From Myxococcales bacterium (GTDB lineage Bacteria > Myxococcota_A > UBA9042 > JABWCM01 > BTVJ01): a stretch of DNA of 64,000 nt. The notes below the pieces were generated by a model. The model made no database searches. It was not told the DNA's origin and worked only from the letters and a program-made list of their open reading frames with translations. A program made the translations under genes and the position numbers. The DNA lies in NCBI GenBank assembly GCA_045863395.1, contig BTVJ01000001.1, positions 66,406-130,405 on the forward strand, in the 5' to 3' direction. Shown piece after piece: positions 1-64,000 of the stretch; positions within the stretch are counted from its first letter, which is position 1; each line of letters begins with the position of its first letter.

Positions 1-1871
1 GGGACGGGGTCGCAGGCGTCGCCCAGCACGTCATAGCCGTAGACCCGCTCGGCGTCCGCGTTGCAGTTGGACTGGTCGGGATTGAAGACGCCGGGGCAGT
101 TGTCCCGGTCTCCACAGACGCCGTCGCCGTCGCCGCCCGCCCCGAGCTGGTCGCTCGTGCTGTAGGGGTCGTCCGGGCAGTCGTCGCAGGCGTCCACCAC
201 GCCGTCGTCATCGGAGTCCAAGTGGACCTGGGTGTTGCACGTCGGAGCAGGGTCGACGGCGGTCGGGATGCCGTCGCCGTCCATGTCCGGGTCGAACAGG
301 AACCGGATGGTGGTGGTCGCGCCGTCGCAGGCGGGGAGGAGCGCCGCCCCGGCGCCGTCGCAGGGAGCGTAGTCCGTCTCCGTCTCGATGCCGGTCACGG
401 GGAGCCAGCCCTGCCCGTAGGGCTGGCCGTAGGGGCCGAAGGGCGAGGCAAACCACTGCCACTTCTGATAGGTCATGGAGGCGGACACCCAGCCCGCGAT
501 GTCAGTGGCCTCCGGGAGCCCCTCCTCCTCGTAGCTCAGGAGGTCGCCTGCAAGCCCCTCCACCGTGCGGTGCACGCCGCCGATGGCCACCCGAAGCTCC
601 TCCTCGACCATGGGGTAGACGTAGCCCTGGGCGGCGAAGAAGATGCCGTCACACACGAGCTGCTGCCAGTCGTCGGCCAGGAGCTCCAGCTTGACGGAGA
701 CGTCCGCGCTGCTTGACAGGCTCCCGAGCTGGAGCGTCGGCGTCCCAGCGACGACGGGGACGACCTGGAACATATCCTCCAGGTGGAAGTCCTTGGCGCC
801 CGGGAACAGACCGGACGTCCACGCTCCGCCGCCGGGGGCTGGCAGGGCGGGGATGAGCCCCAGCCGGAGCGGGAGCCTCTCCAGGCGCAGCGACAGGCGC
901 ACCGTGCTGCACCCGACCTCCGTCAGCGCGTCGTTCACGGCCCCCGGGATGGCCCCCAGGAACTGGGCGCAGACGGGGTCCGAAGCCTCGGGGGAGCCCA
1001 GGACGCAGGTGATCTGCCGCTCGATGGGCGTCTCGGGCACGATGCGCGCGTGGAACCAGAGCCCGGCCGCGTTGACGGCCCCTTGCCCGCAATCGAGCGC
1101 CGCACAGACCTCGGGAGACGGTGTGCCGAGGGTCGTGTAGCGGGCGATGGTCGGCAGCATCTCCTTCTCGAGGCGCAGCGGGGGAAACTCACCGAGGAGA
1201 TCGCTCGGCAGGTTCAGATCGACCGGCGTGCTGGCGCAGCCGACGTCGGGAGCCCCGATGACGCTCAGCAGGTTGAAGTTGACCGACGGCGCCGGCGCGG
1301 GGAGGTTCTCGGGACCCTGCCCCCCATCGCCCGGCGTGCGATCCCAGTACAGGGTCATGCAGCTCGCCTCGGGGGCGTCGTTGCAGGCCGCTGAGCCAAA
1401 GCAGAGGGGCTCGACGGGCGACCAGCCCTCGCAGCCGGGGTGACGGCAGAGTCCGTCGCTGCACTCCACGGGGCGGGCACAGTCGGCGTTGGTGGTGCAG
1501 CGGAAGTTGCTGTCTCCGCACCGACCCGCGTCCGTGCATGTCGGCGGGATGACGCAGTCCGCATCGGTGGAGCAGGGGACGGTGGAGAAGCACCCCGCCT
1601 CGATGTGCCCGAGGGAGTTCCAGGCGAGGTCGGGGTGCTCGGGCAGCGTCAGCTCGTGGAAGAGCTGCTTGAGCGGCTTGATGCGCGCATCGGTCACGGT
1701 GAGCTTGCCGTTTGCCGCGAGCGAAGGCTCCAGAGGGCCGCCGAAGGGCTGCCCGCCCGCGGACTCGCCCGCCAGGTTCGTCTGGGCGGTGTGCGGCTCG
1801 CGGCAGCCGGCGGACGCCAGCAGCGCGAAGAGGAGAGAGGCTCCCAGGGGAGCGCAGCGAATCGGTCTCAT
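1..1871 (-). CDS. Secreted lipoprotein with C-terminal thrombospondin type-3 (TSP3) Ca-binding repeats. Partial: the C-terminus runs off the left edge.
   Basis: ATG at 1871..1869 is preceded by AGGAGG 7 nt upstream. N-terminus MRPIRCAPLGASLLFALLASAGC (lipobox). Frame stays open to position 1. Residues encoded by 1..300 read LFDPDMDGDGIPTAVD...DSDDDGVVDACDDCPDDP...GDRDNCPGVFNPDQSNCNAD, the TSP3 repeat signature. Not in the ORF track because it is edge-truncated. Confidence 0.7.
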   Translation of the reverse strand, partial: MRPIRCAPLGASLLFALLASAGCREPHTAQTNLAGESAGGQPFGGPLEPSLAANGKLTVTDARIKPLKQLFHELTLPEHPDLAWNSLGHIEAGCFSTVPCSTDADCVIPPTCTDAGRCGDSNFRCTTNADCARPVECSDGLCRHPGCEGWSPVEPLCFGSAACNDAPEASCMTLYWDRTPGDGGQGPENLPAPAPSVNFNLLSVIGAPDVGCASTPVDLNLPSDLLGEFPPLRLEKEMLPTIARYTTLGTPSPEVCAALDCGQGAVNAAGLWFHARIVPETPIERQITCVLGSPEASDPVCAQFLGAIPGAVNDALTEVGCSTVRLSLRLERLPLRLGLIPALPAPGGGAWTSGLFPGAKDFHLEDMFQVVPVVAGTPTLQLGSLSSSADVSVKLELLADDWQQLVCDGIFFAAQGYVYPMVEEELRVAIGGVHRTVEGLAGDLLSYEEEGLPEATDIAGWVSASMTYQKWQWFASPFGPYGQPYGQGWLPVTGIETETDYAPCDGAGAALLPACDGATTTIRFLFDPDMDGDGIPTAVDPAPTCNTQVHLDSDDDGVVDACDDCPDDPYSTSDQLGAGGDGDGVCGDRDNCPGVFNPDQSNCNADAERVYGYDVLGDACDPV

Positions 1872-2190
1872 CGAAGACCTCCTGGAGGTGGTGCGTGTCG
1901 AGCAGGAGGCACTGCCTGTGCCCCATGACCCCAGGATGGCCGGCGCGCGTCGCCATGGTCAGTGTGAAGTTTGGCAGGGGAGGCACTGCGCGATGGTGGT
2001 CGGTGGGACCCTCCACGAAAGTGTAGGCGGCGAGCTACACCGTCGGCTCCGTTGCGGCATGGACGCAACTGCACTGCGCGCGACCGTGCGGCCCCTGTAG
2101 GGTCTGAGGCGTCCACGAGCTTGCCAGCGGGGACCGGGTCCAGTAAGGATCGCCACCCCACACGCGAGCGCCGACCGGGAGGTCTCCCAG

Positions 2191-3219
2191 ATGAAGTTCT
2201 CGACGCTCGTCGAACGCATGGTGCCGCTGGTCGCGGAGCTGTTCGCGACCCTGAAGTCCAACGATCCGCTCCGCATGGACTTCGCCGAGATCGGGCAGAA
2301 GACCCTGCTCGACATCGTCGGCGTGCTCCGGCAGGAGGGGCTGACCAACGACGAGATCGCCGCGACCCTCGACCTGTCCATCGCCGGCTTCTACAAGCGG
2401 GTCCGCGAGCTGCGCGACACCTACTCGCCCGGGCGCGGGCGGGGACGCAAGACGCTGTGGGAGAAGGTCTACGAGCACATCCTGGAGCGCTCGGGCAACT
2501 CCCCGCGGAAGGCCGTGCGCTACGCCCAGGTGCAGTCCGCCTTCCCGTCGGTGGCGGACGAGCGGCTGCGCTCCACCTTGCGGTTCCTGGTGCGCTACGG
2601 TCTCCTGACCATCACCGGGCCCTCCCAGCAGCCCGAGTACCGCATCGTGCCCCGGGACGAGGAGCCCGGCGGCAGCTACCACGCGGTGGTCGTGACCCTC
2701 TACAGGGAGGGGCCCCTGTCGCTCGCCGAGCTTGCCGGGCGCCTGGAGGCCCCCGAGGCGGAGTGCGCCGCCCACGTCGAGCGCCTGCGAGCGGCCGGGA
2801 AGCTGCTGGAGCTGGCCGGGGCCCCGGGGGAGCCGGCGCGCTACCGCGCCACGGGCTACCACATCGAGCCCGAGAGCGAGGAGGGCTTCCAGGCGGCGCT
2901 GTGGGACCACTTCCACACGGTGGTCCGCGCGATCTGCAAGAAGGTCCGCATGCGCCGGCACCTCGCCCAGCTCCACGATGTCAACGGCGGGACGACGTTC
3001 AGCTTCGACGTCCCCCTGGACCACCCGCTGTATGCCGAGGTGTCCGGCTTCCTGGCGGAGACCCGCGTCCGCATGGAGAGCTGGCTGGAGCAGGTCCGGG
3101 CCCTCGACGAGGGGCATGAGGGGGCGCGCGCGCGGATCACCATCTACACGGGGCAGATGGTGGAGGAGCTGGTCGACGGCGTGCCGGTGCGCACCGAGCG
3201 CGACGAGGGGGAGGAGTGA
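2191..3219 (+). CDS. Hypothetical protein with an N-terminal HTH resembling sigma-70 region 4 (LTNDEIAATLDLSIAGFYKRVRELRD).
   Basis: 342-aa ORF with balanced composition, unlike the Arg/Pro-rich junk in overlapping frames. GGGAGG lies upstream of the ATG. A 4-nt ATGA overlap with the next gene suggests an operon. Confidence 0.6.
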   Translation: MKFSTLVERMVPLVAELFATLKSNDPLRMDFAEIGQKTLLDIVGVLRQEGLTNDEIAATLDLSIAGFYKRVRELRDTYSPGRGRGRKTLWEKVYEHILERSGNSPRKAVRYAQVQSAFPSVADERLRSTLRFLVRYGLLTITGPSQQPEYRIVPRDEEPGGSYHAVVVTLYREGPLSLAELAGRLEAPEAECAAHVERLRAAGKLLELAGAPGEPARYRATGYHIEPESEEGFQAALWDHFHTVVRAICKKVRMRRHLAQLHDVNGGTTFSFDVPLDHPLYAEVSGFLAETRVRMESWLEQVRALDEGHEGARARITIYTGQMVEELVDGVPVRTERDEGEE

Positions 3220-4604
3220 TGGCTTGCAGGCGCCTGCCGTGGCTCGTGGCGGCCTTGATCGGGGGGTGCGCGGGCGGGAGCGATCCCGCTCCACATGAGG
3301 ACGCCGCGCCCACCACATCGACGGACACGGAGTCGCCGGGCGCCGATGCATCGAGCCAAGACACCGGGGCTGTTCCCGCCTCCCTCCCGCCGGAGGATCC
3401 GACAGCCACGACGGGAACGCCCGTGCTGCTGGGCGACTCGGTGATCCTTGCCACCCAGGATGGGGTGTCCGAGCCGGGCGCGCAGCTCGGCTTTGGGGGT
3501 GCCTCGGTGATCGAGGCCCTCGCAGCCGCGGACTCCGAGGGCGCCTCGCTGTTCGCCGTGGTGCGCGACGGGCAGCGGGGCCGGCTGCGGGGGCTCACGC
3601 TCGATGGGCTCGCCTGGGAGCTCCCGGCGGCCGACACGGTGCGGCGCCCCGGGGTCCACGGGGACCGGCTGCTGGTGGTGTCCCGCGACGGAGAGGCGTG
3701 GCGGGCCGAGTGGGTGGATCGCTTGTCGGGGGCCGTCCTGGCGACGCACCCGTTCACGCAGGGGCCGGTGACCGCCCCTGCGCGGCTCCGCAGCGCGTCG
3801 ACCGACTGGCTCGTGGGTGCCGGGCACCGCCTGGTAGTGCTCCGAGCGACGGAGGGAGGCGTCGCGAGCCTCGGGTCCATCGCAGAGACCGACACGGAGC
3901 TGGCCCGGGTGACCTCGGTGGTGACGTCAGGGGGGTGGGTCGTCGCCGCCACGGGGTGGCTCGACGAGGCGCAGGACCCCGGGCTCGGTGACGCGCTGTC
4001 GTTTCACGGCATCGGCGGCGCCGACGACGCGCCGGAGCCCTTCTTCATCGCCCACCCCGCGCCCGCGCCGGGGCCCATCCTGGCGCCCCCGGTGCTCGCC
4101 ATGGTCGATGTGTGCCAGGGCGGGTGCAGCAAGAAGGCCGTGGTGTCGAGCGGCGGCAGCCACTGGTTCGGCGGGTGGGACGCCGAGTCGGGCAAGGTCC
4201 TGTGGCTCCGCGATGACCTGCCCGAGCGGGTGACGAGCCTGTCGCTCGGCGGCGGGCGCATCTACTCGGGAGGCAGCCACTGGCACCCGGGCGACGCTCC
4301 GCCGAAGCCCGGCTACACGCTGCGGGGCTGGACGGTGGTGCCGCCGGAGTCGGGTGGCTGGAGCATCGTGGAGCACCTGGGCGTCCAGGGCGCGCCCGAC
4401 GCGCTGATCGTCGGGGTCCCGAGCGCGCTGGTGCGCGCCGGCGCCGTGACCGTGGTCGCCCTGCCCTACGAGGGCCCGGCCCTGCTGAGCAACATCGCAG
4501 ACCCCCTGGCCTCTCCCCCGGCCTGCGGGTGGCCCCGGTCCTTCGGAGACGACCTGAACGCCGGCACGCACGTGACCTCGGACCCGACCTGCTTCGGTCC
4601 CTGA
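3216..4604 (+). CDS. Hypothetical lipoprotein.
   Basis: 462 aa. N-terminus MMACRRLPWLVAALIGGCAGG is a signal peptide plus lipobox. ATGA overlap with the upstream gene. Confidence 0.6.
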   Translation: MMACRRLPWLVAALIGGCAGGSDPAPHEDAAPTTSTDTESPGADASSQDTGAVPASLPPEDPTATTGTPVLLGDSVILATQDGVSEPGAQLGFGGASVIEALAAADSEGASLFAVVRDGQRGRLRGLTLDGLAWELPAADTVRRPGVHGDRLLVVSRDGEAWRAEWVDRLSGAVLATHPFTQGPVTAPARLRSASTDWLVGAGHRLVVLRATEGGVASLGSIAETDTELARVTSVVTSGGWVVAATGWLDEAQDPGLGDALSFHGIGGADDAPEPFFIAHPAPAPGPILAPPVLAMVDVCQGGCSKKAVVSSGGSHWFGGWDAESGKVLWLRDDLPERVTSLSLGGGRIYSGGSHWHPGDAPPKPGYTLRGWTVVPPESGGWSIVEHLGVQGAPDALIVGVPSALVRAGAVTVVALPYEGPALLSNIADPLASPPACGWPRSFGDDLNAGTHVTSDPTCFGP

Positions 4605-4638
4605 TCGCCCGCGTGACACGGGAGGCGCTGACCTCCGA

Positions 4639-5763
4639 TCACCGCCGCGCCATGCGCGCCTTGATCTCTGCCTGGGTCATGATCCCGTCGGGGTGGGCGA
4701 CCGTCACGCGGTCCAGGTCTGCGAGATCCATGCCCCACTCCCGCAGCGCGGCGTCCATGTACGCCACGGTGAGCTGGTTCGGGCGGCTCGGCGCGCGCTG
4801 GCCCACGGCCCGCGCCTCGCGCTCCGCCAGGGTGAGGCGCGCGTCCGCCGCGCGGAGCTGGCGGATGCCGGCGATGGCGATCTGCTCCTGGAACCGCACC
4901 GCCAGAGGGCTCGCCGCGGCCACCAGGCGCTCGAAGGCGTCGCGGTGCAGCTCCAGCGCGATGACCTCGCCGGAGGTGCGCACCGTGGCCGAGCGCGGGC
5001 TGGAGTCGACGAGCGCCATCTGGCCGACCATGGCGCCGGCCTCCAGCACGCCGAGCAGCCGCTCCTGCTGGCCGACGGCCTTCAGTACGTGGACCTGCCC
5101 CCACGCCAGCACGAAACAGGACGCCCCGCGCGCGCCCTCGCGGCAGAGCACCTGGCCGTCGGGGAAGCGGCGGGGCGGCGCGACGGTGACGAGGGCCGAC
5201 AGCTCCCGCTCGGCGTACCCCCGAAACGTCGGCAGCGCCCGCAGGTCCACGCCGCGGGGGGCCTCGGACACGGCGGGGGCCTGCGGCTCGGCGGCGTCGG
5301 CCCGCTGACCGAAGCCCTGCCACAGGCGGTCGATGAGGGCGTTGGTGTCGCGGATGCGCCGCGTGACCGTGTGGATGATCTCGCGGGTCATGCACAGGGC
5401 CACCGCCGGGAGCGCCCGCTGCAGGGCGAGGAGCGTGCCGCGGTCGACCTCGACGACCACGGAGTCGCGGGTGGCGCGAACGCTGGCGGATCGGGGCGCC
5501 GGGTCGACGCAGGACATCTCGCCCACCACCTCGCCCGGACCGAGGGTCGCGACCGTGGCGCCGCCCTCCGTGGTCACCGCCAGGGAGCCGTCCACGACAA
5601 GCGCCATGGAGTCGCCCGGCGCGCCCTGCCGAAACAGCGTCTCGCCCGCCTCGACCTTCCGCCCGCGCACCATGGTCGCGAGCTGCTCCAGGTCCTCCCC
5701 CCGCGCCCCGGCGAGCAGGCGCGAGCGACCGAGCACCTGGGCGATCTTTCGCGTATCCGCCAT
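4639..5763 (-). CDS. Protein with tandem cyclic-nucleotide-binding (cNMP/Crp-like) domains.
   Basis: True start is ATG 5763 (MADTRKIAQVLGR..) with GGAGGG 4 nt upstream. Two cNMP-binding cores are visible: FRQGAPGDSMALVVDGSLAV..GEMS and LCREGARGASCFVLAWGQVHV..VGQMALVD. The ORF-track entry 4639..6606 extends upstream only as Arg-rich antisense of the methyltransferase gene. Confidence 0.75.
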   Translation of the reverse strand: MADTRKIAQVLGRSRLLAGARGEDLEQLATMVRGRKVEAGETLFRQGAPGDSMALVVDGSLAVTTEGGATVATLGPGEVVGEMSCVDPAPRSASVRATRDSVVVEVDRGTLLALQRALPAVALCMTREIIHTVTRRIRDTNALIDRLWQGFGQRADAAEPQAPAVSEAPRGVDLRALPTFRGYAERELSALVTVAPPRRFPDGQVLCREGARGASCFVLAWGQVHVLKAVGQQERLLGVLEAGAMVGQMALVDSSPRSATVRTSGEVIALELHRDAFERLVAAASPLAVRFQEQIAIAGIRQLRAADARLTLAEREARAVGQRAPSRPNQLTVAYMDAALREWGMDLADLDRVTVAHPDGIMTQAEIKARMARR

Positions 5764-5886
5764 GTGACCCTCCTGATCGCGACAAGGAGGCACCAGACGG
5801 CGCACGGCGTCAAGGGAACTCCGGCGCCGAGACCCGATCTGGGCGCGAGAGCACGCGTGCGGTAGCCTGGGAGTGATGGAGGCACC

Positions 5887-7314
5887 ATGACCCCCCTGAC
5901 CGACGCCGTCCGCCGCCAGTACGAGCGGTTCCCCTACCCCCCCGTTCCGGTGCTGGCGGCGCCCGCGCGCGGCCAGGGGGAGCGCCTGCGGTGGGAGACG
6001 GGCAGAGCGCTGGCTGCCACGGCGACCATGGACCACGGCCTGCCGGAGCGCCACGACGGCATGCGCATCCTGGTCGCGGGGGCCGGGACGCTGGAGGCGC
6101 TGGTCGTCGCGGGCGCCCACCCGCGCGCGAGGGAGGTGGTCGCGGTCGACCTGAGCGCCGCCTCCCTCCGCGCCCTTGGCCGGCGGGTCGCCCTCGCGCG
6201 GACGGCCAACGCGGTGCGCCTGGGGCCACTCCTGGGACGGCGCCTGCCGCCGGTGCGCCGCGTCTGCGCCGACCTGCACACCTGGTCTGGAGGCACCTTC
6301 GACTTCATCCTGGCCAACAACGTGCTCCAGCACGTGCCGGACCCGGCCGCGCTGCTCGCCCGTCTGGCCGGTTGGCTCTCGCCCGGCGGCATGGTGCGGG
6401 TCGTAACCTACCCCTCCATGGGCCGCTGCTGGATCCGCTGGACCCGCCGGTGGCTGGAGCTGCATGGGGTGCGCGCGGAACCTGGAGCGCGGGGCAGGGC
6501 GGCTGCCGCAGCGATGGCGCTCCCGCCGGGACACCCGCTGCGGAGCTGCTGGGATGGCCACCTGGAGACGGGGACGGACGCGGGCGTGGTCGACGGGTTC
6601 CTTCACGCCCTGGAGCGCCCCCTGCCCCCGCTGGCGTGGGCGCAGGCCCTCAGTACCTGCGGCCTGCGCCTCGTCGCCGAGGCCAACGAGTCATCCGGTG
6701 AGGCGCTCGTGGAGCTGCTGCCAGAGACCGCCGCCCTGGGCCCCTGGGAGCGGATGCAGGTGCTCGACGACCTGCTGGAGACCTCCGACAACCACGTCTG
6801 GTGGCTGCGGCACGGAGAGACGGAGGCGCCAGGGACCGCCGGCGACTCTCCCCCCCCCGGCAGCGCCACGGACCTGTCGCCAGAGACTCCCGTGGAGAGC
6901 GTCCTCACGTCGCCCACGTGGAGCCTCCCGTCTGCCATCTATGCCGAGCTTGGGGCGTCGCTCCGGCGAGCGGCGTCCCTGCTCCACGGGGCGGGCGTGA
7001 CCCTGGACGAGGCGGTGGACACCCTGCGCCGCGAGGTTGGCCCCCACGTCCACGCACGAAGCGGCGCTGAGCTCGCCCGGCTGTCCATTGGCGAGCACGA
7101 CCTGGCCGCCATTCTCGGGACCCCTCCACCCTGGGACGACTCCACCTGGGAGGCGGCCGCGGCTGCGGGCGTGACACACCTGATCCACGACGGCGCGCGG
7201 GTGCCCGGGCAGACCCTGGCAGAGCAAGCGGCGTGGCTCCACTGTCTCCACGGGGCCATGCGGTCCCGGATCCCGATTCAGGTGGCAATGACCGGGGGCG
7301 CTGGGAGTCCCTGA
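5887..7314 (+). CDS. Class I SAM-dependent methyltransferase with a C-terminal extension of unknown function.
   Basis: Motif I-like ILVAGAGTLEA. Motif FDFILANNVLQHVPDPAALL is typical of Methyltransf_11/12/23 families. GGAGG 6 nt upstream of the ATG. Confidence 0.7.
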   Translation: MTPLTDAVRRQYERFPYPPVPVLAAPARGQGERLRWETGRALAATATMDHGLPERHDGMRILVAGAGTLEALVVAGAHPRAREVVAVDLSAASLRALGRRVALARTANAVRLGPLLGRRLPPVRRVCADLHTWSGGTFDFILANNVLQHVPDPAALLARLAGWLSPGGMVRVVTYPSMGRCWIRWTRRWLELHGVRAEPGARGRAAAAAMALPPGHPLRSCWDGHLETGTDAGVVDGFLHALERPLPPLAWAQALSTCGLRLVAEANESSGEALVELLPETAALGPWERMQVLDDLLETSDNHVWWLRHGETEAPGTAGDSPPPGSATDLSPETPVESVLTSPTWSLPSAIYAELGASLRRAASLLHGAGVTLDEAVDTLRREVGPHVHARSGAELARLSIGEHDLAAILGTPPPWDDSTWEAAAAAGVTHLIHDGARVPGQTLAEQAAWLHCLHGAMRSRIPIQVAMTGGAGSP

Positions 7315-7322
7315 CCGGGTCG

Positions 7323-9365
7323 TCAAGGCCCCGGCGCGACGATGCTCTTGACGGAGACCCCCGCCGCATAGCCGTAGGACACGTACCGATCATACCCGTA
7401 CACCATCACGCCGATGGGCTGATCGGACACCAGGGAGTGGGCGCCGTCGCTCAGCCGGGAGCGCAGCAGCATGAAGTCTCCCTTCCCCACGGGCTGCGCG
7501 GCGCTCGTGTCCACCGTCGCGCCATCCGCGAGCAGGCTCGCCCCCGCAGGCAGGATCACGCTCACGTGGTCCTCCGCATACTTGTCGGGGGTCAGGAAGC
7601 GATAGTCCTTGCGAAACGCCGAGACAGGGGTGAGCAGCAGGAAGGAGGGGTCCCCCGTGGCGGCGTCGTAGCCGTACCCCGCAGCCTCGCACTGCTTCGG
7701 CCCCCCACAGGTCAGGAGACAATCGTGGTGGGACTTGCACTCCACGTCCGTCCCCTGGCAGACACCGGCTCCGCCCGCAGTGACGCAGGCCGAGTGGTTC
7801 GGGATCGGCGCGTCCTGGCTGGCCAGGAACTGGCCGACGACGACCGGCTTGTTCGCCACGATCTCGAACGACTGTTGGGACCCGAAGTCGAAGAGCTCCC
7901 CGCGCGCCAATGCTGGGATGCTGGCGACGGCGGGGAACGTCTCCACCGTGGTGCCGTCGTGCAGCGCCAGGATCCGCCAGTAGTCCGGCTCACCATGACG
8001 GGGAGCGCTCCTGGGAGCGATATACCGCTTGTCGTAGGCTCCGACCGGGAAGAGCTGCTCCTCCAGGTGGTCACAGCAGCAGACGGACGGGCAGTCCGCG
8101 TCGCTGCCGCATGGCAGCGAGGTCTCATCGCACTTCCCCTGGAGACACCGGGTAACCGACGGGACTGACGCACACTCGTTGCCGCCAAACACGGCGACGG
8201 GCTTGTCGGAGGTGACGGTGGCCCCCGTCAGGTCGTCGCCCATCCCAAGAGTCTGCAACGTGAGCACGTCATACTGCTCCAGCTCGAACAGGCCCTCCTT
8301 GCCGGGAGACAGACCCGTGAACTTGCGCGCCCCTCCGGCACTCCCCGTAGTCTGACACCGAGTCTCAACGAGGACCTTCGTCGTCCCCTTCTGCGTCGCG
8401 ACGATGGAGACGAACCCGCGATTCTGCTCCCCCTGGTGCTCGCGCGACATCACCAGATAGTCAGTCCCGAGCAGCGACACCGGCAGGAGCAGCGACGCGT
8501 CGTTGGAGAACACGTCCACGTTGGAGAGCGGGTTGAACTGGTACGCGATGAGCGGCATGTCGCTCTCGATACGCCACGCGAGGGGCTCAAGGGCGGAGCC
8601 ATCCACGTTCCGGGGAGGAAGATTGGCGACCTCGACCGCACCGGGCTTCACCTCCAGGGTGGTGAACTCCTCGTCCTGCGTCGAGATGCGGACCTTGGCG
8701 GGGATCGTCGCGCTGACGTTGCTCAGCACGACGGCGAAGGGGGCGTTGGCGGCGTCCTGCGTCGGGTCCGTCGGATCGAGGAAGTTGTCGAGGTCCACCG
8801 CCCAATACTCGCAGCCCACGTTCGAGGCGTCCTTGATGCTGACCGCGCACGGAGACACGCAGAGCCCGAGGTGGCAGACCGTCTTGGTGACGAGCGGATC
8901 GCAGTCACCGATGGGGACCATGCCCGACCCGTCGTCTGCACACCGCCCGACGGTGCTGTCATCGAGGCAGACCGTGGTCCCGGGGTGGCAGGAGACGCAG
9001 CCGCCGTCACGGCAGACTCCTGGCTCGCAGGACTCCTGGTAGAATCCATCTCCCTCAGCGTTGCAGATCTTCCGGACGTTCGCCTCGCAGGTCGCCATGT
9101 CCGGAAGGCAGCCGCCCTCGCAGAACCCGTCCTTGCACGACGTCCCCGCGGGGCAGGGATACTCCTTCGCAGGCTCGCCGCCCCCCTGACACAGGAGCAC
9201 GGTGTCTCCACTGCACGAGGTGGTCCCAGCGACGCAGGGCGGAGGGCCCGCGTCCACGACCGCGGGGGACGGATCGTCCGTGCTCGCGCAGCCGGCAGCA
9301 AGCAGGGCGCCGAGCACGGAGACCGCGAGGAGATGCGAAGCAAGGTCAGAGACACGCGCCGACAT
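7323..9365 (-). CDS. Secreted cysteine-rich lipoprotein with N-terminal EGF-like Cys repeats and a large C-terminal beta-rich domain.
   Basis: 680 aa. Lipobox LLAAGCAS. N-terminal third holds repeated CxxGxxxCxxGxC modules. Composition looks real. Confidence 0.7.
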   Translation of the reverse strand: MSARVSDLASHLLAVSVLGALLAAGCASTDDPSPAVVDAGPPPCVAGTTSCSGDTVLLCQGGGEPAKEYPCPAGTSCKDGFCEGGCLPDMATCEANVRKICNAEGDGFYQESCEPGVCRDGGCVSCHPGTTVCLDDSTVGRCADDGSGMVPIGDCDPLVTKTVCHLGLCVSPCAVSIKDASNVGCEYWAVDLDNFLDPTDPTQDAANAPFAVVLSNVSATIPAKVRISTQDEEFTTLEVKPGAVEVANLPPRNVDGSALEPLAWRIESDMPLIAYQFNPLSNVDVFSNDASLLLPVSLLGTDYLVMSREHQGEQNRGFVSIVATQKGTTKVLVETRCQTTGSAGGARKFTGLSPGKEGLFELEQYDVLTLQTLGMGDDLTGATVTSDKPVAVFGGNECASVPSVTRCLQGKCDETSLPCGSDADCPSVCCCDHLEEQLFPVGAYDKRYIAPRSAPRHGEPDYWRILALHDGTTVETFPAVASIPALARGELFDFGSQQSFEIVANKPVVVGQFLASQDAPIPNHSACVTAGGAGVCQGTDVECKSHHDCLLTCGGPKQCEAAGYGYDAATGDPSFLLLTPVSAFRKDYRFLTPDKYAEDHVSVILPAGASLLADGATVDTSAAQPVGKGDFMLLRSRLSDGAHSLVSDQPIGVMVYGYDRYVSYGYAAGVSVKSIVAPGP

Positions 9366-10029
9366 GGTCCTCTCCTACGAGCTTGCTGCACGTGTCACCC
9401 GGGGGGCAGCCAGGGGCACCCAGCTTGCACGCCATGCGACAGAATCCGTCCACACAGAAGGAGTCGGCGCTGCACTCATCCTGGTTCGAGCACGAGCGGC
9501 CGATGGGGGTCTCGCCCCCTACCTTGCACACGCCATCGTAAGGGGCGAACTTCTTGGGGTCGGCGAGGGCCTGACAGATGGCGCCCGTTCCACAGAGCAC
9601 GAGGCCGGTCTTGCACAAGGCGTGGCAGGTCCCAGCCGACGCCGTGGTGGCCACACATGCGGCCCCTTCGGCGCAGCGGTGCTCGGGATCGGTGCAGCCG
9701 GGCTCTCCGGGGTCGAGGACCTGCGTGCAGAGGCGATCCCCCGACTCCCACTCCACACAGACCCGCCCCCCGCTGCACGACGGGCTCCCGCCGCACACGC
9801 AGGCGGGCTGGAAGTCCAGAAGCTCGCAGGACTCGCCGAGGCCGCAGCAGGTGCCGCCGCAGAGGTCGCACGCCGGGCTCGCCGGCACATCCGCGGGCGC
9901 GACCTCTCCCGCCCCGAGCGTGTCGAGTCCACCAGTAGCTGGCGCGTCCTGGCAACCCGCTACACCCGAGAGAGCTGCCAGCGTCGCCCACCAAAGCGCC
10001 CGAATGCACGAAGTCATCGCGTGGCCCAT
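9346..10029 (-). CDS. Small secreted cysteine-rich lipoprotein.
   Basis: Start is ATG 10029 (GGGAGGG ~14 nt upstream) or ATG 10017. Signal peptide MTSCIRALWWATLAALSGVAGC. About 30 Cys. Overlaps the start of the upstream gene 7323..9365 by 20 nt, so probably co-operonic. Confidence 0.6.
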   Translation of the reverse strand: MGHAMTSCIRALWWATLAALSGVAGCQDAPATGGLDTLGAGEVAPADVPASPACDLCGGTCCGLGESCELLDFQPACVCGGSPSCSGGRVCVEWESGDRLCTQVLDPGEPGCTDPEHRCAEGAACVATTASAGTCHALCKTGLVLCGTGAICQALADPKKFAPYDGVCKVGGETPIGRSCSNQDECSADSFCVDGFCRMACKLGAPGCPPGDTCSKLVGEDHVGACL

Positions 10030-10124
10030 CCTCGGCTTGGTTCCCTCCCCGGAGACACCACCTGGAGCGACACCGGGCACGGCTCGGGGGAAACATCGCC
10101 CACGGCCGGCGAGCCGTCAATGGG

Positions 10125-10688
10125 TCAACTGAGCCAGGCGAGCACGCCGAAGGCGAGAAGCCCCAGCAGCGCCGAGGCGGCCGCCAGCTTGCGGTAGGGC
10201 CGGGCCATGACGGCGATGGCTCCCCCCGAGACGAAGAGCCCGACCAGGCCGAGGGCCCACACCGCGGCGAGGAACCGAAACGCCACGCCTCCCTTGGCCT
10301 TGTGGAGCTGCACGAAGTACCGGTGGGGGGACGCCTCCAGGATCTTCAGCGTGGCTCGGGTAGGGTCCGCGGTCGGGTGGATCTGGACGTCCCGCGAGCT
10401 CCCCGTCCACTCGAAGTACTGGGAGGTGCCGCCCTTGCGAAGTCCCGCTCCGCCCGTGGGCACATCGAGTCCCCGGGCCTTGAGCTCCGCCTCTGCGAGC
10501 GCCACCAGCGCCGAGAGCTCCACGGGCAGGGGATCCCCGAGGTCGAGGGTCACCTCCATCGCCTTGTGCTCCCCTTTGACGCCCCAGGTGTAGAGGCCGC
10601 CGGTGACGGCGTACATCAGGCCCATGGGCAACAGGAAGGCCGCCAGGATCGTGTGGATCTTCGTCAGTGTCACGCGCACGCTCGCCAC
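10125..10688 (-). CDS. Hypothetical bitopic membrane protein with TM helices at both ends.
   Basis: Real part starts at GTG 10688, 10679 or 10673 (VASVRVTLTKIHTILAAFLLPMGLMYAV..) and ends ..LLGLLAFGVLAWLS. The ORF-track extension 10689..11228 is Arg/Gly junk overlapping the downstream gene in another frame. Start codon uncertain. Confidence 0.5.
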   Translation of the reverse strand: MASVRVTLTKIHTILAAFLLPMGLMYAVTGGLYTWGVKGEHKAMEVTLDLGDPLPVELSALVALAEAELKARGLDVPTGGAGLRKGGTSQYFEWTGSSRDVQIHPTADPTRATLKILEASPHRYFVQLHKAKGGVAFRFLAAVWALGLVGLFVSGGAIAVMARPYRKLAAASALLGLLAFGVLAWLS

Positions 10689-10735
10689 TCCTCGGGACAG
10701 CCGCGACCGATGCTCGGGTCCCTCGCCCCGCGCGC

Positions 10736-12451
10736 TCAGGGGTCGACGTAGATCGGGTTGGCCTCCGCCCACCGGTAGGGCCGCGCCGCTGCCTCGTCGA
10801 GCGGCGCCATGGCCCCTGCCAGGTGGAGAGGCGTGATCCAGAGCTCGAGCTGGTAGCCGCCTGCGTCCGTCAAGGGCAGCGCTGTGACGGCGCCCCACTC
10901 GTCCGTCTCCCAGGCAGCGACGGGGGCCTGGTCGGGCAGGAGGCGCCAGAGAACGGTGTGCAGCTCCGCTCCCCCGACGTCCAGGTCGGCCCACCGGTTC
11001 TGCGCCCCGGGAATCGGAGCGGCCGGCAGGCGCACCCAGAGCACCGGCGCGTCTGCGAGGCTCACCCGACCGCCCACCTCCGTGGGCCCGGCGGCGGTCA
11101 TCGCGACGACGTCGAGGCCCTCCGGCTCGCCGAACAAGTTCCACACGGTGATGTTCCGCCCCGCCAGGAGGGCCTCGGTCTCGGCGCCGGGAGACACGCC
11201 GGTCACCAGCAGCCGGTTGTGCAGCCAACCGAAGATGCGATCATAGGAGTCGAGGCGGTCGCCGTCCTCCATGATCACGGGCCCTCCCTTCTTCAGGGTC
11301 GCGACCAGGTTGGGGAACGCGGCCTCCAGCAGACCGCACAGGCTCTCGTACTCTCCGCCGGGATCACAGTACCCGCTGAGATCCACGTTCTCGTGGACGT
11401 CGTGGCCGACGACGCCCGCGATGGGGCGCTGCGCCGCTACGGCCCGCCACTTGGCCATCCCTGGCTCCGGGAACACGTCGAGCATGACCAACCCGACCAG
11501 GTCCGGGTCTGGCCCCCCGGGGGCCGGGTCCACGAACGCCTCGAGCTCGAAGAGGCGCTCCGGCGCATCCGAGAGCACCGCGTTGAAGTTCGCGTGGAAG
11601 TTGTACATCTCCATGCCGTCGAGCGGCAGCGCCGCGATGGTCTCCGCCGAGAGCTCGTCCTCTTCGCTGTGGGCGATGAGGGCGACGCCCCCTGCCTGGT
11701 GGATGGCATCGACGACGGCGGCGCGCTGCTCCTCGGGCGTCTCGTCCTTCAGCGGCACCTTCTCGAGGGCCGCGGGGTCCAGGTGGCGCTGGAGGGCCAC
11801 CGGCATGGTGTGCGTGCCCTCGAACCCGACCCGCAGCACGGCCGGGCGGGTCCCTGCCCCGTCGGGGCAGGCCAGCACGTTGGCGATGGGCGTCCCGTCG
11901 TCGCCGAGCACCAGCGCGTCGCCGGACTCCGGGTGCTCGTGGAGCAGCTCCACGAACGGGTAGTCGCTCATGTGCGCCGGGTGGTCCGTCAGCAGCATGA
12001 AGTCGAAGCCCGTCGCACAGACGGCCGCCCGGAGCCGGGCGACGCACGCGGCGTCCATCACGCCTCCCTCGATGCCGTGCCCATCGCACGCGTCGTGGCT
12101 GAACGCCGAGTGGACGTGGATGGCGGTGCGCGCGGCAACCAAGCCCCGCTCGGCGAGGAGCGGCGGAGCGGGGCCGAGGTCGACCGTGTCCGCGGCGTCA
12201 ACGCCGTCAGCGCCGTCGCTCCCATCAGGGCCGCCGGCGCCGTCCACCGCTCCGGAGCCGTCTGCCGGTACCGTCCCGTCGCTCACCCCATCGGTCGCGA
12301 CCTCGTCCGGGGTCGGGGTGTCGCCGGCCGGGGCCCCGGTGTCCGCGGACACCTCCGCTGCGTGCAGGTCTGTAGCCCCCACCGGGCCGCCGTTGGACCC
12401 GGCGCAAGCCGCCACCCCTCCCCACGCCACGACCACCCAGCCGAACTTCAT
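10736..12451 (-). CDS. Secreted lipoprotein, PHP-domain-like metal-dependent phosphoesterase.
   Basis: 571 aa. Signal/lipobox MKFGWVVVAWGGVAACAGS, followed by a low-complexity Asp/Gly/Ala linker. Motif IHVHSAFSHDACDG matches the PHP N-terminal HxHxxxSxDG metal site. Confidence 0.6.
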   Translation of the reverse strand: MKFGWVVVAWGGVAACAGSNGGPVGATDLHAAEVSADTGAPAGDTPTPDEVATDGVSDGTVPADGSGAVDGAGGPDGSDGADGVDAADTVDLGPAPPLLAERGLVAARTAIHVHSAFSHDACDGHGIEGGVMDAACVARLRAAVCATGFDFMLLTDHPAHMSDYPFVELLHEHPESGDALVLGDDGTPIANVLACPDGAGTRPAVLRVGFEGTHTMPVALQRHLDPAALEKVPLKDETPEEQRAAVVDAIHQAGGVALIAHSEEDELSAETIAALPLDGMEMYNFHANFNAVLSDAPERLFELEAFVDPAPGGPDPDLVGLVMLDVFPEPGMAKWRAVAAQRPIAGVVGHDVHENVDLSGYCDPGGEYESLCGLLEAAFPNLVATLKKGGPVIMEDGDRLDSYDRIFGWLHNRLLVTGVSPGAETEALLAGRNITVWNLFGEPEGLDVVAMTAAGPTEVGGRVSLADAPVLWVRLPAAPIPGAQNRWADLDVGGAELHTVLWRLLPDQAPVAAWETDEWGAVTALPLTDAGGYQLELWITPLHLAGAMAPLDEAAARPYRWAEANPIYVDP

Positions 12452-12612
12452 GGTTCACCGCCATACGCAGGGTCGCCACTCTGCCACGGCGAGTGGAGGC
12501 GCGCAAACACGGGATCCCCACAGGTCGAGGCCGGCACGACGAGCTTCCGGGGAGCGACCACCTGTCGCGTCTCACCCAGGTGGTGTACCCTCCCGCGACG
12601 GAGGCCCAACCC

Positions 12613-13251
12613 GTGAACCGTCTGTTCCCGCTCGTCGCGCTCACCCTGCTGTCCGGCTGCCCGTCGCCGGCCATGAACCTCACCCGCGCCCGATCCGCCG
12701 GACCGGGCGCCATCGAGGTGCTGCCCTTCGTCGCGGTGGTCGCCGGAAAGGCGGAGCGGGCTGACCGGGAGGGCGTCATCGAGGGGTTCGGCCTGGACGG
12801 TGGCGTCGGGGCACGGTTCGGGCTCACGGAGTGGCTGGAGCTCGGACTCATGGCCAGCGCCGCCGAGGCCGGCTACGTCCGCTTCGACACCAAGCTGACC
12901 TTCGTCGACACCCCGGACTTCGCCATGGCGGTAGCCCCCGGCGTGGCGAGCCACATCCAGCTCTCGCTGGACGGGGACCCGGCCGTCGAGCTGCGCGCGC
13001 CGCTCCTCGTGGACGTGGAGCTGGGCCGAGGGATCGCCCTTGTGCTGGGTCCGTCCTACCTCGCCAACCTGTACGTGGCCCCGAACGGAGACACGACGTG
13101 GGAGCACTGGGTGGGCGCGAGCATCGGCGTCGACATCCCCTTCGGCAAGGGCGTGCGCCTGCTGCCCGAGGTGTCCATGCCGTTCCCCCTGGACTCCCGG
13201 TGGGACGCCATCGCGGTCACCATCGCCTTCGCGCCGGTCATCGAGCTGTAG
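12613..13251 (+). CDS. Hypothetical lipoprotein.
   Basis: GTG 12613 with GGAGG 10 nt upstream. N-terminus VNRLFPLVALTLLSGC (lipobox). The upstream part of ORF-track entry 12493..13251 has no signal peptide and is probably not translated. Confidence 0.5.
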   Translation: MNRLFPLVALTLLSGCPSPAMNLTRARSAGPGAIEVLPFVAVVAGKAERADREGVIEGFGLDGGVGARFGLTEWLELGLMASAAEAGYVRFDTKLTFVDTPDFAMAVAPGVASHIQLSLDGDPAVELRAPLLVDVELGRGIALVLGPSYLANLYVAPNGDTTWEHWVGASIGVDIPFGKGVRLLPEVSMPFPLDSRWDAIAVTIAFAPVIEL

Positions 13252-14514
13252 TCAGGGCGCGGCGTAGGTGCCCTCGGGGTAGATCAGGTGCTTCGCCCGC
13301 TTCTGCCCGAAGGCGGTCAGCTCGTCCTGCCAGCTCGCCTCGATCTTCTTCCAGGAGCGCCCCTTCCGAAGCATGGCCAGGATGTCGTCGTTGCCCCACA
13401 CCCGCCCGAACAGCTTCTCGTTCTTGACCTCGAAGTCCTTGGGGTACATGCGCTGGATGGTCGTCAACAGCACGAGCGCCGTGCGCAGCGGGCGGAACTT
13501 TCGCGGGTCGATCAGCATGAGCTGCACCCCGTGCAGGAGCTGCCCCGTCCGCTTCCCGTACCGCGGCCTGTACGTCATGGGCCGGAAGAAGACGCCGTCG
13601 AGTCCCTCGGCGTTGAGCGCGGCCGCCAGCTTCTTCGGCTCGAAGAAGGGGGCCCCCATCAGCTCGAAGGGCTGCGAGTTGCCTCCGCCCTCGTTGATGT
13701 TGGTGCCGGCGCCGCCCACCATGCCCGTGGCCACATACATATAGGCATTGAGCGTATGGGGGATGCCGGGCGAGGTCGGCACCCACTGGAGCCCGGTATC
13801 CTCCCAGCGCATCCACCGCTGCCAGCCCTCCATCTCCACCACCGTCAGGTCGCACTTCAGGCCCATCTCTTCATTATAGAAGCGCGCCAGCTCCCCCATG
13901 GTCATGCCGTGGGTCACGGGGATGGGCGCCCACCCGATGAGGCTCTTGTACTTGGGGGCGCGAATGGCCCCCTCGAACACGAGCCCCCCGTGCGGGTTCG
14001 GGCGATCGAGCACGATGACGGGCACCTTGGCGCGCCCCGCCGCGGTCATGACCTTGCCGAGCGTCGTGATGTAGGTGTAGGTGCGAGACCCGATGTCCTG
14101 GATGTCGAAGAGCACCACGTCCACGCGCTTGAGGGCCTCGGCGCTCGGCTCGCTGCGCTTGCCGAAGAGCCCCTCGACGGGCACCCGCGTGTCCGGGTCC
14201 ACGTAGTCGCCGCCCCCATCCCCGTTCGCCAGCGCCCCCCGCAGCCCGTGCTCCGGCGCGAAGATCTGCACGAGCTTTACCCGCTTGTCGCTGGCGATGC
14301 GGTCCACCGTCGGCGTCAGCGCCCCGTCCACGCCCGAGGCGTTGGTGACGAGCCCCACCCGCTTTCCGGCCACCAGCTCGATGCGGCTGTCGAGCAGCAC
14401 GTCGATGCCGAGCTTCACCCGAGCGTGGGCCGTGGTGCCGGCGAGGACGCCACCGATGGCAACGGTGGCGAGGAGGAGGGGCAGCGCCCCAGAGCGACGA
14501 GGTGGTGTCTTCAT
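13252..14514 (-). CDS. DUF1343 family protein, NamZ/YbbC-like exo-beta-N-acetylmuramidase.
   Basis: 420 aa with a signal peptide. Conserved N-terminal block LGIDVLL..GKRVGLVTNASGV..LVQIFAPEHGLRG is characteristic of PF07075, recalled from memory. Confidence 0.75.
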   Translation of the reverse strand: MKTPPRRSGALPLLLATVAIGGVLAGTTAHARVKLGIDVLLDSRIELVAGKRVGLVTNASGVDGALTPTVDRIASDKRVKLVQIFAPEHGLRGALANGDGGGDYVDPDTRVPVEGLFGKRSEPSAEALKRVDVVLFDIQDIGSRTYTYITTLGKVMTAAGRAKVPVIVLDRPNPHGGLVFEGAIRAPKYKSLIGWAPIPVTHGMTMGELARFYNEEMGLKCDLTVVEMEGWQRWMRWEDTGLQWVPTSPGIPHTLNAYMYVATGMVGGAGTNINEGGGNSQPFELMGAPFFEPKKLAAALNAEGLDGVFFRPMTYRPRYGKRTGQLLHGVQLMLIDPRKFRPLRTALVLLTTIQRMYPKDFEVKNEKLFGRVWGNDDILAMLRKGRSWKKIEASWQDELTAFGQKRAKHLIYPEGTYAAP

Positions 14515-14573
14515 GGGAGGGAAGTGTGGGGGGCGGGAGGGGCTACGTCAACTCCGGGACAGTCCCCAACAGC

Positions 14574-16568
14574 CTACTTGCACGCGTCCGGGCACCCATC
14601 CCCGTCGGTGTCGATGGGCGTGCCAATCAAGCACGCGAAGGCGTCGCAGAAGGCCTTGCAGCTATCGGGGCAGCCGTCGTTGTTCGTGTCGACGGCCTTG
14701 TAGCCCGGGGCGCAGTCGATGGCGAGCATGCAGTAGCACTTGTCGGGGCAGCCGTCGCCGTTGGTGTCGGTGGCCCACTGCTCCTTGGAGCAGAACAGCT
14801 CCTTGCACGCCGGCTTGCAGGCGTCGTCGCAGCCGTCGCCGTCCGAGTCGACGGGGTAGTAGCCCGGGGCGCAGTCGATGATCATGCCACACACGCAGCT
14901 CTCCAGGCAGCCGTCGCCATCCAGGTCCACGGGCAGCTTGGGCGGCTTGCAGAGCACGTTGTGGCAGGACTTCTGGCACGAGTCCGCGCAGCCGTCGCCG
15001 TTGGTGTCCACGGGGAAGTAGCCGGGCAGACAGTCGATGGCGTACTGGCACTGGCACAGGTCGTCGCAGCCGTCACCGTCCGCGTCCACGGGGACCGTCT
15101 CTTTCGAGCACTCGAGGGGCTTGCAGGCGCAACCCTCGTAGGCCTTCTTGCACGCCCCGAGATCCATGAACCCCGCGCCGCAGTCGGCCCCGGAACAAGA
15201 GCAGCCGCTCTGGCCGACGCACTCCTTGCCGTTCCAGAACCAGCCGAGGAACATGTCGCAGGCCCCGACGCCGTAGGCGTCCTGGGGCGCGCACGGGCTG
15301 ACCTTGCACTCCCCGTCGTGGGCCTTCTGGGCGCCGGCGGCGAGCCGCTCGCAGTCGTTTGGCCACGTGGTGCCCTTGCAGTCACAGACCGGCGCCCACA
15401 GCTTCGGGCAGACCTCGGGCTTCGGGACGCAGGTGCCCATGTTGTCCACGATGTCGCACGTGCCCGCCGGCATGTCGCAGAGGAGGCCCTCGGGACACAC
15501 GAACCCCGCGATGCCGCCACAGAACTGCGGCTTGCACTCGCCCTTGTAGGCGACGTTCACGCCGTTGCCCGCGGCCTCGCAACCGTTGCCGTAGGTCTTG
15601 CCGTCGCAGCCGCACACGGGGTCAAAGATCGCGATGCACGCCTCGGGGCGCGGCTGGCACTTGCCGCTGCCCTTGCAGCCATCCTTCGCGCAGTAGTCGC
15701 CCTCGGCGCAGTCCGCGTTGGACTCGCACGTGACCTCCATGCACTGCCAGGCGTCGGGCGGGATGAAGCCGCACTGCTCTTCGCAGAGGCCCAGATCGCT
15801 GCAGGTCCAGAAGTTGCCGCAGTTCATGCACTTGAGGAAGCAGCCGTTCTCGAACTCCAGGCCCGCGTCGTAGCAGTCGCAGCGCTCCTTGCAGCTCTTC
15901 TTGCAGGTGTCGTTGCAGCCGTCACCGTCCGAGTCCCAGGCGACGAAGCCAGCCGCGCACTTGATGGCGATGTCGCAGCAGGCCCCGTCGTGGTTCATGG
16001 ACACCCCGGCCGCCTTCATGTCGCACTCGTTCGAGTAGGTCTTGCCGTCGCAGCCGCACACAGGGTCCCACACGTCGGGGCAGGCCTGGGGAGGCTTGAC
16101 GCAGGTGCCCTGCATGTCGGCCCAGGAGCAGGTGCCCGGCGGATAGAGACAGAACGAGCCTCTGGGGCAGCCGACGCCAGCGATGCCGCCGCACTTGGGC
16201 ACGCACTTGCCATCGTGGTTCTTGCCGACCCCCGCCTTCAGGCGCTGGCAGTCATTGGCGTAGGTCTTGCCGTCGCAGCCGCAGACGGGCGCGCTCACGC
16301 GCGGGCACTCCGTCGGGGGCGTGACGCACTTGCCCCACCCACCCGGATTGCCGCATTGACCCGCGTGCCGCTCGCAGAGGCTCCCCTTCGGGCACTGCAG
16401 CTCCTTGGGTCCGCCGCAGAGCAGCGTCGCCTCCCCCTCCACCGTGGCGAGCTCGTTCGATCCCCCGAGCGTTCCCCGGCCGTCGCTCGGTGCGCCCACC
16501 TCGGCGCACGCGGCCAGCGCAAGCGCCGCGACAAACAGCGGCGCCCACAGCGGGTGCATCCTGATCAT
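14574..16568 (-). CDS. Secreted multi-Kazal-domain lipoprotein (putative serine-protease inhibitor) with C-terminal tandem Cys repeats.
   Basis: ATG 16568 with GGAGG 7 nt upstream. Lipobox LALAACAEV. At least five Kazal signatures: CPRVSAPVCGCDGKTYANDC, CPDVWDPVCGCDGKTYSNEC, CIAIFDPVCGCDGKTYGNGC, CPKLWAPVCDCKGTTWPNDC and others. C-terminus carries about six copies of IDCAPGYxxVDTxGDGCxDxCK. Confidence 0.8.
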   Translation of the reverse strand: MIRMHPLWAPLFVAALALAACAEVGAPSDGRGTLGGSNELATVEGEATLLCGGPKELQCPKGSLCERHAGQCGNPGGWGKCVTPPTECPRVSAPVCGCDGKTYANDCQRLKAGVGKNHDGKCVPKCGGIAGVGCPRGSFCLYPPGTCSWADMQGTCVKPPQACPDVWDPVCGCDGKTYSNECDMKAAGVSMNHDGACCDIAIKCAAGFVAWDSDGDGCNDTCKKSCKERCDCYDAGLEFENGCFLKCMNCGNFWTCSDLGLCEEQCGFIPPDAWQCMEVTCESNADCAEGDYCAKDGCKGSGKCQPRPEACIAIFDPVCGCDGKTYGNGCEAAGNGVNVAYKGECKPQFCGGIAGFVCPEGLLCDMPAGTCDIVDNMGTCVPKPEVCPKLWAPVCDCKGTTWPNDCERLAAGAQKAHDGECKVSPCAPQDAYGVGACDMFLGWFWNGKECVGQSGCSCSGADCGAGFMDLGACKKAYEGCACKPLECSKETVPVDADGDGCDDLCQCQYAIDCLPGYFPVDTNGDGCADSCQKSCHNVLCKPPKLPVDLDGDGCLESCVCGMIIDCAPGYYPVDSDGDGCDDACKPACKELFCSKEQWATDTNGDGCPDKCYCMLAIDCAPGYKAVDTNNDGCPDSCKAFCDAFACLIGTPIDTDGDGCPDACK

Positions 16569-16723
16569 GATCCTTCCTCCTTGCGATTGCGGGTCTCAGC
16601 CACCCCGTCCCTTCCGCACGCGGCTCCACCTCGTCGAGGGATCTCTCCATCACCGGGGAATTTTCGCGCGCCGATGCCACCGTACTCCCGACCGGCGCGG
16701 CGCACAACGGGGAGCCAGCCGGA

Positions 16724-18112
16724 CTACAGCGTGAACACCAAGTAGTACAGGATCTTGAGCATGACGCTGTCCGCCTGCTCGTCGTTGTGGAAGGTCGTGT
16801 AGACGAGGCGCCCCGCCCCGGGCTGGGGCTGGTGGGAGAGCACCACGGGCTGGATCAGCGTGAAGTAGTCCTTGAAGGGCGCGGGGTCCTCGAACTTCAC
16901 CGCCGCGGACACATGCACCGCGCTGCCGGGCCCCGGAGCCTCCACGGCGATGAGCGGACCCGGGCCGTACTTGGCGGTGAACGTCCCGACCCCGACGTAC
17001 TCGGACAGCTTCGGGTCGAGGATCGTGCACGGGATCGAGACGTTGGACGCCGCCTGCTGCGGTCCGTCGTTCGCCATGGGCGTCTTTGGCAGGTCCACCG
17101 AGCCGTAGAAGTCGAAGGCGTCGGGGAAGGCCGCCTCCAGGTAGGCCCACGCCAGGTCCGACGCATACAGGGAGCCCCCGCCAAGCACGAACTCCCGCAG
17201 GTTGTCCGCGATCTCCGGGTAGGAGTGCACGTACTTCAGCGGGGCGCTGCCACAGTTGAAGAACAGGACCTTGTACTGCGCCAGCAGCGCCGGGTCACGC
17301 AGCACCTGGACCGCCTCGATGTCGTCCGGGTCGACGTCGTTGAAGTACTCCCACTCGAACTCATAGTACGTGAAGTCGAACCCGAGCTGGTCGAGCAGCT
17401 CGTGCTGGTGGTCCCACTGGCCCCAGAACACCGCGATGGGTACGGCGTTGGCCTTGAAGCACTGCTTCTTGCCGACCCCCGAGAGGTCCGTCGTCTTCCC
17501 CGTCTTCACGTCGATGGTGTACTGGTTGGTGAAGGATCCCGCACTTACGTACACCTTGTGGAGGCCACAGGGCACCTCGGGGAACCAGTAGCTCCCGTCG
17601 GGCCCGGACCAGGTCTCCAAGGTTGCGGGCAGGCCGTCGCAGCCGATGACGCTGACCGTCACGTGGGCGTTCCCCACGTAGACCTGCTCACTCGGCGCGC
17701 AGATGATGCCCTTGACCGAGCCGGTGCCACAGGGAGTGCAGGACTCCGAGTGGCCGGTGTCGGGCGCTGCATCCTGCGTGTCCGCCGACGTCCCCGCGTC
17801 CAAGGCAGCGTCGTGGCTCGCTCCATCTGGTTGAGCGTCTGCCGCGGCGGCGTCAATGGTGGTGCTGCTCCCGGAGTTGGACGAGCCAGCGCCGTCGGCT
17901 GCCTCGAACCCGGGCGTGCACGGCCCGCAGTCGGCCCACCCGGAGCCGTCCTCGTTGCAGGTCTGAGTGCCCACTTGCCCGCCGGCGCAGGGACAGCTCA
18001 CCACCCTCCCCGCCTCGCAGACCGCCCCCCCGGAGTCTGCACCGGAACTGCAGCTCGCTGCCAGAAGGCCGCAGACCAGCGCTCCAAGAGCCCCATTGGA
18101 TGTCCTCCGCAT
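16724..18112 (-). CDS. Hypothetical secreted lipoprotein: Cys-rich N-terminus, carboxypeptidase-regulatory-like middle, unknown C-terminal domain.
   Basis: 462 aa. Lipobox LLAASCSSG. Middle segment HVTVSVIGCDGLPATLETWSGPDGSYWF. Confidence 0.6.
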   Translation of the reverse strand: MRRTSNGALGALVCGLLAASCSSGADSGGAVCEAGRVVSCPCAGGQVGTQTCNEDGSGWADCGPCTPGFEAADGAGSSNSGSSTTIDAAAADAQPDGASHDAALDAGTSADTQDAAPDTGHSESCTPCGTGSVKGIICAPSEQVYVGNAHVTVSVIGCDGLPATLETWSGPDGSYWFPEVPCGLHKVYVSAGSFTNQYTIDVKTGKTTDLSGVGKKQCFKANAVPIAVFWGQWDHQHELLDQLGFDFTYYEFEWEYFNDVDPDDIEAVQVLRDPALLAQYKVLFFNCGSAPLKYVHSYPEIADNLREFVLGGGSLYASDLAWAYLEAAFPDAFDFYGSVDLPKTPMANDGPQQAASNVSIPCTILDPKLSEYVGVGTFTAKYGPGPLIAVEAPGPGSAVHVSAAVKFEDPAPFKDYFTLIQPVVLSHQPQPGAGRLVYTTFHNDEQADSVMLKILYYLVFTL

Positions 18113-18245
18113 CGGGCGAGGCTAACTGTCCGAGGCCCTGTCCGTCAACGTCGCAGAACGCCTTGACACGCATGGGGCGCGGGAACAGGATGTCGGCCGC
18201 CGCCCCCGGAACGGCCCACGGCCAGGGGTCCGGCCCAGGAGCCGC

Positions 18246-21173
18246 ATGGCCACCAGAGACCCAGAAGACCCGCACGAACCCATCGAGGCGCTGGTCGATC
18301 ACCTGGCTCACCTGCTCCCCGGCCAGGGCCCGATCTCCGTGTTCGTCCACCACAACACGCTGCACGCCTTCGAGGACCGCCCGTTCGAGCGCGCGGTCGT
18401 GGAGGCGGGCGCGCTGTTCGGCTGCGAGCCCTGGCTGACCACGGGCGCCTACCGGGATGCCATCACCGAGGGGCGAATCACCGACGCGGACCTGGAGGCC
18501 GTCCTCGACGCAGAGGCGCAAGCGGACGCCCCCGTCGGTGGCGTGACGACGCGGCGCGCCATCCGCCTGCTGGTGCTGCGCCACGGGCTCCCCGAGGCGA
18601 GCGGCCAGGACCTGCGCTGGCTGCTCAGCGAGACCGACGCTCTGAGCAGCCTGCGCGCCGACGCCCCGGCGGCGGCGCGGATACGGCTCCACGGCGATCC
18701 GCCGACGTCCGAGGCAGCGGCCGCCCAAGCGCTGTGGGACGCGTGCCTGTCTGCCGTGAGCCCTCTGGCTCCGCCGCCTTCCCCCGCTCCCGCCAGGATG
18801 CCGCGCCACAGAGACCTCCTGCTGGCCGCGACTGGGGTGGACACGGACAGCATCGTCCATCCCGTGCTGATCCGCCTCTGCGCGGCCTGGCTCGACCAGG
18901 GACTCGCCTACTGGCCCATGCCGGATCGGGACCGCGGCCTCTGGGGGAGCGTCTGCTCGGTCTACGGGGGCGCCCGCTTCGTGGAGCCCTGGCTCACGGC
19001 GGCGGCCGCCGAGCTGTCCGGCGCTGGCGAGCCTGCCGCCGTGGTCACCCGCTCCCTTGCCGATCTCGGGGTGGAGCCGGGCGAGCGGCGGGCCTTCCTG
19101 ACGCCCACCCTGCTGGCCTTGCGCGGCTTCGGGGGCATGGTCCGGCAGCTCGAGGAGCGCCCCGACCGCGCCCCCACGAACCCGCTCCCGGCTCGGGTCT
19201 TGGACCTGCTCGCGCTGCGCCTGGTGCTCGAGCGCCACGCCCTGGCGCACGTCGCGCGGGAGACGCTGGGCTTCAGCGGCCCCCTGGCGTCGCTGCGCGC
19301 CCACCTGCGCGCCCAGCTCCCGCCACCCGTGGCCCCCACGGCGCAGGAGCGCGCGTGGCTCCTGTTCCAGCTCGCCCAGCTCCTCGGCCTGCCGGCAGCG
19401 CGGGTCCAGGGCCTGAGCGCAGACGACACGGCAGCGCTCCTCGCAGAGCTGGACGCCCTGCCCTCCCTCGAGAGGCGGCGCCTGCTCCACCTGGCCTACG
19501 AACGGAGCCACGCGACCATGGTCCTCGATGGGCTCGCGGTCCACACGGCCCACCCCCCGCACCCGCCGCCACCGGCCGAGTTCCAGGTGATCGCGTGCAT
19601 CGACGACCGGGAGGAGTCCCTGCGCCGCCACCTGGAGGAGCTCGCCCCGTCCTGCGAGACCTTCGGCGTCGCAGGGTTCTTCGGGGTCGCCATGTACTTC
19701 CGCGGCGCGGCCGACGCGCGCCCTCGCCCGCTCTGCCCGATCACCGTGCGTCCGGATCACCAGATCGGCGAGGAGGTGGACGAGGGTCTCACCGTACGGG
19801 CCGGCCGCCGCGAGCGAGCCCGACGCCTGATCGGCGGCGCCGCCATCTCGCTGCGCGTGTCGAGCCGGACCCTGGCCCGAGGGTCCGTGCTGACGGCGGC
19901 CCTGGGCCTCGCGGCCGCCGTCCCGCTGGTCCTGCGCGTCCTCTTTCCGCGGCTCGTCAGCGCCGCCAACGCCGCCGTCGCGTGGGTCCTGCGCCCGGCG
20001 TCCCGCTCGCGCCTCGCGCTGGACCGGCAACCCGCCGCAGCGCCCGTCCTCGGTACCTACGTGGGCTTCACCGTCGAGGAGATGGCCGGCATGGTACGCC
20101 GCCTCCTGGAGGACATCGGCCTGACCCGCCGCCTCTCCCGCCTGGTGCTGGTCCTCGGACACGGATCGTCCAGCGTCAACAACCCCCACCTGTCCGCCTA
20201 CGAGTGCGGCGCCTGCGGAGGGAACGGTGGCGGCCCAAACGCACGAGCATTCGCACAGATGGCGAATGACGGTCGCGTTCGCGCCATGCTCTCGACGCAA
20301 GGGATCGTCATACCGCCGGAGACACACTTTCTTGGTGCGTTTCACGACACGTGTCGCGACGCCATCTCCATCTACGACGAAGAGCGCATCCCCGCGACGC
20401 ACCGGGAGGCGGTCGCCCAGGTCCATCGGGTCCTGGACCAGGCGCGGGCCCGCAACGCCCACGAGCGGTCCCGCCGCTTCGAGTCCGCCCCCTCGTGGTT
20501 CCCCCCGGGCCTGGCCCTGGCCCACGTGGAAGGGCGCGCCAGCGATCTGGCCCAACCCCGCCCCGAGTACGGGCACTCCACCAACGCGGTCGCCATCATC
20601 GGGCGCCGCGAGCGTACGCGAGCCCTGTTCCTGGACCGCCGCGCCTTCCTCGTCTCCTACGACCCGACCACGGACCCGGACCGCTCGATCCTGGCTCGCG
20701 TCCTGGCGGCGGTTGTCCCCGTGGGCGTGGGGATCAACCTGGAGTACTGGTTCAGCCGGGTGGACCCGACCGGGTACGGGTGCGGGACCAAGCTGCCGCA
20801 CAACCTGACCGGCATGGTCGGGGTCATGGACGGCCACTCCAGCGACCTGCGCACGGGCCTGACGTGGCAGATGGTGGAGATCCACGAGCCCGTGCGCCTG
20901 CTCGTCATCGTGGAGGCCCCCCCCGAGGACCTGCTGCGGGTCGTGGCCGCCAATCCGAGCATCGAGCGCCTCGTCCGCAACCGGTGGATTCGCGTGGCCA
21001 CTCTGGCGCCCGACGGGGCGCAGCTCCACGTGCTGGGCCCCCATGGTGGCTTCGAGCCCTACGCGCCGTCATCGCGCCGGCTCCCCATCGTGCCCGCGTC
21101 GGCGGACTGGTACCGCGGCCACCGAGACCACCTTCGCTGTGCCCGCACGGGCCCCCTGGAGGTGAGCCTGTGA
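18246..21173 (+). CDS. dabA: DabA-like protein (DUF2309/UPF0753), the putative carbonic-anhydrase-like subunit of a DAB inorganic-carbon pump.
   Basis: 975 aa. Conserved Zn-site-like motifs IACIDDREES (Cys-x-Asp) and HGSSSVNNPHLSAYECGACGG (His..Cys), plus the C-terminal block NLEYWFSRVDPTGYGCGTKLPHN. GGAG 7 nt upstream of the ATG. Confidence 0.85.
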   Translation: MATRDPEDPHEPIEALVDHLAHLLPGQGPISVFVHHNTLHAFEDRPFERAVVEAGALFGCEPWLTTGAYRDAITEGRITDADLEAVLDAEAQADAPVGGVTTRRAIRLLVLRHGLPEASGQDLRWLLSETDALSSLRADAPAAARIRLHGDPPTSEAAAAQALWDACLSAVSPLAPPPSPAPARMPRHRDLLLAATGVDTDSIVHPVLIRLCAAWLDQGLAYWPMPDRDRGLWGSVCSVYGGARFVEPWLTAAAAELSGAGEPAAVVTRSLADLGVEPGERRAFLTPTLLALRGFGGMVRQLEERPDRAPTNPLPARVLDLLALRLVLERHALAHVARETLGFSGPLASLRAHLRAQLPPPVAPTAQERAWLLFQLAQLLGLPAARVQGLSADDTAALLAELDALPSLERRRLLHLAYERSHATMVLDGLAVHTAHPPHPPPPAEFQVIACIDDREESLRRHLEELAPSCETFGVAGFFGVAMYFRGAADARPRPLCPITVRPDHQIGEEVDEGLTVRAGRRERARRLIGGAAISLRVSSRTLARGSVLTAALGLAAAVPLVLRVLFPRLVSAANAAVAWVLRPASRSRLALDRQPAAAPVLGTYVGFTVEEMAGMVRRLLEDIGLTRRLSRLVLVLGHGSSSVNNPHLSAYECGACGGNGGGPNARAFAQMANDGRVRAMLSTQGIVIPPETHFLGAFHDTCRDAISIYDEERIPATHREAVAQVHRVLDQARARNAHERSRRFESAPSWFPPGLALAHVEGRASDLAQPRPEYGHSTNAVAIIGRRERTRALFLDRRAFLVSYDPTTDPDRSILARVLAAVVPVGVGINLEYWFSRVDPTGYGCGTKLPHNLTGMVGVMDGHSSDLRTGLTWQMVEIHEPVRLLVIVEAPPEDLLRVVAANPSIERLVRNRWIRVATLAPDGAQLHVLGPHGGFEPYAPSSRRLPIVPASADWYRGHRDHLRCARTGPLEVSL

Positions 21174-22507
21174 GCCCGGAGCTGTTGGCGACGACCCTCG
21201 CGTTGTCGTCCGCGTTTGCCCCCGCGGCCCTCTTCGCCACCCTCGGCGTCGCGTCCCTCGCGGGGCGCCCTCTCCCCGAGGGGGTCACGGGGACGCTGGT
21301 CCGCTTCACGTTCACGCTGGCGGTCCTCTGCAACCTTGCGCTGATCGGCGTGATGGCCTCGGCGGGCCTCGACCGGCTCGTCATTCCTCTCGGCGCCTGG
21401 TTCTCGGTCGGCCACTACTCCTTCCACGTGGGCCTGCTCATCGACCGGCTCTCGGCCCCCTTCGCCTTGCTCACCGTGGTCCTCTGCGGCGTCGTCGGCT
21501 CCTTCGCGCACCGCTACCTGCACCGGGAGCCAGGCTACAACCGCTTCTTCGTCCTGCACGCGCTGTTCGCCACCGGCATGACCCTGACTGTGCTCGGGGC
21601 CTCCATCGAGACGATCTTCTTCGGCTGGGAGCTCGTGGGCCTTGCCTCCGCGCTGCTCATCGCCTTTTACCACGAGCGCCCCGAGCCGGTCCGAAACGGC
21701 CTGCGCACCCTGGCCATCTACCGCCTCACCGACATCGGCCTGCTCGGCGCCGCGGTCCTGCTGCACCACCTGGTCGGCACGGGTCAGCTCCTGCACGTCC
21801 TTGGAGACGCCCCCTGGCCACACGGCGCGACCGCCATCGACGCGGGACCGGCGACCGCCGCCGCGCTCCTGCTCATGATCGCGGCCATCGGCAAGTCCGC
21901 GCAGTTGCCGCTCTGCGGGTGGCTCCCGCGCGCCATGGAGGGGCCCACCCCGTCGAGCGCCATCTTCTATGGGGCCCTCTCCGTGCACGCCGGGGCGTAC
22001 CTGCTGCTGCGGGCGGCCCCCCTGCTCGACCGCTCGCCCGCTGCGGCCGCCGCGGTCACCGTTATCGGCGCCCTGACCGCCCTGCACGCCACCTTCGTCG
22101 GGCGCGTCCAGTCCGACGTCAAGTCGGCGCTGGCCTATGCGTCGCTCACCCAGGTGGGCGTGATCATCGCCGAGGTGGGCCTCGGGTTCCGCTGGCTCCC
22201 GGTGGCCCACGCCGTGGGCCACGCCTGCGTCCGCACGCTCCAGCTCCTGCGGGCCCCGTCGGCGCTGCACGACTTCACCACCACCGCCAACGCGGTCGGC
22301 GGAGTGGTGCCGCGGACGGGCGGCCACCTGGAGCGCCTGGTCCCGCCCTCCTGGCAGCGCCACCTCTATCGCTGGAGCCTGGAGCGCGGCCACCTGGACC
22401 CCTGGCTCGACCGCTGGGTCGTCGCGCCGGTGCTGCGCGCCCTCCGGGTCCTCGACCGCGCCGAGCGTCGCTGGACCGACCGGCTCGGGGGTGGACGTCG
22501 TGGCTGA
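21170..22507 (+). CDS. dabB: DabB-like NuoL/MnhA-family proton-translocating membrane subunit.
   Basis: GTG 21170 overlaps the dabA stop (GTGA). Polytopic. Motif LCGWLPRAMEGPTPSSAIFYGALSVHAGAYLLLR matches the NuoL/MrpA [22 protein letters not shown] signature. ORF-track entry 20351..22507 is extended upstream out of frame with dabA. Confidence 0.8.
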   Translation: MSPELLATTLALSSAFAPAALFATLGVASLAGRPLPEGVTGTLVRFTFTLAVLCNLALIGVMASAGLDRLVIPLGAWFSVGHYSFHVGLLIDRLSAPFALLTVVLCGVVGSFAHRYLHREPGYNRFFVLHALFATGMTLTVLGASIETIFFGWELVGLASALLIAFYHERPEPVRNGLRTLAIYRLTDIGLLGAAVLLHHLVGTGQLLHVLGDAPWPHGATAIDAGPATAAALLLMIAAIGKSAQLPLCGWLPRAMEGPTPSSAIFYGALSVHAGAYLLLRAAPLLDRSPAAAAAVTVIGALTALHATFVGRVQSDVKSALAYASLTQVGVIIAEVGLGFRWLPVAHAVGHACVRTLQLLRAPSALHDFTTTANAVGGVVPRTGGHLERLVPPSWQRHLYRWSLERGHLDPWLDRWVVAPVLRALRVLDRAERRWTDRLGGGRRG

Positions 22508-23924
22508 GCTCTCCTTCCCGTGGCTGACCCTCGTTGTCGCCCTCCCGACGCTGGCCTCGGCGATCACCTGGCTGCGCCTCCGCCCGGAGACGGTCCGCCG
22601 CGTCTCCCTCGCAGGTGTGGGGCTCACCCTCGGGGTCGCGATCGCCGTCGCGTGGGTCTCCGCTGGGCAGGGTCCCCTGCGGGACCCCCTGCTCGGCGCC
22701 ATCGCGGGCCGCCCCCTGCTCGGCGTGGACGAGCTGTCAGCCCTGCTCCTGCCCTTCGGCGCGCTGGTCTTCGCGCTCGTGGTGCTCGTGATGCCCCTCA
22801 CCCGGCTGGGCACCCACGAGGAGCCGCGCACACTGGCAGCCGAGGCCATCGTGCTCGCTACGTTCTGTGCCCAGGATCCCGTGGTGCTCGCCGTGCTGTG
22901 GGCCTTCGCAATCATCCCACCACTGCTCGCCCTGAGGGCGCGCGGCGAGGCGACGGCGGGGACCCTGCGTGTCTTCGCCGTCTACATGGGCGTCGCGGTG
23001 GTCACGTTCGTGGCCGGCGCCGTCCTCCTCGCAGTGGGGGGCGACGCCGCGCTGGTCGGCTCGGCGCTGGTGACCGCGGCCGTGCTGGTGCGCAAGGGCA
23101 TCGTCCCCATGCACTCCTGGCTTCCCCCCCTCATGGAGCGCGGCCCCATGAGCCTTGCGACGCTGTTCTCGGTGCCACAGCTCGGCGCCTACGCCTTCGT
23201 CCGCCTCGTGTTGCCGACCGCCCCGGACGACCTCCTCAGCATCGTCGGCGAGCTGTCCCTGCTGACCGCCGTGTATGGCGCCGCCCTGGCCCTGGTCCAG
23301 ACCGAGGCCCGGCGCGCCTTCGGGTTCCTCTTCCTGAGTGAGTCGGCGCTGGTCCTCGCGGGCCTGGAGGGCGCCTCCGAGGTCGGCCTGACCGGCGCCC
23401 TGGTCGTGTGGCTGTCCGCCGGCCTCGCGCTGACGGGCTTCGGCATGACCTTGCGTGTGTTGGAGGCGCGCCGAGGCGACCTCTCGCTGCTCCACTTCCA
23501 CGGGGGCTACCGCAGGACGCCGCTGCTCGCTGCGTGCTTCCTGCTCCTGGGCCTGGCGAGCGCCGGCTTCCCCGGCACCCTCGGCTTCATCGGCGGCGAG
23601 CTCCTCATCGACGGCGCGGTCGCCGCCCACCCCCAGGTGGGCTTCGCCGTGGTGCTCGCGGCGGCGCTGAACGGCATCACCGTCATTCGCATGTACGGCG
23701 TGCTCTTCGCGGGAGCCCGGCGCCACGCCCCGTATTCCCAGCGCCTTCGACGCCGGGAGGCCCTCGGCTTCCTCACCCTGGTCGCGTTGCTTCTGGCCGC
23801 GGGACTGGCACCACGCGCGCTGGTCTCCTCTCGAGCCCGGGCCGCCGCAGAGTCCCTGGAGTCTCGCACGTCTCGTGCCAGCGCCCCGAGCGCCGAGCTT
23901 GATCCAGATCAATCCCAGGATTGA
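22491..23924 (+). CDS. Second antiporter-like membrane subunit, NuoM/NuoN/MrpD family.
   Basis: 477 aa, polytopic. Motif IVPMHSWLPPLMERGPMSLATLFSVPQLGAYAFVRLVLP matches the NuoM/MrpD TWLPDAH-type signature. Overlaps dabB by 17 nt. Confidence 0.75.
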   Translation: MDVVAELSFPWLTLVVALPTLASAITWLRLRPETVRRVSLAGVGLTLGVAIAVAWVSAGQGPLRDPLLGAIAGRPLLGVDELSALLLPFGALVFALVVLVMPLTRLGTHEEPRTLAAEAIVLATFCAQDPVVLAVLWAFAIIPPLLALRARGEATAGTLRVFAVYMGVAVVTFVAGAVLLAVGGDAALVGSALVTAAVLVRKGIVPMHSWLPPLMERGPMSLATLFSVPQLGAYAFVRLVLPTAPDDLLSIVGELSLLTAVYGAALALVQTEARRAFGFLFLSESALVLAGLEGASEVGLTGALVVWLSAGLALTGFGMTLRVLEARRGDLSLLHFHGGYRRTPLLAACFLLLGLASAGFPGTLGFIGGELLIDGAVAAHPQVGFAVVLAAALNGITVIRMYGVLFAGARRHAPYSQRLRRREALGFLTLVALLLAAGLAPRALVSSRARAAAESLESRTSRASAPSAELDPDQSQD

Positions 23925-24200
23925 GCAAGATCAATGCGCGAGCCACGAGACAGGGAGTATGGTTCCCGTCGTTGCCCCGACAGACGAACCAGAGAGGCAG
24001 GAGATAGCACCTCTGGACCACCATGGAGGTCACGGGCCACAGACCAGAGAGAATTTCGGAGTGGGTGTGGCGTCGGTGGCCCGGCGTCGGCCGGCTGGGT
24101 GGCCGGTCAGACATTTCGTCACGGGATCAACGGGTTTCGGGGTTCGAGAGCGCGAAGACGTCGCCGGGAGTCGAACCCCGAGGGTAGACTGGAGGAAGTC

Positions 24201-24542
24201 ATGTTCGTTCGCAAGCTCGTCACATTCATCTCGACCGCAGCTCTCACCACCGTCCTGGGAGTCGGCCTCGCGTCCGCAGATGGCAAGGACATCTTCACCA
24301 AGAACGGCTGCACCAAGTGCCACTCGGTCAAGAGCGCCGGCGTGATGAAGGAGGGCGGCGAGGAGGCGAAGGGCACCAAGGAGCTGTCCACGGTCGGCTC
24401 CCGGGAGGGCGTCACGGAGGACGCGCTGAGCGGCTTCCTCAAGAAGACGTCCGAGCTCCACGGAAAGAAGCACGCGAAAGAGTTCAAGGGGAGCGACGCA
24501 GACCTCAAGGCGCTCGTCGGCTGGCTCGCCAGCCTGAAGTAG
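24201..24542 (+). CDS. Small class I c-type cytochrome.
   Basis: ATG 24201 with GGAGG 6 nt upstream. 113 aa. Signal peptide MFVRKLVTFISTAALTTVLGVGLASA. Single CxxCH heme site, GCTKCH. Confidence 0.75.
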   Translation: MFVRKLVTFISTAALTTVLGVGLASADGKDIFTKNGCTKCHSVKSAGVMKEGGEEAKGTKELSTVGSREGVTEDALSGFLKKTSELHGKKHAKEFKGSDADLKALVGWLASLK

Positions 24543-24719
24543 CGTCCACCACTCAGAGCAGGGCTCCGCGGCCACCGCGTACCACGAAGACCCCCGTACC
24601 GACGGCGACCCGAGCAGGTCGCGTGCTACGACGCCTCACCAACGAGACAACCAGCTACTCACTGACTGCTACGGGCCGCGGAGCTCTGCGCTCGACTCGC
24701 ACGGCGGACAGCCGCGCTG

Positions 24720-27029
24720 TCAGGGGAGAGTCTCTGGAGCGCGCGTCCGGAATCGGCCATCGATTTCGCCTATCAGGTCGACGACGCTGTCCATGTAGCG
24801 CAGGTCGTCTCGCTCCTCCGCCCACCGGTTGGCGAGCAGGTTCAGGTAGAGGCTGCCGTCGTGGCACTCCATGACGAGCTGGGAGCTGGGAATCGACCGC
24901 TCCTCGCAGGATTCGTGGGGACCTGTGCAGGCTGGGTCCATGCACAGGCGCGTCCCGCTCGGCCCCTTGCGGCATGCGCACTCCCGCTGCCCGGTCACCT
25001 GGTCCACCCAGCAGCACGACCCGTCCGGAATGACGACGAGCACCCGCGCGAGCTGCCCATCGATCATGAAGGGAGCCAGGGCGACGCTGGCTGGCGCCAG
25101 GTCGACGGGCTCCTGCCCGTGCCCGTGCAGCATGAAGATCACGGGATAGCGCTGGTCCGCGAAGGCGGGGTCGTTGTAGCCAGGCGGCAGGATGGCGGTG
25201 TAGTTGCGGCGCGCCTTCATGGAGGGGCTGTAGAAGGTCAGGTTCTGGCTGAGATCCGACGTCAGGCCACCTCCCTTGCGGATGTCCGGGTCCGGCATGC
25301 GGCGGACCGCGAACGCGAGGAAGCCCACGAGCCGGTTGAGGGCCTGACCGATGTTCCCGACGTGCTTGCCGTCGCCCTTGTCGATCTGCGCCTGGGTCGC
25401 GTCCGGGCTCCCGTACTCCACCAGGACGTGCTTGCCGATGCCCTTCGCCGAGATGTCCGCCGACTGGATGGCGCCGATGAAGGCGTCCTCCTGGGAGTCG
25501 GGGAGCAGCGCGTCGGGGGCGCCTGCAAAGTTGTGATAGACCCGGATGTCCTCGCCCCGCGCCCGCAACGCCCCCACCACCTGCCGAGTGGCGACGAGCG
25601 AGTGCAACGTATCGCGGATGCCGCCATCGAACCAGAAGTCCAGGTTCTCGAGGTCTTCGGCCGGGAGATTCCGGATCTGCGTGAGCGCGTCCACGGCGCG
25701 CATGCGGTCAAACGCCGCGGTATAGTCGTAGACCCCGTTGCCCTCCCCATGGTCGGCGAACCCGCTCAGTCCCGCAGGGACCCCGTCGACTCCGAGGTCA
25801 TCAAAGGGCTCCCCGAACTCGTAGGACTCGTTGCCCTCCGTCCCCTCCGGCTTGTCCCACCAGTGGTAGTCATCGCCGTTGGGGTCTCCGTCGGCGGCGA
25901 TGGCCTCCGAGGGGAGACACCCGCCCAACCCATCCTCTCGGGAGCTGGGGCAGCCGTCGGCGCCGACGTCGCTCCACCGCTCGGCGGGGTTCACGAGGAT
26001 GGGCTCCCCCAGGTCGCGGCGCCCGTTGCCGTTGATGTCCACGGCCAGGAGCACGTCGACGGGGCGATCGTGCGCCACGGCCGGGTCGAACTCGTTCTTC
26101 GCCAGGCCAGGGGTCACTTGCTTGTCGGAGTCGCAAAACGGGATCACGGGCCAGGCTCCCGCCGGGTTGTACTCGGCGTTGAAGGATGCCTCGGCCGGTA
26201 CGGGCAGGGGGGCGGCGCAGCGGTCTTTCGGACTGGTGGAACTCCACCACTCCCACGACACGCCCGCCGGCAGGTAGGCGCTCTTTCCTTGGGCCGTCGA
26301 GAAGTTGCCGAAGGCCATCATGAACGACTGGAGGATGTCGGCGTAGAACTCGCGGTCGAAGGTCTTGCCGTCGTTGTCGAAGTGAAGGTGGTTCCAGTCC
26401 TGGGCGAACTCGTACTCGAAGGTGGGCTGCACCGGTCCACACGTCACAGGGGGAACGGCGACAGCATCGTTCAGGTCTGGAGCCGCCTCGAGCTGCTCCA
26501 GCGGGCAGAAGCCGCCGAGGTGGAGCCGCCTCCCCGCGGGCACGAAGTACGAGAAGTTGATGTAGCCGCCCATGGCGCCTACCACGTCGAACTTCTCTGG
26601 GTTCTGCAGCGCGATGAAGGCCGCCGCGGCGCCCATGGACACGCCACCGATGGCCCGGAAGTTCCATGTGCGCGGGGGGCCGGGTGGGTCGTCGGGCCCC
26701 GCGTCGGACTCGGCGTCTGGGTGCGCGTCCGGCGCAGCGTCCGGCGCGTCGGGCCCGGCGGCGTCCGGTGATCCGCCGACGTCATGCAGGGGGACATCGA
26801 CGGTCGCGTCCGTGGCCGCCGTGTCCTCGACGTGGGCCTCGTCGACGGCGGCGTCTTTGGCGGTGGCGATGTCGAGCCCCCCTGTGGCGGCATCCGCAGC
26901 GCTCGGCCCATCGCCGCCGCACCGGGACGCGGCGGTCACCATGAGCAAGGAGGCGAGCGTCCAGCGAACCGCCATCCAACGTGGGACAGTCTGGCGGAGG
27001 GGACCAGGGGGCCGTGTCAGAGGAGCCAT
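24720..27029 (-). CDS. Secreted alpha/beta-hydrolase, putative esterase family.
   Basis: Signal MAVRWTLASLLMVTAASRCGG. GxSxG nucleophile GGVSMGAAAAF and FMLHGHGQEP. Alternative start ATG 26975. Overlaps the stop of upstream gene 27017..30589 by 13 nt. Confidence 0.7.
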   Translation of the reverse strand: MAPLTRPPGPLRQTVPRWMAVRWTLASLLMVTAASRCGGDGPSAADAATGGLDIATAKDAAVDEAHVEDTAATDATVDVPLHDVGGSPDAAGPDAPDAAPDAHPDAESDAGPDDPPGPPRTWNFRAIGGVSMGAAAAFIALQNPEKFDVVGAMGGYINFSYFVPAGRRLHLGGFCPLEQLEAAPDLNDAVAVPPVTCGPVQPTFEYEFAQDWNHLHFDNDGKTFDREFYADILQSFMMAFGNFSTAQGKSAYLPAGVSWEWWSSTSPKDRCAAPLPVPAEASFNAEYNPAGAWPVIPFCDSDKQVTPGLAKNEFDPAVAHDRPVDVLLAVDINGNGRRDLGEPILVNPAERWSDVGADGCPSSREDGLGGCLPSEAIAADGDPNGDDYHWWDKPEGTEGNESYEFGEPFDDLGVDGVPAGLSGFADHGEGNGVYDYTAAFDRMRAVDALTQIRNLPAEDLENLDFWFDGGIRDTLHSLVATRQVVGALRARGEDIRVYHNFAGAPDALLPDSQEDAFIGAIQSADISAKGIGKHVLVEYGSPDATQAQIDKGDGKHVGNIGQALNRLVGFLAFAVRRMPDPDIRKGGGLTSDLSQNLTFYSPSMKARRNYTAILPPGYNDPAFADQRYPVIFMLHGHGQEPVDLAPASVALAPFMIDGQLARVLVVIPDGSCCWVDQVTGQRECACRKGPSGTRLCMDPACTGPHESCEERSIPSSQLVMECHDGSLYLNLLANRWAEERDDLRYMDSVVDLIGEIDGRFRTRAPETLP

Positions 27030-30000
27030 GTGATGATGATGCCCTTGATCAGGTCCGCGACGAGGCTCTGCGCGATGCCGTCCGTGGCCACCGACACGTC
27101 GAGGTCCACCGAGGCGGGCGCGCCCTCGTCGATGTCGGCGGCGAGGACGAAGCGCACGGTCAGGAACACGGGGTTGCCAACGACCTCACCTTGCTCGTCC
27201 AGCCAGGCCGTGGAGAGAGGCGAGGTGGGGTCACCGGCGTTGACGATGATCACGCCACCGAAGCCGCTCCAGTCTGCGATCTTCGTCGGGGCGATGCTGA
27301 CCGAGTGTCCCGACTGGAGCGAGGTGGAGCCGGCGCCGGTGGCGGGTACATCGAAGCAGTTGGGACCGAAGCACCAGCGGGAGTAGAAGTTGTCCAGAGT
27401 CAGGGCCGCCGTATCGTACGAGAGGGTGAACTCCAAACCCGTCGGGACTGGCTCCGCCTCGGAGGCACGGGCGATGCGAAGTGAGCAGTCCACCGTCGCC
27501 CCCTTCACTCCGAACACCGTGCAGAAGGTCGTGGAGCACGATGGATTGAGCGTCCCACCCGCGCACTGTCCTGCCTCGCACGAGTCGTCGAGCGTGCACT
27601 CGTCGCCGTCGTCGCAGGGCACCCCCGACGAGGGCGCGTGGGAGCAGCCAGCCACCTCGGCGCAGGAGTCCACCGTACAGGGGTTCCCATCGTCGCACGC
27701 CGCGTTCTGCGGCGCATGCAGGCACTGGCCCCCAATGCCGCAGGAGTCCAGTGTGCATGGGATGCCGTCGTCGCACGCCTTGGGACCGCCGGGCTTGCAC
27801 GCGGTGCCGTTGCACCCGTCCCCCTCGGTGCAGGGGTTACCGTCGTCACAGGGCGTCCCGCCCGCAGCCGCCGTGGACACGCAGCCGCTCAGAGTGCTGC
27901 ACGTGTTCGCGGTGCATGGGTTCCCGTCCTCGCAGACGCCATGGTCGGCCACATGCTTGCACCCAAAGCCCTGCACACACGAGTCGGCCGTGCAGAGGAT
28001 GCCGTCATTGCAGGCGGCGTCTGTGGGCGAGAAGACGCAGCCGCTCACCGGATCGCACGTGTCGAGCGTACAGGCGATGCCGTCGGTGCACGACGCGTTG
28101 TTTGGAGTGAACGTGCACCCGGTCTGCGGGTTGCACCCGTCCTGTGTGCAAGGGATGCCGTCGCTGCAGACCAGCGGCGTCCCCTTCGCGCAGGCCCCTG
28201 CGTTGCACTTCTCCGTTCCCGTGCAGACGCTCAGATCGTCGCAGTCGCCATCCACGGTGCACTCCGCAGACTCCTCCTTGCAGTCCGCGTCACAGCCGTC
28301 GAGCGGGTCCTTGTTCCCGTCATCGCACTCCTCCCCCGGGTCCAGGAAGTCGTTGCCGCAGGACTCGTCGGAGGTGCAGTCCGCACTGCAGCCGTCGCCG
28401 CCATCCTGGTTGTCGTCATCGCAGACCTCGCCGCAGGCCCAGTCGGTGGTGCCGTCGCCGCAGTAGGGAGCAGGGCCGTCCAGCTCGCAGCCCCCGCTCG
28501 CGATGTTGCACACCTCGACGCCGTTGCAGGGGTCGCCATCGTCGCAGACCAGCGGCGCTCCAGGGGTGCACGTCCCGCCAGCGCACTTGTCGTTGGCCGT
28601 ACACGGGTCCCCGTCGTCGCAGGGAGCGCTGTTGAAGCTGTGCCCGCACCCACCGCCGGTGCAGAAGTCCGTCGTGCAGGGGTTGGCGTCCTCACAGTCC
28701 TTGAGGCTCCCGGGGACGCACGCGCCGGAGTCGCAGGAGTCACCCTCGGTGCAGCCGTCGCCGTCACTGCACGGTCCCTCGACGGGCTGGTTGATGCACG
28801 TGCCGGTCAGGGCGTTGCACAGGTCGCTGGTGCAGGGGTTCTTGTCATCGCAGGTGTTGACGCCCTTTGGGAGACAGGCGCCGTCCTTGCAGGCATCCCC
28901 CGTCGTGCACGAGTCCCCATCGTCGCAGGGGAGGGTGTTCGGGGTGTGCTTGCACCCCGTCGCGGGGGCGCAGGTGTCGGTGGTACAGACGTCTCCGTCG
29001 TCACACGCTTTGGTGGTCCCAACGCACGCCCCACCCGCGCAGGAGTCGTTCTCGGTGCAGGCGTTGCCATCGTCGCAGGCGCCGGCTGTCGGCTCGTTGA
29101 GGCAGGACCCACCCGCGCATGAGTCCACGGTGCAGGGGTCGCCGTCGCCGCAGTTGATCAGGGTCCCTTTGCACGCCCCGGCGGCGCAGACATCATTGTA
29201 TGTACAAGCGTCTGCGTCATCACACGCGCCAGCGTTGGGCTCGTGCTTGCAGCCCCCCGGGGAGCCGGTGTCGCACGTGTCCTTGGTACAGACATTTCCG
29301 TCGTCGCAGTTGACGGCGATCGGAGTGTTGAGGCAGCCGCCGGTCTTCGGGTCGCACGCGTCGGTCGTGCATGGGTCGCCGTCGTTGCAGTCGATGGCGA
29401 CCGGTGTATAGAGGCACCCTCCGGTGAGGGGGTCGCAGGACACGTCCGTGCACCCGTCGCCGTCGTTGCAGAACAGCGGCTTGAGCGCCGAGGTGCACTC
29501 ACCGGTCAGCGGATCGCAGCCGTCGTTCGTGCACAGGCTCCCGTCGTCGCAGTCGAGGGCTACCGGGGTGAACGCACAGCTCCCCGTCTCTGGATCGCAG
29601 GCGTCATCCGTACAGAGGTTCCCGTCGAAGCAGTTGCCTGCGGCTGGGACGTGGGCACAGGTCCCGTCGTCAGGGTTGCAGGCGTCGTCGGTGCACTCGT
29701 TGTCGTCATCGCAGTCCAGCACCGCGGGCAGGGACACGCAGCCTCCGCTCCCGGGATCGCACGCGTCCGTCGTGCAGGCGTCGCCATCGTCGCAGCCAAG
29801 CAGACCCTGCCCCTTGCAGGCACCTTGCGAACACACGTCCCCGAGGGTACAGGGGTCGCCGTCGTCGCACGCCTTCGTGTTGGGGTTGTTTCGGCAGCCC
29901 TTCTTCTTGTCACACGTGTCCGTTGTGCAGGGGTTGTCGTCTTCGCAGTCGTCCTGCACCCCTTGGCAGCCGCCCCCGTCGCACTCGTCTTCGATGGTGC

Positions 30001-30589
30001 AAGGATCGCCGTCGTCGCACGCCAGCCCATCCTTCATGGCTCCGGTCTGGCACGCGCCGTCCTCGCAGCTCGCGGTCTGACAGGAGATGCCCTCCACCAG
30101 ATAGGCACAGTCGTCATCCTTGGAGCACTCGCTGGCGCCGGCGTCGAGGTCACCCCCCGTGTCGCCCTGAATGACCGTAACCTTGATGGACGCCCGCCCG
30201 GCGGTCCCACCGACGGCCTCACCGGCGTCGTCCACCACCTCGACTGCGATGGTGTGCGCCCCGAGGGGCACCGCAGTGAAGGTGAACCCGTCCCCCTCGA
30301 AGATGCGGCCCTTCTCCTTGCCGTCCAGCGTCATGGTGAGAACGTTGCCGAACTCCGACAGCTCGATGCCTTCCACCTCCACCTTGACGACGATGTCGGC
30401 GTCGAAGCCCGGAGTCTCGATGACCGCGCCATCGGTGGGCGACGCGATGGTGAGGCGTAGCTCGGTGCCGCCAGCGTCCTTGGCTCCACCGAACCCGGAG
30501 AAGGGCGGGAGCTTGGATGCCTCCACGCACCCCAAGGCGAGGGGCACGAGCGCGGCCAGGAGCCACTGAACCGAGCGGGTCACCGTCAT
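27017..30589 (-). CDS. Giant secreted Myxococcus-type cysteine-rich repeat lipoprotein (1190 aa), with an N-terminal Ig-like domain and a ~160-aa C-terminal domain shared with four neighbouring genes.
   Basis: ATG 30589 with GGAGG 6 nt upstream. Lipobox LALGCVEAS. More than 25 CxDDGNPCTxDxC repeats. Block of [18 protein letters not shown]../CGNDFLDPGEECDDGN motifs. C-terminal domain contains ..[42 protein letters not shown]. Confidence 0.8.
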   Translation of the reverse strand: MTVTRSVQWLLAALVPLALGCVEASKLPPFSGFGGAKDAGGTELRLTIASPTDGAVIETPGFDADIVVKVEVEGIELSEFGNVLTMTLDGKEKGRIFEGDGFTFTAVPLGAHTIAVEVVDDAGEAVGGTAGRASIKVTVIQGDTGGDLDAGASECSKDDDCAYLVEGISCQTASCEDGACQTGAMKDGLACDDGDPCTIEDECDGGGCQGVQDDCEDDNPCTTDTCDKKKGCRNNPNTKACDDGDPCTLGDVCSQGACKGQGLLGCDDGDACTTDACDPGSGGCVSLPAVLDCDDDNECTDDACNPDDGTCAHVPAAGNCFDGNLCTDDACDPETGSCAFTPVALDCDDGSLCTNDGCDPLTGECTSALKPLFCNDGDGCTDVSCDPLTGGCLYTPVAIDCNDGDPCTTDACDPKTGGCLNTPIAVNCDDGNVCTKDTCDTGSPGGCKHEPNAGACDDADACTYNDVCAAGACKGTLINCGDGDPCTVDSCAGGSCLNEPTAGACDDGNACTENDSCAGGACVGTTKACDDGDVCTTDTCAPATGCKHTPNTLPCDDGDSCTTGDACKDGACLPKGVNTCDDKNPCTSDLCNALTGTCINQPVEGPCSDGDGCTEGDSCDSGACVPGSLKDCEDANPCTTDFCTGGGCGHSFNSAPCDDGDPCTANDKCAGGTCTPGAPLVCDDGDPCNGVEVCNIASGGCELDGPAPYCGDGTTDWACGEVCDDDNQDGGDGCSADCTSDESCGNDFLDPGEECDDGNKDPLDGCDADCKEESAECTVDGDCDDLSVCTGTEKCNAGACAKGTPLVCSDGIPCTQDGCNPQTGCTFTPNNASCTDGIACTLDTCDPVSGCVFSPTDAACNDGILCTADSCVQGFGCKHVADHGVCEDGNPCTANTCSTLSGCVSTAAAGGTPCDDGNPCTEGDGCNGTACKPGGPKACDDGIPCTLDSCGIGGQCLHAPQNAACDDGNPCTVDSCAEVAGCSHAPSSGVPCDDGDECTLDDSCEAGQCAGGTLNPSCSTTFCTVFGVKGATVDCSLRIARASEAEPVPTGLEFTLSYDTAALTLDNFYSRWCFGPNCFDVPATGAGSTSLQSGHSVSIAPTKIADWSGFGGVIIVNAGDPTSPLSTAWLDEQGEVVGNPVFLTVRFVLAADIDEGAPASVDLDVSVATDGIAQSLVADLIKGIIITWLL

Positions 30590-30852
30590 TCCATGCCTCC
30601 GCTACCCCCTCGGGGAAGTCAGCCTCTGCGAGCGCCGGCTCGTGAGCATCCGGACGTTCTCCCCCGTCCAGGAACCCGACCGTGTGTGGGATCCACGCCC
30701 GGGTTTGGTAGCGTGCAAGGGCCCCTGGCGTCAACCGCCCACGGTTACCGGGGGATCGATCCAGCCGGACTTCAGGCTGGTCGCCGAACGCGGGACCGGA
30801 GACATCCTCGTGGACGCAAGCTCGCGCCCCCGTCCTGGACGCCCGATGTTCC

Positions 30853-32835
30853 CTAGGGCTCACCGCTCACGATGATCCCGCCGGTCACGGTCACAGGGAG
30901 GGAGAATGCGTCCGCGTCGGCCGCGGCGACGCCGTCCAATGTAACCAGAACGGGGGCCGACGCGGGAGCGGGGGAGAGGAGCTCGAAGCGCGCACGGAAG
31001 ACGACTGGATCGCCGACCAGCGCGCCCGCCTCGTTGTACCAGGCCTCGGTGAGGGGCGTGTGGGGAGCCCCGGGGTGCACGATGATGGCCGCGCCGCTGC
31101 CAGACCACCCCTCGAAGGTCGTCGGAGCAATGCTCACCTGGTGACCCGTGGAGAGGGGAAGGGCCCCCTGCCCCGCGACCACCTGGTCGAAGCAGCCCAC
31201 TCCCTCGAAGCACAGCTCGTCGAAGAACCCGATGATGCGGGCGCGCTCCTTCGGGTAGTCCATCACCAGCTCCAGCGCGGTGGCGGGAGGGGCGCCCGAG
31301 CTGACGGCCGCGAGGCGCACGGGGCAATCGATCTGATCGAGTGCATCCCCTGTCATGGCGCACGCGGCAGCGGCGATGGAGGTCGCGGCATCACCGACCA
31401 CGATCTTCTGCTCGGAGACCACGGCCGGGATCGACTCGGCCGCCGCGTTGGCCACCACCACGTTGGAGAGGGTCACCGGGTCCGTACCATCGACCTTCCG
31501 CTTGAAGACGGCCTGTACGAATTGCGGGTCTCCCTGGATGGTCCCCTCGGGATCCAAGTACGCATCGGAGATGGGCGCCGTGGGGTCCGAGATGTTGGCG
31601 ATCACCACCGAGCCCTTGCCCGCCCAGGCGGCGGCGTCGCCCGGCGACAAGCTCACCGAGTGTCCCGATGGCCACAGAGGAACAGGGGGCGTGGACATGA
31701 GCTGGCAGGGGCCCCCGATGCAGGACTCGTCCTCGAACCGAACGAACGCGATGCGGTTCGCGTCGTACAGCACGGTCATCTGGAGCGCGGCCGGTAGAGC
31801 GACGGATTGGCCGATTCGGACCAGGCGGAAGGGGCAGACGACCTCCGCGTCTGCCGCGCCCGTGACCAGACAGATGGGCTCGCCGAGCGGGGGAACACAC
31901 TCCGGGTCGGGTGTGCCGGAGCAGACCCCCTGCGAGCACACGTCTCCGAGGGAGCACGGGTCTCCGTCGTCGCACGGAGCCGTATTGGGAGTACCGACGC
32001 AGCCGCCGTCCACGCAGGCGTCATCCGTACATGGGTCATTGTCGTTGCAGGCCAGCGCGGGGCCAGGGGTGCAGATGGTGCCGGCGCAGGTCCCGCTGCC
32101 CGTGCAAGGGTTGCCGTCGTCACAAGGCTGCTCGTCCCGAACGACCAGCTCACAGGCGTCGCCGTTGCACGCCTCCAACTGGCACGGGCCAAGAACCGCG
32201 GGCGACACAAGCTTCCCGGTGCAGTCGGAGTCGGTCTTGCAGAGCAGGATGTTCTTCTGCTCGCACCGGTTGTTGGCGCACACCTCACCGTCTCCACACT
32301 CGGCGGCAGTGAGGCAGCAGCCTGCCACCGCCTCGTAGCTGCACAGCCCCTCCTCGCAGGCCTCTGTGCTGCACGGGTTCTTGTCCGCGCACTCCCCATC
32401 GGTGGTGCAGGCGGACACGACGGAGAACGTCACGGAGTCCTTGGAGCCGGAGCCCTCGTAGGCGCTCCCATCCCCCTTGACCGCCTGGGCCCCAAGGACG
32501 TGCAGCCCGGGCTCGGTGACAATGACGGTCCCCGTCAACGCGCGAAGGGTCATCGCGGAGGCACCGTCGAGGGACAGGGCGACGCCGTCGCCCCCGGCCG
32601 CAAGGGAGATGCCCTGGACCTCCAAGACCACCGGGACGCCAGCGGCGGCGACCGACAGCTCGAAGGCCTCGTCGTCCATCGGTCGGACGAAGGAGACGAC
32701 CACCGAGCTGGCGCTCGTGGCGTCCCCCGCGTCGGCCGAATCGGAGACCGTTGCGTCAGAGCAGCCGGTCAGGGCGACGCACCCGAAAAGTATGGCGACC
32801 AGGTGTCGCCGCCCGGACCAAAGCGGGTCGCGCAT
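30853..32835 (-). CDS. Secreted Cys-rich repeat lipoprotein (660 aa): Ig-like N-domain, a few Cys repeats, then two tandem copies of the shared ~160-aa C-terminal domain.
   Basis: True start is ATG 32835 (MRDPLWSGRRHLVAILFGCVALTGC, lipobox). It overlaps the upstream stop (TGATG). The ORF-track N-terminal extension to 33183 is Arg-rich junk. Two domain copies contain SGHSVSLSP..GKGSVVIANISDPTAPI and STGHQVSIAPT..GSGAAIIVHPGAPHTPL. Confidence 0.75.
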   Translation of the reverse strand: MRDPLWSGRRHLVAILFGCVALTGCSDATVSDSADAGDATSASSVVVSFVRPMDDEAFELSVAAAGVPVVLEVQGISLAAGGDGVALSLDGASAMTLRALTGTVIVTEPGLHVLGAQAVKGDGSAYEGSGSKDSVTFSVVSACTTDGECADKNPCSTEACEEGLCSYEAVAGCCLTAAECGDGEVCANNRCEQKNILLCKTDSDCTGKLVSPAVLGPCQLEACNGDACELVVRDEQPCDDGNPCTGSGTCAGTICTPGPALACNDNDPCTDDACVDGGCVGTPNTAPCDDGDPCSLGDVCSQGVCSGTPDPECVPPLGEPICLVTGAADAEVVCPFRLVRIGQSVALPAALQMTVLYDANRIAFVRFEDESCIGGPCQLMSTPPVPLWPSGHSVSLSPGDAAAWAGKGSVVIANISDPTAPISDAYLDPEGTIQGDPQFVQAVFKRKVDGTDPVTLSNVVVANAAAESIPAVVSEQKIVVGDAATSIAAAACAMTGDALDQIDCPVRLAAVSSGAPPATALELVMDYPKERARIIGFFDELCFEGVGCFDQVVAGQGALPLSTGHQVSIAPTTFEGWSGSGAAIIVHPGAPHTPLTEAWYNEAGALVGDPVVFRARFELLSPAPASAPVLVTLDGVAAADADAFSLPVTVTGGIIVSGEP

Positions 32836-35800
32836 CACGGCGAGGTCTTGATCACAAGGTTGAGGATCTCCACCGGCAGACCGGTCGCAGACGCGTCGGA
32901 GGCGACCACGTTGTCCATCGTCACCTCGACCGGCGTTGACGCGGACACGGCCTCCGCCAGGGTGAACACCGCGGTGAACACGATGTCGTCGTCCACGACG
33001 ACCCCGTTGTCGAAGTACCCCGTGGCCAGCGGTGCCGTCGGATCGCTGGAGTTGGAGAGAACCACCGACCCGCCGGTCACCCAGCTCCCGAGGGCGGGGC
33101 TCAGCGACACCGCGTGACCCGACTGGAGCGAGGAGAAGTTGGTCGGGATGTCCCACGGAACGCAGACGGTCGGGACGAAGCACTTCTCTCCGTCATTGAA
33201 GTGGCTGATGACCGCCTTCGTGCCGTCGTAGTGCATGTTGAACTGGAGCGCCGTCGGGACGGGGGCACCAATCGACGAGCGGGCCAGGCGAATCGGGCAC
33301 TCCACGGTCTCGCCCTGGTCGCCGGAGAGCAGGCACGTCAGTCCGGCCTGGGGATCCGTACAGGCCTCGTAGGTCGGGCCAGAGCACACCCCGCCCGTGC
33401 ACGCGTCGGGTACCGTGCACTGCTCACCGTCGTCGCACGGAGCCCCGTCGGCGGCCGCGACGCCGCACAGGCCCGTCGCCGGGTTGCATGCGTCCACCGT
33501 GCAGGGATCACCGTCGTCGGCGCATGTGGTGGTCGTCCCACCGCCGCAGGTGCCGCCAACGCACGTCGTGCCGGTCGTACAGGGGTTGCCGTCGTCGCAG
33601 GCTCCGCCGTCAGCCGTCGGAAGCCCGCAGGAACCGGTGAGCGGGTTGCAGACGTCCTGGGTGCAAGCGCTGCCATCGTCCGCGCATGTCACCGCGCTGC
33701 CCACGCAGGCGCCGCCAGAGCAGGCATCACCCGTCGTGCAGAGGTCGCCGTCGTCGCAGCTCGTCCCCGAGGCGTTGGCTGCGACGCACGCTCCGGCAAA
33801 GCACACGTCACCCGTCGTGCATGCGTCACCATCGTCGCAGAGGGTGCCATCGGGCGCCAGAACGCCGCACAGCCCAGTGACCGCGTCGCACAGGTCGAGG
33901 ACGCACGGGTTGCCCTGGGGCTCGCAGGTGGCCCCAGCTCCGGTGCAGACACCGTTGAGACAGGCGTCACCCGAGGTGCAGGCCTCCCCGTCCGTGCAGG
34001 GATTCCCGTTCGCGGCGTTGAGGCCGCACGCTCCAGACACGGGATTGCACACGTCGACCGTGCAGGTGTTGTCGTCGGTCCCGCACGTGACGAGGCTCCC
34101 CGAGCAAACGCCGGCCGTGCAGGTCGTCAGGTTGGTGCACGGGCTCCCGTCCTCGCAGAGGGTCCCATCGACGAGGGCGACGCCGCATGCCCCGGTCTGC
34201 GGGTTGCAGACGTCGGTCGTGCAGGGGTTGCCATCGCTGCCACAGGACTTGGGAGTCCCACCGCACACCCCGCCCGTGCACATGTCGGCTGTGGTGCAGA
34301 GATCCCCGTCGCTGCAGGCGGTCCCATTGGCGACGGCCGAGCCCGAGCAGGTGCCCATCGAGCAGGTGTCACCGGCGGTGCAGGCGTTCTCGTCGTCACA
34401 CGGCGAGCCGTTGGGGACCGCCAGGCCAGTGCATACGCCCTGCATGCACAGGTCGTTGCCGGAGCAGCCGTTCCCGTCGTCGCAGACTGTGCCGTCGGAG
34501 ACCGTCTCCGACACGCACACGCCGTCGAGGCAGGAGTCGGTCGTGCACGGGTTCCCGTCATCACAGGCGGAGCCGTTGGCTGCGGGCACGCCGCACTGAC
34601 CCTGCTCGTTGCAGGAGTCCAGGGTGCAGGGGTTGTCGTCGTCCGGACAGATCACGGGCGCCGCCGAGCAGGTACCGCCGATGCACTGATCGGCGATGGT
34701 GCATGAGTCACCATCGCTGCACGCGGTCCCGTCGGTGACGGGCACGCCACACACACCCGTACCCGCGTCGCAGGTATCGGCCGTACAGGGATTGCCGTCA
34801 TCGGCGCAGCCCACCACGGCGCCAGCGCAGACCCCGGCGACGCAGACGTCACCGGTCGAGCAGGCCGCGGCATCGTCGCAGGACGAACCGTCCTCCGCGA
34901 GCACGCCGCAGCCGCCCGTCGCAGGGTTGCAGACGTCGCTGGTGCACGGGTTGCCGTCGCTGGCACAGGTCTTCTCCAGGCCCACGCAGGTGCCGGCGGA
35001 GCAGGCGTCCGCGATGGTGCAGGAGTCCTCGTCGTCGCAGGCGGTCCCGTCGGCGAGCGCCGTGGCCTCGCACGTACCGCTGGCGCAGGAGCCGACACTG
35101 GACGTGCACGGGTTCCCATCGTCGCAGGTGGAGCCATCAGCGAGCGGGGTCCCCGCGCACAGGCCACCGGAGCACGTGTCGCCCGTGGTGCACGCCTCCT
35201 CGTCGTCGCACGAGGCGCCATCCTGGTTGCCCGTGACGGTGCAGGAACCTGCCTGGCACGCCTCGATGACGCACGGGCCACCCTCGTCGCAGGGCGTCCC
35301 GTTGACAACTGCTACGCCACACGCGCCACTCGATGGGTCGCAGGCATCCGTGGTGCACGGGTTCCCGTCATCGGCGCAGGTCTTGGGCGTGCCGCCACAG
35401 ACGCCGCCCGAGCAGGTGTCGAGCACCGTACACACATCGCCGTCGTCGCAGGCGATGCCGTCGGCGGCGGGAGCGCCGCAGACCCCCGTCCCCGGGTTGC
35501 AGACGTCAGACGTGCACGGGTCGCCGTCGTCGGCGCACGCGACGGGCGTGCCCTGGCAGGCGCCGGCCGCGCAGGCATCGCCGGTGGTGCAGGGGTTGCC
35601 GTCATCGCAGGCCGTGCCGTTTGCGGCGGGCAGCCCGCAGGCGCCGCTGCCGGTGTTGCAGGCCTCGACGGTACAAGGGTTGCTGTCGTCGGGGCACTCG
35701 GTCGCCGTACCGGCGCACTCCGCGGACACACAGGCGTCATTGACGGTGCACGCCGCCCCATCCGAGCAGACCGCCCCGTCCTCCACCGCGATGCCGCAGA

Positions 35801-38800
35801 GGCCAGACGCGGGATTGCAGGTGTCCGTCGTGCAGGCGTTCCCGTCACTGGAGCACGTCACCGCCACGGCCCCGCAGGCGCCACCCAGACAGACGTCGCT
35901 CACCGTGCACAGGTCACCGTCGCTGCACCCCGAGCCGTCGGGGAGACCCACTCCGCAGGTTCCGTTCGCCGGGTTGCACTGGTCGGTCGTGCATGGATTT
36001 GCGTCGTCGTCGCAGGTGACGGACGTGCCGGCGCAGGTCCCCCCGGAGCACGCGTCCAGGTAGGTGCAGGTGCTCCCGTCTGAGCATGGGCTACCGTTGG
36101 TGACAGCCACCCCGCAGGCTCCGGTCGCCCCATTGCAGACATCGTCCGTGCATGGGTTGCCGTCGTTGGCGCAGGACTTGAGCGTCCCGGTGCAGGCCCC
36201 TGCCACGCACGCATCGGCGACGGTACACAGGTCCCCGTCGTCGCAGCTCGTGCCGTTGGGAACCGCCTGGCCGACGCAGGCTCCACCCACGCACGCATCG
36301 TTGAGGGTGCACGTGTCGCCGTCATCACACCCGCCTGCGTAGAGCGGGGTGCCGAGGCAGGACCCGCCAAGGCATTGATCGCCGCTGGTGCAGGCGTTGT
36401 CGTCGTCGCAGCCCGCACCATCGGGCCCTGGGGCCTCGAAAGCGCAGATGCCGGCAGAGCAGGACCACGTGGAGCAGGAGTCACCCCCGGCGCAGGGGGT
36501 CAGCTCTGCTACGGGGACCCCGCAGGTGCCGGTGGCGGGGTTGCAGGCGTCGGTCGTGCACTCGTTGCCGTCGTCGCCGCACACGACCGCGACGCCATTG
36601 CAGGTGCCAGCGACGCAGGCGTCGCCGCTCGTGCATGCATTGGAGTCGTTGCACGACGTACCGTTGGGCCTCGCCACGCCGCACGCGCCCGTCGCCGCGT
36701 CGCAGACGTCGTCTGTGCAGGGGTTGCCGTCATTGGCGCAGCTCTTGGGCGCGCCGCCGCACGTGCCCGCAACGCACAGATCGCCTACCGTGCACAGATC
36801 TCCGTCATCGCACGCCGTGCCGTCTTCCACCGCGACACCGCACAGGCCGGTCACCGAGTCGCACACGTCCGTCGTGCATGCGTTGCCGTCGTCGCCGCAG
36901 GTCTTGGGAGCGCCCGAGCAAGTGCCGGAGGAGCATGTGTCTCCCAACGTGCAGGCGTCTCCGTCACTACACACGGTGCCGTTGGGGACCACCGTGCCGG
37001 CGCAGGCACCCGCGACGCAGGTGTCGTTGATGGTGCAGGGGTTGCCGTCATCGCACGAGCCCAGGATGGGCGCGCCGGGCTGGCAGGCGCCGCCCTGGCA
37101 CGTGTCACCGCCCGTGCAGGCGTCCCCGTCGCTGCAGGGAGCGCCATTCGCGAGCGGCGCGCCGACGCACACCCCCGCCTGGCAAGCGTCCGTCGTGCAG
37201 GTGTTGCCGTCGTCACAGCTCGTACCGTTCGGCAGCGCCACGCCGCACGCCCCCGTCGCGGGGTTGCACGCGTCCTGGGTGCAGGAGTTTCCGTCGTCGC
37301 CGCAGGTCTTCAGCGTCCCGGAGCAGACCCCGGCCTGGCACAGGTCATTCAGGGTGCACGGGTTCCCGTCATCGCAGGCCGTCCCGTTCGAGCCGGGCGC
37401 AGTGCAGTCCCCCGGCACACACGACGCCGTACACTCGGCCGAGCAACCCGCTTCGGCGCCGCCACAGGACCCCGAGCTGCACGCATCCAGGTACGTGCAG
37501 ATCTCGCCGTCGTCACAGGCCGTCCCGTCGGCGGCCGCAACGCCGCAGGCGCCGGTCATCGGGTTGCAGGCGTCCACGGTGCAGCCGTTGCCATCGTCTG
37601 CGCAGGTCTTGGGCGTGCCGAGGCAGGCGCCGCCCAAGCACTGGTCGCCAGTCGTGCACAGGTCTCCGTCGGTGCAGGACGTCCCGTTGGACACCACGGT
37701 ACCGGCGCAGGCGCCGCCCGAGCACACGTCACCCGCGGTGCAAGGGTTGCCGTCGTCGCAGGGGTTACCGTTGCCAACGCCCGTACCGATGCACGCGCCC
37801 CCGGCGCACATGTCGCCCGTCGTGCAGGCGTCGCCGTCATCGCAGGACGTCCCGTTCGCCAGGGGCGTGCTGATGCAGACACCACCGACGCACGCATCTG
37901 CCGTGCACGGGTTGCCGTCGTCACAAGGACCGCCGTTCGGCACCGGGAGCCCACAGGTCCCTCCCTGGCAGGTCTGGGACGTGCACGCGTCGCCGTCGTC
38001 AGGACAGATCACCGCCAGGCCGCCGCAGGTGCCGCCGGTGCAGGCGTCGCTGGACGTACACAGATCCCCATCGTCGCAGGTCGTGCCGTTGGGAGCCGGG
38101 GCCCCGCAGGAGCCGCTGACGCAGGCGTCAACCGTGCACGGGTCGCCATCGGGGGCACAGAAGACCGAGCCACCCTGACACGCTCCGCTGAGGCACACGT
38201 CGCCCGTGGTGCACGCGTCCCCATCGCTGCAAGATGAGCCATCCCCGGCCCACTGCCCGCATGACCCGGTCGACGCATTGCAGACATCTACTGTGCATGG
38301 GTTGCCGTCGTCTGCGCAGGTGAGGATCACGCCGCCACAGCTCCCGCCTTGGCACTGGTCGCTGTGAGTGCAAGCGTCCCCGTCGTTGCAGGACGCGCCA
38401 TTGGGCAGAGTTGCGCCGCCCCCACAGGTGCCGCCAGTGCAGAGCTCGCCCACGGTGCAGGAGTTGGAGTCGTCGCAGGGGGAGCCGTCGGGGACACCCG
38501 AGCCACCGCCACAGACGCCCGCCGTGCAGGTCTCTCCCGTGGTACACAGGTTGTCGTCGTCACACGGAGATCCGTTGGCGACGGGTGCGCCGACGCACAC
38601 GCCGTTGGAGCAGGAGTCCGCGGTGCATGCGTCGCCATCGTCGCAGGCCGTGCCGTTGGCAGCCGGCGGGTAGCACTCTCCGGTCGCCGGATCGCACTCG
38701 TCTGCCGTGCACTCGTGCCCGTCGTCGGCGCAGGTCTTCGGGGCACCACCACACACCCCGGCGGTGCACACGTCCGCGACGGTGCACTGGTCGCCGTCGT

Positions 38801-41354
38801 CACAGGCGGTACCGTTCGGCACCGCCACGCCGCACGCTCCCGTGGCGAGGTCGCACACGTCCACGGTGCAGGGATCGCCGTCGCTGGCACAGGTCACTGC
38901 GGTCCCGGCGCACACGCCTGCGGAGCAGGTGTCTCCAGACGTACAGACATTGCCGTCGTCGCACGCCGCACCCTCCGCAGCCGGCGCCCCACAGGTACCG
39001 GTCGCCCCGTTGCAGATGTCGCTCGTGCAAGGGTTACCGTCGTCACCGCAGGTGACAGGGGTCCCGGCGCAAGCGCCGGCGCTGCACGCATCCCCCGTGG
39101 TGCAGAGGTTGGCGTCGCTGCATACGGTCCCGTTCGGAAGCGCGAGTCCGCAGCCGCCTGTCGCGGGATCACAGACGTCGCTGGTGCAGGGGTTGCCGTC
39201 GTCCGCGCACGCCTTGGGGGCACCATGGCAGGCGCCAGCCTGACACACGTCGGACACGGTGCAGACATCACCGTCGCTGCACGCCGTGCCGTTGGCAACG
39301 GCTGTGCCAGCGCAGGATCCGCCGGTGCAGGCGTCTCCTGCGGTGCAGGGGTTGCCGTCGTCGCAAGCGCCGCCCTCACCGACCCCAGCACCCGCACACA
39401 CGCCGGCCGTGCAGGCGTCGTTCGCCGTGCAGGCATCACCGTCGTTGCAGGTGGAGCCATTCGGGAGCGCCGTGCCAGCGCACACGCCAGCGCCGCACAC
39501 GTCGAGGGCCGTGCAGGAGTTGCCGTCGTCACAGGAGGTCCCGTTGGGCGCCGGCACACCACAGGCGCCCGTGGCCGGATTGCACAGGTCGAGGGTGCAC
39601 GGATCGCCGTCAGACCCGCAGCCGAGAGCAACGCCCTGGCACACCCCAGCGTTGCACACGTCATTGACCGTGCAGAGGTTCCCGTCGTCGCAGAGGGCCC
39701 CGTTCAGGGCCGTGACGCCACATGCGCCGGTCTGCGCGTCGCAGGCGTCCGCGGTGCAGGGGTTGCCGTCATCGCCGCACGTCGCCGGGATGCCCTGGCA
39801 CGCGCCTCCGATGCACACGTCTCCCGAGGTACAGGCGTCCGCGTCCGTGCAGGTCGTCCCGTCCCCGGCCGCTACACCGCAGGCTCCGGTGTCCGGGTTG
39901 CACACGTCAGTGGTGCAGGCGTTGCCGTCGCTGGGGCAGGACTTTGCGGTACCGGCGCAAGCTCCAGCGGTGCACAGGTCGAGGACGGTGCAGAGGTCTC
40001 CGTCGTCGCAGGCCGTGCCGTTGACCACGGGCGAGCCAGCACAGAGGCCGGACTGGCACACGTCCCCCTGCGTGCACCCGTTGTCGTCGTCGCACGGAGT
40101 CCCGTTGGGGTTCACCCCACCGCCACTGCACGTGCCAGCCTGGCAGGTGTCGGTGGTCGTGCACGAGTTGCCGTCGTCGCAGGACGTCCCGTTCGCCACC
40201 GGCGCACCCGCGCACCCCCCGGCGCCGCACGCGTCGCTGGCAGTGCACGGGTTGTCGTCATCGCAGAGCGTCCCCGGCGCGGCGGCCCCCCCGCACGCGC
40301 CGGTCACGGCGTCGCAGGCGTCAACTGTGCACGGATCCCCATCGTCCGGGCAGGACTTCGGAACACCGGCGCACGCGCCCGCAGTGCAGGAGGTGAGCAG
40401 CGTACAGGGGTCACCGTCGTCGCACGCAGTGCCGTCCGCAGCTACCGAATTGCAGGCGCCCGTCGCCGGGTTGCACGTGTCCTGGGTGCAGGGGTCACCG
40501 TCATCGGAGCAGGTGGTCAGGGCGCCCACACACGCGCCGACCTGGCAGGTGTCGCCCGTGGTGCAGAGGTCCCCATCGTCACAGCCGGTCCCATTCGCAA
40601 ACGGGAAGCCGCACGTACCACTGGCGGGGTTGCACGCATCCAAGGTGCAGGGGTTCCCGTCGTCAGCGCACTGGACCTCGACGGCCTGACAGGTTCCGCC
40701 GACGCAGGTGTCCCCGGTCGTGCAGGTGTCGCCATCGTCGCAGGTCGCGCCCGACAGAGAGACCCACCCGGTGGGGTTGGTCCCCGGCACACACTTCTCG
40801 CAGGTGTTCGTTGGGTTCAGCGCATCAGCCGCGACGCAGTCGCCACCGATGGCGCAGCCGCCAGGACACGAGCAGGCGTTGATGGCGGTCGGGAAGGACA
40901 AGGGATCCAGCGGATCGGTCCCATTGGCGATCTCGCAGGTGTCCGGGTAGGTGTCCCCGTCATCGTCCTCGTCGCAGCCGTTGTGGAGGTCGTCCCGGTC
41001 CGGGTCCGCGACCGCGATGAGCCCGTTGATCCCCTCATCTGAGCTCAGCTTGTAGAGGCGCAGCAGGATGATGCGCTGGACGTCCGTGACGTCCAGCTTG
41101 CCGTCGCACTGAAGATCCGCGTCCGCGTCGCTCACCGCCTGGCAGACGGGATTGGGATCCCCCTGGGCCTGCGTCAGAACAGCGCCGATGTAGCAGTTGA
41201 TGTCGGCGACGTTGACCAGCTCGTCGAGGTTGATGTCTCCCGAGTGGAGAGGGAGCGGGGCCGCAGAAGCCGTCCCTACGCCGAGGGTCCCCGCCAGGAT
41301 CGCCGCCGCGGCGAGTGCCCTCCCCCACGTTGAACACCCACCGTCGGAGCTCAT
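32835..41354 (-). CDS. Giant (2839 aa) secreted repeat protein: signal peptide, dockerin-like Ca-binding pair, about 70 tandem 36-aa Cys repeats, then the shared C-terminal domain.
   Basis: ATG 41354 with GGGAGG 7 nt upstream. ATGA overlap with the upstream gene. Signal MSSDGGCSTWGRALAAAAILAGTLGVGTASAAP. Repeats of the form [48 protein letters not shown]. C-terminus SGHAVSLSP..GGSVVLSNSSDPTAPL..LVIKTSP. Confidence 0.8.
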   Translation of the reverse strand: MSSDGGCSTWGRALAAAAILAGTLGVGTASAAPLPLHSGDINLDELVNVADINCYIGAVLTQAQGDPNPVCQAVSDADADLQCDGKLDVTDVQRIILLRLYKLSSDEGINGLIAVADPDRDDLHNGCDEDDDGDTYPDTCEIANGTDPLDPLSFPTAINACSCPGGCAIGGDCVAADALNPTNTCEKCVPGTNPTGWVSLSGATCDDGDTCTTGDTCVGGTCQAVEVQCADDGNPCTLDACNPASGTCGFPFANGTGCDDGDLCTTGDTCQVGACVGALTTCSDDGDPCTQDTCNPATGACNSVAADGTACDDGDPCTLLTSCTAGACAGVPKSCPDDGDPCTVDACDAVTGACGGAAAPGTLCDDDNPCTASDACGAGGCAGAPVANGTSCDDGNSCTTTDTCQAGTCSGGGVNPNGTPCDDDNGCTQGDVCQSGLCAGSPVVNGTACDDGDLCTVLDLCTAGACAGTAKSCPSDGNACTTDVCNPDTGACGVAAGDGTTCTDADACTSGDVCIGGACQGIPATCGDDGNPCTADACDAQTGACGVTALNGALCDDGNLCTVNDVCNAGVCQGVALGCGSDGDPCTLDLCNPATGACGVPAPNGTSCDDGNSCTALDVCGAGVCAGTALPNGSTCNDGDACTANDACTAGVCAGAGVGEGGACDDGNPCTAGDACTGGSCAGTAVANGTACSDGDVCTVSDVCQAGACHGAPKACADDGNPCTSDVCDPATGGCGLALPNGTVCSDANLCTTGDACSAGACAGTPVTCGDDGNPCTSDICNGATGTCGAPAAEGAACDDGNVCTSGDTCSAGVCAGTAVTCASDGDPCTVDVCDLATGACGVAVPNGTACDDGDQCTVADVCTAGVCGGAPKTCADDGHECTADECDPATGECYPPAANGTACDDGDACTADSCSNGVCVGAPVANGSPCDDDNLCTTGETCTAGVCGGGSGVPDGSPCDDSNSCTVGELCTGGTCGGGATLPNGASCNDGDACTHSDQCQGGSCGGVILTCADDGNPCTVDVCNASTGSCGQWAGDGSSCSDGDACTTGDVCLSGACQGGSVFCAPDGDPCTVDACVSGSCGAPAPNGTTCDDGDLCTSSDACTGGTCGGLAVICPDDGDACTSQTCQGGTCGLPVPNGGPCDDGNPCTADACVGGVCISTPLANGTSCDDGDACTTGDMCAGGACIGTGVGNGNPCDDGNPCTAGDVCSGGACAGTVVSNGTSCTDGDLCTTGDQCLGGACLGTPKTCADDGNGCTVDACNPMTGACGVAAADGTACDDGEICTYLDACSSGSCGGAEAGCSAECTASCVPGDCTAPGSNGTACDDGNPCTLNDLCQAGVCSGTLKTCGDDGNSCTQDACNPATGACGVALPNGTSCDDGNTCTTDACQAGVCVGAPLANGAPCSDGDACTGGDTCQGGACQPGAPILGSCDDGNPCTINDTCVAGACAGTVVPNGTVCSDGDACTLGDTCSSGTCSGAPKTCGDDGNACTTDVCDSVTGLCGVAVEDGTACDDGDLCTVGDLCVAGTCGGAPKSCANDGNPCTDDVCDAATGACGVARPNGTSCNDSNACTSGDACVAGTCNGVAVVCGDDGNECTTDACNPATGTCGVPVAELTPCAGGDSCSTWSCSAGICAFEAPGPDGAGCDDDNACTSGDQCLGGSCLGTPLYAGGCDDGDTCTLNDACVGGACVGQAVPNGTSCDDGDLCTVADACVAGACTGTLKSCANDGNPCTDDVCNGATGACGVAVTNGSPCSDGSTCTYLDACSGGTCAGTSVTCDDDANPCTTDQCNPANGTCGVGLPDGSGCSDGDLCTVSDVCLGGACGAVAVTCSSDGNACTTDTCNPASGLCGIAVEDGAVCSDGAACTVNDACVSAECAGTATECPDDSNPCTVEACNTGSGACGLPAANGTACDDGNPCTTGDACAAGACQGTPVACADDGDPCTSDVCNPGTGVCGAPAADGIACDDGDVCTVLDTCSGGVCGGTPKTCADDGNPCTTDACDPSSGACGVAVVNGTPCDEGGPCVIEACQAGSCTVTGNQDGASCDDEEACTTGDTCSGGLCAGTPLADGSTCDDGNPCTSSVGSCASGTCEATALADGTACDDEDSCTIADACSAGTCVGLEKTCASDGNPCTSDVCNPATGGCGVLAEDGSSCDDAAACSTGDVCVAGVCAGAVVGCADDGNPCTADTCDAGTGVCGVPVTDGTACSDGDSCTIADQCIGGTCSAAPVICPDDDNPCTLDSCNEQGQCGVPAANGSACDDGNPCTTDSCLDGVCVSETVSDGTVCDDGNGCSGNDLCMQGVCTGLAVPNGSPCDDENACTAGDTCSMGTCSGSAVANGTACSDGDLCTTADMCTGGVCGGTPKSCGSDGNPCTTDVCNPQTGACGVALVDGTLCEDGSPCTNLTTCTAGVCSGSLVTCGTDDNTCTVDVCNPVSGACGLNAANGNPCTDGEACTSGDACLNGVCTGAGATCEPQGNPCVLDLCDAVTGLCGVLAPDGTLCDDGDACTTGDVCFAGACVAANASGTSCDDGDLCTTGDACSGGACVGSAVTCADDGSACTQDVCNPLTGSCGLPTADGGACDDGNPCTTGTTCVGGTCGGGTTTTCADDGDPCTVDACNPATGLCGVAAADGAPCDDGEQCTVPDACTGGVCSGPTYEACTDPQAGLTCLLSGDQGETVECPIRLARSSIGAPVPTALQFNMHYDGTKAVISHFNDGEKCFVPTVCVPWDIPTNFSSLQSGHAVSLSPALGSWVTGGSVVLSNSSDPTAPLATGYFDNGVVVDDDIVFTAVFTLAEAVSASTPVEVTMDNVVASDASATGLPVEILNLVIKTSP
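33375..40772 (-). repeat. In-frame array of about 70 degenerate 108-bp (36-aa) Cys-rich repeat units inside the giant gene.
   Basis: Periodic recurrence of the CDDG[ND]xCT..D.C..(A/S/G/V)TG.CG motif across residues ~195-2660 of the 2839-aa product. Repeats are diverged at the DNA level, not identical. Confidence 0.7.
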
Positions 41355-42007
41355 CGGGCGCCTCCCGTCACGATGACGCCAGCCTCGGTCCTCGCCGGGA
41401 CTGCCGCCGCGTCCTGATCCGCCGCCACCAGCGCCGTCGCCGTCACGACGACGGGGGAGGACGCCGGCGCCTCACCGGAGAGCCGGAACCGTGCGGTGGC
41501 CACGACCGCGTCACCCTCGACCGCGCCGCTCCGAAGGACGGCCTGCGTGATCGGCGTCGTCGGGCTCGTGAAGTGGGCGATGACCAGCGACCCCTTGCCA
41601 GCCCAGGCCTCCGGCTGGTCCGGGCTCTGGAGCACGCTGTGCCCCGTGCGCGCGACGACCGGCTCCTCGGCAGTCAAACGACGCTCGGCGGCTCCGGCAT
41701 CGAACAGCCCGATGAAGGTGGCGCGGGCGCTGTCATACCCGAGCGTGAGCTGGAGCGCGCGAGCGGCGACCGTGTCCGGCACCGCGGCGAGGCGCACCGG
41801 GCAGGACACCACGGCGCCGGCCGCACCGGAGAGCTGACAGATGGCGGCGCCGGACAGGGGCGCCACAGCCGCAGGGCTCGTAGGAACGACGGCCTCCGTG
41901 GCCGTCGCCTCCGTGGGCTTCTCAGGCGCCTTGGTGGTCTGCTGGGTCCCCTCGCAGCCCACGATGGTGACGCCGAACACGAGAGACAGTGCGATGAGCT
42001 TCTTCAT
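41351..42007 (-). CDS. Small lipoprotein (218 aa) made up only of the ~160-aa domain shared by the four giant proteins.
   Basis: ATG 42007 with GGGAGG 5 nt upstream. Lipobox VTIVGCEG, then a Thr/Ala/Pro linker. Domain signature ..CPVRLAAV..ARTGHSVLQSPDQPEAWAGKGSLVIAHFTSPTTPI..VIVTGGAR. Its stop overlaps the giant gene's start. Confidence 0.7.
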   Translation of the reverse strand: MKKLIALSLVFGVTIVGCEGTQQTTKAPEKPTEATATEAVVPTSPAAVAPLSGAAICQLSGAAGAVVSCPVRLAAVPDTVAARALQLTLGYDSARATFIGLFDAGAAERRLTAEEPVVARTGHSVLQSPDQPEAWAGKGSLVIAHFTSPTTPITQAVLRSGAVEGDAVVATARFRLSGEAPASSPVVVTATALVAADQDAAAVPARTEAGVIVTGGAR

Positions 42008-42035
42008 GGGGGTCCTCCCGACGGTGGTTCGACGC

Positions 42036-45000
42036 CTACTGCGCCCAGGTGACGATGATTGCGTTGATGATCTCGGAGACCAGGGTGGCTGCCTGCCCGT
42101 CCGCGCTTACCAGGTTGGTCAGCTCCACCTGGGCCGGGTTGCCGGCCGCGACGTCGCTGAGGAGCTTGAACTTGACGCGCACCATCTCGGGTTCGCCCTC
42201 GATGGCGCCCGCCTCGATGTACGCGTTGCTCAACGGCACGGTGGGATCTGACGTGTTGACGATGACCACCGCTCCGGATCCCTTCCAGTCCGCTACCTTC
42301 GTTGGCGCGATGGACACGGAGTGCCCCGTCGAGAGCGGCGTCGAGCCAGGCCCGGTGACGGGTGTCTCGAAGCACCCGAAGCCCGGGAAGCACAGCTCGT
42401 CATAGAAGTTGTCGAGCTGAAGGACGGTCTCGTCGTAGTCCACCGCGAACTCGATGCCCGTCGCGGGCGGATCCGCCTCGGTCTCGCGCGCAACGCGAAC
42501 CGAGCAGGTGACGATCTCGCCCGTCGATCCTGACAGGTCGCAGACGAAGCCCGGCGGGGCCCCGCACCCGGGGTGGGGACCACCCGCAACGCAGACGCCG
42601 TCCTGGCACTGGTCGTCTTGGGTGCAGGGGTTGCCGTCGCTGCACGGGAGCGCGCTCAGCGGGATGTGGTAGCACCCGTCCAAGGCATCACAGGCATCTG
42701 CGGTGCACGCATTGCCATCGTCACAGAGCTGGTTCTCTGCCAGGTTGACGCACGTCCCCTGTGCCGTGCAGGAGTCGACGGTGCAGGCGATGCCGTCGTC
42801 ACAGTTCACCAGTGGCCCTGCGGTGCATTTGACCCCGGCGCACGTGTCGTTGGTGGTGCAGGGGTTCCCGTCGTCGCACGCAGCGCCCGGCGCCTTCACA
42901 TACTGCTGGCAGCCCGCCACCAGGTCGCAGATGTCGTCGGTGCAGGAGTTCCCGTCGCTGCACGCCAGATCGTCCGGCACGAACACGCACCCAAGGACCG
43001 GGTCGCAGGTGTTGAGCGTGCAGGCGACCCCATCTGCGCAGTTCAACGACGTCCCGGGCTTGCAGCCGCCCGCCACGCACTTCTCGATGCCGGTGCAGAC
43101 GCTGCCGTCGTCGCAGTCCGCGTCGGTGGTGCAGTCGAGGCTCTCGACCAGGCACTCGGGGCTGCACCCATCGTTGGGCAGCTCGTTGCCGTCATCGCAG
43201 TCCTCCCCGGGATCGGTGAAGCCGTTGCCGCACTCCTCGTTGGACGTGCACGACGCGTTGCACCCGTCGTCGGAGAGCTCGTTGCCGTCGTCGCAGGCCT
43301 CACCGGGGTCCACAAAGCCGTTGCCACACTCCTCGTTGGAGGTACACGACGCGTTGCAGCCGTCGCCGGAGTCGTTGTTGCCGTCGTCGCACACCTCGCC
43401 GCACGCGAGGTCCTCGGTGCCGTCGCCGCAGTAGGGCGCGTCACCGGCCTGACAATAGAGACTGCCGGCGTCGCAGGTCTCCGCCCCATTGCAGGGGTCC
43501 CCGTCATCGCAGAGGGCCGCGGCCGCCGGGATGCACCGATCCGTGGGCGCTGACACGATGAGGCCGTCCTGTACCCAAGTGTGCAGCTCCGCGCCCGCCG
43601 TGCTCCAGGACGTGACGTTGTGCAGGTAGACGAACACGGGCGCCTCGACCGGGATGTCGATCTTCGTCGACATATGGAGGGTGAGGATCTCCGGGTCGCC
43701 CTGGACGGCGCCACCGGCGAGCCACGCCTCCGTCAGTGGCGACGCGGGGTCGCTGACGTTGGCCAGATGCACGTCCACGTTGCCGAGCCAGTTCGCGGGG
43801 CTCGCGGGCGTCAAGCTCGCGGTGTGCCCGCTCGGAGAGAGCTTGTTCGGCGGAACCGCCGCAGCGACGCAGCTCGCCCCGAAGCACACGGTGTCGGTCA
43901 TGCCCTGCATCTTGAGGCTGGCCGACTCGAACTGGAGCACGAAGTGGAGGGTGCCGGGCAGTGGCGTCCCATCATCGAAGCGGGCGTGCTTGATCGGACA
44001 GGTGATCGACGTGCCCGTCGGCCCCGCCACGGCGCACAGGGCCGCTGCGTCCAACGCACAGCTCGGGAGGAGGGCGCCGGGGGTACAGGCGCCAGCCGCG
44101 CACACGTCGCCCTGGGTGCAGGGGTCCTTGTCGTCGCAGGGCGCAGTGTTGAACGCGGTCGTGCACGCGCCGGTGACCGCGTCGCATGCGTCGTCGGTGC
44201 AGGGATCCCCGTCGTTGCAGACCTTGGCGACGCCGCCACACGCCCCGTCCTTGCACGTGTCCTGGGAGGTGCACGCGTTGCCGTCGTTGCAGGGGGCGGT
44301 GTTGGGCGTGTAGATGCATGCGCCGTTCGTCGGGTTGCATGCGTCGTTCGTGCAGGGGTTGCCGTCGTCGCAGGCGGTCGAGGTCCCGGGCGTGCACTCC
44401 CCTGCGGAGCAGACGTCGTCGGTCGTGCAGGGGTCGTGGTCATCGCAGGGGGCCGTGTTGGGCGCCGTGGTGCACCCCCCGGTCGCAGGATCGCAGGAGT
44501 CGTCCGTACACGGATCGTCGTCGTCGCACACCACGAGGGGCACCCCGAAGCACGCACCCGTTGCAGGGTCGCAGGCCTCATCGGTGCAGGCGTCGCCGTC
44601 GTCGCAGAGGACCGCCGCGAGGTGGGCGCACGCCCCGGTCGCAGGATCGCAGGCGTCCGTGGTGCACAGGTTGCCGTCGTCGCAGTTCAGGGTGATGGGC
44701 GTGTTGGAGCAGTTGCCCGTCGCCGGGTTGCACGAATCGGTGGTGCAGAGGCTTCCGTCGTCGCAGTCCTTCTCGGGACCGGCCGTGCAGACGCCGGCCT
44801 GGCACGCGTCCCCCACGGTGCAGCCGTCCCCGTCGTCGCAGGCCAGGCCCGCGGCCGCATCGCTGAGCACGCACTGCCCGCTCGACGGGTTGCACGCCAC
44901 GGTCTTGCAGGCGGGCGGCGCCGCGCAGTCGACGATGGTCGCCGTGTCGAGCACGCAGGAGCCATCCTGGCACTTCAGGGTCCCGTTGCAGAGGTTGCCG

Positions 45001-45815
45001 TCCTCCTTCGAGGCGCAGTCGGCCGTCGTGTTGCACTCCCCGCAGATATCGGGGCCCGCCTTGCAGGCGCCCCCCTGGCACTGGTCGGGCCCCGTGCAGG
45101 CGTCGCCGTCGTCGCAGGCCGCCACGTTGTTCGTGTAGACGCACCCCAGGTCCGGGTTGCAGGCGTCGTCAGTGCAGCCATTGTCGTCGTTGCAGGCCTT
45201 GGGTTTGCCAGCGACGCACGCGCCGGCGTCGCAGTGGTCGTCCTCGGTGCAGGCGTCGCCGTCGTCGCACACCGTGGTGGTGGGCTCGTTCACGACCCGG
45301 CAGGTGCCCTCGTCCTTGTCACAAGACGCGGTCTGGCAGGGCCCCGACGCCTTGCTCGCACAGTCCGCGTCGGTGGTGCACTCCGGCGCATCTGCCTTCT
45401 TCTTGACGACGACGGTCACCTCGTCGACGTAGTCGGCGCCGTCAAAGGGCACGCCCTCACTGCGCAGGGCCTGCACCCCAAGAGTGTGGGATCCGAGCGG
45501 GACGGCGGCGAAGGTGTAGGTGTGGCCCGTCGCCAGCGTGGCCACCTCGACGCCGTCAAGGGACAGCGACAGCAGGGGCCCTCCGTCGGCCAGCTCCAGC
45601 CCGAGCACCTGGAGCTCGGCGACGATGTCGACGGTGTCGGTGGTGGTCTCGAAGACCTCCCCCGCCGAGGGAGAGAGGAAGGAGACGGAGACGGTGCCAC
45701 CGCCTGCGTCGGCGTCACTCGTGGTCTGCACCACCGAGTCGTCCGAACAGGCGGCGAGCGCCAGCAGCGCGCTCGCCCAAGCCGACATCCATGTCATCCT
45801 CGCCCGACCGATCAT
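42036..45815 (-). CDS. Giant secreted Cys-rich repeat lipoprotein (1259 aa): Ig-like N-domain, Cys repeats, one internal and one terminal copy of the shared C-terminal domain.
   Basis: True start is ATG 45815 ([26 protein letters not shown]) with GGGAGG 7 nt upstream. The ORF-track extension to 45980 has no RBS. Contains a [18 protein letters not shown]../[16 protein letters not shown] block. Terminal domain ..[41 protein letters not shown]. Confidence 0.75.
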
Positions 45816-46196
45816 GCGGTTCCTCCCGTTGGTGGCCAGCCACTGGCCGTTGCAGAGCCCCTGATCGACCACCAACGGCCGCCCTGGTGCTCTGCGCCCG
45901 ACGCGACACACCAGCAAGCCGGACCCGGGACAACCCTCGCGGGACTGCCGGTCCTGGTCGTCGGGCGAACGGACGCTCAATGCCGATCCCTAGCTCTGTT
46001 CGACCCTCCCAGTCAACGCCAAACATCCACGCGGCCATCGGGGGGGGAGGACGCTGTCACCCGTCCGAGGGCATCGATGGCGCTCCGGACCGCGGCCCAA
46101 GCGCACTTCAGCGTCAGGGGAATCCGTTGAGGCCCCCCCTGGTTTGTGCTACGGTCCGCGACCCTGGGCGGGAGCAACGGAAGTGATCGAGGGTTC

Positions 46197-46796
46197 ATGA
46201 CGGAGCAAATCCCACCGCGAGGCCTCGTGACCCAGACGGCGCTGGTCGTCGTCCTCGGGGCGTTGGTCGGCCTGGGTGCCCACGCCGCCAGCGCTCCGGA
46301 CTTCGACGCGGCCCTGGCGCCTCCGGCCCAGGCAGACTCCTCAGAGATCGCCCGCCTGCGCGAGGAGACCCCACAGGCACCCACCAGCGACGCGGACGTG
46401 GCGCCGGAGCGTCCCCGAGTCGTCATCCCCAAGCGCGTCTCGTTCATCGACCTCAGGTCGCAGCTCTACGCCCAGCCAGGCGTGTCGATCATCGACGCCC
46501 GCGACCGATCATCCTACGAGGGCGGCCACATCCCCGGGTCGCTGCACCTGGACCTCGACGACCTGGAGCGCGACCCCAACGCCGGCGGCCCCGTGCTTGC
46601 CCAGGTACCCCGCACCGACGTCGTCGTGGTCTACTGCTCGGGCGGCGACTGCGACATCAGCATGCGCCTCGCACGGAAGCTGATCGCCCGGGGCTACGAC
46701 AAGGTCCTCGTGTACGAGGGCGGCTGGACGGAGTGGCTGCAGGAGGACGGGACCCGCGCGACCGGCGCTGAGCCGGGCACTCCGGACGGAGGCTGA
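46197..46796 (+). CDS. Membrane-anchored rhodanese-domain protein (sulfurtransferase-like).
   Basis: ATG 46197 with GAGGG upstream. One TM helix (ALVVVLGALVGLGAHAA). Rhodanese fold, with the VVVYCSGGDCDIS loop holding the candidate catalytic Cys, followed by LVYEGGWTEW. Confidence 0.7.
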   Translation: MTEQIPPRGLVTQTALVVVLGALVGLGAHAASAPDFDAALAPPAQADSSEIARLREETPQAPTSDADVAPERPRVVIPKRVSFIDLRSQLYAQPGVSIIDARDRSSYEGGHIPGSLHLDLDDLERDPNAGGPVLAQVPRTDVVVVYCSGGDCDISMRLARKLIARGYDKVLVYEGGWTEWLQEDGTRATGAEPGTPDGG

Positions 46797-46798
46797 CC

Positions 46799-47269
46799 AT
46801 GGCGTGGCTTCGTCACCCGGCGCTGCTCTGGGCGAGCAGGCTCCTGCTCGGCGCCGTCTTCCTCTACGCGGCCTGGTACAAGATCACCGACCTGCCGGGG
46901 TTCGCCGCCAACATCAACAACTACGGCATGGTGCCCATCGGGCTGCTCCCCCTGTTCGCCACGGTGCTCGCGGGCGTGGAGGTCGTGACCGGCCTCGCCC
47001 TCGTGACGGGGGTGTGGCGCAAGGGGGCGGCGCTCGTCGTGTCGGCGATGCTCCTGATGTTCATCGTCGCCATCGGCGTCGCTTACGCTCGCGGCAAGAG
47101 CATCGACTGCGGCTGCTTCACGGCCGAGATGAGCGCAGAGAAGGCCGGAGAGGTGCGCGCACACATGCTGCGCCGCATCGTGGAGGATGTCGGCATGCTC
47201 GCGCTGGGCCTCAACCTGTTCGTTCAGGACCTCACCTCCCCTCGGGTCCCGGAGCCATCCCTTGTCTGA
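46799..47269 (+). CDS. MauE/DoxX-family redox-associated membrane protein.
   Basis: 156 aa with 4 predicted TM helices. The CGCF motif (SIDCGCFTAE) is typical of the MauE family. This family is commonly adjacent to rhodanese genes, from established knowledge. Confidence 0.7.
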   Translation: MAWLRHPALLWASRLLLGAVFLYAAWYKITDLPGFAANINNYGMVPIGLLPLFATVLAGVEVVTGLALVTGVWRKGAALVVSAMLLMFIVAIGVAYARGKSIDCGCFTAEMSAEKAGEVRAHMLRRIVEDVGMLALGLNLFVQDLTSPRVPEPSLV

Positions 47270-47483
47270 CGACACCCTGCTCGAGCTGCTGGTCACCCCA
47301 CACACCCACGAGCGCCTCCGCCCGGGCACCCCCGCGGAGCTGCGCCAGGCCCAAGGGATGTGGGCAGAGCGCTCCCCGGAGCCCCTCCCGGCCATCCTCG
47401 TCACTGCGGATGGGTCCCGGGCCTGGCCGATCCTCGACGGCATCCCGGACCTCCTCTCCGAGCACGCCCTCACCCTGCGCTGA
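47262..47483 (+). CDS. Trm112-like (DUF343) small protein, Cys-less variant.
   Basis: TTG 47262 with GGAG 7 nt upstream. Overlaps the MauE 3' end by 8 nt. Pattern LLELLVTPHTHERL....AWPILDGIPDLLSEHA resembles Trm112/YcaR (LLEILxCP....YPIxDGIPxLL) with the Zn-Cys residues replaced. Confidence 0.45.
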   Translation: MSDDTLLELLVTPHTHERLRPGTPAELRQAQGMWAERSPEPLPAILVTADGSRAWPILDGIPDLLSEHALTLR

Positions 47484-47493
47484 GTCCGCCCCA

Positions 47494-50400
47494 ATGAACA
47501 GCCCGGCCGACCTCGGAGGGGGGATCCGCATCCGCGGCGCCCGCCAGCACAACCTGCGCGACGTGGACGTGGACATCCCGCTCGGCCGAATCACCGTCGT
47601 GACGGGCCCGAGCGGGTCCGGGAAGTCGTCGCTGGCCTTCGACACGCTCTACGCGGAGGGGCAGCGGCGCTACGTGGAGTCGTTCAGCGCCTACGCGCGC
47701 CAGTTCATGGATCGTATGGACCGCCCCGACGTGGACGCCGTCGACGGGGTGCTGCCGGCGGTGGCCATCGACCAGACCAACGCGATTCGGTCGTCCCGGT
47801 CCACCGTGGGCACCGTCACCGAGATCGCCGACCACGTGAAGGGGCTCTACGCCAGGGCCGGGCAGCTCCACTGCGGGACTTGTGGCCTGCCCGTTCGCAG
47901 CGAGGACCCGCCGGCGGTGCTCGCGGATCTGTTGGCCAGGGCCGAGGGGCGGCGCGCCGTGGTCACGTTCCCGCTCGACGTCAGCGGCAAGGCGGCAGGC
48001 GCGGCGGCGGAGTGGCTCGTCGCGGAGGGGTTCGGGCGCCTGTGGGACGGGCGGGTGGTCGAGGTGGCCGACGCGGGGCTCCACAAGCGCAAGAAGGGCG
48101 CGCCGCCCATCGAGGTGCTGGTGGACCGGGTGGTGCTCCGGGCGGACGACGAGGCGCGGGCCCGCATCGCGGACAGCATCGAGACCGCCATGTCCCGTGG
48201 CCGGGGGCGCGTCATCGTACACGTGGAGCAGGGCGAGGGCTTCGAGGCGCGGGCCTACAGCCGCGGGCGCCACTGTGCCCGCTGCGACGTCGCCTGGCCG
48301 GACCCGGTGGAGAACCACTTCTCGTTCAACTCGCCGCTCGGCGCCTGCCCGGCGTGCAACGGCTTCGGGCGCATCATCGCCCTCGACCTGGACCTGGCCA
48401 TCCCCGACCACGGCCAGACGCTGGCCGGCGGCGCGATCCGGCCCTGGACCACCGACTCCACCGAGGCCGAGCGGCGCGCGCTGGCGCGCTTCTGCGAAAA
48501 GGTCGGCATCCCCCTGGACGTGCCGTGGCGGGACCTGGACGACGACCAGCGGCGCCTGGTGGTCGACGGATCGAGGCCGCATCGGTTCCCCGGAGTGCGA
48601 GGCTGGTTCAAGTGGCTCGAGGGCAAAACCTACAAGATGCACGTGCGGGTGTTCCTGGCGCGTTATCGGGCGTATGTTCCCTGCGGGACCTGCTCAGGCG
48701 CGCGTTTTCAGCCCCATGCGCTCCTCTATCGCCTCGGAGGGCTCACCCTCGCGCAGCTCTACGCCCTCGATCTGGAGCACGCGCGGGCCTTCTTCGACGC
48801 CCTCGAGCTGACACGGGAGCAGGCAGAGGCGGTGGCCGGCCTGCTCCGGGAGGTGCGCTCGCGGCTCCGCTACTTGGTGGAGGTGGGCCTCGGGTACCTG
48901 ACCCTCGACCGGCAGTCGCGCACGCTGTCCGGCGGCGAGGTGCAGCGGGTCAACCTGACGACGGCGATCGGGAGCCACCTGGTCAACACCCTCTACGTCC
49001 TCGACGAGCCCTCCATCGGGCTGCACCCGCGGGACAACGACCGGCTGATGGGGATCCTGGAGCGCCTGCGGGCCAACCGGAACACCATCGTGGTCGTCGA
49101 GCACGACGAGGCGATCATCATGCGGGCCGACCACGTCATCGACATGGGGCCCGGAGCGGGAGACGGCGGGGGACGCGTGGTCTACGAGGGGTCGCCGGCG
49201 GGCCTGCTCGGCGCCAGCTCTCTGACGGCCCGCTTCCTGAGCGACGGCGGACGGTCAGCGCCCCGAGCGCCCCGCCCCGGCACCGGGCACATCCGCATCC
49301 GGGGCGCCCGAGAGAACAACCTGCGCTCGCTGGACGTGGACATCCCGCTTGGGGCGCTGACGGTCGTGGCCGGGGTCAGCGGCTCGGGCAAGAGCACGCT
49401 CGTCGAGGACGTGCTCCACCGGGGCCTGCTCCGGCAGCGGGGGGAGCCCGTCGAGGCGCCAGGTGCCCACGACGCGATCACGGGGGCCGACGGGCTCACC
49501 GCGGTGGTGCTCGTCGACCAGCGCCCCGTGGGCACGACGCCGCGGGCCAACCCGGCGACCTACGTCAAGGCGTGGAGCGCCATCCGGGAGCTGTTCGCCG
49601 CGCTGCCGGAGTCCGCGCGCCTCGGCTTCACGGGCGGGACGTTCTCGTTCAACACGGCCGGGGGGCGCTGCGACGGCTGCGAGGGCACGGGCTTCGAGCG
49701 CATCGAGATGCAGTTCCTCTCCGACGTGTTCGTGACCTGCGAGCAGTGCGGCGGGCGCCGCTTCAAAGAAGAGGTCCTCTCGGTGCGGCTCCGGGGGCGC
49801 TCCGTCGCCGACGTGCTCGACCTGACCGTCTCGGAGGCAGTGCAGTTCTTCCGGACCGAGGTCGCCGCGCGCCGCCCCCTGGAGGTGCTGGCCCAGGTCG
49901 GCCTCGACTACCTCCGCCTCGGGCAGCCTCTCAGCACGCTCTCCGGCGGGGAGGCGCAGCGCCTGAAGCTGGCCGGGCACCTCGGGGCTCGCGGCAGCAC
50001 CGGGGCGCTGGTGCTGCTGGACGAGCCGACCACGGGCCTCCACGTGTCCGACGTGCGGGTGCTCATCGACAACCTCCACCGCCTGGTCGACCAGGGCAAC
50101 ACGGTGGTGGTCATCGAGCACCACCTGGACGTCATCGCAGCGGCGGACCACGTCATCGATCTCGGACCGGAAGGGGGGACCAGTGGGGGCGGCCTGGTGG
50201 TCGCCGGACCTCCCGAGGTGATCGCGGCCCATGAGGGGAGCCACACAGCGCGGTTCCTGCGCGCGCACCTGGGGCGGGCGGGGCTCCCCCTCGGGGTGGC
50301 GGAGGCGCCGACCGCATCGCTGCTCGCCCCGGACGACATCGAGATCCGGGGCGCCCGCGTCCACAACCTCAAGAACCTCTCCCTCCGCATACCCCGGGAC

Positions 50401-52818
50401 CGGCTGGTGGTGATCACGGGCCCCAGCGGCTCCGGCAAGTCGTCGCTGGCCTTCGACCTGCTCTTCGCCGAGGGCCAGCGGCGGTTCGTGGACTGCCTCT
50501 CCCCATATGCGCGCCAGTACGTGCAGCAGCTCGCGCGGCCCGACCTGGACGAGCTCCTCGGCGTGCCGCCCACGGTCAGCATTGCCCAGCGCACGACCCA
50601 GTCCGGCCGCCGCTCGACGGTGGCGACCATCACCGAGATCTGGCACTACCTCCGGCTGCTCTGGGCGCGCCTCGGCGTGCAGCACTGCCACCGCTGCGGT
50701 GCCAAGGCGTCGGGGCTCGGCGCCGACGAGGTCCTTGCGCGCGTGATGGCCCGGCACGAGGGCAAGGATGTACGGCTGCTCGCCCCGGTGGTGCGGGGAC
50801 GCAAGGGTTTCCACAAGGACGTCATGGAGCGGGCGCGAGCGCAGGGCTTCCAGGAGCTGCGCATCGACGGCCGCCTGGTGGCCATCGGGGACGCGAAGCC
50901 CCTGGAGCGGTTCAAGGAGCACGACGTGGAGGTGGTGGTGGCCCGCTGGACCGTCGGGGCGCGACCCGCGGCTCGGGACTTCGTGGCACAGGCCCTGGAG
51001 CTGGGCAACGGCACCATCGCGGTGATGGAGGTCGAGACGAAGCGTCCTCGCACGTACAGTCGCGAGAGGTGGTGCGAAAGCTGCGAGATCGGCTTCGATC
51101 CGCCAGATCCCCGTACATTCAGCTTCAACACATCCGAGGGCGCCTGCCCCGCCTGCGACGGCACCGGAGAGGAGGGCTCCCCGGACGACGACGCCCCCCC
51201 CGGCCTCCCCTGCGCGGAGTGCGGGGGCGCGCGCCTCAAGCCCACAGCCCGGGCCGTGCGCTTCGCAGGCCGCGGCATCGCTGAAGTGGCCGCGTTGACC
51301 CCCGGGGGCCTCCTCGAGCTGCTGTCGGACTTGACGCTCACGGACCGGGAGCAGGCCATCGCCGGCCCGGCCCTGGCGGAGGTCGCCTCCCGGTGCCTGT
51401 TCCTGGAGCGGGTCGGCCTCACCTACCTGACGCTGGATCGGGGCGGGCATACGCTTTCCGGGGGCGAGGCGCAGCGGATCCGCCTTGCGAGCCAGCTCGG
51501 GGCCCAGCTCTCCGGGGTGCTCTACATCCTCGACGAGCCGACCATCGGCCTCCACCCGAGCGACAACGATCTGCTGCTCGACGCGCTGGCCGACCTGCAG
51601 CGGCGGGGCAACGGGGTCGTGATCGTCGAGCACGACGAGGCGACCATCCGCCGGGCGGCGCACATCATCGACATGGGGCCCGGGGGCGGGCTGCTGGGCG
51701 GGCACGTCACGGCCCAAGGGACGCTCGCCGACATCCTCGCCAGCGAGGCGTCCGTCACAGGGCGGTCCTTGCGCCTCGGGGCGGCGCGCTCGGTCAGGGT
51801 CCCGCGCCCTTGTCCATCCGACGGCGCGCGCATCGGCGTCAGGGGCTTCAGCCACCACAACCTCGGGAGCGTGGACGCAGACTTCCCGCTCGGGCGCCTC
51901 ACGGTCGTCACGGGAGTGAGCGGCTCGGGCAAGTCGAGCCTGGTGCGCGACGGGCTCGCGCGGTCGGTGGCCGCCGCCCTGCGAGGGGAGGAGCCGCCTG
52001 CGCGGTTGAGCGGGATCGAGGCCATCGCTGCGCTGCGCGAGATTGATCAAGCGCCCATCGGAAAGACGCCGCGCAGCATCCCCGCGACCTACGTCGGGTT
52101 CTATACCGCGATCCGGGAGCTCTTCGCGGGGCTGCCCGAGGCGCGGATGCGCGGCTTCACCGCGGCCCGCTTCAGCTTCAACACCAAGGGCGGGCGCTGC
52201 GAGCACTGCGCGGGCCAGGGCCAGGTGAAGCACGAGATGAGCTTCCTGCCGGACGTCTGGGTCACCTGCGAGGTGTGTGGTGGGCGGCGCTTCGACGAGG
52301 AGACCCTGCGCGTGCGCTACCGCGACCGCACGATCCACGACGTGCTCGCCATGACCGTCGATGAGGCGGCTGCGCTCTTCGAGCCCGTGCGGCGGGTGCG
52401 CGCCCCCTTGGCCCTGCTCTCGGACGTGGGCCTCGGATACCTGCACCTGGGGCAGGCGAGCAATGCGCTGTCCGGTGGCGAGGCACAGCGGGTGAAGCTC
52501 GTCGAGGAGCTCGCCCGGCGGGGCACGGGGAGCACCCTCTACGTCATGGACGAGCCGAGCACGGGCCTGCACCTGGACGACCTCGGGAGGCTCCTGACGG
52601 TGCTGCACCGGCTGGTGGACCGGGGGGACACGGTCGTGGTCATCGAGCACGACCTGGACGTCATCGCGGCCGCCGACTGGGTGATCGACCTGGGGCCGGG
52701 AGGAGGCGCCGACGGAGGGCGTGTCGTGTTCCAGGGGCCCCGGGAGGAGCTCGTCCGGTGCGGCGCGAGCAGGACGGCGCCGTATCTGCGCGCACACCTG
52801 CTGTCGGGCGCAGCGTAA
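47494..52818 (+). CDS. uvrA: Tandem-duplicated UvrA-like ABC ATPase: two complete UvrA units fused in one 1774-aa polypeptide.
   Basis: Four Walker-A/UvrA N-blocks: [50 protein letters not shown] (aa ~10); [37 protein letters not shown] (~600); [50 protein letters not shown] (~950); [37 protein letters not shown] (~1450). Four LSGGE signature motifs and CxxC zinc modules are also present. The frame is continuous from ATG 47494. The ORF-track start 46804 is an out-of-frame extension. Confidence 0.85.
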
Positions 52819-52974
52819 CCGTCGCCCGAACCGCCCGGAATAACGCGCCTTGCTGCGCATGTCTTGACTTTTCCGGCCACTGGGCGACCATTCGCGTTCT
52901 GTGCCTCGCTCTGGACTTCCTGCCAGACGTCAGGCGGGGGTCGCAGCCATCAACCCGACATCGGAGGTGTCGCC

Positions 52975-53505
<531 letters not shown>

Positions 53506-53544
53506 TCCACGGGCCCCGACGCTCCAGCCGGGGCGCTCGGTGCA

Positions 53545-54030
53545 TCACTCGGAGGACTGCTGCACCGCCTTCAGGTATCCCTCCGTCGCTGCTGCGGCCT
53601 GCTTGACCTTCCAGTTCCTGCTGACGACCAGGACGGAGACCAGGACGCCGACGAGCACGAGGCCCAGCACCGCGTGGACGATCTTGTACCTGGCGCCGCC
53701 CTCCTTGCGGGGCTCGTCGCGGAGCGAGCCCATGAACCGCTGCATGACGAGCTGGGCCGCGATGCCGACGACGACGAGCGTCAGCTTCATGTGGAAGCCA
53801 GGGTTCTTCAGGAGCGCGGGGTCGTCGATCAGCATCCATGTGCCCGTCCCGAGCGCGAGCACGAGCCCCGGCAGCAGCGCGCCGAAGTAGAGGCGCCGCT
53901 CGATGGCGGAGAGGCGCGTCTGGACCGCCAGCTCCTCCTTGACGTGGTAGCCGAGCATGCGAGAGAGGATCAGCAGGCTGCCCATCCAGAAGATGACGCC
54001 GAGCAGGTGGACGACGAGGAGCCAGTTCAT
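53545..54030 (-). CDS. HemJ/CopD-family (UPF0093) membrane protein, putative protoporphyrinogen IX oxidase HemJ.
   Basis: ATG 54030 with GGAG 6 nt upstream. 161 aa. N-terminal signature MNWLLVVHLLGVIFWMGSLLILSRMLGYHV resembles the HemJ family N-terminal pattern (roughly M.W.KA.H.....W.AGLFYL.RLFVYH, from memory). Three or four TM helices. The remainder of ORF-track entry 53545..56829 is antisense junk. Confidence 0.65.
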   Translation of the reverse strand: MNWLLVVHLLGVIFWMGSLLILSRMLGYHVKEELAVQTRLSAIERRLYFGALLPGLVLALGTGTWMLIDDPALLKNPGFHMKLTLVVVGIAAQLVMQRFMGSLRDEPRKEGGARYKIVHAVLGLVLVGVLVSVLVVSRNWKVKQAAAATEGYLKAVQQSSE

Positions 54031-54190
54031 GGGTTCTCCGGGGTTCGACGGGGTCAAGCGGCCCGCGGGGGCGCCGGTCAGCGAGGGTCGGACTATATGC
54101 CAGGCCACCCCGTCGCGCCAATGTACCGTCCGGCCTGGATGATCGGCGCGGCGGGAGCTACCCTGGCGCTCGGAGCCACACGGAGGGATC

Positions 54191-55375
54191 ATGAGAGGAC
54201 TTCGACTCCTTGGCTGCGTCACGGTGGCCGCGCTGGTCGGTTCGGCGCAGGCCGCTCGGGGCGACGCGAGGGCGCTCAAGAAGGACCTGGATGCCCTTGG
54301 AGCATGCGCCGAGGCGACCATCGAGGCCTGCCCCGCCCTCGCCCGGCTGGTCGAGGCAGGCGACGTGGCCGTCCCCGCACTGGCCGGGCGCCTCGTCGTG
54401 GGCGACGACGCGGCGCGGGTCAGCGCGGTCAAGGCGCTCGGATTCATCGGGAGCGAGGCGGCGACAGATGCGCTCCTCGCAGCTCTCCGGGAGCGCAGGG
54501 TCAGCACGGACGTGCTCGTCATCGTCGCGGAGACCCTCGGGAGGTCAGGAGCCGCGTCGGCCGTCGAGCCGCTCGTGGCGCTCCTGGCCTCGGACGAGCC
54601 GCGTGACAAGCTGGCGGCCATCACCGCAATGTTGATGCTGCGGGCGGCGGCGACCGTGGAGCCTCTGATCCATACCCTGTCCCACCACAACCCGAACGTA
54701 CAGGTGTCAGCGGCGACCGCCCTCGGGGTCATCGGTGACCCGACCGCCGCGGCCCCGCTCACAGAGCTGCTGGGCGCTCCCACGGTGTGGCCGGTCCGGG
54801 TGGCCGTGGTGGAGGCGCTCGGCCGCATCGGAGAGCCGTGGACCGCCGGGGCCGTCGAGCCGATGCTCGCACACCCCCGCCCCGAGGTTCGCCGAGCCGC
54901 GGCACTTGGGCTCGGGGAACTCGGAGCCACGTGGGCAGGTCCAGCCCTCGTTCGGGCAGTGTCGGACCCGGACACCGTAGGAGAGGCAGCCATAGCGGTC
55001 GGCAAGCTGGGGGTCCGGGAGGCGGTACCGATGCTGGTGCGAGCGGCGCGCGAGCCGCTGACCGACGAGGCGCAGGCGCAGGTGATGGCTGCCATTGGTG
55101 GCCTCGGGAGCGCGGAGGTGCTGCCCGACCTGGAGCCGCTCATCCAGAGCCGCCACGAGCGGCTGGTCGTCCTGACGGCAGAGGCGATGGGCCGCATCGG
55201 GCACCCGGACGCCGCCGACGCCCTGGTCTCGCTGCTGGACTCGCGGGAGAAGGGCACCCGGGAGATCGCCGTCTGGGCGCTGGAGCAGGTCACCGGAGAG
55301 CTCCTCGGGCAGGACGCCGCCGCGTGGAGACGCTGGCTCGCCGAGCGTGACGCGCGCCGCGAGGGCACCCCGTGA
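54191..55375 (+). CDS. Secreted HEAT-repeat (PBS-lyase-like) protein.
   Basis: Signal MRGLRLLGCVTVAALVGSAQA. Repeated ..VR..A..ALG.IG...A...L units. GGAGGG upstream of the ATG. Confidence 0.7.
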   Translation: MRGLRLLGCVTVAALVGSAQAARGDARALKKDLDALGACAEATIEACPALARLVEAGDVAVPALAGRLVVGDDAARVSAVKALGFIGSEAATDALLAALRERRVSTDVLVIVAETLGRSGAASAVEPLVALLASDEPRDKLAAITAMLMLRAAATVEPLIHTLSHHNPNVQVSAATALGVIGDPTAAAPLTELLGAPTVWPVRVAVVEALGRIGEPWTAGAVEPMLAHPRPEVRRAAALGLGELGATWAGPALVRAVSDPDTVGEAAIAVGKLGVREAVPMLVRAAREPLTDEAQAQVMAAIGGLGSAEVLPDLEPLIQSRHERLVVLTAEAMGRIGHPDAADALVSLLDSREKGTREIAVWALEQVTGELLGQDAAAWRRWLAERDARREGTP

Positions 55376-55686
55376 TCGGGAGGCTGCTGATCTGCGCGAC
55401 CTTGCTGCTCATGACACAGGTCGGGTGCAGAGACGACGGAGCTCCCGGCGCGTGCCGTCAGGTCATCGACGCCTGGTGCGGGCGCTTTGCGTCGTGCTTC
55501 GAAGAGGCGGACAGGGAGGGGTGCAACACGATGGCGGCCGCCAGCATGGGCGAGCACGGGTGCGCGGCAGCCAGCGCCGTGCGCGATCCGGGGGAGGTCG
55601 CGGAGTGCCGCGCCGCCGTGGAGGCCTTGACGTGCGACTCCCTGCGCTCGATGCCGTCCGTGTGCGGCGGGTTGTTCCTCCACTGA
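55372..55686 (+). CDS. Small secreted Cys-rich protein.
   Basis: GTG 55372 overlaps the upstream stop (GTGA). Signal-like N-terminus MIGRLLICATLLLMTQVGC. 8 Cys in 104 aa. Confidence 0.45.
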   Translation: MIGRLLICATLLLMTQVGCRDDGAPGACRQVIDAWCGRFASCFEEADREGCNTMAAASMGEHGCAAASAVRDPGEVAECRAAVEALTCDSLRSMPSVCGGLFLH

Positions 55687-55857
55687 CGTCGCCCAGGTGG
55701 TGAGCACCCTGCCCGGCGTGCAGACACAACGGCCTGACTTTGGGGGTTTACGGGCCGGGCGCTTTCTGATAAGTAGAGCGGGCTCGGCGCCGCTGGCGCG
55801 GAGCGGGCGAACTTTTGCCAACGATTTCATCAACTTACCCACCCGAGAGACAGGCTC

Positions 55858-58110
55858 ATGGATGTGATCCTCGGCGCGGCGGTGCTCGTCTTTGCGGCGG
55901 CAACGCTGTACCTGTGGTTTCGTGCGGCGGAGCGTGGCCAGGAGCTGGACAAGCTCCGGGCGGCGGAGAGCGAGGCGCGGCGGGAGCTGACCACCGCGCA
56001 GAAGAAGCTCGACGACCAGCAGAAGAAGTACGGTCAGGCCGCCGACGAGCTGGCCAAGGCGCAGCAGCAGTACAAGGAGACCAAGCAACAGCTTCACCAG
56101 TCCAAGGAGGAGCTGCAGAAGCGCAAGCCTGCCGAGAAGGAGGCCAAGAAGCGCCGAAGTCCGGGCGTTGAGGCAGACGCCCTGCACGACCGTGAGGAGC
56201 TGCGGCGCGCCCACGGCGAGCTGGAGGAGCTCGCGCGGGAGCTGGATCTCACCAGGAAAGAGCTGCGAGAGGCGAGAGCCGAGGCGGAAGAAGCGGAGCG
56301 GCGGGCGGACGAGGCCCAGCGCACGGCGACGGCCCCTGAGACGATCATCGCGCAGGCAGCCGACGGCTCGGGCGTCTCTGAGGAGCAGGTCCGCGAGGCC
56401 GTGGCCCGGGCGCGCCGGGAGGCGACGGACGCCGTCCGCGAGCGTATGCAGGGCGACATCGAGAACCTGAAGAGCCGCATCGAGCGCCTGAAGCGGGAGG
56501 TCGTGGACCGGGAGATGGAGCTCCGCCGCCTGCGCCGCAAGTCCGAGCTGACGGAGCGGGCCTACGGCATCACCGAGGGCCAGCTCGAGATGGCCCATGA
56601 CCGCATCTTCTTCCTTGAGAAGGGGCGCCACCGCCGCCCGCATCGCGCGGAGGCCATGGCCGCTGCCGAGCTCCCAATGACCGGCAACGAGGACGAGACG
56701 TCTCCCATCGCGCCCGCTCAGCTCGACCAGTGGGAGCGCGAGGCCGAGGCCGAGGCCGAGGCGCGCGAGGCGCAGGCGCGCGCCGAGACAGAGGCGGCGG
56801 TGCGCGCTGCGGACGAGAGGGCGGCACACCAGGCCAAGAAGGAGACGCGGCGAAAGGCGACAGAGAAGCCGTCACCGGCCGTCGCAGCGATGAGAGACGA
56901 GCACGCAGAGGAGCTGCGCGAGTCGGCCGAGCGTGCCGCCGAAGAGGATGCGGCGACGGCTCAGGCGCCGCTCGAGACGACAGCCGACCAGGTCGCGCCT
57001 GAGCCTTACCGTGCGACACAGGACGACACTGCGGCAGGCATCGAGCTCGTCCGCGAGGCCGAGGCAGAGGAGCTGGCCCACGCCGGAGCCATCGCCGCGG
57101 AGGAGCTCGCGGGCGGAACGGACCAGGGAGCAGAGGAACCACCAGCGGCAGTGTCAGTGACGCCGTTCACCGGCGAACCCACGGACGAGGCGACGGCGCC
57201 GAGTGCGCTGGAGCCATCCGCGGGCGAGGCCCAGGTGTCTGCGGAAGACCTGGCTCGGGAGGCGGAGGCGGAAGAGCTCGCCGCGTTCGAGGCTATCGCC
57301 TCCGAGGAAGGCGCCGCAGGAACCGAGCCCGTGGCGGCGCAGGCCCTGGAGGCGGAGGAGGCCGCGCAGCGCGAGGCCGAGGAGGCCGCACAGCGCGAGG
57401 CCGAGGAGGCCGCACAGCGCGAGGCCGAGGAGGCCGCGCAGCGCGAGGCCGAGCAGGCTGCGCAGCGCGAGGCCGAGCAGGCTGCGCAGCGCGAGGCCGA
57501 GGAGGCTGCACAGCGCGAGGCCGAGCAGGCTGCGCAGCGCGAGGCCGAGCAGGCTGCGCAGCGCGAGGCCGAGGAGGCTGCACAGCGCGAGGCCGAGCAG
57601 GCCGCGCAGCGCGAGGCCGAGCAGGCCGCGCAGCGCGAAGCCGAGCAAGCCGCGCAGCGCGAGGCCGCAGCAAGCGAGGCCGCAGAAGCCGCAGCACGCG
57701 AGGCCGCAGAGCGCCAGGCCGCAGAGCGCCAGGCCGCAGAGCGCCAGGCCGCAGAGCGCGAGGCCGCAGAGCGCCAGGCCGCGGCACGCGAGGCCGCAGA
57801 GCGCGAGGCCGCAGAGCGCCAGGCCGCAGAGCGCGAGGCCGCGGAGCGCCAGGCCGCAGAGCGCCAGGCCGCAGAGCGCCAGGCCGCAGAGCGCGAGGCG
57901 GCACAGACCGCGGCCCGCGAAGCCTCGGAGCGCAGGGCGGCCGAAGAGCGAGCCAAGCGTGAGGCCGCAGACGCAGCGCGGGCTGCGTCCGTCGCAGCGA
58001 GTACACCTCCGCCCGCGAGCCCCGCAGCAGCACTGACCGATGACGAGCAGCGCGCCCGGCGCGAGGCACTACGGCGCAAACTGTTTGGCCTTGGCGGTGA
58101 CCAGAAGTGA
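55858..58110 (+). CDS. N-terminally membrane-anchored coiled-coil protein with Glu/Ala/Gln/Arg tandem repeats.
   Basis: TM helix [19 protein letters not shown]. Long heptad-like KEL/REA segments. About 13 copies of AAQREAEE(Q) and about 14 copies of AAERQ(E). The Gln-codon-rich sense frame is plausible. The antisense is Arg/Ser-rich junk. Confidence 0.7.
57361..57672 (+). repeat. Near-perfect 24-bp in-frame tandem repeat, about 13 copies (gccgc[ag]cagcgcgaggccgag[gc]ag).
   Basis: Read directly: units begin at 57361, 57385, 57409 ... 57649, differing by 1-3 nt. Confidence 0.9.
57700..57905 (+). repeat. 15-bp in-frame tandem repeat, about 14 copies (gccgcagagcgc[cg]ag).
   Basis: Read directly. 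Encodes [10 protein letters not shown] units. Confidence 0.85.
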
Positions 58111-58218
58111 TCGACAGCGGGCACCCGGTGCCCCCCCTCCCTCCTCTCGGTCACCGCGCCCACCCGCACTCCCCGTGCCCCCCGGAAGCACACCTGACGA
58201 CGCCCGAAGTCTGGCGCC

Positions 58219-58248
58219 TTGACAACCGACTGACGAGTCGGTACTTTC
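58219..58248 (+). promoter_or_regulatory. Sigma70-like promoter with an embedded palindromic operator upstream of the TetR gene (TTGACA-18 nt-TACTTT; palindrome ACCGACT-gacg-AGTCGGT).
   Basis: TTGACA 58219..58224 and TACTTT 58243..58248. Perfect 7-bp inverted repeat 58225..58231 / 58236..58242 between them. GGAGG 58257..58261. ATG 58267. Confidence 0.5.
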
Positions 58249-58266
58249 GCGAACAGTGGAGGATGC

Positions 58267-58875
58267 ATGGCAAGGAGACTCCCCGAAGATGAGCGCCGCG
58301 CCCAGATCCTGGCGGCCGCGAAGAAGTGCTTCGTGGAGAAGGGCTTCGCCGCAACCCGCATGGACGACGTAGCCACCACTGCCCACCTGTCGAAGGGGGG
58401 GCTCTACTTCCACTTCAAGTCCAAAGAAGAGCTCATGGTCGCCGTGGTCCGCCAGGTGAACGTGACGGTTGAGACCTTCCTCAACGCGGCGCGCGAGTGG
58501 AGAGACCCGATCCCAAAGCAGATCCAGCGCCTGCTGACCCTGTACTTCGGGTACCTGACAATCCATGAGGACGAAGCGCGGCTCAACCAGTGCGTGCTGG
58601 ACGAGGCCCTTCGAAACGAGGTGGTCCGCGACGTATTGCACAGCGGCGAGGACCTGTTCCTCTCGCACCTACGATCCCTGCTGGCGCGCGCCCAGGCCGC
58701 GGGCGAGCTGGGCGCTCACGTGGATCTGGACCTGGCGATCCGCTCCTGCATGATCGTCTTCGAGGGGGTCAAGACCAAGTGGCTTCACTTCAGGGACTGG
58801 CCGTGGACCAAGATCCTAATGCAGACGCAGCGGTTGATCATCGAGAGCATCCTGGAGCTCGAGCTCCCGGACTGA
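58267..58875 (+). CDS. TetR-family transcriptional regulator.
   Basis: N-terminal HTH ILAAAKKCFVEKGFAATRMDDVATTAHLSKGGLYFHFKSKEEL is the TetR_N signature. 202 aa. Confidence 0.8.
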   Translation: MARRLPEDERRAQILAAAKKCFVEKGFAATRMDDVATTAHLSKGGLYFHFKSKEELMVAVVRQVNVTVETFLNAAREWRDPIPKQIQRLLTLYFGYLTIHEDEARLNQCVLDEALRNEVVRDVLHSGEDLFLSHLRSLLARAQAAGELGAHVDLDLAIRSCMIVFEGVKTKWLHFRDWPWTKILMQTQRLIIESILELELPD

Positions 58876-58877
58876 CT

Positions 58878-59423
58878 GTGCCCCTGCCTCGATGTGCGCG
58901 CCGCTTTCTCCGAGCGGCGGTCCCCGCGATCAAGCCACGGTGGGACGACTTCGATCCCCCGGTGGAGGGGCTGCTCATCGACAAGATCGAGAGCGATCTG
59001 AGCCAGTTCTCCCGCCAACATCGCCTCGCCGTCTTCGCCCTGTTCTTCCTGTTCCAGTGGTCGGGCCCCCTGTTCCTGCGCGGCGTCCGCCCGTTCTCGA
59101 TGCTCTCCCCCGAGCAGCGGCATCGCAGACTCCACACCTTCACCGAGAGCCGCTCCCCGCTGCTTCGCAACCTGGCGAAGGCGCTGATCACGCTGGTGAT
59201 CGTCAACTACTACACGCTCCCGGAGGTGCAAGCCTACATCGGAGTGGACCGCCAGGGGTGGCGAGCAGACCGCATCGCGCTTCAGCGACGTCTGCTGTCG
59301 GCGCACCCCCCCGGCCCGGATGCCCCCCGATCACCAGCGCCCCTCGGATCCCGAGGGGTCGTCGCGCCCGAGTCCTACCTGACTCCGGGAGCCTCCGCCC
59401 CGCGAACCTCGGAGGAGCGTTGA
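58878..59423 (+). CDS. Hypothetical protein, possible partner subunit of the downstream GMC oxidoreductase.
   Basis: GTG 58878 lies 2 nt after the TetR stop. Non-junk composition (..IDKIESDLSQFSRQHRLAVFALFFLFQWSGPLFLRG..VIVNYYTLPEVQAYIG..). Its stop overlaps the start of the next gene (TTGA). Start codon uncertain. Confidence 0.4.
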   Translation: MPLPRCARRFLRAAVPAIKPRWDDFDPPVEGLLIDKIESDLSQFSRQHRLAVFALFFLFQWSGPLFLRGVRPFSMLSPEQRHRRLHTFTESRSPLLRNLAKALITLVIVNYYTLPEVQAYIGVDRQGWRADRIALQRRLLSAHPPGPDAPRSPAPLGSRGVVAPESYLTPGASAPRTSEER

Positions 59424-60949
59424 GCGGCATACTCCAGTACGAAGACACTCATGGCGCCGTGCGGCTGGGATGTGACGCCGTGGTCGTCGGCTCGGGGGCT
59501 GGAGGCGCAACCGTCGCCGCAGAGCTCGCGGAGGGGGGCATCTCCGTCATCGTGCTCGAAGAGGGGCCTCTGCTCCGCACCCAGGACTATGGAGAAGACA
59601 CCTCCGGCGTCATCACCCGCATGATGCGCGACGCCGGCGTCACGGCCATCCTGGGTCGCTCGCCGATCCAGTACATCGAGGGTCGGTGTGTGGGCGGCAG
59701 CACCGTGATCAACGGTGGCATGTGCTGGCGGACCCCGGAGCGAATCTTGCGACGCTGGGCCATGGAGCACGGCCTGGTTGACCATACCTCCGAGCGCCTG
59801 GCGCCCATCTTCCAGCATGTGGAGGAGCGCATCAACGCGCGCCTCCAGGACCCGGGCAGCGAGGGAAAGAACAGCGGGGTCTTCAAACGTGGCTGTGACG
59901 CGCTCGGCTACCGGGTCGTCGAGAACCGGCGGTCCCAGGTGCACTGCGTCGGCACAGCCGACTGCGTGACGGGCTGCCCCACCGGCGCCAAGCAGTCCAC
60001 TCTCCAGAGCCACGTCCCGCTGCTCCTGCGCAACGGAGGACAGCTCCTGACGGACGCGCGCGTCGAGCGGATCACCGTCAAGGGCGGCAAAGCGACCGGC
60101 GTCGCGGGGCGCCTCCAGAACCCCGTGACCCGCAAGCTCGACCGCAGCTTCGAGGTGAGCGCGAAGCTGGTCTTCATCGCGGGAGGGGCCATCCAGACGC
60201 CGCTCCTCCTCCAACGCAACAAGATCTGCAACGGCAGCAAGCAGCTCGGGCGCAACTTCACGATCCACCCCAACGTCAAGATGATGGCCCTTTTCGACGA
60301 GGACATCGACGCCAGCTACGGGGCCCACCAGGCCTTCCAGTGCGTGGAGTTCCACGAGGAGGGCATCTTGCTCGCCCCCGGCGGAGTAGCCCCGGCGATC
60401 ACCGCCATGGGCGTCTCGGGCTTCGGCCGCGAGCACATGGCGCTCATGCGCAACTACCGCAAGCTGGCCACCGGCGGCATCCTGGTCGACGACCATGCCT
60501 CCGGCTCGGTGCGGGCACTCCCCGGAGGGCTCCCTCTGGTCCGCTACGACGTCACCGACGTAGACCAGCAGAAGTTTCTGCGGGCCGCCGCGCTGTGGAG
60601 CGAGGTGTACTTCGCCGCGGGGGCCAAGGCCATCCTGCCCGCCTTTCACGGGATCGGGGTGCTGCGATCCATGGACGACGTGCGAGAGCGCCTGTTCCGG
60701 CGCCCGCCCCGCGTCGAGGATACGGAGTACTTCACGGCCCACCTCATGGGCACGTGCCGCATGGACGCCGACCCGCGCTTCGGCGTCGTCGACCCCAATG
60801 GGGAGAGCCACGACGTGCCGCGCCTCTTCGTCACGGACGCGAGCGTGCTCCCGACGCCCATCGGCGTGAACCCGCAGGAGACGATCATGGCGCTGGCGAC
60901 GCGCACCGCCTGGCACGTGCTGCAGAACCGCAGCCGCTACTTCTCTTGA
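59420..60949 (+). CDS. GMC-family FAD-dependent oxidoreductase.
   Basis: TTG 59420 with GGAGG 4-5 nt upstream. N-terminal FAD fold CDAVVVGSGAGGATVAAELAEGG..VIVLEEG. C-terminal GMC signature HLMGTCRMDADPRFGVVDPNGESHDVPRLFVTDASVLP. ORF-track entry 58892.. has a 176-aa Arg/Pro junk extension. Confidence 0.8.
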   Translation: MSGILQYEDTHGAVRLGCDAVVVGSGAGGATVAAELAEGGISVIVLEEGPLLRTQDYGEDTSGVITRMMRDAGVTAILGRSPIQYIEGRCVGGSTVINGGMCWRTPERILRRWAMEHGLVDHTSERLAPIFQHVEERINARLQDPGSEGKNSGVFKRGCDALGYRVVENRRSQVHCVGTADCVTGCPTGAKQSTLQSHVPLLLRNGGQLLTDARVERITVKGGKATGVAGRLQNPVTRKLDRSFEVSAKLVFIAGGAIQTPLLLQRNKICNGSKQLGRNFTIHPNVKMMALFDEDIDASYGAHQAFQCVEFHEEGILLAPGGVAPAITAMGVSGFGREHMALMRNYRKLATGGILVDDHASGSVRALPGGLPLVRYDVTDVDQQKFLRAAALWSEVYFAAGAKAILPAFHGIGVLRSMDDVRERLFRRPPRVEDTEYFTAHLMGTCRMDADPRFGVVDPNGESHDVPRLFVTDASVLPTPIGVNPQETIMALATRTAWHVLQNRSRYFS

Positions 60950-61233
60950 GAGGGCCTCAGGTGATCGAGCCCGCGCTGCCGATCCATGGCGGCGAGCTCG
61001 GTGAACCCGCCGATGAGGTCCATCTGTGCGGGATCCTCACCCGCGAGGATGACGGGGACGGTGCGCCAGTGGTACTTGCGAACGAGCTCCATGCGCGCGT
61101 CGTGATCGTCGCTGATGTCGAGCTCGACGAAGGGGACGCCGCGCTCGGTCAGCAGGCGCTTGGCGGCCCGGCAGTAGCCGCAGGTGCGAGTGACGTAGAC
61201 GTGGACCATCGGACGCGCTGGTGATTGGACCAT
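60937..61233 (-). CDS. Glutaredoxin.
   Basis: ATG 61233 with AGGAG 5 nt upstream. Motif VHVYVTRTCGYCRAAKRLL..TVPVILAGEDPAQMDLIGGF (CxxC active site and the TVP..IGG glutathione-site motifs). Confidence 0.75.
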   Translation of the reverse strand: MVQSPARPMVHVYVTRTCGYCRAAKRLLTERGVPFVELDISDDHDARMELVRKYHWRTVPVILAGEDPAQMDLIGGFTELAAMDRQRGLDHLRPSQEK

Positions 61234-61294
61234 GGGCTCCTTCCGTGAGACAGAGGGGCGGCAGGATAGCGGCGCTCCGGAGGTCAGGCAAGCC

Positions 61295-62020
61295 GTGCGC
61301 TTCCCGGATCCCCTGGTGCGAGGGCGCCTGGTGCGACGATACAAGCGCTTCCTTGCTGACATCGAGCTGGACGACGGGCGCGCCGTGACGGCCCACTGCG
61401 TCAACACCGGCAGCATGGCTGGGTGTGCCCCCACCGGCGCACCAGTGTGGGTCTCGCCAGCGAGGAATACGGCCCGCAAGCTCCCCTGGACCTGGGAGAT
61501 CGTCGATGTGGGGACCTCCCTCGTCGGCGTCCACACGGCCCGGGCAAACGACCTCGCCGAGCTGGCGGTCCGCACGGGGCAGATCCCGGGCCTCTCGGGT
61601 TACACGACAGTGCGACGAGAGATGCGCTACGGGGAGTCGAGCCGCTGTGACCTCTGCTTGCTCGACGACACACGCCCGCCGTGTTGGGTGGAGGTCAAGA
61701 ACGTCACCCTCGTCGAAGGGCGCACCGCGCTGTTTCCCGACGCCGTGACCGCGCGCGGCACCCGCCACCTCGGCGAGCTCACTGCGCAGGTGGCTGCCGG
61801 CTGCCGAGCCGCGATGCTCTACGTCGTCCAGCGGACGGACGCGGAGGCCGTCGCGCCGGCGGACCGGGTGGACCCCGCCTATGGCCACGCGCTGAGGAGC
61901 GCGGCGGCTGGCGGTGTCGAGCTGTACGCCATCCAGGTTCGCCCGACACCCGAGGGTCTGGTCATCGAGCGGTGTCTTCCCGTGACAACTCCGCTGTTGA
62001 AACATGGGACCGATGCGTGA
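61295..62020 (+). CDS. sfsA: SfsA family protein (sugar fermentation stimulation protein A homologue).
   Basis: Matches E. coli SfsA blocks: RYKRFLADI, HCxNTGSMxGC, PVWxS, RKLPWTWE, SGY..VRRE..YG, CWVEVKNVTL, FPDAVTxRGxxHL. Start GTG 61295 (GGAGG 11 nt upstream) gives an E. coli-like length. ATG 61232 would overlap the divergent glutaredoxin start. Confidence 0.8.
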   Translation: MRFPDPLVRGRLVRRYKRFLADIELDDGRAVTAHCVNTGSMAGCAPTGAPVWVSPARNTARKLPWTWEIVDVGTSLVGVHTARANDLAELAVRTGQIPGLSGYTTVRREMRYGESSRCDLCLLDDTRPPCWVEVKNVTLVEGRTALFPDAVTARGTRHLGELTAQVAAGCRAAMLYVVQRTDAEAVAPADRVDPAYGHALRSAAAGGVELYAIQVRPTPEGLVIERCLPVTTPLLKHGTDA

Positions 62021-63197
62021 GATAGATCAGGCGATTCAGGGGGCTCCTGACATCAGAAGGCCGCCCAGTTGGGCGACAGGTGAAAAATTGACGAACTCGA
62101 CCAGGATTGCCACGCCAGATTCCCTGACCCGACTCACTGCCGCGGCAGTCGACGCCTTCGAGGCGCGTCGCAACGCTCTGCTTGCGGACGCCGCGCGGCG
62201 GATGATGGAGCGGGACGACATCGCCGCCCTCTCTGGCGACGCTCCAGCCCGCGCCCTGCTCGACAGCCACCGTCAACACGCCGCACTGCTGCGAAGCACG
62301 CTGGCCGGCGGGGACGCGGATCTGCTGGCGCGCGTGCTGCCCTGGGCCTACAGGGCGCTGCACGCCAAGGGGCTGTCCTATGACTTCCTCGGGGAGCAGC
62401 TCGCATGCTGGCAGCAGACGGTCCAGCAACAGATGGTCGCGGAGCACGCGGCGCCAATCCTCTCGCTGTACACCTGGCTGCGCGCCATCCACCCCCAGGT
62501 GGCGGCCGCCGCCGAGAAGCTGCCAGCGCCACGCCGGTCAGACTCCACGACGGACGGGGCGCGCGCCAAGCTCTTCGCCGGGCTGCTGGAGGGGCGCGCC
62601 GACCGCTGTCTGGCCGTGGGTGAGCAGTTCACCGCCACCGCCGCGGACCTGACCACGTTTCTGACCCATGTGGTTCAGCCGACCATCGTCGACGTAGGGA
62701 AGCTCGCCGAGCACGGTCAGCTCACCGCCGCGCGTGAGAGACGCGCGGCGAACATCCTGTCCCAGACCCTCTCGGTCCTCTATACGCGCGTGGTCGTGCC
62801 CGACGGCCGCGTGGGCCTCGCCATCGTGGCAACCGCGGTGCGCGACGCGCGTGATCGGCCCGACTGGATGATGGCGACGTTCCTCGAGGCCGACGGCTGG
62901 CGGGTCACGTGTGTCGATGGCGGCTCGCCGGCAGACACTCTCAGCATGACGGTGCGGGACCTCCGCCCGCACCTGCTGACCATCCCGATGACCGGACCCC
63001 ACGAGGTGGCTGCCGTCGCGAAGGCCATCAAATCCGTGCGCTCCCACAACAAGGCGCGCGCTCCTCAGATCCTGGTCGGCGGCATGGGCATGCACGTGCC
63101 TCAGGGCGATCTGGACAGCCTGGGCGCCGACGCCATCTCGACGGACTACCAGGACGCCGTCCTGACCGCTCGCCGCCTGCTGAATATCGCCGCCTGA
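62004..63197 (+). CDS. B12-binding-domain-like protein (helical B12-binding_2-like N-terminus plus Rossmann-like C-domain) lacking a DNA-binding domain. Canonical DxHxxG is absent.
   Basis: C-terminal pattern GLAIVATAVRDARDRPDWMMATFLEADGWRVTCVDGGSP..ILVGGMGM fits the B12-binding fold by eye. The His-on motif position reads DRPDW. Start is ATG 62004 or 62013. Confidence 0.5.
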   Translation: MGPMREIDQAIQGAPDIRRPPSWATGEKLTNSTRIATPDSLTRLTAAAVDAFEARRNALLADAARRMMERDDIAALSGDAPARALLDSHRQHAALLRSTLAGGDADLLARVLPWAYRALHAKGLSYDFLGEQLACWQQTVQQQMVAEHAAPILSLYTWLRAIHPQVAAAAEKLPAPRRSDSTTDGARAKLFAGLLEGRADRCLAVGEQFTATAADLTTFLTHVVQPTIVDVGKLAEHGQLTAARERRAANILSQTLSVLYTRVVVPDGRVGLAIVATAVRDARDRPDWMMATFLEADGWRVTCVDGGSPADTLSMTVRDLRPHLLTIPMTGPHEVAAVAKAIKSVRSHNKARAPQILVGGMGMHVPQGDLDSLGADAISTDYQDAVLTARRLLNIAA

Positions 63198-63223
63198 TCC
63201 CCCGGCCGAGGGGCCGGCGGTCG

Positions 63224-64000
63224 TCACGCCCTCTCTGAGAAGTGCGCCTCCAGGACCGCCCGCGCCGTCTCGACGCCGTCGATCGCGCTGGACACGATGC
63301 CGCCCGCCCAGCCCGCCCCCTCGCCGGTCGGGTAGAGGCCCGGCAAGGACGTCGACTGGCGGTCCGGACCACGCAGGATCCGCACGGGCGTCGATGTCGT
63401 GGTCTCGACTCCCACCAGCACTGCCTCGTTGGTCAGGAACCCGCGCAGCGAGCGGTCGAGCTGGCGGGCGCCCGCGCGCAGTGCCTCGACGACGGGCCCG
63501 GGCAGCGTCCCGCCGAGGTCCGCCGGAGTCAGCCCGGGCCGATAGCTCACACGCCGCGGCAGGTCGGCGCTCGGCCGCCCCGCCACGAAGTCGGCCAGTC
63601 GCTGTGCGGGCGCCCGGTAGCCCCCCCCTCCGAGGCGGTACGCCCGCGCCTCCCACTCGCGCTGGAACGCGATGCCTGCCAAGGCCCCGTGGGCTGCCAG
63701 ATCCCCGGGAGCCTCAATCCAGAAGTCCGCAGGCTCCACGGTGACCACCAGCGCCGCGTTGGCCCAGGGGGAGCCCCGGTTCGAGTTGCTCATGCCGTTG
63801 ACGTTCAGGTGATCGAGCTCGGTGGGGGTCGGGATGATGTAGCCGCCCGGGCACATGCAGAAGCTGTAGACGCCGCGGTCGCCGACCCGGCACGACAGGA
63901 AGTACTCCGCGGCCTCGACCCCGGGGGCGCGCCGCACTGGGCCGAGCTGCACCTCGTCGATGAGCGCCTGGGGGTGCTCGACCCGGGCGCCGATGGCGAA
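63224..64000 (-). CDS. FAD-dependent protein (COG2509-like uncharacterised dehydrogenase). Partial: the N-terminus lies beyond the right edge.
   Basis: C-terminal signature GLYPTGEGAGWAGGIVSSAIDGVETARAVL. The frame stays open through 64000 (..FAIGARVEHPQALIDEVQLGP..). Confidence 0.65.
   Translation of the reverse strand, partial: FAIGARVEHPQALIDEVQLGPVRRAPGVEAAEYFLSCRVGDRGVYSFCMCPGGYIIPTPTELDHLNVNGMSNSNRGSPWANAALVVTVEPADFWIEAPGDLAAHGALAGIAFQREWEARAYRLGGGGYRAPAQRLADFVAGRPSADLPRRVSYRPGLTPADLGGTLPGPVVEALRAGARQLDRSLRGFLTNEAVLVGVETTTSTPVRILRGPDRQSTSLPGLYPTGEGAGWAGGIVSSAIDGVETARAVLEAHFSERA

Follow-up and report, generated by a model that had tools for sequence, protein, structure and literature searches.

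A myxobacterial lipoprotein with four ten-cysteine Kazal units, a probable multi-headed protease inhibitor

The gene, its product and its neighbours

Within the window—the whole 64-kb stretch of DNA that was analysed—the list of open reading frames places a gene with an ATG start at positions 14574..16568 of the minus strand, encoding a cysteine-rich lipoprotein of 664 aa that is 100% identical to a hypothetical protein of an NCBI Myxococcales MAG (AMXMBFR64_00590). Cysteine accounts for 13.7% of its residues (91 in all: one at the lipid anchor and 90 in modules), and each module contains an even number of them, as counted from the sequence. With dN/dS values of 0.32-0.45 against orthologues, this is a genuine gene under purifying selection. 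NCBIfam gave no match for the protein, and a promoter/terminator scan returned no promoters and a single terminator-like site, fewer than in shuffled sequence.

The N-terminus carries a lipoprotein signal peptide (aa 1-21, MIRMHPLWAPLFVAALALAAC; 16506..16568, minus), which by eye divides into a basic start (M-I-R-M-H), a hydrophobic stretch (PLWAPLFVAALA) and the lipobox L-A-A-C21, of the form [LVI][ASTVI][GAS]-C that was sought after a basic region and a hydrophobic stretch. Orthologues P0002 (AAGC), P0003 (ATGC) and P0004 (AVGC) keep the cysteine that closes the signal. A flexible linker of about 29 aa (aa 22-50) follows and is the fastest-evolving segment of the protein (dN/dS 0.75). The first-pass annotation of the locus as a 664-aa multi-Kazal lipoprotein is thus borne out by the reading frame, the lipobox and the Kazal HMM matches described below.

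That annotation also placed the gene between a NamZ-like muramidase and another secreted lipoprotein, and both neighbours are as described: downstream lies a NamZ exo-beta-N-acetylmuramidase (13252..14514, minus; Pfam NamZ_N E=2.5e-76, NamZ_C 1.1e-42), and the upstream reading frame (16724-18112, from the same list) bears a lipobox. NamZ is adjacent or near in two orthologous contigs, which come from closely related genomes; we saw no sign of a functional link between it and the Kazal lipoprotein. The upstream lipoprotein has no counterpart beside the orthologues, and a conserved three-gene unit was therefore rejected, only NamZ staying near. An operon link to a protease was rejected as well: no protease gene was found in the window, and around 79 related loci a two-motif test of limited sensitivity, applied out to 6 kb, detected no protease of the S8 or S1 type. 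The window is rich in other cysteine-rich secreted repeat proteins, and a MopE-type protein with a metal-binding motif is encoded near one related locus.

Four Kazal units with a changed cysteine pattern

The assignment to the Kazal family (PF00050/PF07648; MEROPS I1) held up well in Pfam, where Kazal_1 (73.5 bits against a cut-off of 21, E=1.3e-20) and Kazal_2 (42.8 bits against 22.8, E=5.6e-11) both score far above threshold on the whole protein. Where at least five Kazal signatures had been counted at first, we found four cores (aa 88-122, 163-197, 311-345 and 387-421), the last of them degenerate; the motif originally proposed, C-x-P-[VI]-C-G-x-D-G-K-T-Y, has no literal match in the protein, and the core actually reads P-V-C-G-C-D-G-K-T-Y-x-N-x-C.

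Searched alone, all four units still clear the Kazal_1 cut-off. Unit 1 (aa 51-122; 16203..16418, minus; 30.3 bits, E=4.3e-7) joins a five-cysteine pre-module to a core with the reactive site C88-P-R90; its P1 arginine is kept in three orthologues and P15' Asn is present. Unit 2 (aa 126-197; 15978..16193, minus; 41.5 bits, E=1.3e-10) has a CGGIAG-type pre-module and an aspartate at P1 (Asp165) that orthologues keep, and its top PDB match is the inhibitor GmSPI-2 (2m5x, E=2e-9). Unit 3 (aa 281-345; 15534..15728, minus; 30.6 bits) has an EGF/FOLN-like pre-module and a P1 residue, Ala313, that varies among orthologues (A, A, D, D). Its PDB alignments run the full length of the unit, to the follistatin FS domain (1lr7, E=2e-3, unit residues 2-68 on follistatin residues 3-74), RECK (8tzp, 5.7e-9), agrin (3.5e-4) and also FSTL1. 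Unit 4 (aa 350-421; 15306..15521, minus), with a CGGIAG-type pre-module, a degenerate core (PVCDCKGTTWPNDC) and Lys389 at P1, passes the cut-off only just (21.5 bits against 21, E=2.4e-4), and its C-P-K-L-W-A-P-V-C stretch is identical across all orthologues.

In these units C2, C3, C4 and C6 stand at canonical spacing and C5 is absent from all four. The same holds for the wider family, in which every one of 730 cores lacks C5 and 725 carry an extra cysteine at C3+2 ("CGC"). Core and pre-module together make a follistatin-like unit of ten cysteines, in which the C3+2 cysteine is, to judge from the sequence, most likely bonded to the N-terminal five-cysteine pre-module. For unit 2 the predicted pairs are C163-C182 and C171-C197 (Kazal 2-4 and 3-6), with C173 joined to a pre-module cysteine, perhaps C147, to which one variant (P0049) points. 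Classical Kazal domains have six cysteines bonded 1-5/2-4/3-6 (PMC1236909), and the first-pass annotation was prepared to give up the Kazal reading if HMM matches were absent or if the spacing disagreed with this pattern. The matches are strong and the spacing does disagree, with C5 missing and a new cysteine at C3+2. We consider the spacing rule too strict, both because of the HMM scores and because functional inhibitors that lack this bridge exist, GmSPI-2 among them (PMC4169406). The family also admits non-classical and two-disulfide Kazals (PMC4169406, PMC1236909), so the loss of C5 marks a variant and not an exclusion.

Genuine Kazal inhibitors conserve the P3 cysteine and the P15' asparagine while the other contact positions are hypervariable (PMC1236909). 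Across 718 family cores, P3 is always cysteine and P15' is asparagine in 95%, as it is in all four units here; the mean entropy is 2.56 bits at contact positions and 1.44 bits at the rest, and P1 reaches 3.11 bits. The full reactive-loop signature (P15' Asn, P4' Pro and hypervariable P1-P3') is retained in about 95% of these cores, and 45% of P1 residues in the bacterial family are acidic (D/E). Within the protein, P1 is constant among orthologues for three heads, yet differs between heads, and the reactive loops (20 codons) have a dN/dS of 0.84 against 0.40 for the remainder.

Three further module types

Two module types between and behind the Kazal units, one of ten and one of eight cysteines, had not been noticed at first. 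The 'CDCYD...GNFWTC' module (aa 226-276; 15741..15893, minus), defined by homologue alignment and belonging to no named family, occurs 47 times in 28 of the best 120 homologues, with its ten cysteines invariant throughout the alignment. It matched nothing in Pfam and no PDB sequence (best E=0.12), and it is the most constrained module of the protein (dN/dS 0.26).

The second, the 'CAPQDA' module (aa 426-480; 15129..15293, minus; about 58-59 aa, eight cysteines), is a candidate divergent Kunitz/BPTI-like domain of an unnamed family. This reading leans on an AF2 model (pLDDT 89.9, pTM 0.71) with a predicted beta-hairpin followed by a C-terminal helix; a Foldseek search of the PDB with the module, in which six of seven matches are Kunitz inhibitors (TM 0.42-0.47, E>1); the top four PDB sequence matches, all Kunitz proteins (E 0.07-0.3); and an hhalign comparison with a Kunitz profile (E=1.3e-4, probability 54%). 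Pfam Kunitz_BPTI gave no match at E<=10 for the segment and ten instances, nor at E<=0.01 for 138 family proteins. The module used alone as a query returned nothing from a word-indexed protein collection; an exhaustive HMMER search found at least 1,130 representative clusters at 50% identity, often as tandem arrays of up to ten copies in bacterial lipoproteins and in the company of Kazal, pacifastin and antistasin domains. The residue after Cys2, which corresponds to the Kunitz P1 position, is aspartate here and hypervariable in the family. We considered whether CAPQDA and Kazal domains specifically share a P1 residue spectrum. CAPQDA column 15 does resemble the Kazal P1 spectrum (JSD 0.070, against 0.130 for the next CAPQDA column), but of 496 pairs of variable columns this one ranks only fifth, and the match to Kazal P29' is just as good. 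The resemblance is therefore mostly one of acidic surface composition, and the idea was downgraded.

The remaining cysteines fall in short repeats that we call DGC units. A second family of cysteine repeats had been recognized from the outset and is real, though not as about six units of 40 aa: seven tandem units of 26-27 aa and four cysteines each, delimited by motif, fill the C-terminus (aa 482-664; 14577..15125, minus), and one more stands alone (aa 198-225; 15894..15977, minus; C-x5-C-x13-C-x3-C with a DSDGDG loop). In the array the pattern is C-x4-C-x12/13-C-x3-C at a spacing of 26/27/26/27/26/26, two subtypes alternating to give a 53-aa super-repeat; the IDCAPGY-type unit occurs in three copies there and once in isolation. 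The protein has eight D-x-[DN]-x-D-G-C motifs in total, and a C-x-[DE]-x-C stretch, with its acidic residue, lies downstream of every one. TRF found no DNA-level tandem array of the unit period, which rules out a recent repeat expansion and indicates that the duplication is old. The AF2 model of the array (pLDDT about 91) has two short strands per unit; its fold search in the PDB gave nothing significant, and a likeness to the TNF receptor was discarded (E=0.04, TM<0.2, rmsd>15 Å). In sequence, the array matched no PDB entry at E<=10 and no Pfam family above threshold. Elsewhere, DGC units also make up stand-alone lipoproteins of 140-195 aa.

Proposed function and alternatives

We think it probable that the protein is a lipid-anchored, multi-headed, canonical (Laskowski-type) serine-protease inhibitor. 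An anti-protease role had been suggested earlier for a predatory-type bacterium; a predatory lifestyle is not needed (see below), and inhibition is the function that the sequence best supports, through the P3 cysteine, the P15' asparagine, the hypervariable contact positions and the differing P1 residues. The closest solved relatives by sequence include the active inhibitors GmSPI-2, LDTI, ovomucoid and rhodniin, and related proteins shuffle Kazal modules with pacifastin and antistasin, themselves inhibitor domains. The acidic P1 residues common in the family have a precedent, since EPI1 and EPI10 of Phytophthora infestans, with P1 Asp, inhibit Asp-specific subtilases (PMC7382257).

The secreted protein would be anchored through the lipid on Cys21 and hold up to 45 disulfides, and its four Kazal heads would expose reactive loops with Arg90, Asp165, Ala313 and Lys389 at P1. 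With such different P1 residues, one molecule could block trypsin-like, elastase-/subtilisin-like and acid-specific enzymes together, the last perhaps being Asp/Glu-cleaving subtilases or glutamyl-endopeptidase-like enzymes; the Kunitz-like CAPQDA module may be a fifth head. The CDCYD module and the DGC units, whose DxDxDG loops probably bind Ca2+, might act as rigid disulfide-ladder spacers that part the heads and keep them off the membrane. Tethered to the envelope, on the periplasmic face or the cell surface, the protein would shield envelope proteins from the cell's own or competitors' proteases. On the other side, there is no 1-5 disulfide, the profile of the ten-cysteine unit finds as its best PDB match agrin, whose follistatin-like domains are not known to inhibit proteases, head 4 is degenerate, and no protease genes were found in the window or, by the two-motif test, near related loci.

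Several of these points would suit a non-inhibitory protein of the surface or matrix, a binder or scaffold with FS-like ten-cysteine units and a DGC array serving Ca2+-dependent adhesion or spacing, which we regard as unlikely though deserving of attention. The agrin match (E=1.3e-17) spans positions 6-68 and so reaches into the pre-module, unit 3 aligns over its whole length with the follistatin FS domain, FSTL1 and RECK, and ten is also the cysteine count of FS domains; to our knowledge, the FS domains of agrin, follistatin, SPARC and RECK act by binding ligands or matrix and not by blocking proteases. The lack of protease genes in the window and around the 79 related loci, together with the wealth of other cysteine-rich secreted repeat proteins in the window, fits such a role too. 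However, the reactive-loop signature persists in about 95% of the 718 cores, which argues that the loop is used, as an unused loop would give no reason for its retention; moreover, the partner domains in relatives, pacifastin and antistasin, are inhibitor families, and the core is closest by sequence to the minimal active inhibitors GmSPI-2 and LDTI.

Much less plausible is a cysteine-rich envelope protein that binds metal or calcium or buffers redox state, its likeness to Kazal domains being structural only. The high cysteine content, the eight DxDxDG loops with their downstream acidic residues and the MopE-type protein near a related locus could be read that way. Against it, an even cysteine count per module and invariant spacing are what structural disulfides, not free thiolate ligands, typically show, no metal-binding family was matched in Pfam or NCBIfam, and the hypervariable loops would go unexplained.

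Family distribution and origin

Kazal domains had first been presented as unusual in bacteria. More than 1,683 relatives of the protein turned up in the protein collection, many already named by NCBI as Kazal-domain proteins, and the complete ten-cysteine unit occurs at more than 571 loci in species genomes of the Planctomycetota, Acidobacteriota, Myxococcota, Alpha- and Betaproteobacteria and Thermodesulfobacteriota. The bacterial family is very large, automatically annotated and less exotic than it first seemed. Its carriers include cultured non-predators (Bradyrhizobium, Methylocystis, Nitrosospira), so a predatory lifestyle is unnecessary as an explanation. Sorangium is another carrier in culture. 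We found no characterised or experimentally tested bacterial Kazal protein in the literature; one seeming match was an author named Kazalov.

A recent horizontal gain from a eukaryote, suggested by the animal names of all solved relatives among the 60 matches listed, can be dismissed as highly improbable on native codon usage (GC3 0.94, as in the neighbours and typical of the genome's genes), the scatter of the family over many bacterial phyla and its own cysteine pattern, absent from all PDB alignments listed; the pattern and the spread suggest that the family has long evolved independently in bacteria.

Among bacteria of soils and sediments, secreted proteases serve as major weapons and as tools of digestion, and the proteinaceous inhibitors that we know of in bacteria are few (ecotin, SSI, serpins and chagasin-like proteins are examples). 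Here, four or five candidate inhibitor heads of different predicted specificity sit on one lipoprotein, and its family comprises thousands of proteins across phyla. If they inhibit, these proteins would supply a large and so far untapped stock of stable inhibitors rich in disulfides, some with acid-specific heads (Asp or Glu at P1), would help to account for how protease-secreting bacteria escape self-damage, and would revise the view of Kazal-type, and perhaps Kunitz-type, inhibitors as essentially eukaryotic inventions. More tentatively, we raise the possibility of a shuffled toolkit of canonical protease inhibitors in bacteria, in which a ten-cysteine Kazal variant with a re-routed disulfide, the CAPQDA domain and two more unnamed modules are combined with pacifastin and antistasin in lipoproteins. 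The 'animal' repertoire of Kazal, Kunitz-like, pacifastin and antistasin domains would then have a widespread prokaryotic counterpart, employed to protect the envelope or in protease warfare between microbes. For defining new families, the re-routed disulfide and the three unnamed modules (CAPQDA, CDCYD and DGC) offer concrete candidates.

Comparison with known systems

Closest in sequence to the bacterial core are GmSPI-2 of Galleria mellonella (2m5x/4hgu) and leech LDTI (1an1/1ldt). GmSPI-2 is nearly identical to unit 2 over 'WDPVCG.DGKTYSN.C...AGV...H.G.C' (E=2e-9), both inhibitors share the C2-x7-C3 reactive loop with the bacterial core, and the C-P-K-I loop of LDTI resembles C-P-K-L of unit 4, with lysine at P1 (C2+2) in each. 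Lacking the C1-C5 bridge of canonical Kazals, GmSPI-2 still blocks subtilisin and proteinase K (PMC4169406). Both are animal proteins that stand free as a single domain of 36-46 aa, whereas the bacterial protein sets four units in a 664-aa lipoprotein, and its core carries the extra C3+2 cysteine, most likely bonded to the five-cysteine pre-module.

The FS domains of agrin, follistatin, FSTL1, SPARC and RECK combine an EGF-like hairpin with a Kazal domain in ten cysteines, and the bacterial unit is likewise two-part with ten; the follistatin and RECK alignments span the bacterial pre-module, and Pfam FOLN matched neither the protein nor its units. FS domains, as in the follistatin sequence, retain the Kazal C5 in the helix. 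The bacterial units instead have the CGC cysteine and no C5, and the FS proteins are animal proteins that bind ligands or matrix.

Among microbial proteins, EPI1 and EPI10 are similar in being secreted and multi-Kazal, with atypical disulfides and frequent Asp at P1. Their activity against subtilases has been demonstrated (PMC1236909). EPI1a, an oomycete Kazal with two disulfides, blocks subtilisin A while lacking C3 and C6 (PMC1236909), a missing bridge that differs from the bacterial loss of C5. Unlike the bacterial protein, EPI1 and EPI10 are soluble eukaryotic effectors directed at host proteases, without pre-module, lipid anchor or other module types.

For CAPQDA, the comparison is with Kunitz/BPTI domains (PF00014, MEROPS I2; for example dendrotoxin K, calcicludine, boophilin, textilinin), which are of similar size and share in register the pattern G-x-C...aromatic-x-aromatic-[ND]...C...G-C...F...C...C. 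CAPQDA differs in its extra disulfide pair (C-x-G-x-D-C), in matching Pfam Kunitz in none of 148 sequences and in being bacterial.

The motif DxDxDG is a Ca2+ ligand set. A TSP_3 HMM gave no match to the DGC units at E<=10, and FG-GAP matched only below threshold, on the DxDxDG stretch. Unlike thrombospondin type-3 repeats, DGC units have their own C-x4-C-x12/13-C-x3-C pattern and a stand-alone lipoprotein form; in common with those repeats and other calcium-binding DxDxDG loops, they have short tandem D-x-D-x-D-G units, an acidic residue downstream and disulfides on either side.

A cysteine-rich lipoprotein with four Kazal domains

The Kazal gene starts with ATG and encodes 664 aa on the minus strand at 14574-16568, exactly where the first-pass annotation had placed it, with a GC3 of 0.94 that is on par with the rest of the genes in this 70%-GC window. 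Its product is 100% identical to AMXMBFR64_00590, a 'hypothetical protein' of a Myxococcales MAG (NCBI), and has two colinear orthologues (77% and 70% identity) in MAGs labelled Myxococcota JABWCM01; because dN/dS against these two is 0.32-0.45, we consider the gene real and maintained. The N-terminus carries a textbook lipobox (MIRMH / PLWAPLFVAALA / LAAC21), the cysteine of which is kept in all three orthologues, followed by a fast-evolving linker of ~29 residues (dN/dS 0.75). In total, the protein contains 91 cysteines (13.7% of residues)—one lipid Cys plus successive modules of 10, 10, 4, 10, 10, 10, 8, and 28—and the even number in every module fits self-contained disulfide units.

Both Pfam Kazal models matched the protein, as anticipated: Kazal_1 (E = 1.3e-20, 73.5 bits against a cut-off of 21) and Kazal_2 (E = 5.6e-11). 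The description as a multi-Kazal lipoprotein therefore stands, although by motif there are four cores rather than the "at least five" originally counted, and no further Kazal motif was found in any frame of the window. Scored alone, the cores at aa 88-122, 163-197, and 311-345 reached 30.3, 41.5, and 30.6 bits, and the degenerate fourth core at aa 387-421 (PVCDCKGTTWPNDC) reached 21.5 bits. The nearest solved structures are minimal active inhibitors, GmSPI-2 of Galleria (E = 2e-9) and LDTI of the leech; ovomucoid, follistatin, RECK, and agrin come next.

Contact residues and protease targets

In Kazal inhibitors, the contact residues P3 Cys and P15' Asn are conserved while the other ten are hypervariable (PMC1236909). 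Among 718 distinct cores of the family, P3 Cys was invariant and P15' Asn 95% conserved (the latter present in all four domains of the Kazal protein), and P4' Pro, P5' Val, and the G-C-D-G-x-T-Y scaffold were 89-99% conserved. Entropy reached ~3 bits at P1, P1', P3', P5, and P18', with a mean of 2.56 bits at contact positions versus 1.44 at non-contact positions. The P1 residues differ among the four heads—Arg90, Asp165, Ala313, and Lys389; orthologues share those of heads 1, 2, and 4, and that of head 3 varies among them (A/A/D/D). Across the family, P1 is D (27%), E (18%), A (14%), L (11%), R (8%), or K (8%); acidic P1 residues are unusual among animal Kazal inhibitors. A missing 1-5 bridge is no bar to inhibition, since GmSPI-2, with four cysteines, inhibits subtilisin and proteinase K (PMC4169406). 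Given the conserved P3 and P15', the hypervariable contacts, the differing P1 residues, and the activity of this bridge-less inhibitor, the best explanation, which we hold with moderate confidence, is that the Kazal protein acts as a multi-headed canonical inhibitor. The protease-inhibitor reading of the first-pass annotation is thus likely on the pattern of contact-residue conservation.

The gene lies on the same strand as both of its neighbours, an unrelated lipoprotein gene upstream (155-bp gap) and the exo-beta-N-acetylmuramidase gene NamZ (13252-14514, minus strand; 59-bp gap), both of which had been recognized before. NamZ is adjacent or near in both orthologous contigs, where the upstream lipoprotein gene is not kept. 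We found no peptidase genes in the 64-kb window and, by motif (S8/S1, within 6 kb), no proteases near 79 related loci, so genomic context yields no target. On the contig of orthologue P0004 (L002), a 657-aa Cu-binding_MopE-motif protein (3946-5919, minus strand) is encoded 2 kb upstream of the Kazal gene, and 6 kb downstream is a P_proprotein (proprotein-convertase P-domain) protein that may be a subtilase (16092-17998, minus strand); the latter is the sole protease-related neighbour seen at any locus.

Three unnamed companion modules

The second family of Cys repeats reported alongside the Kazal domains is real, but its length and number (about six repeats of 40 aa) were misdescribed: the units are ~27 aa long, and eight D-x-[DN]-x-D-G-C motifs occur, one at aa 212 and seven in an array at aa 495-659 (spacing 26/27/26/27/26/26 residues). 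Each DGC unit has four cysteines (C-x4-C-x12/13-C-x3-C), and two subtypes alternate, C-x-x-A-I-D-C-A-P-G-Y-x-P-V-D-T-N-G-D-G-C-x-D-x-C and C-K-x-x-x-C-x-K-E-Q-x-x-x-D-x-D-G-D-G-C-x-D-x-C. There is no DNA-level tandem repeat in the array, which is therefore old. An AF2 model of the C-terminal 243 aa (pLDDT 91) places two short strands in each unit; a PDB fold search with the array model returned nothing significant (best E = 0.04, TNF-receptor ladders, TM < 0.2), a PDB sequence search found no significant relative, and no Pfam model exceeded threshold over the units, with FG-GAP matching sub-threshold only, on the DxDxDG stretch. The DxDxDG loop is a motif associated with Ca2+ binding, and its occurrence before C-x-[DE]-x-C suggests putative Ca2+ binding by analogy. 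DGC units are present in 35 of the 120 best Kazal homologues, and elsewhere they make up small free-standing lipoproteins of 140-195 aa. These (P0121-P0136, e.g. P0122, P0123, P0125, and P0128) have 4-6 DGC units and, apart from these, just a lipobox and a linker; one of 16 has a precomputed Pfam domain (P0126, FG-GAP_3), and they look like an unnamed repeat family of their own.

Two further modules had been overlooked. The CDCYD module (aa 226-276; CDCYD...C..C.NFWTC...C...CG.IPP....C), with 10 invariant cysteines, shows the strongest constraint within the protein (dN/dS 0.26), occurs 47 times in 28 of the 120 best homologues, and has a relative in neither Pfam nor the PDB. The CAPQDA module (aa 426-480; C.PQDA.G.G.C...LG..W[DN]G..C....GC.C.G.DC..L[YF]......C......C) has 8 invariant cysteines, and in an exhaustive profile search 1,130 representative clusters passed E<=1e-3 and 504 passed <=1e-10. 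A single protein can hold as many as 10 tandem copies, and 104 of 144 Met-starting matches have a lipobox-like N-terminus (permissive pattern).

Three independent lines, each weak, suggest that CAPQDA is plausibly a Kunitz/BPTI-like domain. First, the top four PDB sequence matches (E 0.07-0.3) were calcicludine (two entries), huwentoxin-11, and dendrotoxin K, with cysteines in register. Second, hhalign against a hand-assembled Kunitz alignment, three sequences of which agree with those PDB alignments, gave E = 1.3e-4 and a probability of 54%. Third, Kunitz inhibitors—boophilin, TdPI (twice), HAI-1, ornithodorin, and textilinin—made up six of seven Foldseek PDB matches (TM 0.42-0.47, E > 1) to the AF2 model (pLDDT 89.9, pTM 0.71), which has a hairpin (residues 19-24 and 29-33) and a helix (49-55). 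Because the Pfam Kunitz model is without a match—none of 148 sequences (10 module instances and 138 family proteins) matched Pfam over the module—we term it Kunitz-like rather than a member. Named partner domains found in more than one of the 138 proteins belong to inhibitor families, bar a weak ADGRF3_N (4 proteins): Kazal is present in 21 proteins and pacifastin in 4 (E = 2.7e-23). A single protein has antistasin (E = 6e-16). The sole enzyme-associated name is one Peptidase_S74 (endosialidase chaperone) match. Antistasin or pacifastin domains also occur in some Kazal homologues.

Distribution among bacteria

Homologues of the Kazal protein number more than 1,683, a lower bound from 8,000 scored candidates, and many are already titled 'Kazal-type serine protease inhibitor domain-containing protein' by NCBI; when one genome per species was scanned, the Kazal unit was confirmed at more than 571 loci. 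Carriers among the loci listed include Phycisphaerae, Thermoanaerobaculia, Holophagales, Sorangium (complete genomes), Bradyrhizobium, Methylocystis, Roseibium, Nitrosospira, Nitrosomonas, and Ca. Electrothrix. An ORF carries between one unit (43 of 79 loci) and nine, and alphaproteobacteria such as Bradyrhizobium and Roseibium encode small secreted single-unit proteins. With such counts and so wide a spread of carriers, the family is neither rare nor predation-bound, contrary to earlier suggestions that the gene is unusual, Kazal domains being mainly eukaryotic, and linked to a predatory lifestyle (Bradyrhizobium, Methylocystis, and Nitrosospira are among the carriers). Our literature searches turned up no experimental study of a bacterial Kazal protein; the protein belongs to a large, machine-annotated, experimentally unstudied family. 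A multi-unit CGC-type Kazal protein of >600 aa (L042, CAXQPB010000046.1, match 6001-6216) is encoded on a contig assigned to the archaeon Nitrosopumilus, which reflects a misbinned contig or else a rare case in archaea.

Other features of the window

Near the Kazal gene are 'eukaryote-flavoured' extracellular domains, in an IgGFc_binding protein (7323-9365, minus strand; 680 aa, E = 3.7e-58) and the cysteine-rich ORF after it (9346-10080, minus strand; 244 aa, weak EB-module match). Two cysteine-rich secreted proteins on the minus strand carry Dicty_CTDC, the 'Dictyostelium (slime mold) repeat': one of 1190 aa (27017-30589; 9 repeats, E = 3e-67) and one of 1314 aa (42036-45980; 7 repeats, E = 3e-39), the latter also with DUF4215 and a weak cohesin match and adjoined by a 218-aa cohesin-domain protein (41351-42007). 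Divergent in orientation from the Kazal gene cluster, DabA (18246-21173, plus strand; E = 2.7e-233) and a subsequent Proton_antipo_M protein (22491-23924, plus strand) look like a DabAB-type inorganic-carbon uptake pair. A rhodanese-domain gene precedes a UvrA-like ORF (46804-52818, plus strand) of 2004 aa, with UvrA-like features in duplicate (UvrA_inter, UvrA_DNA-bind, several ABC/AAA P-loops); a normal UvrA is about half this length. Finally, a plus-strand ORF of 750 aa (55858-58110) has an N-terminal hydrophobic helix and long tandem repeats (especially 57300-57900)—~13 copies of a 24-nt unit (AAQREAEE/Q), then ~15 of a 15-nt unit (AAERQ/E)—that leave the plus strand almost T-free, with AT skew up to 1.0. 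It overlaps a called minus-strand ORF of 1094 aa (53545-56829); because the family match of the latter (UPF0093) covers the last ~150 aa only, the minus-strand gene is probably short and the 750-aa ORF real.

A shifted cysteine and a 10-Cys unit

What is new, as judged from sequence, is an apparent family-wide re-routed disulfide that would make a 10-Cys unit, along with the three unnamed companion modules. The core reads C2-x7-C3-G-C-D-G-K-T-Y-x-N-x-C4-x14-C6, lacking the canonical C5 and gaining a Cys at C3+2. Among 730 cores in the best 120 homologues (a median of 6 and at most 11 per protein), C5 is absent from all and the extra Cys present in 725; in 699 of 731 cores a Cys is found 7 residues N-terminal to C2, and C6 falls at C4+15 in 725 of 731. 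A 5-Cys pre-module stands before each core and brings every unit to 10 Cys; it is of the type CGG..G..C..G..C......C......G.C in units 1, 2, and 4 and EGF/FOLN-like in unit 3. Of the five cores without the extra Cys, four have no pre-module at all and are bare four-Cys Kazals like GmSPI-2, and the fifth is missing exactly one pre-module Cys. We infer that the extra Cys would bond to the pre-module, in place of the classical 1-5 bridge.

This two-part 10-Cys layout resembles that of follistatin-type FS domains. Agrin is the best match of the Kazal unit profile (E = 1.3e-17), with alignments extending into the pre-module, and unit 3 aligned end to end with a follistatin FS domain (E = 2e-3); the PDB relatives have a non-Cys residue under the bacterial extra Cys in every printed alignment.

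Follow-up and report, generated by a model that had tools for sequence, protein, structure and literature searches.

A three-gene operon in a Myxococcota genome as a candidate third architecture of DAB inorganic-carbon pumps

Gene layout and distribution of the operon

Three genes on the forward strand make up the locus studied here, which lies in a window of 64,000 nucleotides (the whole stretch of DNA that was analysed):

18246..21173, + strand: dabA (long form), 975 aa, cytoplasmic beta-carbonic-anhydrase-like subunit; PF10070, 777 bits
21170..22507, + strand: dabB (short form), 445 aa, NuoL-like, TM1-TM11 plus a cytosolic tail; PF00662 and PF00361
22491..23924, + strand: P3, 14-TM NuoM/MrpD-like protein, full-length DabC homologue by profile comparison; PF00361, 76.6 bits

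All three reading frames of the first-pass annotation and the motifs that it quoted (IACIDDREES, HGSSS..YECGACGG and WLPRAMEGPTPSSAIF) are present, and the genes, as read from the sequence, overlap at every junction. An AGGAG lies 5 nt upstream of the dabA ATG, and the GTGA overlap between dabA and dabB, with GGAGG 7-8 nt upstream, agrees with the translational coupling that had been proposed. The dabB/P3 overlap measures 17 nt with GTG 22491 as the start and 8 nt with GTG 22500; the latter, giving 474 aa, is the likelier start because the same overlap occurs in two relatives (loci L001 and L088) and because a 97%-identical protein (P0001) has a length of 474 aa. No nuo or mrp genes (NuoA/H/J/K/N or MrpB/C/E/F/G) flank the operon within the window.

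The arrangement is not confined to this genome but marks out a large clade that spans several phyla. Genes for DabA, a short DabB (~450 aa) and P3 follow one another in this order in 75/75 related GTDB loci from Planctomycetota and Acidobacteriota, counting only loci with enough upstream DNA, and also in L001 and the Myxococcota contig L088; the B/P3 junction in clade loci is mostly an overlap of 1-8 nt. Contig L088 ("Myxococcota_JABWCM01_2") shares both the operon and its downstream genes with the window, which fits the proposed myxobacterium-type host. A SulP-STAS-PII transporter gene follows P3 in ~23/74 clade loci, and a beta-CA gene is found near the operon in ~6. A sequencing error shared by the assemblies of all relatives is implausible.

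Conserved and divergent features of the three subunits

The first product matches the entire PF10070 model (1-747), and the following features could be placed on it:

19596..19610, + strand: C451-I-D453-D-R455, first Zn ligand and Asp/Arg dyad; beta-CA CxDxR motif
19881..19994, + strand: membrane hairpin (elbow/finger motif), residues 546-583, hydropathy peaks 548-579
20160..20207, + strand: H639...C654, second and third Zn ligands within NNPHLSAYECGACGG
20547..20576, + strand: D-L768-AQP-RPEYG-H777, clade version of DW(xxx)RPEWGL

Its zinc motifs align with CID, GHGSS and CGAC of Halothiobacillus neapolitanus DabA2 (9rd0_A, E=5.6e-66), and the identification as a DabA with intact zinc ligands holds: C451, D453 and R455 (codons verified; T. 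albus counterparts C449/D451/R453) as well as H639 and C654 are invariant in 65/65 clade DabA sequences. The clade consensus around the latter two is NNPH(E/K)SA(Y/H)DCGACGG, as against NNPYESALDCGACGG in DabA1. Of 65 sequences, 64-65 keep R564 (invariant), P560, P568 and G554 in the hairpin, which lines up with the finger of DabA2 and carries Ala in place of DabA2 Glu444. While DWxxxRPEWGL is found in 74/74 DabA sequences carrying the DabA1 motif, all 65 clade sequences read D[LIMF]xxxRPE[YFC..]x[H/N], with the terminal Leu in 0/65, so that His or Asn occupies the position of the "RPEWGL" leucine of DabA1 and DabA2. This leucine, L825 in Thermocrinis albus, was proposed to disfavour bicarbonate binding (bioRxiv 10.64898/2026.05.01.722082). 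Because of this exchange and the missing equivalent of hairpin Glu444, the catalytic cycle of the clade DabA may differ from that of both solved DABs.

The second product is NuoL-like, as had been recognized, with PF00662 and PF00361 matches, 30-33% identity to E. coli NuoL across TM1-11 and a match to DabB2 (9rd0_B) at E=3.3e-25; its AlphaFold model (pLDDT 89.7) finds NuoL/ND5 as best Foldseek matches over ~360 columns. The first-pass annotation had missed its truncation, however: the match is limited to residues ~33-365 of NuoL and to 48-354 of the 551 in DabB2, and the protein ends after TM11 without TM12-15 and continues as a cytosolic, helical soluble tail of ~90 aa (residues ~356-445), with no hydrophobic segment beyond residue ~355. 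Its 120 database homologues measure 418-527 aa, nearly all of them 436-492 aa. Two groups of residues stand out:

21629..21895, + strand: E154, R185, D188, K242, both NuoL-type interface ion pairs retained
21968..22234, + strand: Y267, H273, H347, H351, R355, central polar residues, invariant across the family

The former are invariant in 72-73 of 73 DabB sequences. The position of NuoL E144 is occupied by I/T in two-gene DabBs (Ile151 in DabB2), by H/Y/F in DabB1 and, where a locus has two NuoL-like genes, by Q in most DabBs. The NuoL Glu144/Arg175 ion pair is kept in clade DabBs and lost in the others. In complex I, this type of pair sits at a subunit interface; it is lost in the partnerless DabB2. 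The central polar residues correspond to H254, T260, H334, H338 and K342 of NuoL and to H, N, H, H and K in other DabBs, and every N-side proton-path residue is conserved.

The third product has PF00361 like the second, as had been suggested for checking by HMM, and matches the NuoM model TIGR01972 over positions 1-478 of 486 (135 bits, under the model's cut-off). Its AlphaFold model (pLDDT 94) superimposes at full length on NuoM/ND4/NdhD/MrpD with TM-scores of 0.84-0.87; together with the conserved synteny, this bears out P3 as a genuine, separate NuoM-like gene. Two of its charged residues are highly conserved:

23091..23093, + strand: R201 (TM7), at the NuoM K234 position, Arg in 82/82 family members
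23598..23600, + strand: E370 (TM12), at the NuoL D400 position, in at least 90% of the family

DabB1, considered a proton conductor, likewise has Arg at the TM7 site. E370 lies one residue past the position of NuoM E407, and its position is hydrophobic in both DabC forms. Throughout the P3 family, the TM5 Glu of NuoM is replaced by A/S/V, the TM8 Lys, at a site preceded by an invariant Pro, by Gln (Gln230 here) or a different neutral residue, and His348 (TM11) by V/A/I; the His of VPxHxW is kept. The central axis is partly polar, comprising R201, Q230, a His at 284 in most members and E370. Conservation is concentrated in the C-terminal half (79 columns with at least 90% identity, vs 15 in the N-terminal half), which is the part retained in short DabC.

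Relation to known DAB systems and to complex I

Canonical DAB operons had been taken to comprise two genes, but DAB1 is a known heterotrimer of DabA, DabB and DabC, and P3 is homologous to the latter. By hhalign, the P3 family aligned to NuoM with a probability of 99.2%, to long DabC with 98.3% (E=1.4e-14, full length) and, over P3 residues 205-440, with 90.7% (E=1.2e-6) to a set of putative short DabC sequences picked by position, size and a neighbouring DabA1 motif; negative controls gave 0.1-0.5%. Plain HMMER linked P3 with long DabC and short with long DabC. By these profile comparisons P3 is a full-length homologue of DabC that links DabC to NuoM. In the cryo-EM structure of T. albus DAB1, DabC lies on the NuoM helices beside NuoL and was judged non-conducting, and it is essential in vivo (bioRxiv 10.64898/2026.05.01.722082).

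The general hallmarks of a DAB are present: a PF10070 DabA with its Cys/Asp/His/Cys site and an adjacent NuoL-like PF00361 DabB, though truncated. With DAB1 of T. albus and H. neapolitanus (bioRxiv 10.64898/2026.05.01.722082; Desmarais et al., bioRxiv 10.1101/476713) the operon shares three subunits, a long DabA (975 aa here vs 1046 aa), a DabB whose TM11 runs on into cytosolic helices and a homologous third subunit (hhalign 90.7-98.3%) that takes the NuoM position in the solved DAB1. However, the gene order is A-B-C here, while DAB1 has a small DabC (~half of NuoM) between dabA and dabB. P3 (474-477 aa, 14 TM, PF00361-positive, with R201 and E370) also differs from DAB1 DabC, which has ~250 aa and is hydrophobic there; one short DabC gave no match in a Pfam search. 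DabB of DAB1 has 559 aa with displaced TM12-15, vs 445 aa and no TM12-15 here, and H/Y/F instead of Glu at the NuoL E144 position, and the strictly conserved NNPYESALDCGACGG and DW(xxx)RPEWGL of its DabA are replaced by NNPHLSAYECGACGG and DLAQPRPEYGH.

DAB2 and MpsAB (H. neapolitanus DabA2B2, PDB 9rd0, PMC13144422; Staphylococcus aureus MpsAB, PMC6689103) likewise combine PF10070 with a NuoL-like PF00361 partner and share the Zn ligands, the DabA hairpin inserted into DabB and the Lys/Asp ion pair. They are two-gene systems and have no third subunit (MpsC of S. aureus can be dispensed with and is not kept in synteny elsewhere), as opposed to the three conserved genes here. Further differences are a DabA2 of ~830-870 aa whose finger carries Glu444, at a position that is not acidic here, and a DabB of 506-551 aa with TM12-15 and Ile/Thr in place of the invariant Glu154.

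Cyanobacterial NDH-1MS (NdhF3/NdhD3/CupA, PDB 6tjv) also pairs NuoL-like and NuoM-like subunits with a zinc-dependent CO2-hydrating one, and P3 aligns at full length to NdhD3 (6tjv_D) and DabB to NdhF3 (6tjv_F). However, CupA is unrelated to DabA, NDH-1MS belongs to a redox-driven NDH-1 complex of which no other subunits are linked here, and DabB shows no special affinity (118 bits with the NdhF3 model TIGR01960 vs 233 for NuoL). Both membrane subunits resemble NuoL/NuoM and MrpA/MrpD in fold, and DabB keeps the interface ion pairs of NuoL, but neither reaches the NCBIfam cut-off for NuoL or NuoM. Partners of the NuoA/H/J/K/N or MrpB/C/E/F/G kind are missing from the operon, TM12-16 and the long lateral helix are absent from DabB, and of the canonical set (TM5 Glu, TM7 Lys, TM8 Lys/His, TM12 Lys/Glu) P3 has neither the TM5 Glu nor the TM8 Lys.

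A proposed mechanism and its alternatives

We favor, with a probability of roughly 65%, the view that the operon encodes a DAB/DAC "vectorial carbonic anhydrase" of a third architectural class, in which DabA, a short DabB and P3 would together hydrate CO2 and P3 would serve as gate or scaffold; the proton gradient most likely powers this hydration. DabA would be the cytoplasmic, zinc-dependent beta-CA-like enzyme that converts CO2 to bicarbonate, with its two-helix hairpin inserted into the membrane, and DabB a NuoL-derived proton conduit reduced to TM1-11 whose cytosolic helices would touch DabA. Inward proton flow through DabB would drive a conformational cycle that makes hydration one-way. 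P3, a full-length and partly degenerate NuoM-like subunit, would sit beside DabB as NuoM sits beside NuoL, a position suggested by its homology with DabC and NuoM, with Glu370 of TM12 facing the DabB ion pairs Glu154/Arg185 and Lys242/Asp188, and would act as scaffold and electrostatic gate rather than as a second pump. Since DabB lacks TM12-15, P3 could alternatively lie distally and contact the DabA hairpin.

The annotation had instead envisaged DabB and P3 as a pair of ion-translocating modules, MrpA/MrpD- or NuoL/NuoM-like, driving one DabA with an altered ion-to-CO2 stoichiometry or a different ion. The complete antiporter-like 14-TM fold of P3, its invariant TM7 Arg (seen in DabB1 too), VPxHxW His and conserved TM12 Glu speak for this reading, as do the complex-I-type interface ion pairs of DabB that serve lateral coupling. 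Yet a second independent ion module is unlikely, since the TM5 Glu and TM8 Lys that pumping subunits carry are missing from P3, which has Arg for the TM7 Lys; with V/A/I at the His348 site the titratable central chain is missing as well, the poorly conserved N-terminal half is the one that holds the canonical input half-channel, and the homologous DabC was judged non-conducting. A conducting role for P3 may nonetheless be kept in play by its polar central axis, unlike that of the hydrophobic DabC, and by the TM7 Arg of DabB1.

Even less probable is that the complex does not work one-way at all but as a reversible carbonic anhydrase gated by the PMF or as a cation-coupled bicarbonate transporter in the manner of MpsAB, for which Na+/HCO3- symport has been argued. 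His or Asn has replaced the leucine that was suggested to keep bicarbonate from binding stably, and SulP and beta-CA genes occur in many clade loci, but conservation of all catalytic residues agrees with the solved DABs, as does that of the lid motif (GxAGFF) and of the loop that contacts DabB, and the residues give no sign of Na+ specificity.

Finally, DabB is ~100 aa shorter than canonical DabB (445 vs 506-559 aa) and database annotations call DabB and P3 NuoL and NuoM, but an artefact, with P3 as the rear half of a dabB split by a frameshift, or with genes 2 and 3 as a piece of an unrelated Mrp system or complex I that happens to lie beside dabA, is ruled out by recurrent synteny and the full-length NuoM fold match: P3 aligns from TM1 to TM14 of NuoM and hence is not the absent TM12-15 of DabB, gene sizes, order and overlaps are repeated in 75/75 informative genomes of different phyla, and the window has no further nuo or mrp genes next to the operon.

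We found no description of this three-gene DAB type in the searchable literature. Relative to that literature the architecture is new, DAB pumps as a kind are already known, and three features set the clade apart: a DabB that ends after TM11, the retained Glu144/Arg175 pair and the His/Asn of DabA. The operon most likely represents a widespread type of membrane-energised carbonic anhydrase, a DAB inorganic-carbon pump, which in this Myxococcota genome would likely supply bicarbonate for carboxylations.

Organization and distribution of the three-gene operon

The DAB locus of the window consists of three overlapping genes, followed by a gene for a cytochrome c:

18246-21173: DabA, 975 aa
21170-22507: short DabB, 445 aa
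22491 (likelier 22500)-23924: P3, a NuoM-like third subunit
24201-24542 (+): cytochrome c, 113 aa; the N-terminus resembles a signal peptide, and the ribosome-binding site is GGAGGAAG

The three open reading frames that the first-pass annotation had read as a DAB pump with an extra antiporter-like subunit, as well as the motifs quoted for them, are present in the sequence and its translations exactly as stated. Domain searches bore out the assignments proposed there, with PF10070 on DabA (777 bits, entire model covered), PF00662 and PF00361 on DabB, and PF00361 on P3 (76.6 bits). Among NCBIfam models, DabB is nearest to NuoL, for model positions 18-357 of 615 only, and P3 is nearest to NuoM (positions 1-478 of 486), each scoring below the curated cut-off. 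DabA aligns with the solved H. neapolitanus DabA2 (9rd0_A; E=5.6e-66) with CID, GHGSS, and CGAC in register, as expected from the zinc-site motifs originally claimed. The proposed coupling of dabA and dabB is seen as a GTGA overlap with GGAGG ahead of the junction. The reported 17-nt overlap of dabB and P3 holds if P3 starts at GTG 22491, but GTG 22500 is the likelier start and reduces it to 8 nt, because the overlap is 8 nt in both related loci, L001 and L088, and a 97%-identical protein (P0001) has 474 aa. No sigma-70 promoters or intrinsic terminators were found in a scan of 17900-24900, which is uninformative at the window's GC content of about 70%.

A P3 profile scanned against one genome per GTDB species returned at least 599 candidate stretches, at least 522 of them confirmed by tblastn, and the best 80 were analyzed. 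A P3-type third gene recurs across GTDB loci. Of these best 80, 75 have enough DNA upstream of P3, and in every one tblastn located DabA and then a short DabB immediately 5' of P3; the contigs of the remaining five end short of the upstream genes. Reconstructed ORFs measure about 950-1090 aa (DabA), 450-470 aa (DabB), and 460-530 aa (P3), and DabB and P3 overlap by 1, 4, or 8 nt as a rule. That the third gene might be the C-terminal half of a frameshifted or split dabB was examined and is ruled out by this synteny (75/75 informative loci) together with the full-length NuoM-type structural match of P3. Hosts of this clade among the best 80 loci are chiefly Planctomycetota and Acidobacteriota (Vicinamibacterales). 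L001, a relative at about 50% identity, encodes DabA (1010 aa), a PF00662/PF00361 protein (446 aa), and a PF00361 protein (493 aa) in the same order; L088 (contig 'Myxococcota_JABWCM01_2') carries the operon at 64-78% identity to the window and shares its downstream genes for the cytochrome c, a 769-aa esterase-like protein, and proteins of about 1190 and 2840 aa. The window itself is Myxococcota. The cytochrome c gene was rejected as a fourth operon member: its likely start, ATG 24201, lies 276 nt past P3, and the gene recurs only in the Myxococcota relative nearest to the window and in none of the best 80 GTDB loci.

In about 23 of 74 clade loci (e.g., L051 11458-13449), the gene directly after P3, which overlaps it in some, encodes a SulP permease with fused STAS and P-II-like domains, and a beta-carbonic anhydrase (beta-CA) gene lies near the operon in about 6 of 74 (L051 15493-16215 (-)). 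These neighbors agree with a role in inorganic carbon supply; neither occurs in the window, and no carbon-fixation or carboxylase genes were found among the window ORFs scanned. Histidine kinase genes are found near the operon in about 22 clade loci, mostly upstream. An anaplerotic role in a heterotroph would be plausible.

Several other features were recorded in passing. In L001 (1-3382), an HTH_17/PTS-EIIA2 regulator, a 658-aa PF00361 protein, and a NuoH-like gene lie divergently upstream of dabA. Three Gemmataceae loci (L002-L004; L002 1200-3355) lack DabA and have an intact P3 homologue after a chimeric 255-aa ORF, composed of a PP2C/SpoIIE fragment and the last ~94 residues of DabB; all three assemblies appear to contain a DAB locus that has decayed or been rearranged. 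Elsewhere in the window, the following were noted:

57349-57903: tandem repeats with units of 24 nt (13.5 copies) and 30 nt (7.2 copies), matching at 90-94%, which explain why AT skew is extreme (0.53) in the 56-58 kb bin and presumably encode an Ala/Glu/Gln/Arg-rich repeat protein
46804-52818 (+), 32835-41354 (-), 27017-30589 (-), 42036-45980 (-), and 14574-16568 (-): ORFs that jointly comprise a 2004-aa UvrA-like protein with additional matches to ABC/STAND-type ATPases, an ORF of 2839 aa in synteny with L088, two large proteins rich in Dictyostelium-type (Dicty_CTDC) repeats, and a Kazal-domain protein

Such giant and secreted proteins are typical of myxobacteria.

Relationship of P3 to DabC and NuoM

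The premise that canonical DAB operons have two genes is correct for DAB2 but incomplete, since DAB1 of H. neapolitanus has three: hneap_0907 (DabA1, 1046 aa), hneap_0908 (a small membrane protein), and hneap_0909 (DabB1, 559 aa). The T. albus DAB1 heterotrimer has been solved at 2.1 A; its DabC superposes on the NuoM helices beside NuoL and is essential in vivo despite being hydrophobic at the NuoM proton-path sites (2026 preprint, bioRxiv 10.64898/2026.05.01.722082). PLSDB plasmids, tried as a source of DAB1 and DabC, yielded canonical two-gene B-then-A operons alone (Methylocystis, Mycolicibacterium, Pantoea), which served as comparators. DabC candidates were instead found in JGI metagenomes with a degenerate DNA pattern encoding NNPYESALDCGACGG, a motif of 15 residues that DabA1 proteins strictly conserve (bioRxiv 10.64898/2026.05.01.722082). 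The 80 loci obtained are of three kinds: (a) canonical DAB1, in which a DabB of ~559 aa comes first, a small protein of 247-274 aa (4-8 hydrophobic segments) second, and a DabA of ~1040 aa last, sizes that agree with H. neapolitanus; (b) loci where a single NuoL-like gene or a pair of them (~521-608 aa) precedes a membrane protein of 433-439 aa and then DabA; and (c) DabB fused to the small protein (760-858 aa). We refer to the small protein as "short DabC", assigned by position, size, and the adjacent DabA1 motif rather than by a match to a published DabC sequence, and to the 433-439-aa protein, which is NuoM-like and scores 35-43 bits against PF00361, as "long DabC".

Profile-profile comparisons of P3, DabC, and related families (probability; E-value; aligned positions)
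P3 vs. long DabC (435 aa): 98.3%; 1.4e-14; 3-448 vs. 1-419
P3 vs. short DabC (250 aa): 90.7%; 1.2e-6; 205-440 vs. 22-249
Long vs. short DabC: 97.6%; 3e-12; 165-411 vs. 12-249
P3 vs. NuoM, full length (control set): 99.2%
Long DabC vs. NuoM (control set): 97.2%
Short DabC vs. NuoM (control): 0.5%
Short DabC vs. unrelated SulP family (control): 0.5%
Short DabC vs. NuoL (control): 0.2%
Short DabC vs. short-DabB family (control): 0.2%

Plain HMMER likewise connected P3 with long DabC and long with short DabC, and PF00361 scores descend from P3 (76.6 bits) over long DabC to short DabC, which has no match. By these comparisons P3 is a full-length homologue of DabC as assigned here and therefore joins DabC to NuoM at the sequence level, in accord with the structural observation on T. 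albus DAB1.

Eight of the loci with long DabC carry two tandem NuoL-like genes (~565-590 aa each) before it and DabA (L104, L113, L119, L125, L168, also L098, L135, and L148), a four-gene layout that is absent from the DAB papers examined; L091 and L152 have one NuoL-like copy, then long DabC and DabA. L110 and L122 (760 aa) and L169 (858 aa) are apparent natural DabB-DabC fusions whose C-terminal ~200-250 residues match the short-DabC HMM; DabA follows directly in L110 and L122, and the reconstructed ORFs overlap in L169.

An AlphaFold model of P3 (69 sequences; pLDDT 94.1, pTM 0.93) matches NuoM, ND4, NdhD, and MrpD chains over their full length (TM-score 0.84-0.87). We aligned 82 family members with E. 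coli NuoM, NuoN, and NuoL.

Key positions of antiporter-like subunits in the P3 family
NuoM Glu144 (TM5): A/S/V/I/T
NuoM Lys234 (TM7): Arg201, invariant
NuoM Lys265 (TM8): Pro229, next residue mostly Gln (Gln230 in the window)
NuoM His322: mostly His (Glu284 in the window)
NuoM His348: V/A/I
NuoL Asp400 (one residue past NuoM Glu407): Glu370, conserved

Columns with at least 90% identity number 79 in the C-terminal half of P3 and 15 in the N-terminal half, and the constrained half is the part kept in short DabC; Arg201 and Glu370 are missing from both DabC forms. This pattern of loss and retention places P3 between a pumping subunit and the hydrophobic DabC.

DabA and DabB compared with solved DABs

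The zinc ligands and the Asp/Arg dyad of clade DabA are invariant (65/65 sequences), and its N-terminal length is like that of DabA1 (C451 in the window, C449 in T. albus, C351 in DabA2). Its consensus NNPH(E/K)SA(Y/H)DCGACGG differs from the DabA1 diagnostic motif. A second motif reads D[LIMF]xxxRPE[YFC]x[H/N] in every clade member, compared with DWxxxRPEWGL in 74 of 74 DabA sequences with the DabA1 motif and likewise in DabA2. The leucine of RPEWGL, T. albus L825, has been proposed to prevent stable bicarbonate binding, and the site is occupied by Gln or His in CsoSCA and in ordinary beta-CAs (bioRxiv 10.64898/2026.05.01.722082); unlike T. albus DabA1, clade DabA has His or Asn at this active-site position. 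In DAB2, a DabA2 finger motif with Glu444 takes the place of NuoL Lys399/Asp400, DabB2 TM12-14 tilt outward, and Ile151 of DabB2, in place of Glu, breaks the ion pair that NuoL forms with Glu144/Arg175 (PMC13144422). In the membrane hairpin of clade DabA, Arg564 is invariant and the site of Glu444 carries no acidic residue.

Clade DabB corresponds to NuoL TM1-11 followed by ~90 soluble residues with conserved motifs and, unlike DAB1 and DAB2, is without TM12-15. In its AlphaFold model (pLDDT 89.7) TM11 runs on into cytosolic helices, and the best structural matches are NuoL/ND5 (~360 columns, 30-33% identity); 120 database homologues measure 418-527 aa, nearly all 436-492. Clade DabB is invariant at Glu154, Arg185, Asp188, Lys242, His347, and His351; Tyr267 stands at the position of NuoL His254, followed six residues further by an invariant His273, and Arg355 at that of NuoL Lys342. 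At the NuoL Glu144 position, where DabB2 has Ile151, clade DabB has Glu, while two-gene DabBs have Ile or Thr, DabB1 has His, Tyr, or Phe, and DabBs of loci with two NuoL-like genes have Gln, with Glu in the single locus L150. Both complex-I-type interface ion pairs are kept in no other DabB lineage compared, L150 excepted, and the partner of clade DabB, P3, is the one keeping the TM12 Glu.

Proposed mechanism, origin, and significance

Tested for membership, the system falls outside DAB1, DAB2/MpsAB, and complex I/Mrp, and a full-text literature search found no description of a DAB with a short DabB or a NuoM-like subunit; the clade is of specialist interest and no separate category from known DABs. 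Its DAB-like working is predicted: by homology with the two solved DABs, DabA would hydrate CO2 in a buried site, and inward proton flow along the N-side path of DabB would drive the conformational cycle. P3 would sit beside DabB in the NuoM position. Four points favor this placement: the solved structure shows its homologue DabC there; the half of P3 under constraint is the one on the NuoL-facing side; the conserved Glu370 would come to lie opposite two DabB pairs, Glu154/Arg185 and Lys242/Asp188; and DabB2, which has no such partner, has lost the Glu of the first pair. Given that DabB lacks TM12-15, its TM9-11 and the two DabA hairpin helices may make up the distal bundle; P3 could instead sit on that side. 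Lacking the TM5 Glu and TM8 Lys, P3 is more likely to serve as a scaffold or electrostatic gate than as a second pump, which weakens the initial idea of a pair of ion-translocating modules.

A more far-reaching reading, to which we give a chance of only about one in five, is that the clade is the least-reduced, near-ancestral DAB with a distinct cycle, in which a NuoL-NuoM pair of complex I/Mrp type captured a beta-carbonic anhydrase. The NuoM-like partner would then have decayed step by step into DabC, first of 435 aa and then of 250 aa, and have been lost from the two-gene DAB2. In the clade itself, P3 would retain a part in charge transfer or gating via Glu370, Arg201, and DabB Glu154/Arg185, and His/Asn at the Leu825 site together with a DabB without TM12-15 would imply a cycle unlike both solved DABs.

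Non-photosynthetic autotrophs, like many heterotrophs and pathogens, capture CO2 mainly by means of DAB pumps. How these are coupled and what role and origin DabC has are subjects of current research, both cryo-EM papers dating from 2026. The clade offers natural "mutants" at the residues underlying the proposed mechanisms (Ile151, Leu825, Glu444, TM12-15) and a sequence-level case for DabC from NuoM, by way of P3, long DabC, and short DabC. Soil and aquatic heterotrophs of the Planctomycetota, Acidobacteriota, and Myxococcota have their own type of DAB, frequently near SulP and beta-CA genes.

Follow-up and report, generated by a model that had tools for sequence, protein, structure and literature searches.

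Six consecutive open reading frames, g1 to g6, within the window (the whole 64,000-nucleotide stretch of DNA analysed here) probably encode a cell-surface scaffold of the non-cellulosomal cohesin-dockerin type, a reading to which we give a probability of about 0.6 (Table 1). Taken at the level of sequence, the locus reads as four putative lipid-anchored cohesin anchoring scaffoldins (g1, g2, g4 and g5) and a predicted secreted adaptor, g3, built of a dockerin, a rod and a cohesin. The C-terminal domain common to g1 through g5 is a cohesin, and a local HMM search of the whole window found exactly seven cohesins and one dockerin. The initial annotation had proposed a co-expressed extracellular assembly; the cohesins, together with an unanchored g3 that bears a dockerin, provide a recognised assembly mechanism for such a structure, whereas the single operon that it also assumed is uncertain.

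Table 1. Features of the cohesin-dockerin locus (positions in the window; aa, residues of the respective product)
Feature	Position	Strand	Description
g1-g6	24720..45815	minus	six ORFs
Promoter-like element 5' of g1	45987..46016	minus	TTGACT 46016..46011, N18, TAGGGA 45992..45987; conserved in three genomes
g1	42036..45815	minus	1259 aa; lipobox LAAC, Cys23; predicted lipoprotein
g1 Ig-like N-terminal domain	45396..45698	minus	aa 40-140
g1 internal cohesin A	43545..44075	minus	aa 581-757; HMM, phmmer, alignment; new relative to the initial annotation
g1 C-terminal cohesin B	42042..42575	minus	aa 1081-1258; Pfam Cohesin 26.3 bits; 51% identical to g5 cohesin
g1/g2 junction	42008..42035	minus	28-nt gap
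g2	41351..42007	minus	218 aa; lipobox IVGC, Cys18; Pro/Ala/Thr linker
g2 cohesin	41360..41872	minus	single
g2/g3 junction	41351..41354	minus	ATGA; g2 stop overlaps g3 start
g3	32835..41354	minus	2839 aa; type-I signal peptide, dockerin, TSP3-like acidic segment, ~90 CTDC repeats, C-terminal cohesin
g3 dockerin	41034..41243	minus	aa 38-107; divergent; two 12-residue Ca-loops; three family-invariant Cys
g3 TSP3-like acidic Ca-binding segment	40875..41033	minus	aa 108-160; TSP3_bac E = 0.057, weak
g3 Cys-rich rod	33366..40874	minus	aa 161-2663; alternating 25-/28-aa Dicty_CTDC-type repeats
g3 C-terminal cohesin	32841..33365	minus	aa 2664-2838; alignment, HMM and phmmer
g3/g4 junction	32833..32837	minus	TGATG; g4 start overlaps g3 stop
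g4	30853..32835	minus	660 aa; lipobox LTGC, Cys25
g4 Ig-like domain	32416..32706	minus	homologous to that of g1
g4 cohesin A	31390..31899	minus	aa 313-482
g4 cohesin B	30859..31380	minus	
g4/g5 junction	30590..30852	minus	263-nt gap
Promoter-like element in g4-g5 gap	30705..30734	minus	TTGACG 30734..30729, N18, TACCAA 30710..30705
g5	27017..30589	minus	1190 aa; lipobox ALGC, Cys21
g5 Ig-like domain	30170..30469	minus	homologous to that of g1
g5 cohesin	27026..27553	minus	
g5/g6 junction	27017..27029	minus	13-nt overlap; g6 start inside g5 end
g6	24720..27029	minus	769 aa; CE1/feruloyl-esterase-like alpha/beta hydrolase

The identity of the cohesin is revealed by both structure and profile matches. 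An AF2 model of g2 (aa 46-218; pLDDT 94.9) has the nine-stranded beta jelly-roll of the cohesin fold, and all of its top 50 Foldseek matches in the PDB are cohesins. Pfam Cohesin (PF00963) is matched above its gathering cut-off of 24.1 bits by g2 (27.6 bits) and by cohesin B of g1, and at E <= 1 by three of the seven copies; the remaining four are tied to these by identities of 25-51%, the range found among all copies. The initial annotation had described a shared domain of ~160 aa at five C-termini. Its homology is real, and alignment of the C-termini found all copies related, single-sequence phmmer retrieving one from another at E = 1e-15 to 1e-51; there are seven copies rather than five, g1 and g4 each carrying an additional internal one. 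An invariant Cys pair marks this cohesin subfamily, which may bind a cognate dockerin.

The initial annotation took all five proteins for paralogous lipoproteins, each with a lipobox. This holds for g1, g2, g4 and g5, in which the PS51257 feature is found, and is wrong for g3, which lacks a PS51257-type lipobox, has a type I signal peptide (TASA-AP) and bears an N-terminal dockerin that had been missed. More specifically, the g3 segment contains the duplicated F-hand of dockerins: a helix comes after each of its two Ca-loops of 12 residues (DINLDELVNVAD and DLQCDGKLDVTD), and Asp at loop positions 1 and 12 is invariant in 28 sequences. Its match to Pfam Dockerin_1 (PF00404; E = 0.0024, profile positions 2-53 of 57) scores 18.5 bits, below the cut-off of 22.9; 17 of the 28 family members match this profile (best E = 5e-8), and relatives in L028 and L015 exceed the cut-off with 27.3 and 26.9 bits. 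When the family profile was compared with the PDB, 18 of 23 matches were dockerins, matched along their full length, the best being 4dh2_B (E = 0.0084), followed by 4fl4_A, 2y3n_B and 5nrm_B. An AF2 model of the g3 N-terminus, built from a two-sequence alignment, reached a pLDDT of only 38, too low for use beyond the positions of the helices, which it placed at 18-32 and 58-76, directly after the loops. The N-terminal module of g3 is probably, as judged from these profiles, a divergent Ca2+-type dockerin. Searched by word index for homologues, the N-terminus of g3 gave a single fragment (P0008).

The acidic segment next to the dockerin has parallels among relatives: in L019 one protein combines a strong TSP3 match (aa 313-384) with a dockerin C-terminal to it (aa 542-603), and in L036 a weak, sub-threshold TSP_3 match adjoins the dockerin (24.3 bits against a cut-off of 25). 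Beyond this segment, the 385 cysteines of g3 accompany ~88 repeat cores at 25/28-aa spacing, and Dicty_CTDC is matched over 15 stretches of the rod. At the DNA level, the tandem repeats are all short and diverged (71-85% matches). That the giant ORF is an artefact of assembly or of repeats was rejected on account of this divergence, of full-length gapless g3 orthologues in two other metagenome-assembled genomes (MAGs), and of the recurrence of g2 with parts of both flanking ORFs on independent Logan contigs.

Following the lipobox, g1 is composed of the Ig-like domain, CTDC repeats, cohesin A, TIGR02232 repeats, CTDC repeats and cohesin B; g5 of the Ig-like domain, CTDC, TIGR02232 and again CTDC repeats, and its cohesin; and g4 of the Ig-like domain, a few Cys repeats and two cohesins. 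With its linker and single cohesin, g2 is a candidate minimal anchoring scaffoldin. The N-terminal ~100-aa domain that the initial annotation called Ig-like in three proteins is indeed homologous among g1, g4 and g5 (26-39% identity; phmmer E = 1e-13 to 1e-15, 4e-4 for g4 versus g5), while the Ig-like fold itself is weakly matched (Big_7 and the CbhA Fn3-like module 3pdd, each at E = 0.018; also BiPBP_C). The Cys-rich repeats, previously compared with TIGR02232/DUF4215, are likewise real and belong largely to Dicty_CTDC (PF00526; cut-off 27 bits), with 222 bits in g5 (E = 3e-67), 134.5 in g1 (9e-40) and 55.2 in g3 (6e-15). TIGR02232 (cut-off 20.8 bits) covers only short stretches of g1 (63.1 bits, E = 1.5e-17) and g5 (31.9 bits, E = 8e-8), and the Pfam/TIGRFAM search found neither family in g4. 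The count of cysteines in the mature protein is even in each of g1 to g5.

Checked on the sequence, the ORF coordinates and the four junctions named by the initial annotation are correct. Four of the five junctions are overlapping or at most 28 nt apart, with GGGAGG/GGAGG Shine-Dalgarno sequences 5' of g1, g2, g3 and g5 and none at the overlapping starts of g4 and g6. The fifth, the g4-g5 gap, had gone unmentioned; it contains a promoter-like element in which all three genomes compared share the same -35 box, the -10-like hexamer being TACCAA in two of them and TACGAG in the third. This element and the one upstream of g1 may act as promoters. A scan for the strict sigma-70 consensus identified no promoter, nor did it pick up the g4-g5 element; no terminator-like site was found on the minus strand of the stretch scanned (23800..31000), and an Rfam search gave nothing for the g1 leader (E up to 1) or for 23.8-46.5 kb (gathering threshold). 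Because a conserved promoter-like element lies inside the g4-g5 gap, a single 21-kb transcript from g1 to g6 is not assured.

The order g1 to g6 is retained in two related JABWCM01 MAGs. Since the full operon is found only in these three closely related genomes, synteny is weak evidence of functional linkage. At the level of sequence, g3 aligns without gaps to an orthologue of equal length (2839 aa; 79% identity), with which it shares 384 of its 385 cysteines, and all cysteines of g1 (125/125) and g5 (137/137) are retained in orthologues. The dockerin (86-87%) and the TSP3-like segment (89-92%) are the most conserved parts of g3, the C-terminal cohesin standing at 80-84%.

An exhaustive search recovered only 379 representative relatives, the named ones being proteins of Myxococcales MAGs that carry hypothetical or lamin-tail-domain annotations. 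Some have scaffoldin-like arrays of four to eight cohesins per protein, and 26 of the 156 best cohesin relatives also carry the dockerin, mostly directly after the signal peptide. The arrangement of a cohesin-ending gene followed by a dockerin-starting gene recurs in L025, L026, L031, L023 and L016, and a second giant composed of dockerin, rod and cohesin (P0098) is encoded elsewhere in a sister genome. Scanning the GTDB species genomes with a degenerate DNA pattern for dockerin loop 2 yielded 25 loci; scanning them with the g2-family alignment yielded no confirmed relative. In ten dockerin carriers from related genomes, Pfam found LTD, DUF4215, TSP3, beta-propeller or Dicty_CTDC domains, or the dockerin alone, and no glycoside hydrolase, protease or CBM.

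Other explanations must be weighed against the cohesin-dockerin scaffold. The proteins may be independent paralogous adhesins, their cohesin-like jelly-rolls binding a non-protein ligand (polysaccharide, prey envelope or mineral) and the EF-hand pair at the N-terminus of g3 being a mere Ca-binding stabiliser. Seven cohesins facing one dockerin in the locus, and a Dockerin_1 score in g3 below the Pfam threshold, would fit such adhesins; however, the top structural matches are all true cohesins and not CBMs, dockerins co-occur with this cohesin subfamily in the 26 relatives mentioned above, and dockerin-starting genes repeatedly lie directly downstream of cohesin-ending ones. We consider independent adhesins unlikely. 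Far more doubtful still is a role of the shared C-terminal domain as a secretion or sorting signal resembling T9SS CTDs or MYXO-CTERM. Although all five proteins end exactly with this domain, its size (~170 aa) and cohesin fold are unlike those of known C-terminal sorting domains, and the notion was rejected owing to the two internal copies in g1 and g4 and the arrayed copies in relatives.

Classical cohesin-dockerin systems recruit enzymes, as in cellulosomes, and an analogous complex degrading polymers or prey, with dockerin-tagged hydrolases and g6 as its catalytic component, would agree with that role and with the overlap of the g6 start with g5 in all three genomes. This too is improbable. 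The g6 product is esterase-like (Pfam Esterase E = 2e-7; PDB matches 1jjf and 7xrt, the order of the two halves being reversed), but it has no dockerin or cohesin match by HMM, for the dockerin even at E <= 10, and was rejected as dockerin-tagged cargo. Its family is much wider in Myxococcota and is unlinked to cohesin genes in the more distant MAG L013. The lipobox of g6 deviates (R at -1); those of its orthologues are canonical. Furthermore, Pfam/TIGRFAM searches detected no GH or CBM domain in the six locus products, and the ten dockerin carriers likewise speak against enzyme recruitment; the dockerin-tagged carbohydrate-active enzymes and CBM-bearing scaffoldin that define a cellulosome were seen in neither set. 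The g6 gene is probably a passenger and not a core part.

Returning to the surface scaffold, g1 to g5 probably build a structural cell-surface fibre network, a reading that follows from no dockerin-bearing enzyme having been seen. The lipoproteins g1, g2, g4 and g5 would be tethered by N-terminal lipids and would present one or two cohesins on the distal tip of a stalk rich in disulfides, reduced in g2 to a short linker. Unanchored and secreted, g3 would expose its dockerin as the first folded module, followed by a rod of ~2500 residues in which ~90 CTDC repeats could form up to 192 disulfides, and then by the terminal cohesin. The dockerin may plug into the cohesin of an anchored lipoprotein, the prime candidate being the translationally coupled g2, and so attach to the cell a rod that is long and of constant length. 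More structural proteins with a dockerin, encoded at other sites of the genome, could then be captured by the cohesin at the distal end of g3 and by those left free in g1, g4 and g5; candidates are the dockerin-rod-cohesin paralogues and proteins joining a dockerin to an LTD. As the locus has one dockerin for seven cohesins, most partners, if any, would lie outside the window. What would form is a branched fibre or a layer of matrix outside the cell, not an enzyme complex; the binding itself, partner specificity, an outer-surface location and a role in adhesion or matrix are what we infer from this arrangement.

A more elaborate version, offered tentatively, is an enzyme-free, hierarchical "matrixosome" in JABWCM01, a Ca2+-dependent self-assembling lattice. 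Through a type 1 dockerin, the kind followed by a TSP3-like segment, the rod, its length of 2839 aa exactly conserved, would dock onto the lipid-anchored cohesin proteins, and its distal cohesin would capture proteins with a type 2 dockerin, the kind followed by a lamin-tail domain. Such a lattice would use the same Cys-repeat building block as the slime-sheath matrix of Dictyostelium.

The locus resembles clostridial cellulosome scaffoldins (C. thermocellum OlpA/OlpB/SdbA and CipA; A. cellulolyticus ScaA/ScaB) in having cohesins on cell-anchored proteins, clustered scaffoldin genes, an adaptor with both dockerin and cohesin, and a dockerin with two Ca-loops. It differs in its Gram-negative myxococcotal host, in predicted N-terminal lipid anchors instead of SLH domains or sortase, in the lack of CBMs and of any dockerin-tagged glycoside hydrolase seen, in having, instead of linkers, disulfide-rich CTDC repeats that run to hundreds or thousands of residues, and in the invariant Cys pair of the cohesin and three invariant Cys of the dockerin. 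Cohesin-dockerin systems outside plant cell-wall degradation, with a proposed cell-surface, matrix or cell-cell role, offer a second parallel. Non-cellulosomal cohesin/dockerin proteins of ANME archaea and syntrophic sulfate reducers have been proposed as adhesins (PMC9012536, PMC10553843), and non-cellulosomal cohesins have been structurally characterised from Archaeoglobus fulgidus (2xdh) and Clostridium perfringens (2jh2, 2vo8, 2w1n). The present locus belongs to another lineage and is set apart by lipobox anchors, CTDC rods and a dockerin-rod-cohesin giant of conserved length; moreover, the C. perfringens modules join toxins and glycosidases, whereas no enzymes joined in this way were seen here.

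Dicty_CTDC repeats make secreted matrix proteins in social amoebae. The Dictyostelium extracellular-matrix proteins EcmA/EcmB contain PF00526 (PMC4931340 Table 4) and, like the Myxococcus Cys-rich repeat proteins (TIGR02232/DUF4215), share the ~24-aa repeat family that g5 matches so strongly; unlike the proteins of the myxobacterial locus, those of the eukaryote lack cohesins, dockerins and lipid anchors. Literature searches found no described operon of this architecture, in agreement with the initial annotation; nevertheless, a non-cellulosomal cohesin-dockerin system is an already known kind of system, and the novelty is lower than had been implied.

Of the high-affinity connectors between bacterial proteins, cohesin-dockerin pairs are understood best, and synthetic biology makes wide use of them; to our knowledge, nearly all those characterised stem from Gram-positive bacteria that degrade plant fibre. 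The locus described here is a coherent system from Gram-negative Myxococcota, with lipoprotein anchors, apparently structural cargo, conserved cysteines in both modules, and a spacer rod of ~90 repeats that keeps its length and 384 cysteines from one species to another. If docking occurs as proposed, "Myxococcus Cys-rich repeat" proteins would gain a testable assembly mechanism, new orthogonal and probably disulfide-stabilised cohesin-dockerin pairs would become available, and there would be a candidate explanation for how some uncultured myxobacteria build matrix or attach in bioreactor or sediment biofilms. Should the hierarchical lattice prove true, bacteria would have in the cohesin-dockerin pair a general means of building extracellular matrix, and the matrix repeats found in social bacteria as well as in social amoebae may reflect common ancestry or gene transfer.

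The domain that closes each of the proteins encoded by g1 to g5, the first five genes of the locus (g6 encodes an esterase), is very probably a cohesin. The initial annotation had placed a shared domain at the C-terminus of all five; alignment bears this out for every protein, and brings the number of copies to seven with two internal ones, in g1 (aa 581-757) and g4 (aa 313-482). The copies are approximately 170 aa long, share 25-51% pairwise identity in alignment, and each retrieves the others in single-sequence phmmer searches (E = 1e-15 to 1e-51). In a profile scan of the 64 kb across all six frames, the same seven copies are the only matches. The copy in g2 (27.6 bits) and the C-terminal copy in g1 (26.3 bits) exceed the Pfam Cohesin cut-off of 24.1, and residues 46-218 of g2, modelled with AlphaFold2 from a 13-sequence alignment, reach a mean pLDDT of 94.9. 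When this model is compared with the PDB by Foldseek, the top 50 matches are cohesins without exception (50 of 50). An invariant Cys pair lies near the domain start in this cohesin subfamily.

The N-terminal segment of g3, the 2839-aa giant, is probably a dockerin, with good sequence support. A lipobox had been attributed to every protein, which does not hold for g3; its signal peptide ends in TASA, before AP. The mature N-terminus (GDINLDELVNVADINCYIGAVL...DADLQCDGKLDVTDVQRIILLRL) contains a pair of 12-residue loops of EF-hand type, with a helix after each, and this arrangement is the signature of dockerins. The segment alone matches Pfam Dockerin_1 over profile positions 2-53 of 57 with 18.5 bits (E = 0.0024), below the cut-off of 22.9; two further relatives from GTDB genomes pass that cut-off. 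An HMM made from six seed segments and scanned over the cohesin-family relatives finds 30 segments in 28 sequences, seeds included, and 28 of the 30 form the alignment and family profile. Throughout these 28 segments the Asp residues at positions 1 and 12 of both loops are invariant, as are three Cys, and 17 of them match Dockerin_1 (best E = 5e-8). Searched against the PDB, the family profile matches dockerin chains full-length, with 4dh2_B best (E = 0.0084), 4fl4_A, 2y3n_B and 5nrm_B next, and dockerins making up 18 of the 23 matches. AlphaFold2 places helices directly after each loop of the g3 N-terminus, at a pLDDT of 38 from a two-sequence alignment. The paired loops and helices agree with the duplicated F-hand expected of a dockerin. 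Two sub-types are found, one in which a TSP3-like segment follows, as in g3, and another in which a lamin-tail domain follows.

Genes of the locus and neighbouring features in the window
Feature	Coordinates	Strand	Module order or product	Basis
g1	42036..45815	-	lipobox, Ig-like domain (weak match), CTDC repeats, cohesin, TIGR02232 repeats, CTDC repeats, cohesin	ORF + translation
g2	41351..42007	-	lipobox, linker, cohesin	ORF + translation
g3	32835..41354	-	signal peptide, probable dockerin, TSP3-like acidic segment, ~90 CTDC repeats, cohesin	ORF + translation
g3 repeats	33366..40874	-		
g4	30853..32835	-	lipobox, Ig-like domain (weak match), a few Cys repeats, two cohesins	ORF + translation
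g5	27017..30589	-	lipobox, Ig-like domain (weak match), CTDC repeats, TIGR02232 repeats, CTDC repeats, cohesin	ORF + translation
g6	24720..27029	-	esterase	ORF + translation
Rhodanese	46146..46796	+	divergent from g1	
MauE/DoxX	46799..47269	+	membrane protein, divergent from g1	
UvrA-like	~47500..52818	+	very long protein (ORF up to 2004 aa; orthologue at least 1786 aa), UvrA_inter duplicated, multiple ABC ATPase domains	
Cytochrome c ORF	23934..24542			
DabA, DabB-like	18246..23924	+	inorganic-carbon-pump genes (Proton_antipo_M in DabB-like), convergent on the locus	
Kazal-type	14574..16595	-	673 aa, four serine-protease-inhibitor domains (E = 1.5e-20)	
IgGFc_binding	7323..9374	-	683 aa (E = 3.7e-58)	

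Re-reading of the window, which has a G+C content of approximately 70%, places the six minus-strand ORFs exactly where the initial annotation had them, and the four tight junctions of the locus are also as described: ATGA at 41351..41354, TGATG at 32833..32837, a 28-nt gap at 42008..42035 and a 13-nt overlap at 27017..27029. A spacing of 263 nt between g4 and g5 (30590..30852) had been missed. Ribosome-binding sites (GGGAGG/GGAGG) precede g1, g2, g3 and g5, and the overlapping starts of g4 and g6 are without one, which fits translational coupling. No terminator-like site is found on the minus strand from 23800 to 31000. Because a TTGAC(G/T)-N18-TAnnnA element in the g4-g5 gap is kept in all three genomes with the locus, as is one upstream of g1, an internal promoter may lie ahead of g5-g6.

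The Cys repeats noted in the initial annotation are present as Pfam Dicty_CTDC (CTDC) repeats (g5, E = 3e-67; g1, E = 9e-40; g3, E = 6e-15), while the TIGR02232/DUF4215 type named there is limited to short central stretches of g1 and g5. Dicty_CTDC repeats are otherwise typical of matrix proteins in Dictyostelium, EcmA and EcmB among them (PMC4931340). Cysteine accounts for 385 residues of g3 (13.6%), and the spacing of its repeat cores alternates between 25 and 28 residues. The g3 protein has 27 sequon-like N-G-[ST] motifs, of which 25 occupy a single fixed place in the repeat (..P-N-G-T-x-C-D-D-G..), alternating with D-G-[ST]; these could be structural or glycosylation sites. Homology of the ~100-aa N-terminal domains of g1, g4 and g5 is confirmed (26-39% identity); the Ig-like fold proposed for them is weakly suggested by matches to Big_7 (E = 0.018), the CbhA Fn3-like module 3pdd (E = 0.018) and BiPBP_C.

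The locus is real and is conserved in domains, architecture and gene order. It occurs whole and in the same order in two ENA MAGs labelled Myxococcota_JABWCM01, and the three genomes have the same flanking genes, rhodanese, MauE/DoxX and UvrA-like at one end and cytochrome c, DabB and DabA at the other. The g2 product and AMXMBFR64_00690, a protein from a 'Myxococcales bacterium' MAG, are identical. The g3 protein aligns with its first orthologue over 2839 residues without gaps at 79% identity, and with the second at 73% with a single 2-residue gap; the dockerin and adjoining TSP3-like segment are best conserved (86-92%). All but one of its Cys are kept (384 of 385, the odd one in the signal peptide), as are all Cys of g1 and g5. 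Mature Cys counts, with signal-peptide and lipobox Cys removed, are even in five of five proteins, which fits complete disulfide pairing and would allow up to ~340 disulfides if all were paired. Tandem repeats in the DNA are short and diverged (71-85% matches), which marks the repeats as old and rules out an assembly artefact. The length of g3 across species, with orthologues at loci L009/L014 and L007/L012, is 2839, 2839 and 2837 aa. Such constancy is unusual for a repeat protein, and because a giant of ~90 repeats keeps its exact length between species, it suggests that rod length is under selection.

The cohesin profile, run exhaustively with HMMER over 1.84 billion representative proteins, reveals 379 relatives at E <= 1e-3 (307 at E <= 1e-10), some of them scaffoldin-like, with up to eight copies and CTDC repeats between. 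Named members are 'hypothetical' or 'lamin tail domain-containing' proteins, all from Myxococcales MAGs. A dockerin is also found in 26 of the 156 best cohesin matches, directly after the signal peptide in most and C-terminal in a few, and the dockerin-rod-cohesin layout of g3 recurs in P0098, P0083, P0100 and P0128. As P0098 is encoded in a sister MAG, on a contig other than that of the locus, there are further dockerin bearers beyond the operon. Dockerin loop 2, searched as a degenerate DNA pattern in GTDB species genomes, is found at 25 loci: six of them belong to the JABWCM01 reference MAG, further ones to a second Myxococcales MAG and to a Bradymonadales MAG, and a few fall outside the phylum. 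A cohesin-ending gene is followed by a dockerin-starting gene at L025 (a g2/g3-like pair), L026, L031, L023 and L016. Dockerin carriers bear LTD, DUF4215, TSP3, beta-propeller or Dicty_CTDC modules, or have no further Pfam match; none of those examined at GTDB loci carries a glycoside hydrolase, protease or CBM. At L015, L019 and L036, in MAGs outside Myxococcota, the three-Cys form of the dockerin is also present, and it is thus wider than the sampled cohesin subfamily; it is fused to a PQQ-like beta-propeller in Candidatus Peribacteria, follows TSP3 repeats in a Pseudomonadota MAG, and also occurs in Candidatus Magasanikbacteria.

The esterase encoded by g6 is one of a large family of Myxococcota hydrolases, ~550-1030 aa in length, sampled members of which carry lipoboxes, and in a more distant MAG the family is unlinked to cohesin genes; g6 is treated here as a passenger, presumably co-transcribed. 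The g6 lipobox has Arg at position -1 (TAASRC) in the window, and its orthologues are canonical. Because its two halves match feruloyl esterases (1jjf, 7xrt) in swapped order, with aa 589-671 on residues 27-109 of XynZ (1jjf) and aa 123-229, including the GxSxG elbow, on residues 145-246, g6 may be circularly permuted. It is conceivable that the rhodanese and MauE/DoxX products, syntenic in three of three genomes, serve thiol or disulfide handling for the locus proteins. Further from the locus, the Kazal-type inhibitor domains are of a kind that is mostly eukaryotic.

The best-supported reading of the locus is a non-cellulosomal cohesin-dockerin scaffold, a proposed assembly to which a probability of roughly 0.6 may be given. 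Four lipid-anchored proteins would present cohesins, and secreted g3 would dock through its dockerin on one of them, g2, translationally coupled to g3, being the obvious candidate. Other dockerin-bearing structural proteins could then be captured by the cohesin at the far end of g3 and by the cohesins left free, to give a branched, Ca2+-dependent, disulfide-rich fibre layer. The proteins would be exposed at the surface and bind with specificity, and may have an adhesion or matrix function. Of three rivals, the likeliest is that each protein is an adhesin in its own right, with cohesin-like modules that bind non-protein ligands. A complex that recruits enzymes comes second, and is weakened by the lack of a dockerin on g6 and of any dockerin-tagged enzyme among the carriers examined. 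The least likely, a C-terminal sorting signal, is contradicted by the occurrence of the terminal domain in internal positions and in arrays.

In its proposed way of working, the locus can be likened to the anchoring and adaptor scaffoldins of cellulosomes, but it fails the defining test of a cellulosome, which is the presence of dockerin-tagged enzymes and CBMs. The nearest precedents in concept come from ANME archaea and their sulfate-reducing partners, whose non-cellulosomal cohesin/dockerin proteins have been proposed as adhesins (PMC10553843). In full-text literature searches, no cohesin-dockerin system was seen described for Myxococcota, in agreement with the earlier view that no such operon had been described. 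That cohesin-dockerin modules are widespread outside cellulosomes is already known, and the locus is therefore not categorically new; it is noteworthy to specialists and directly testable.
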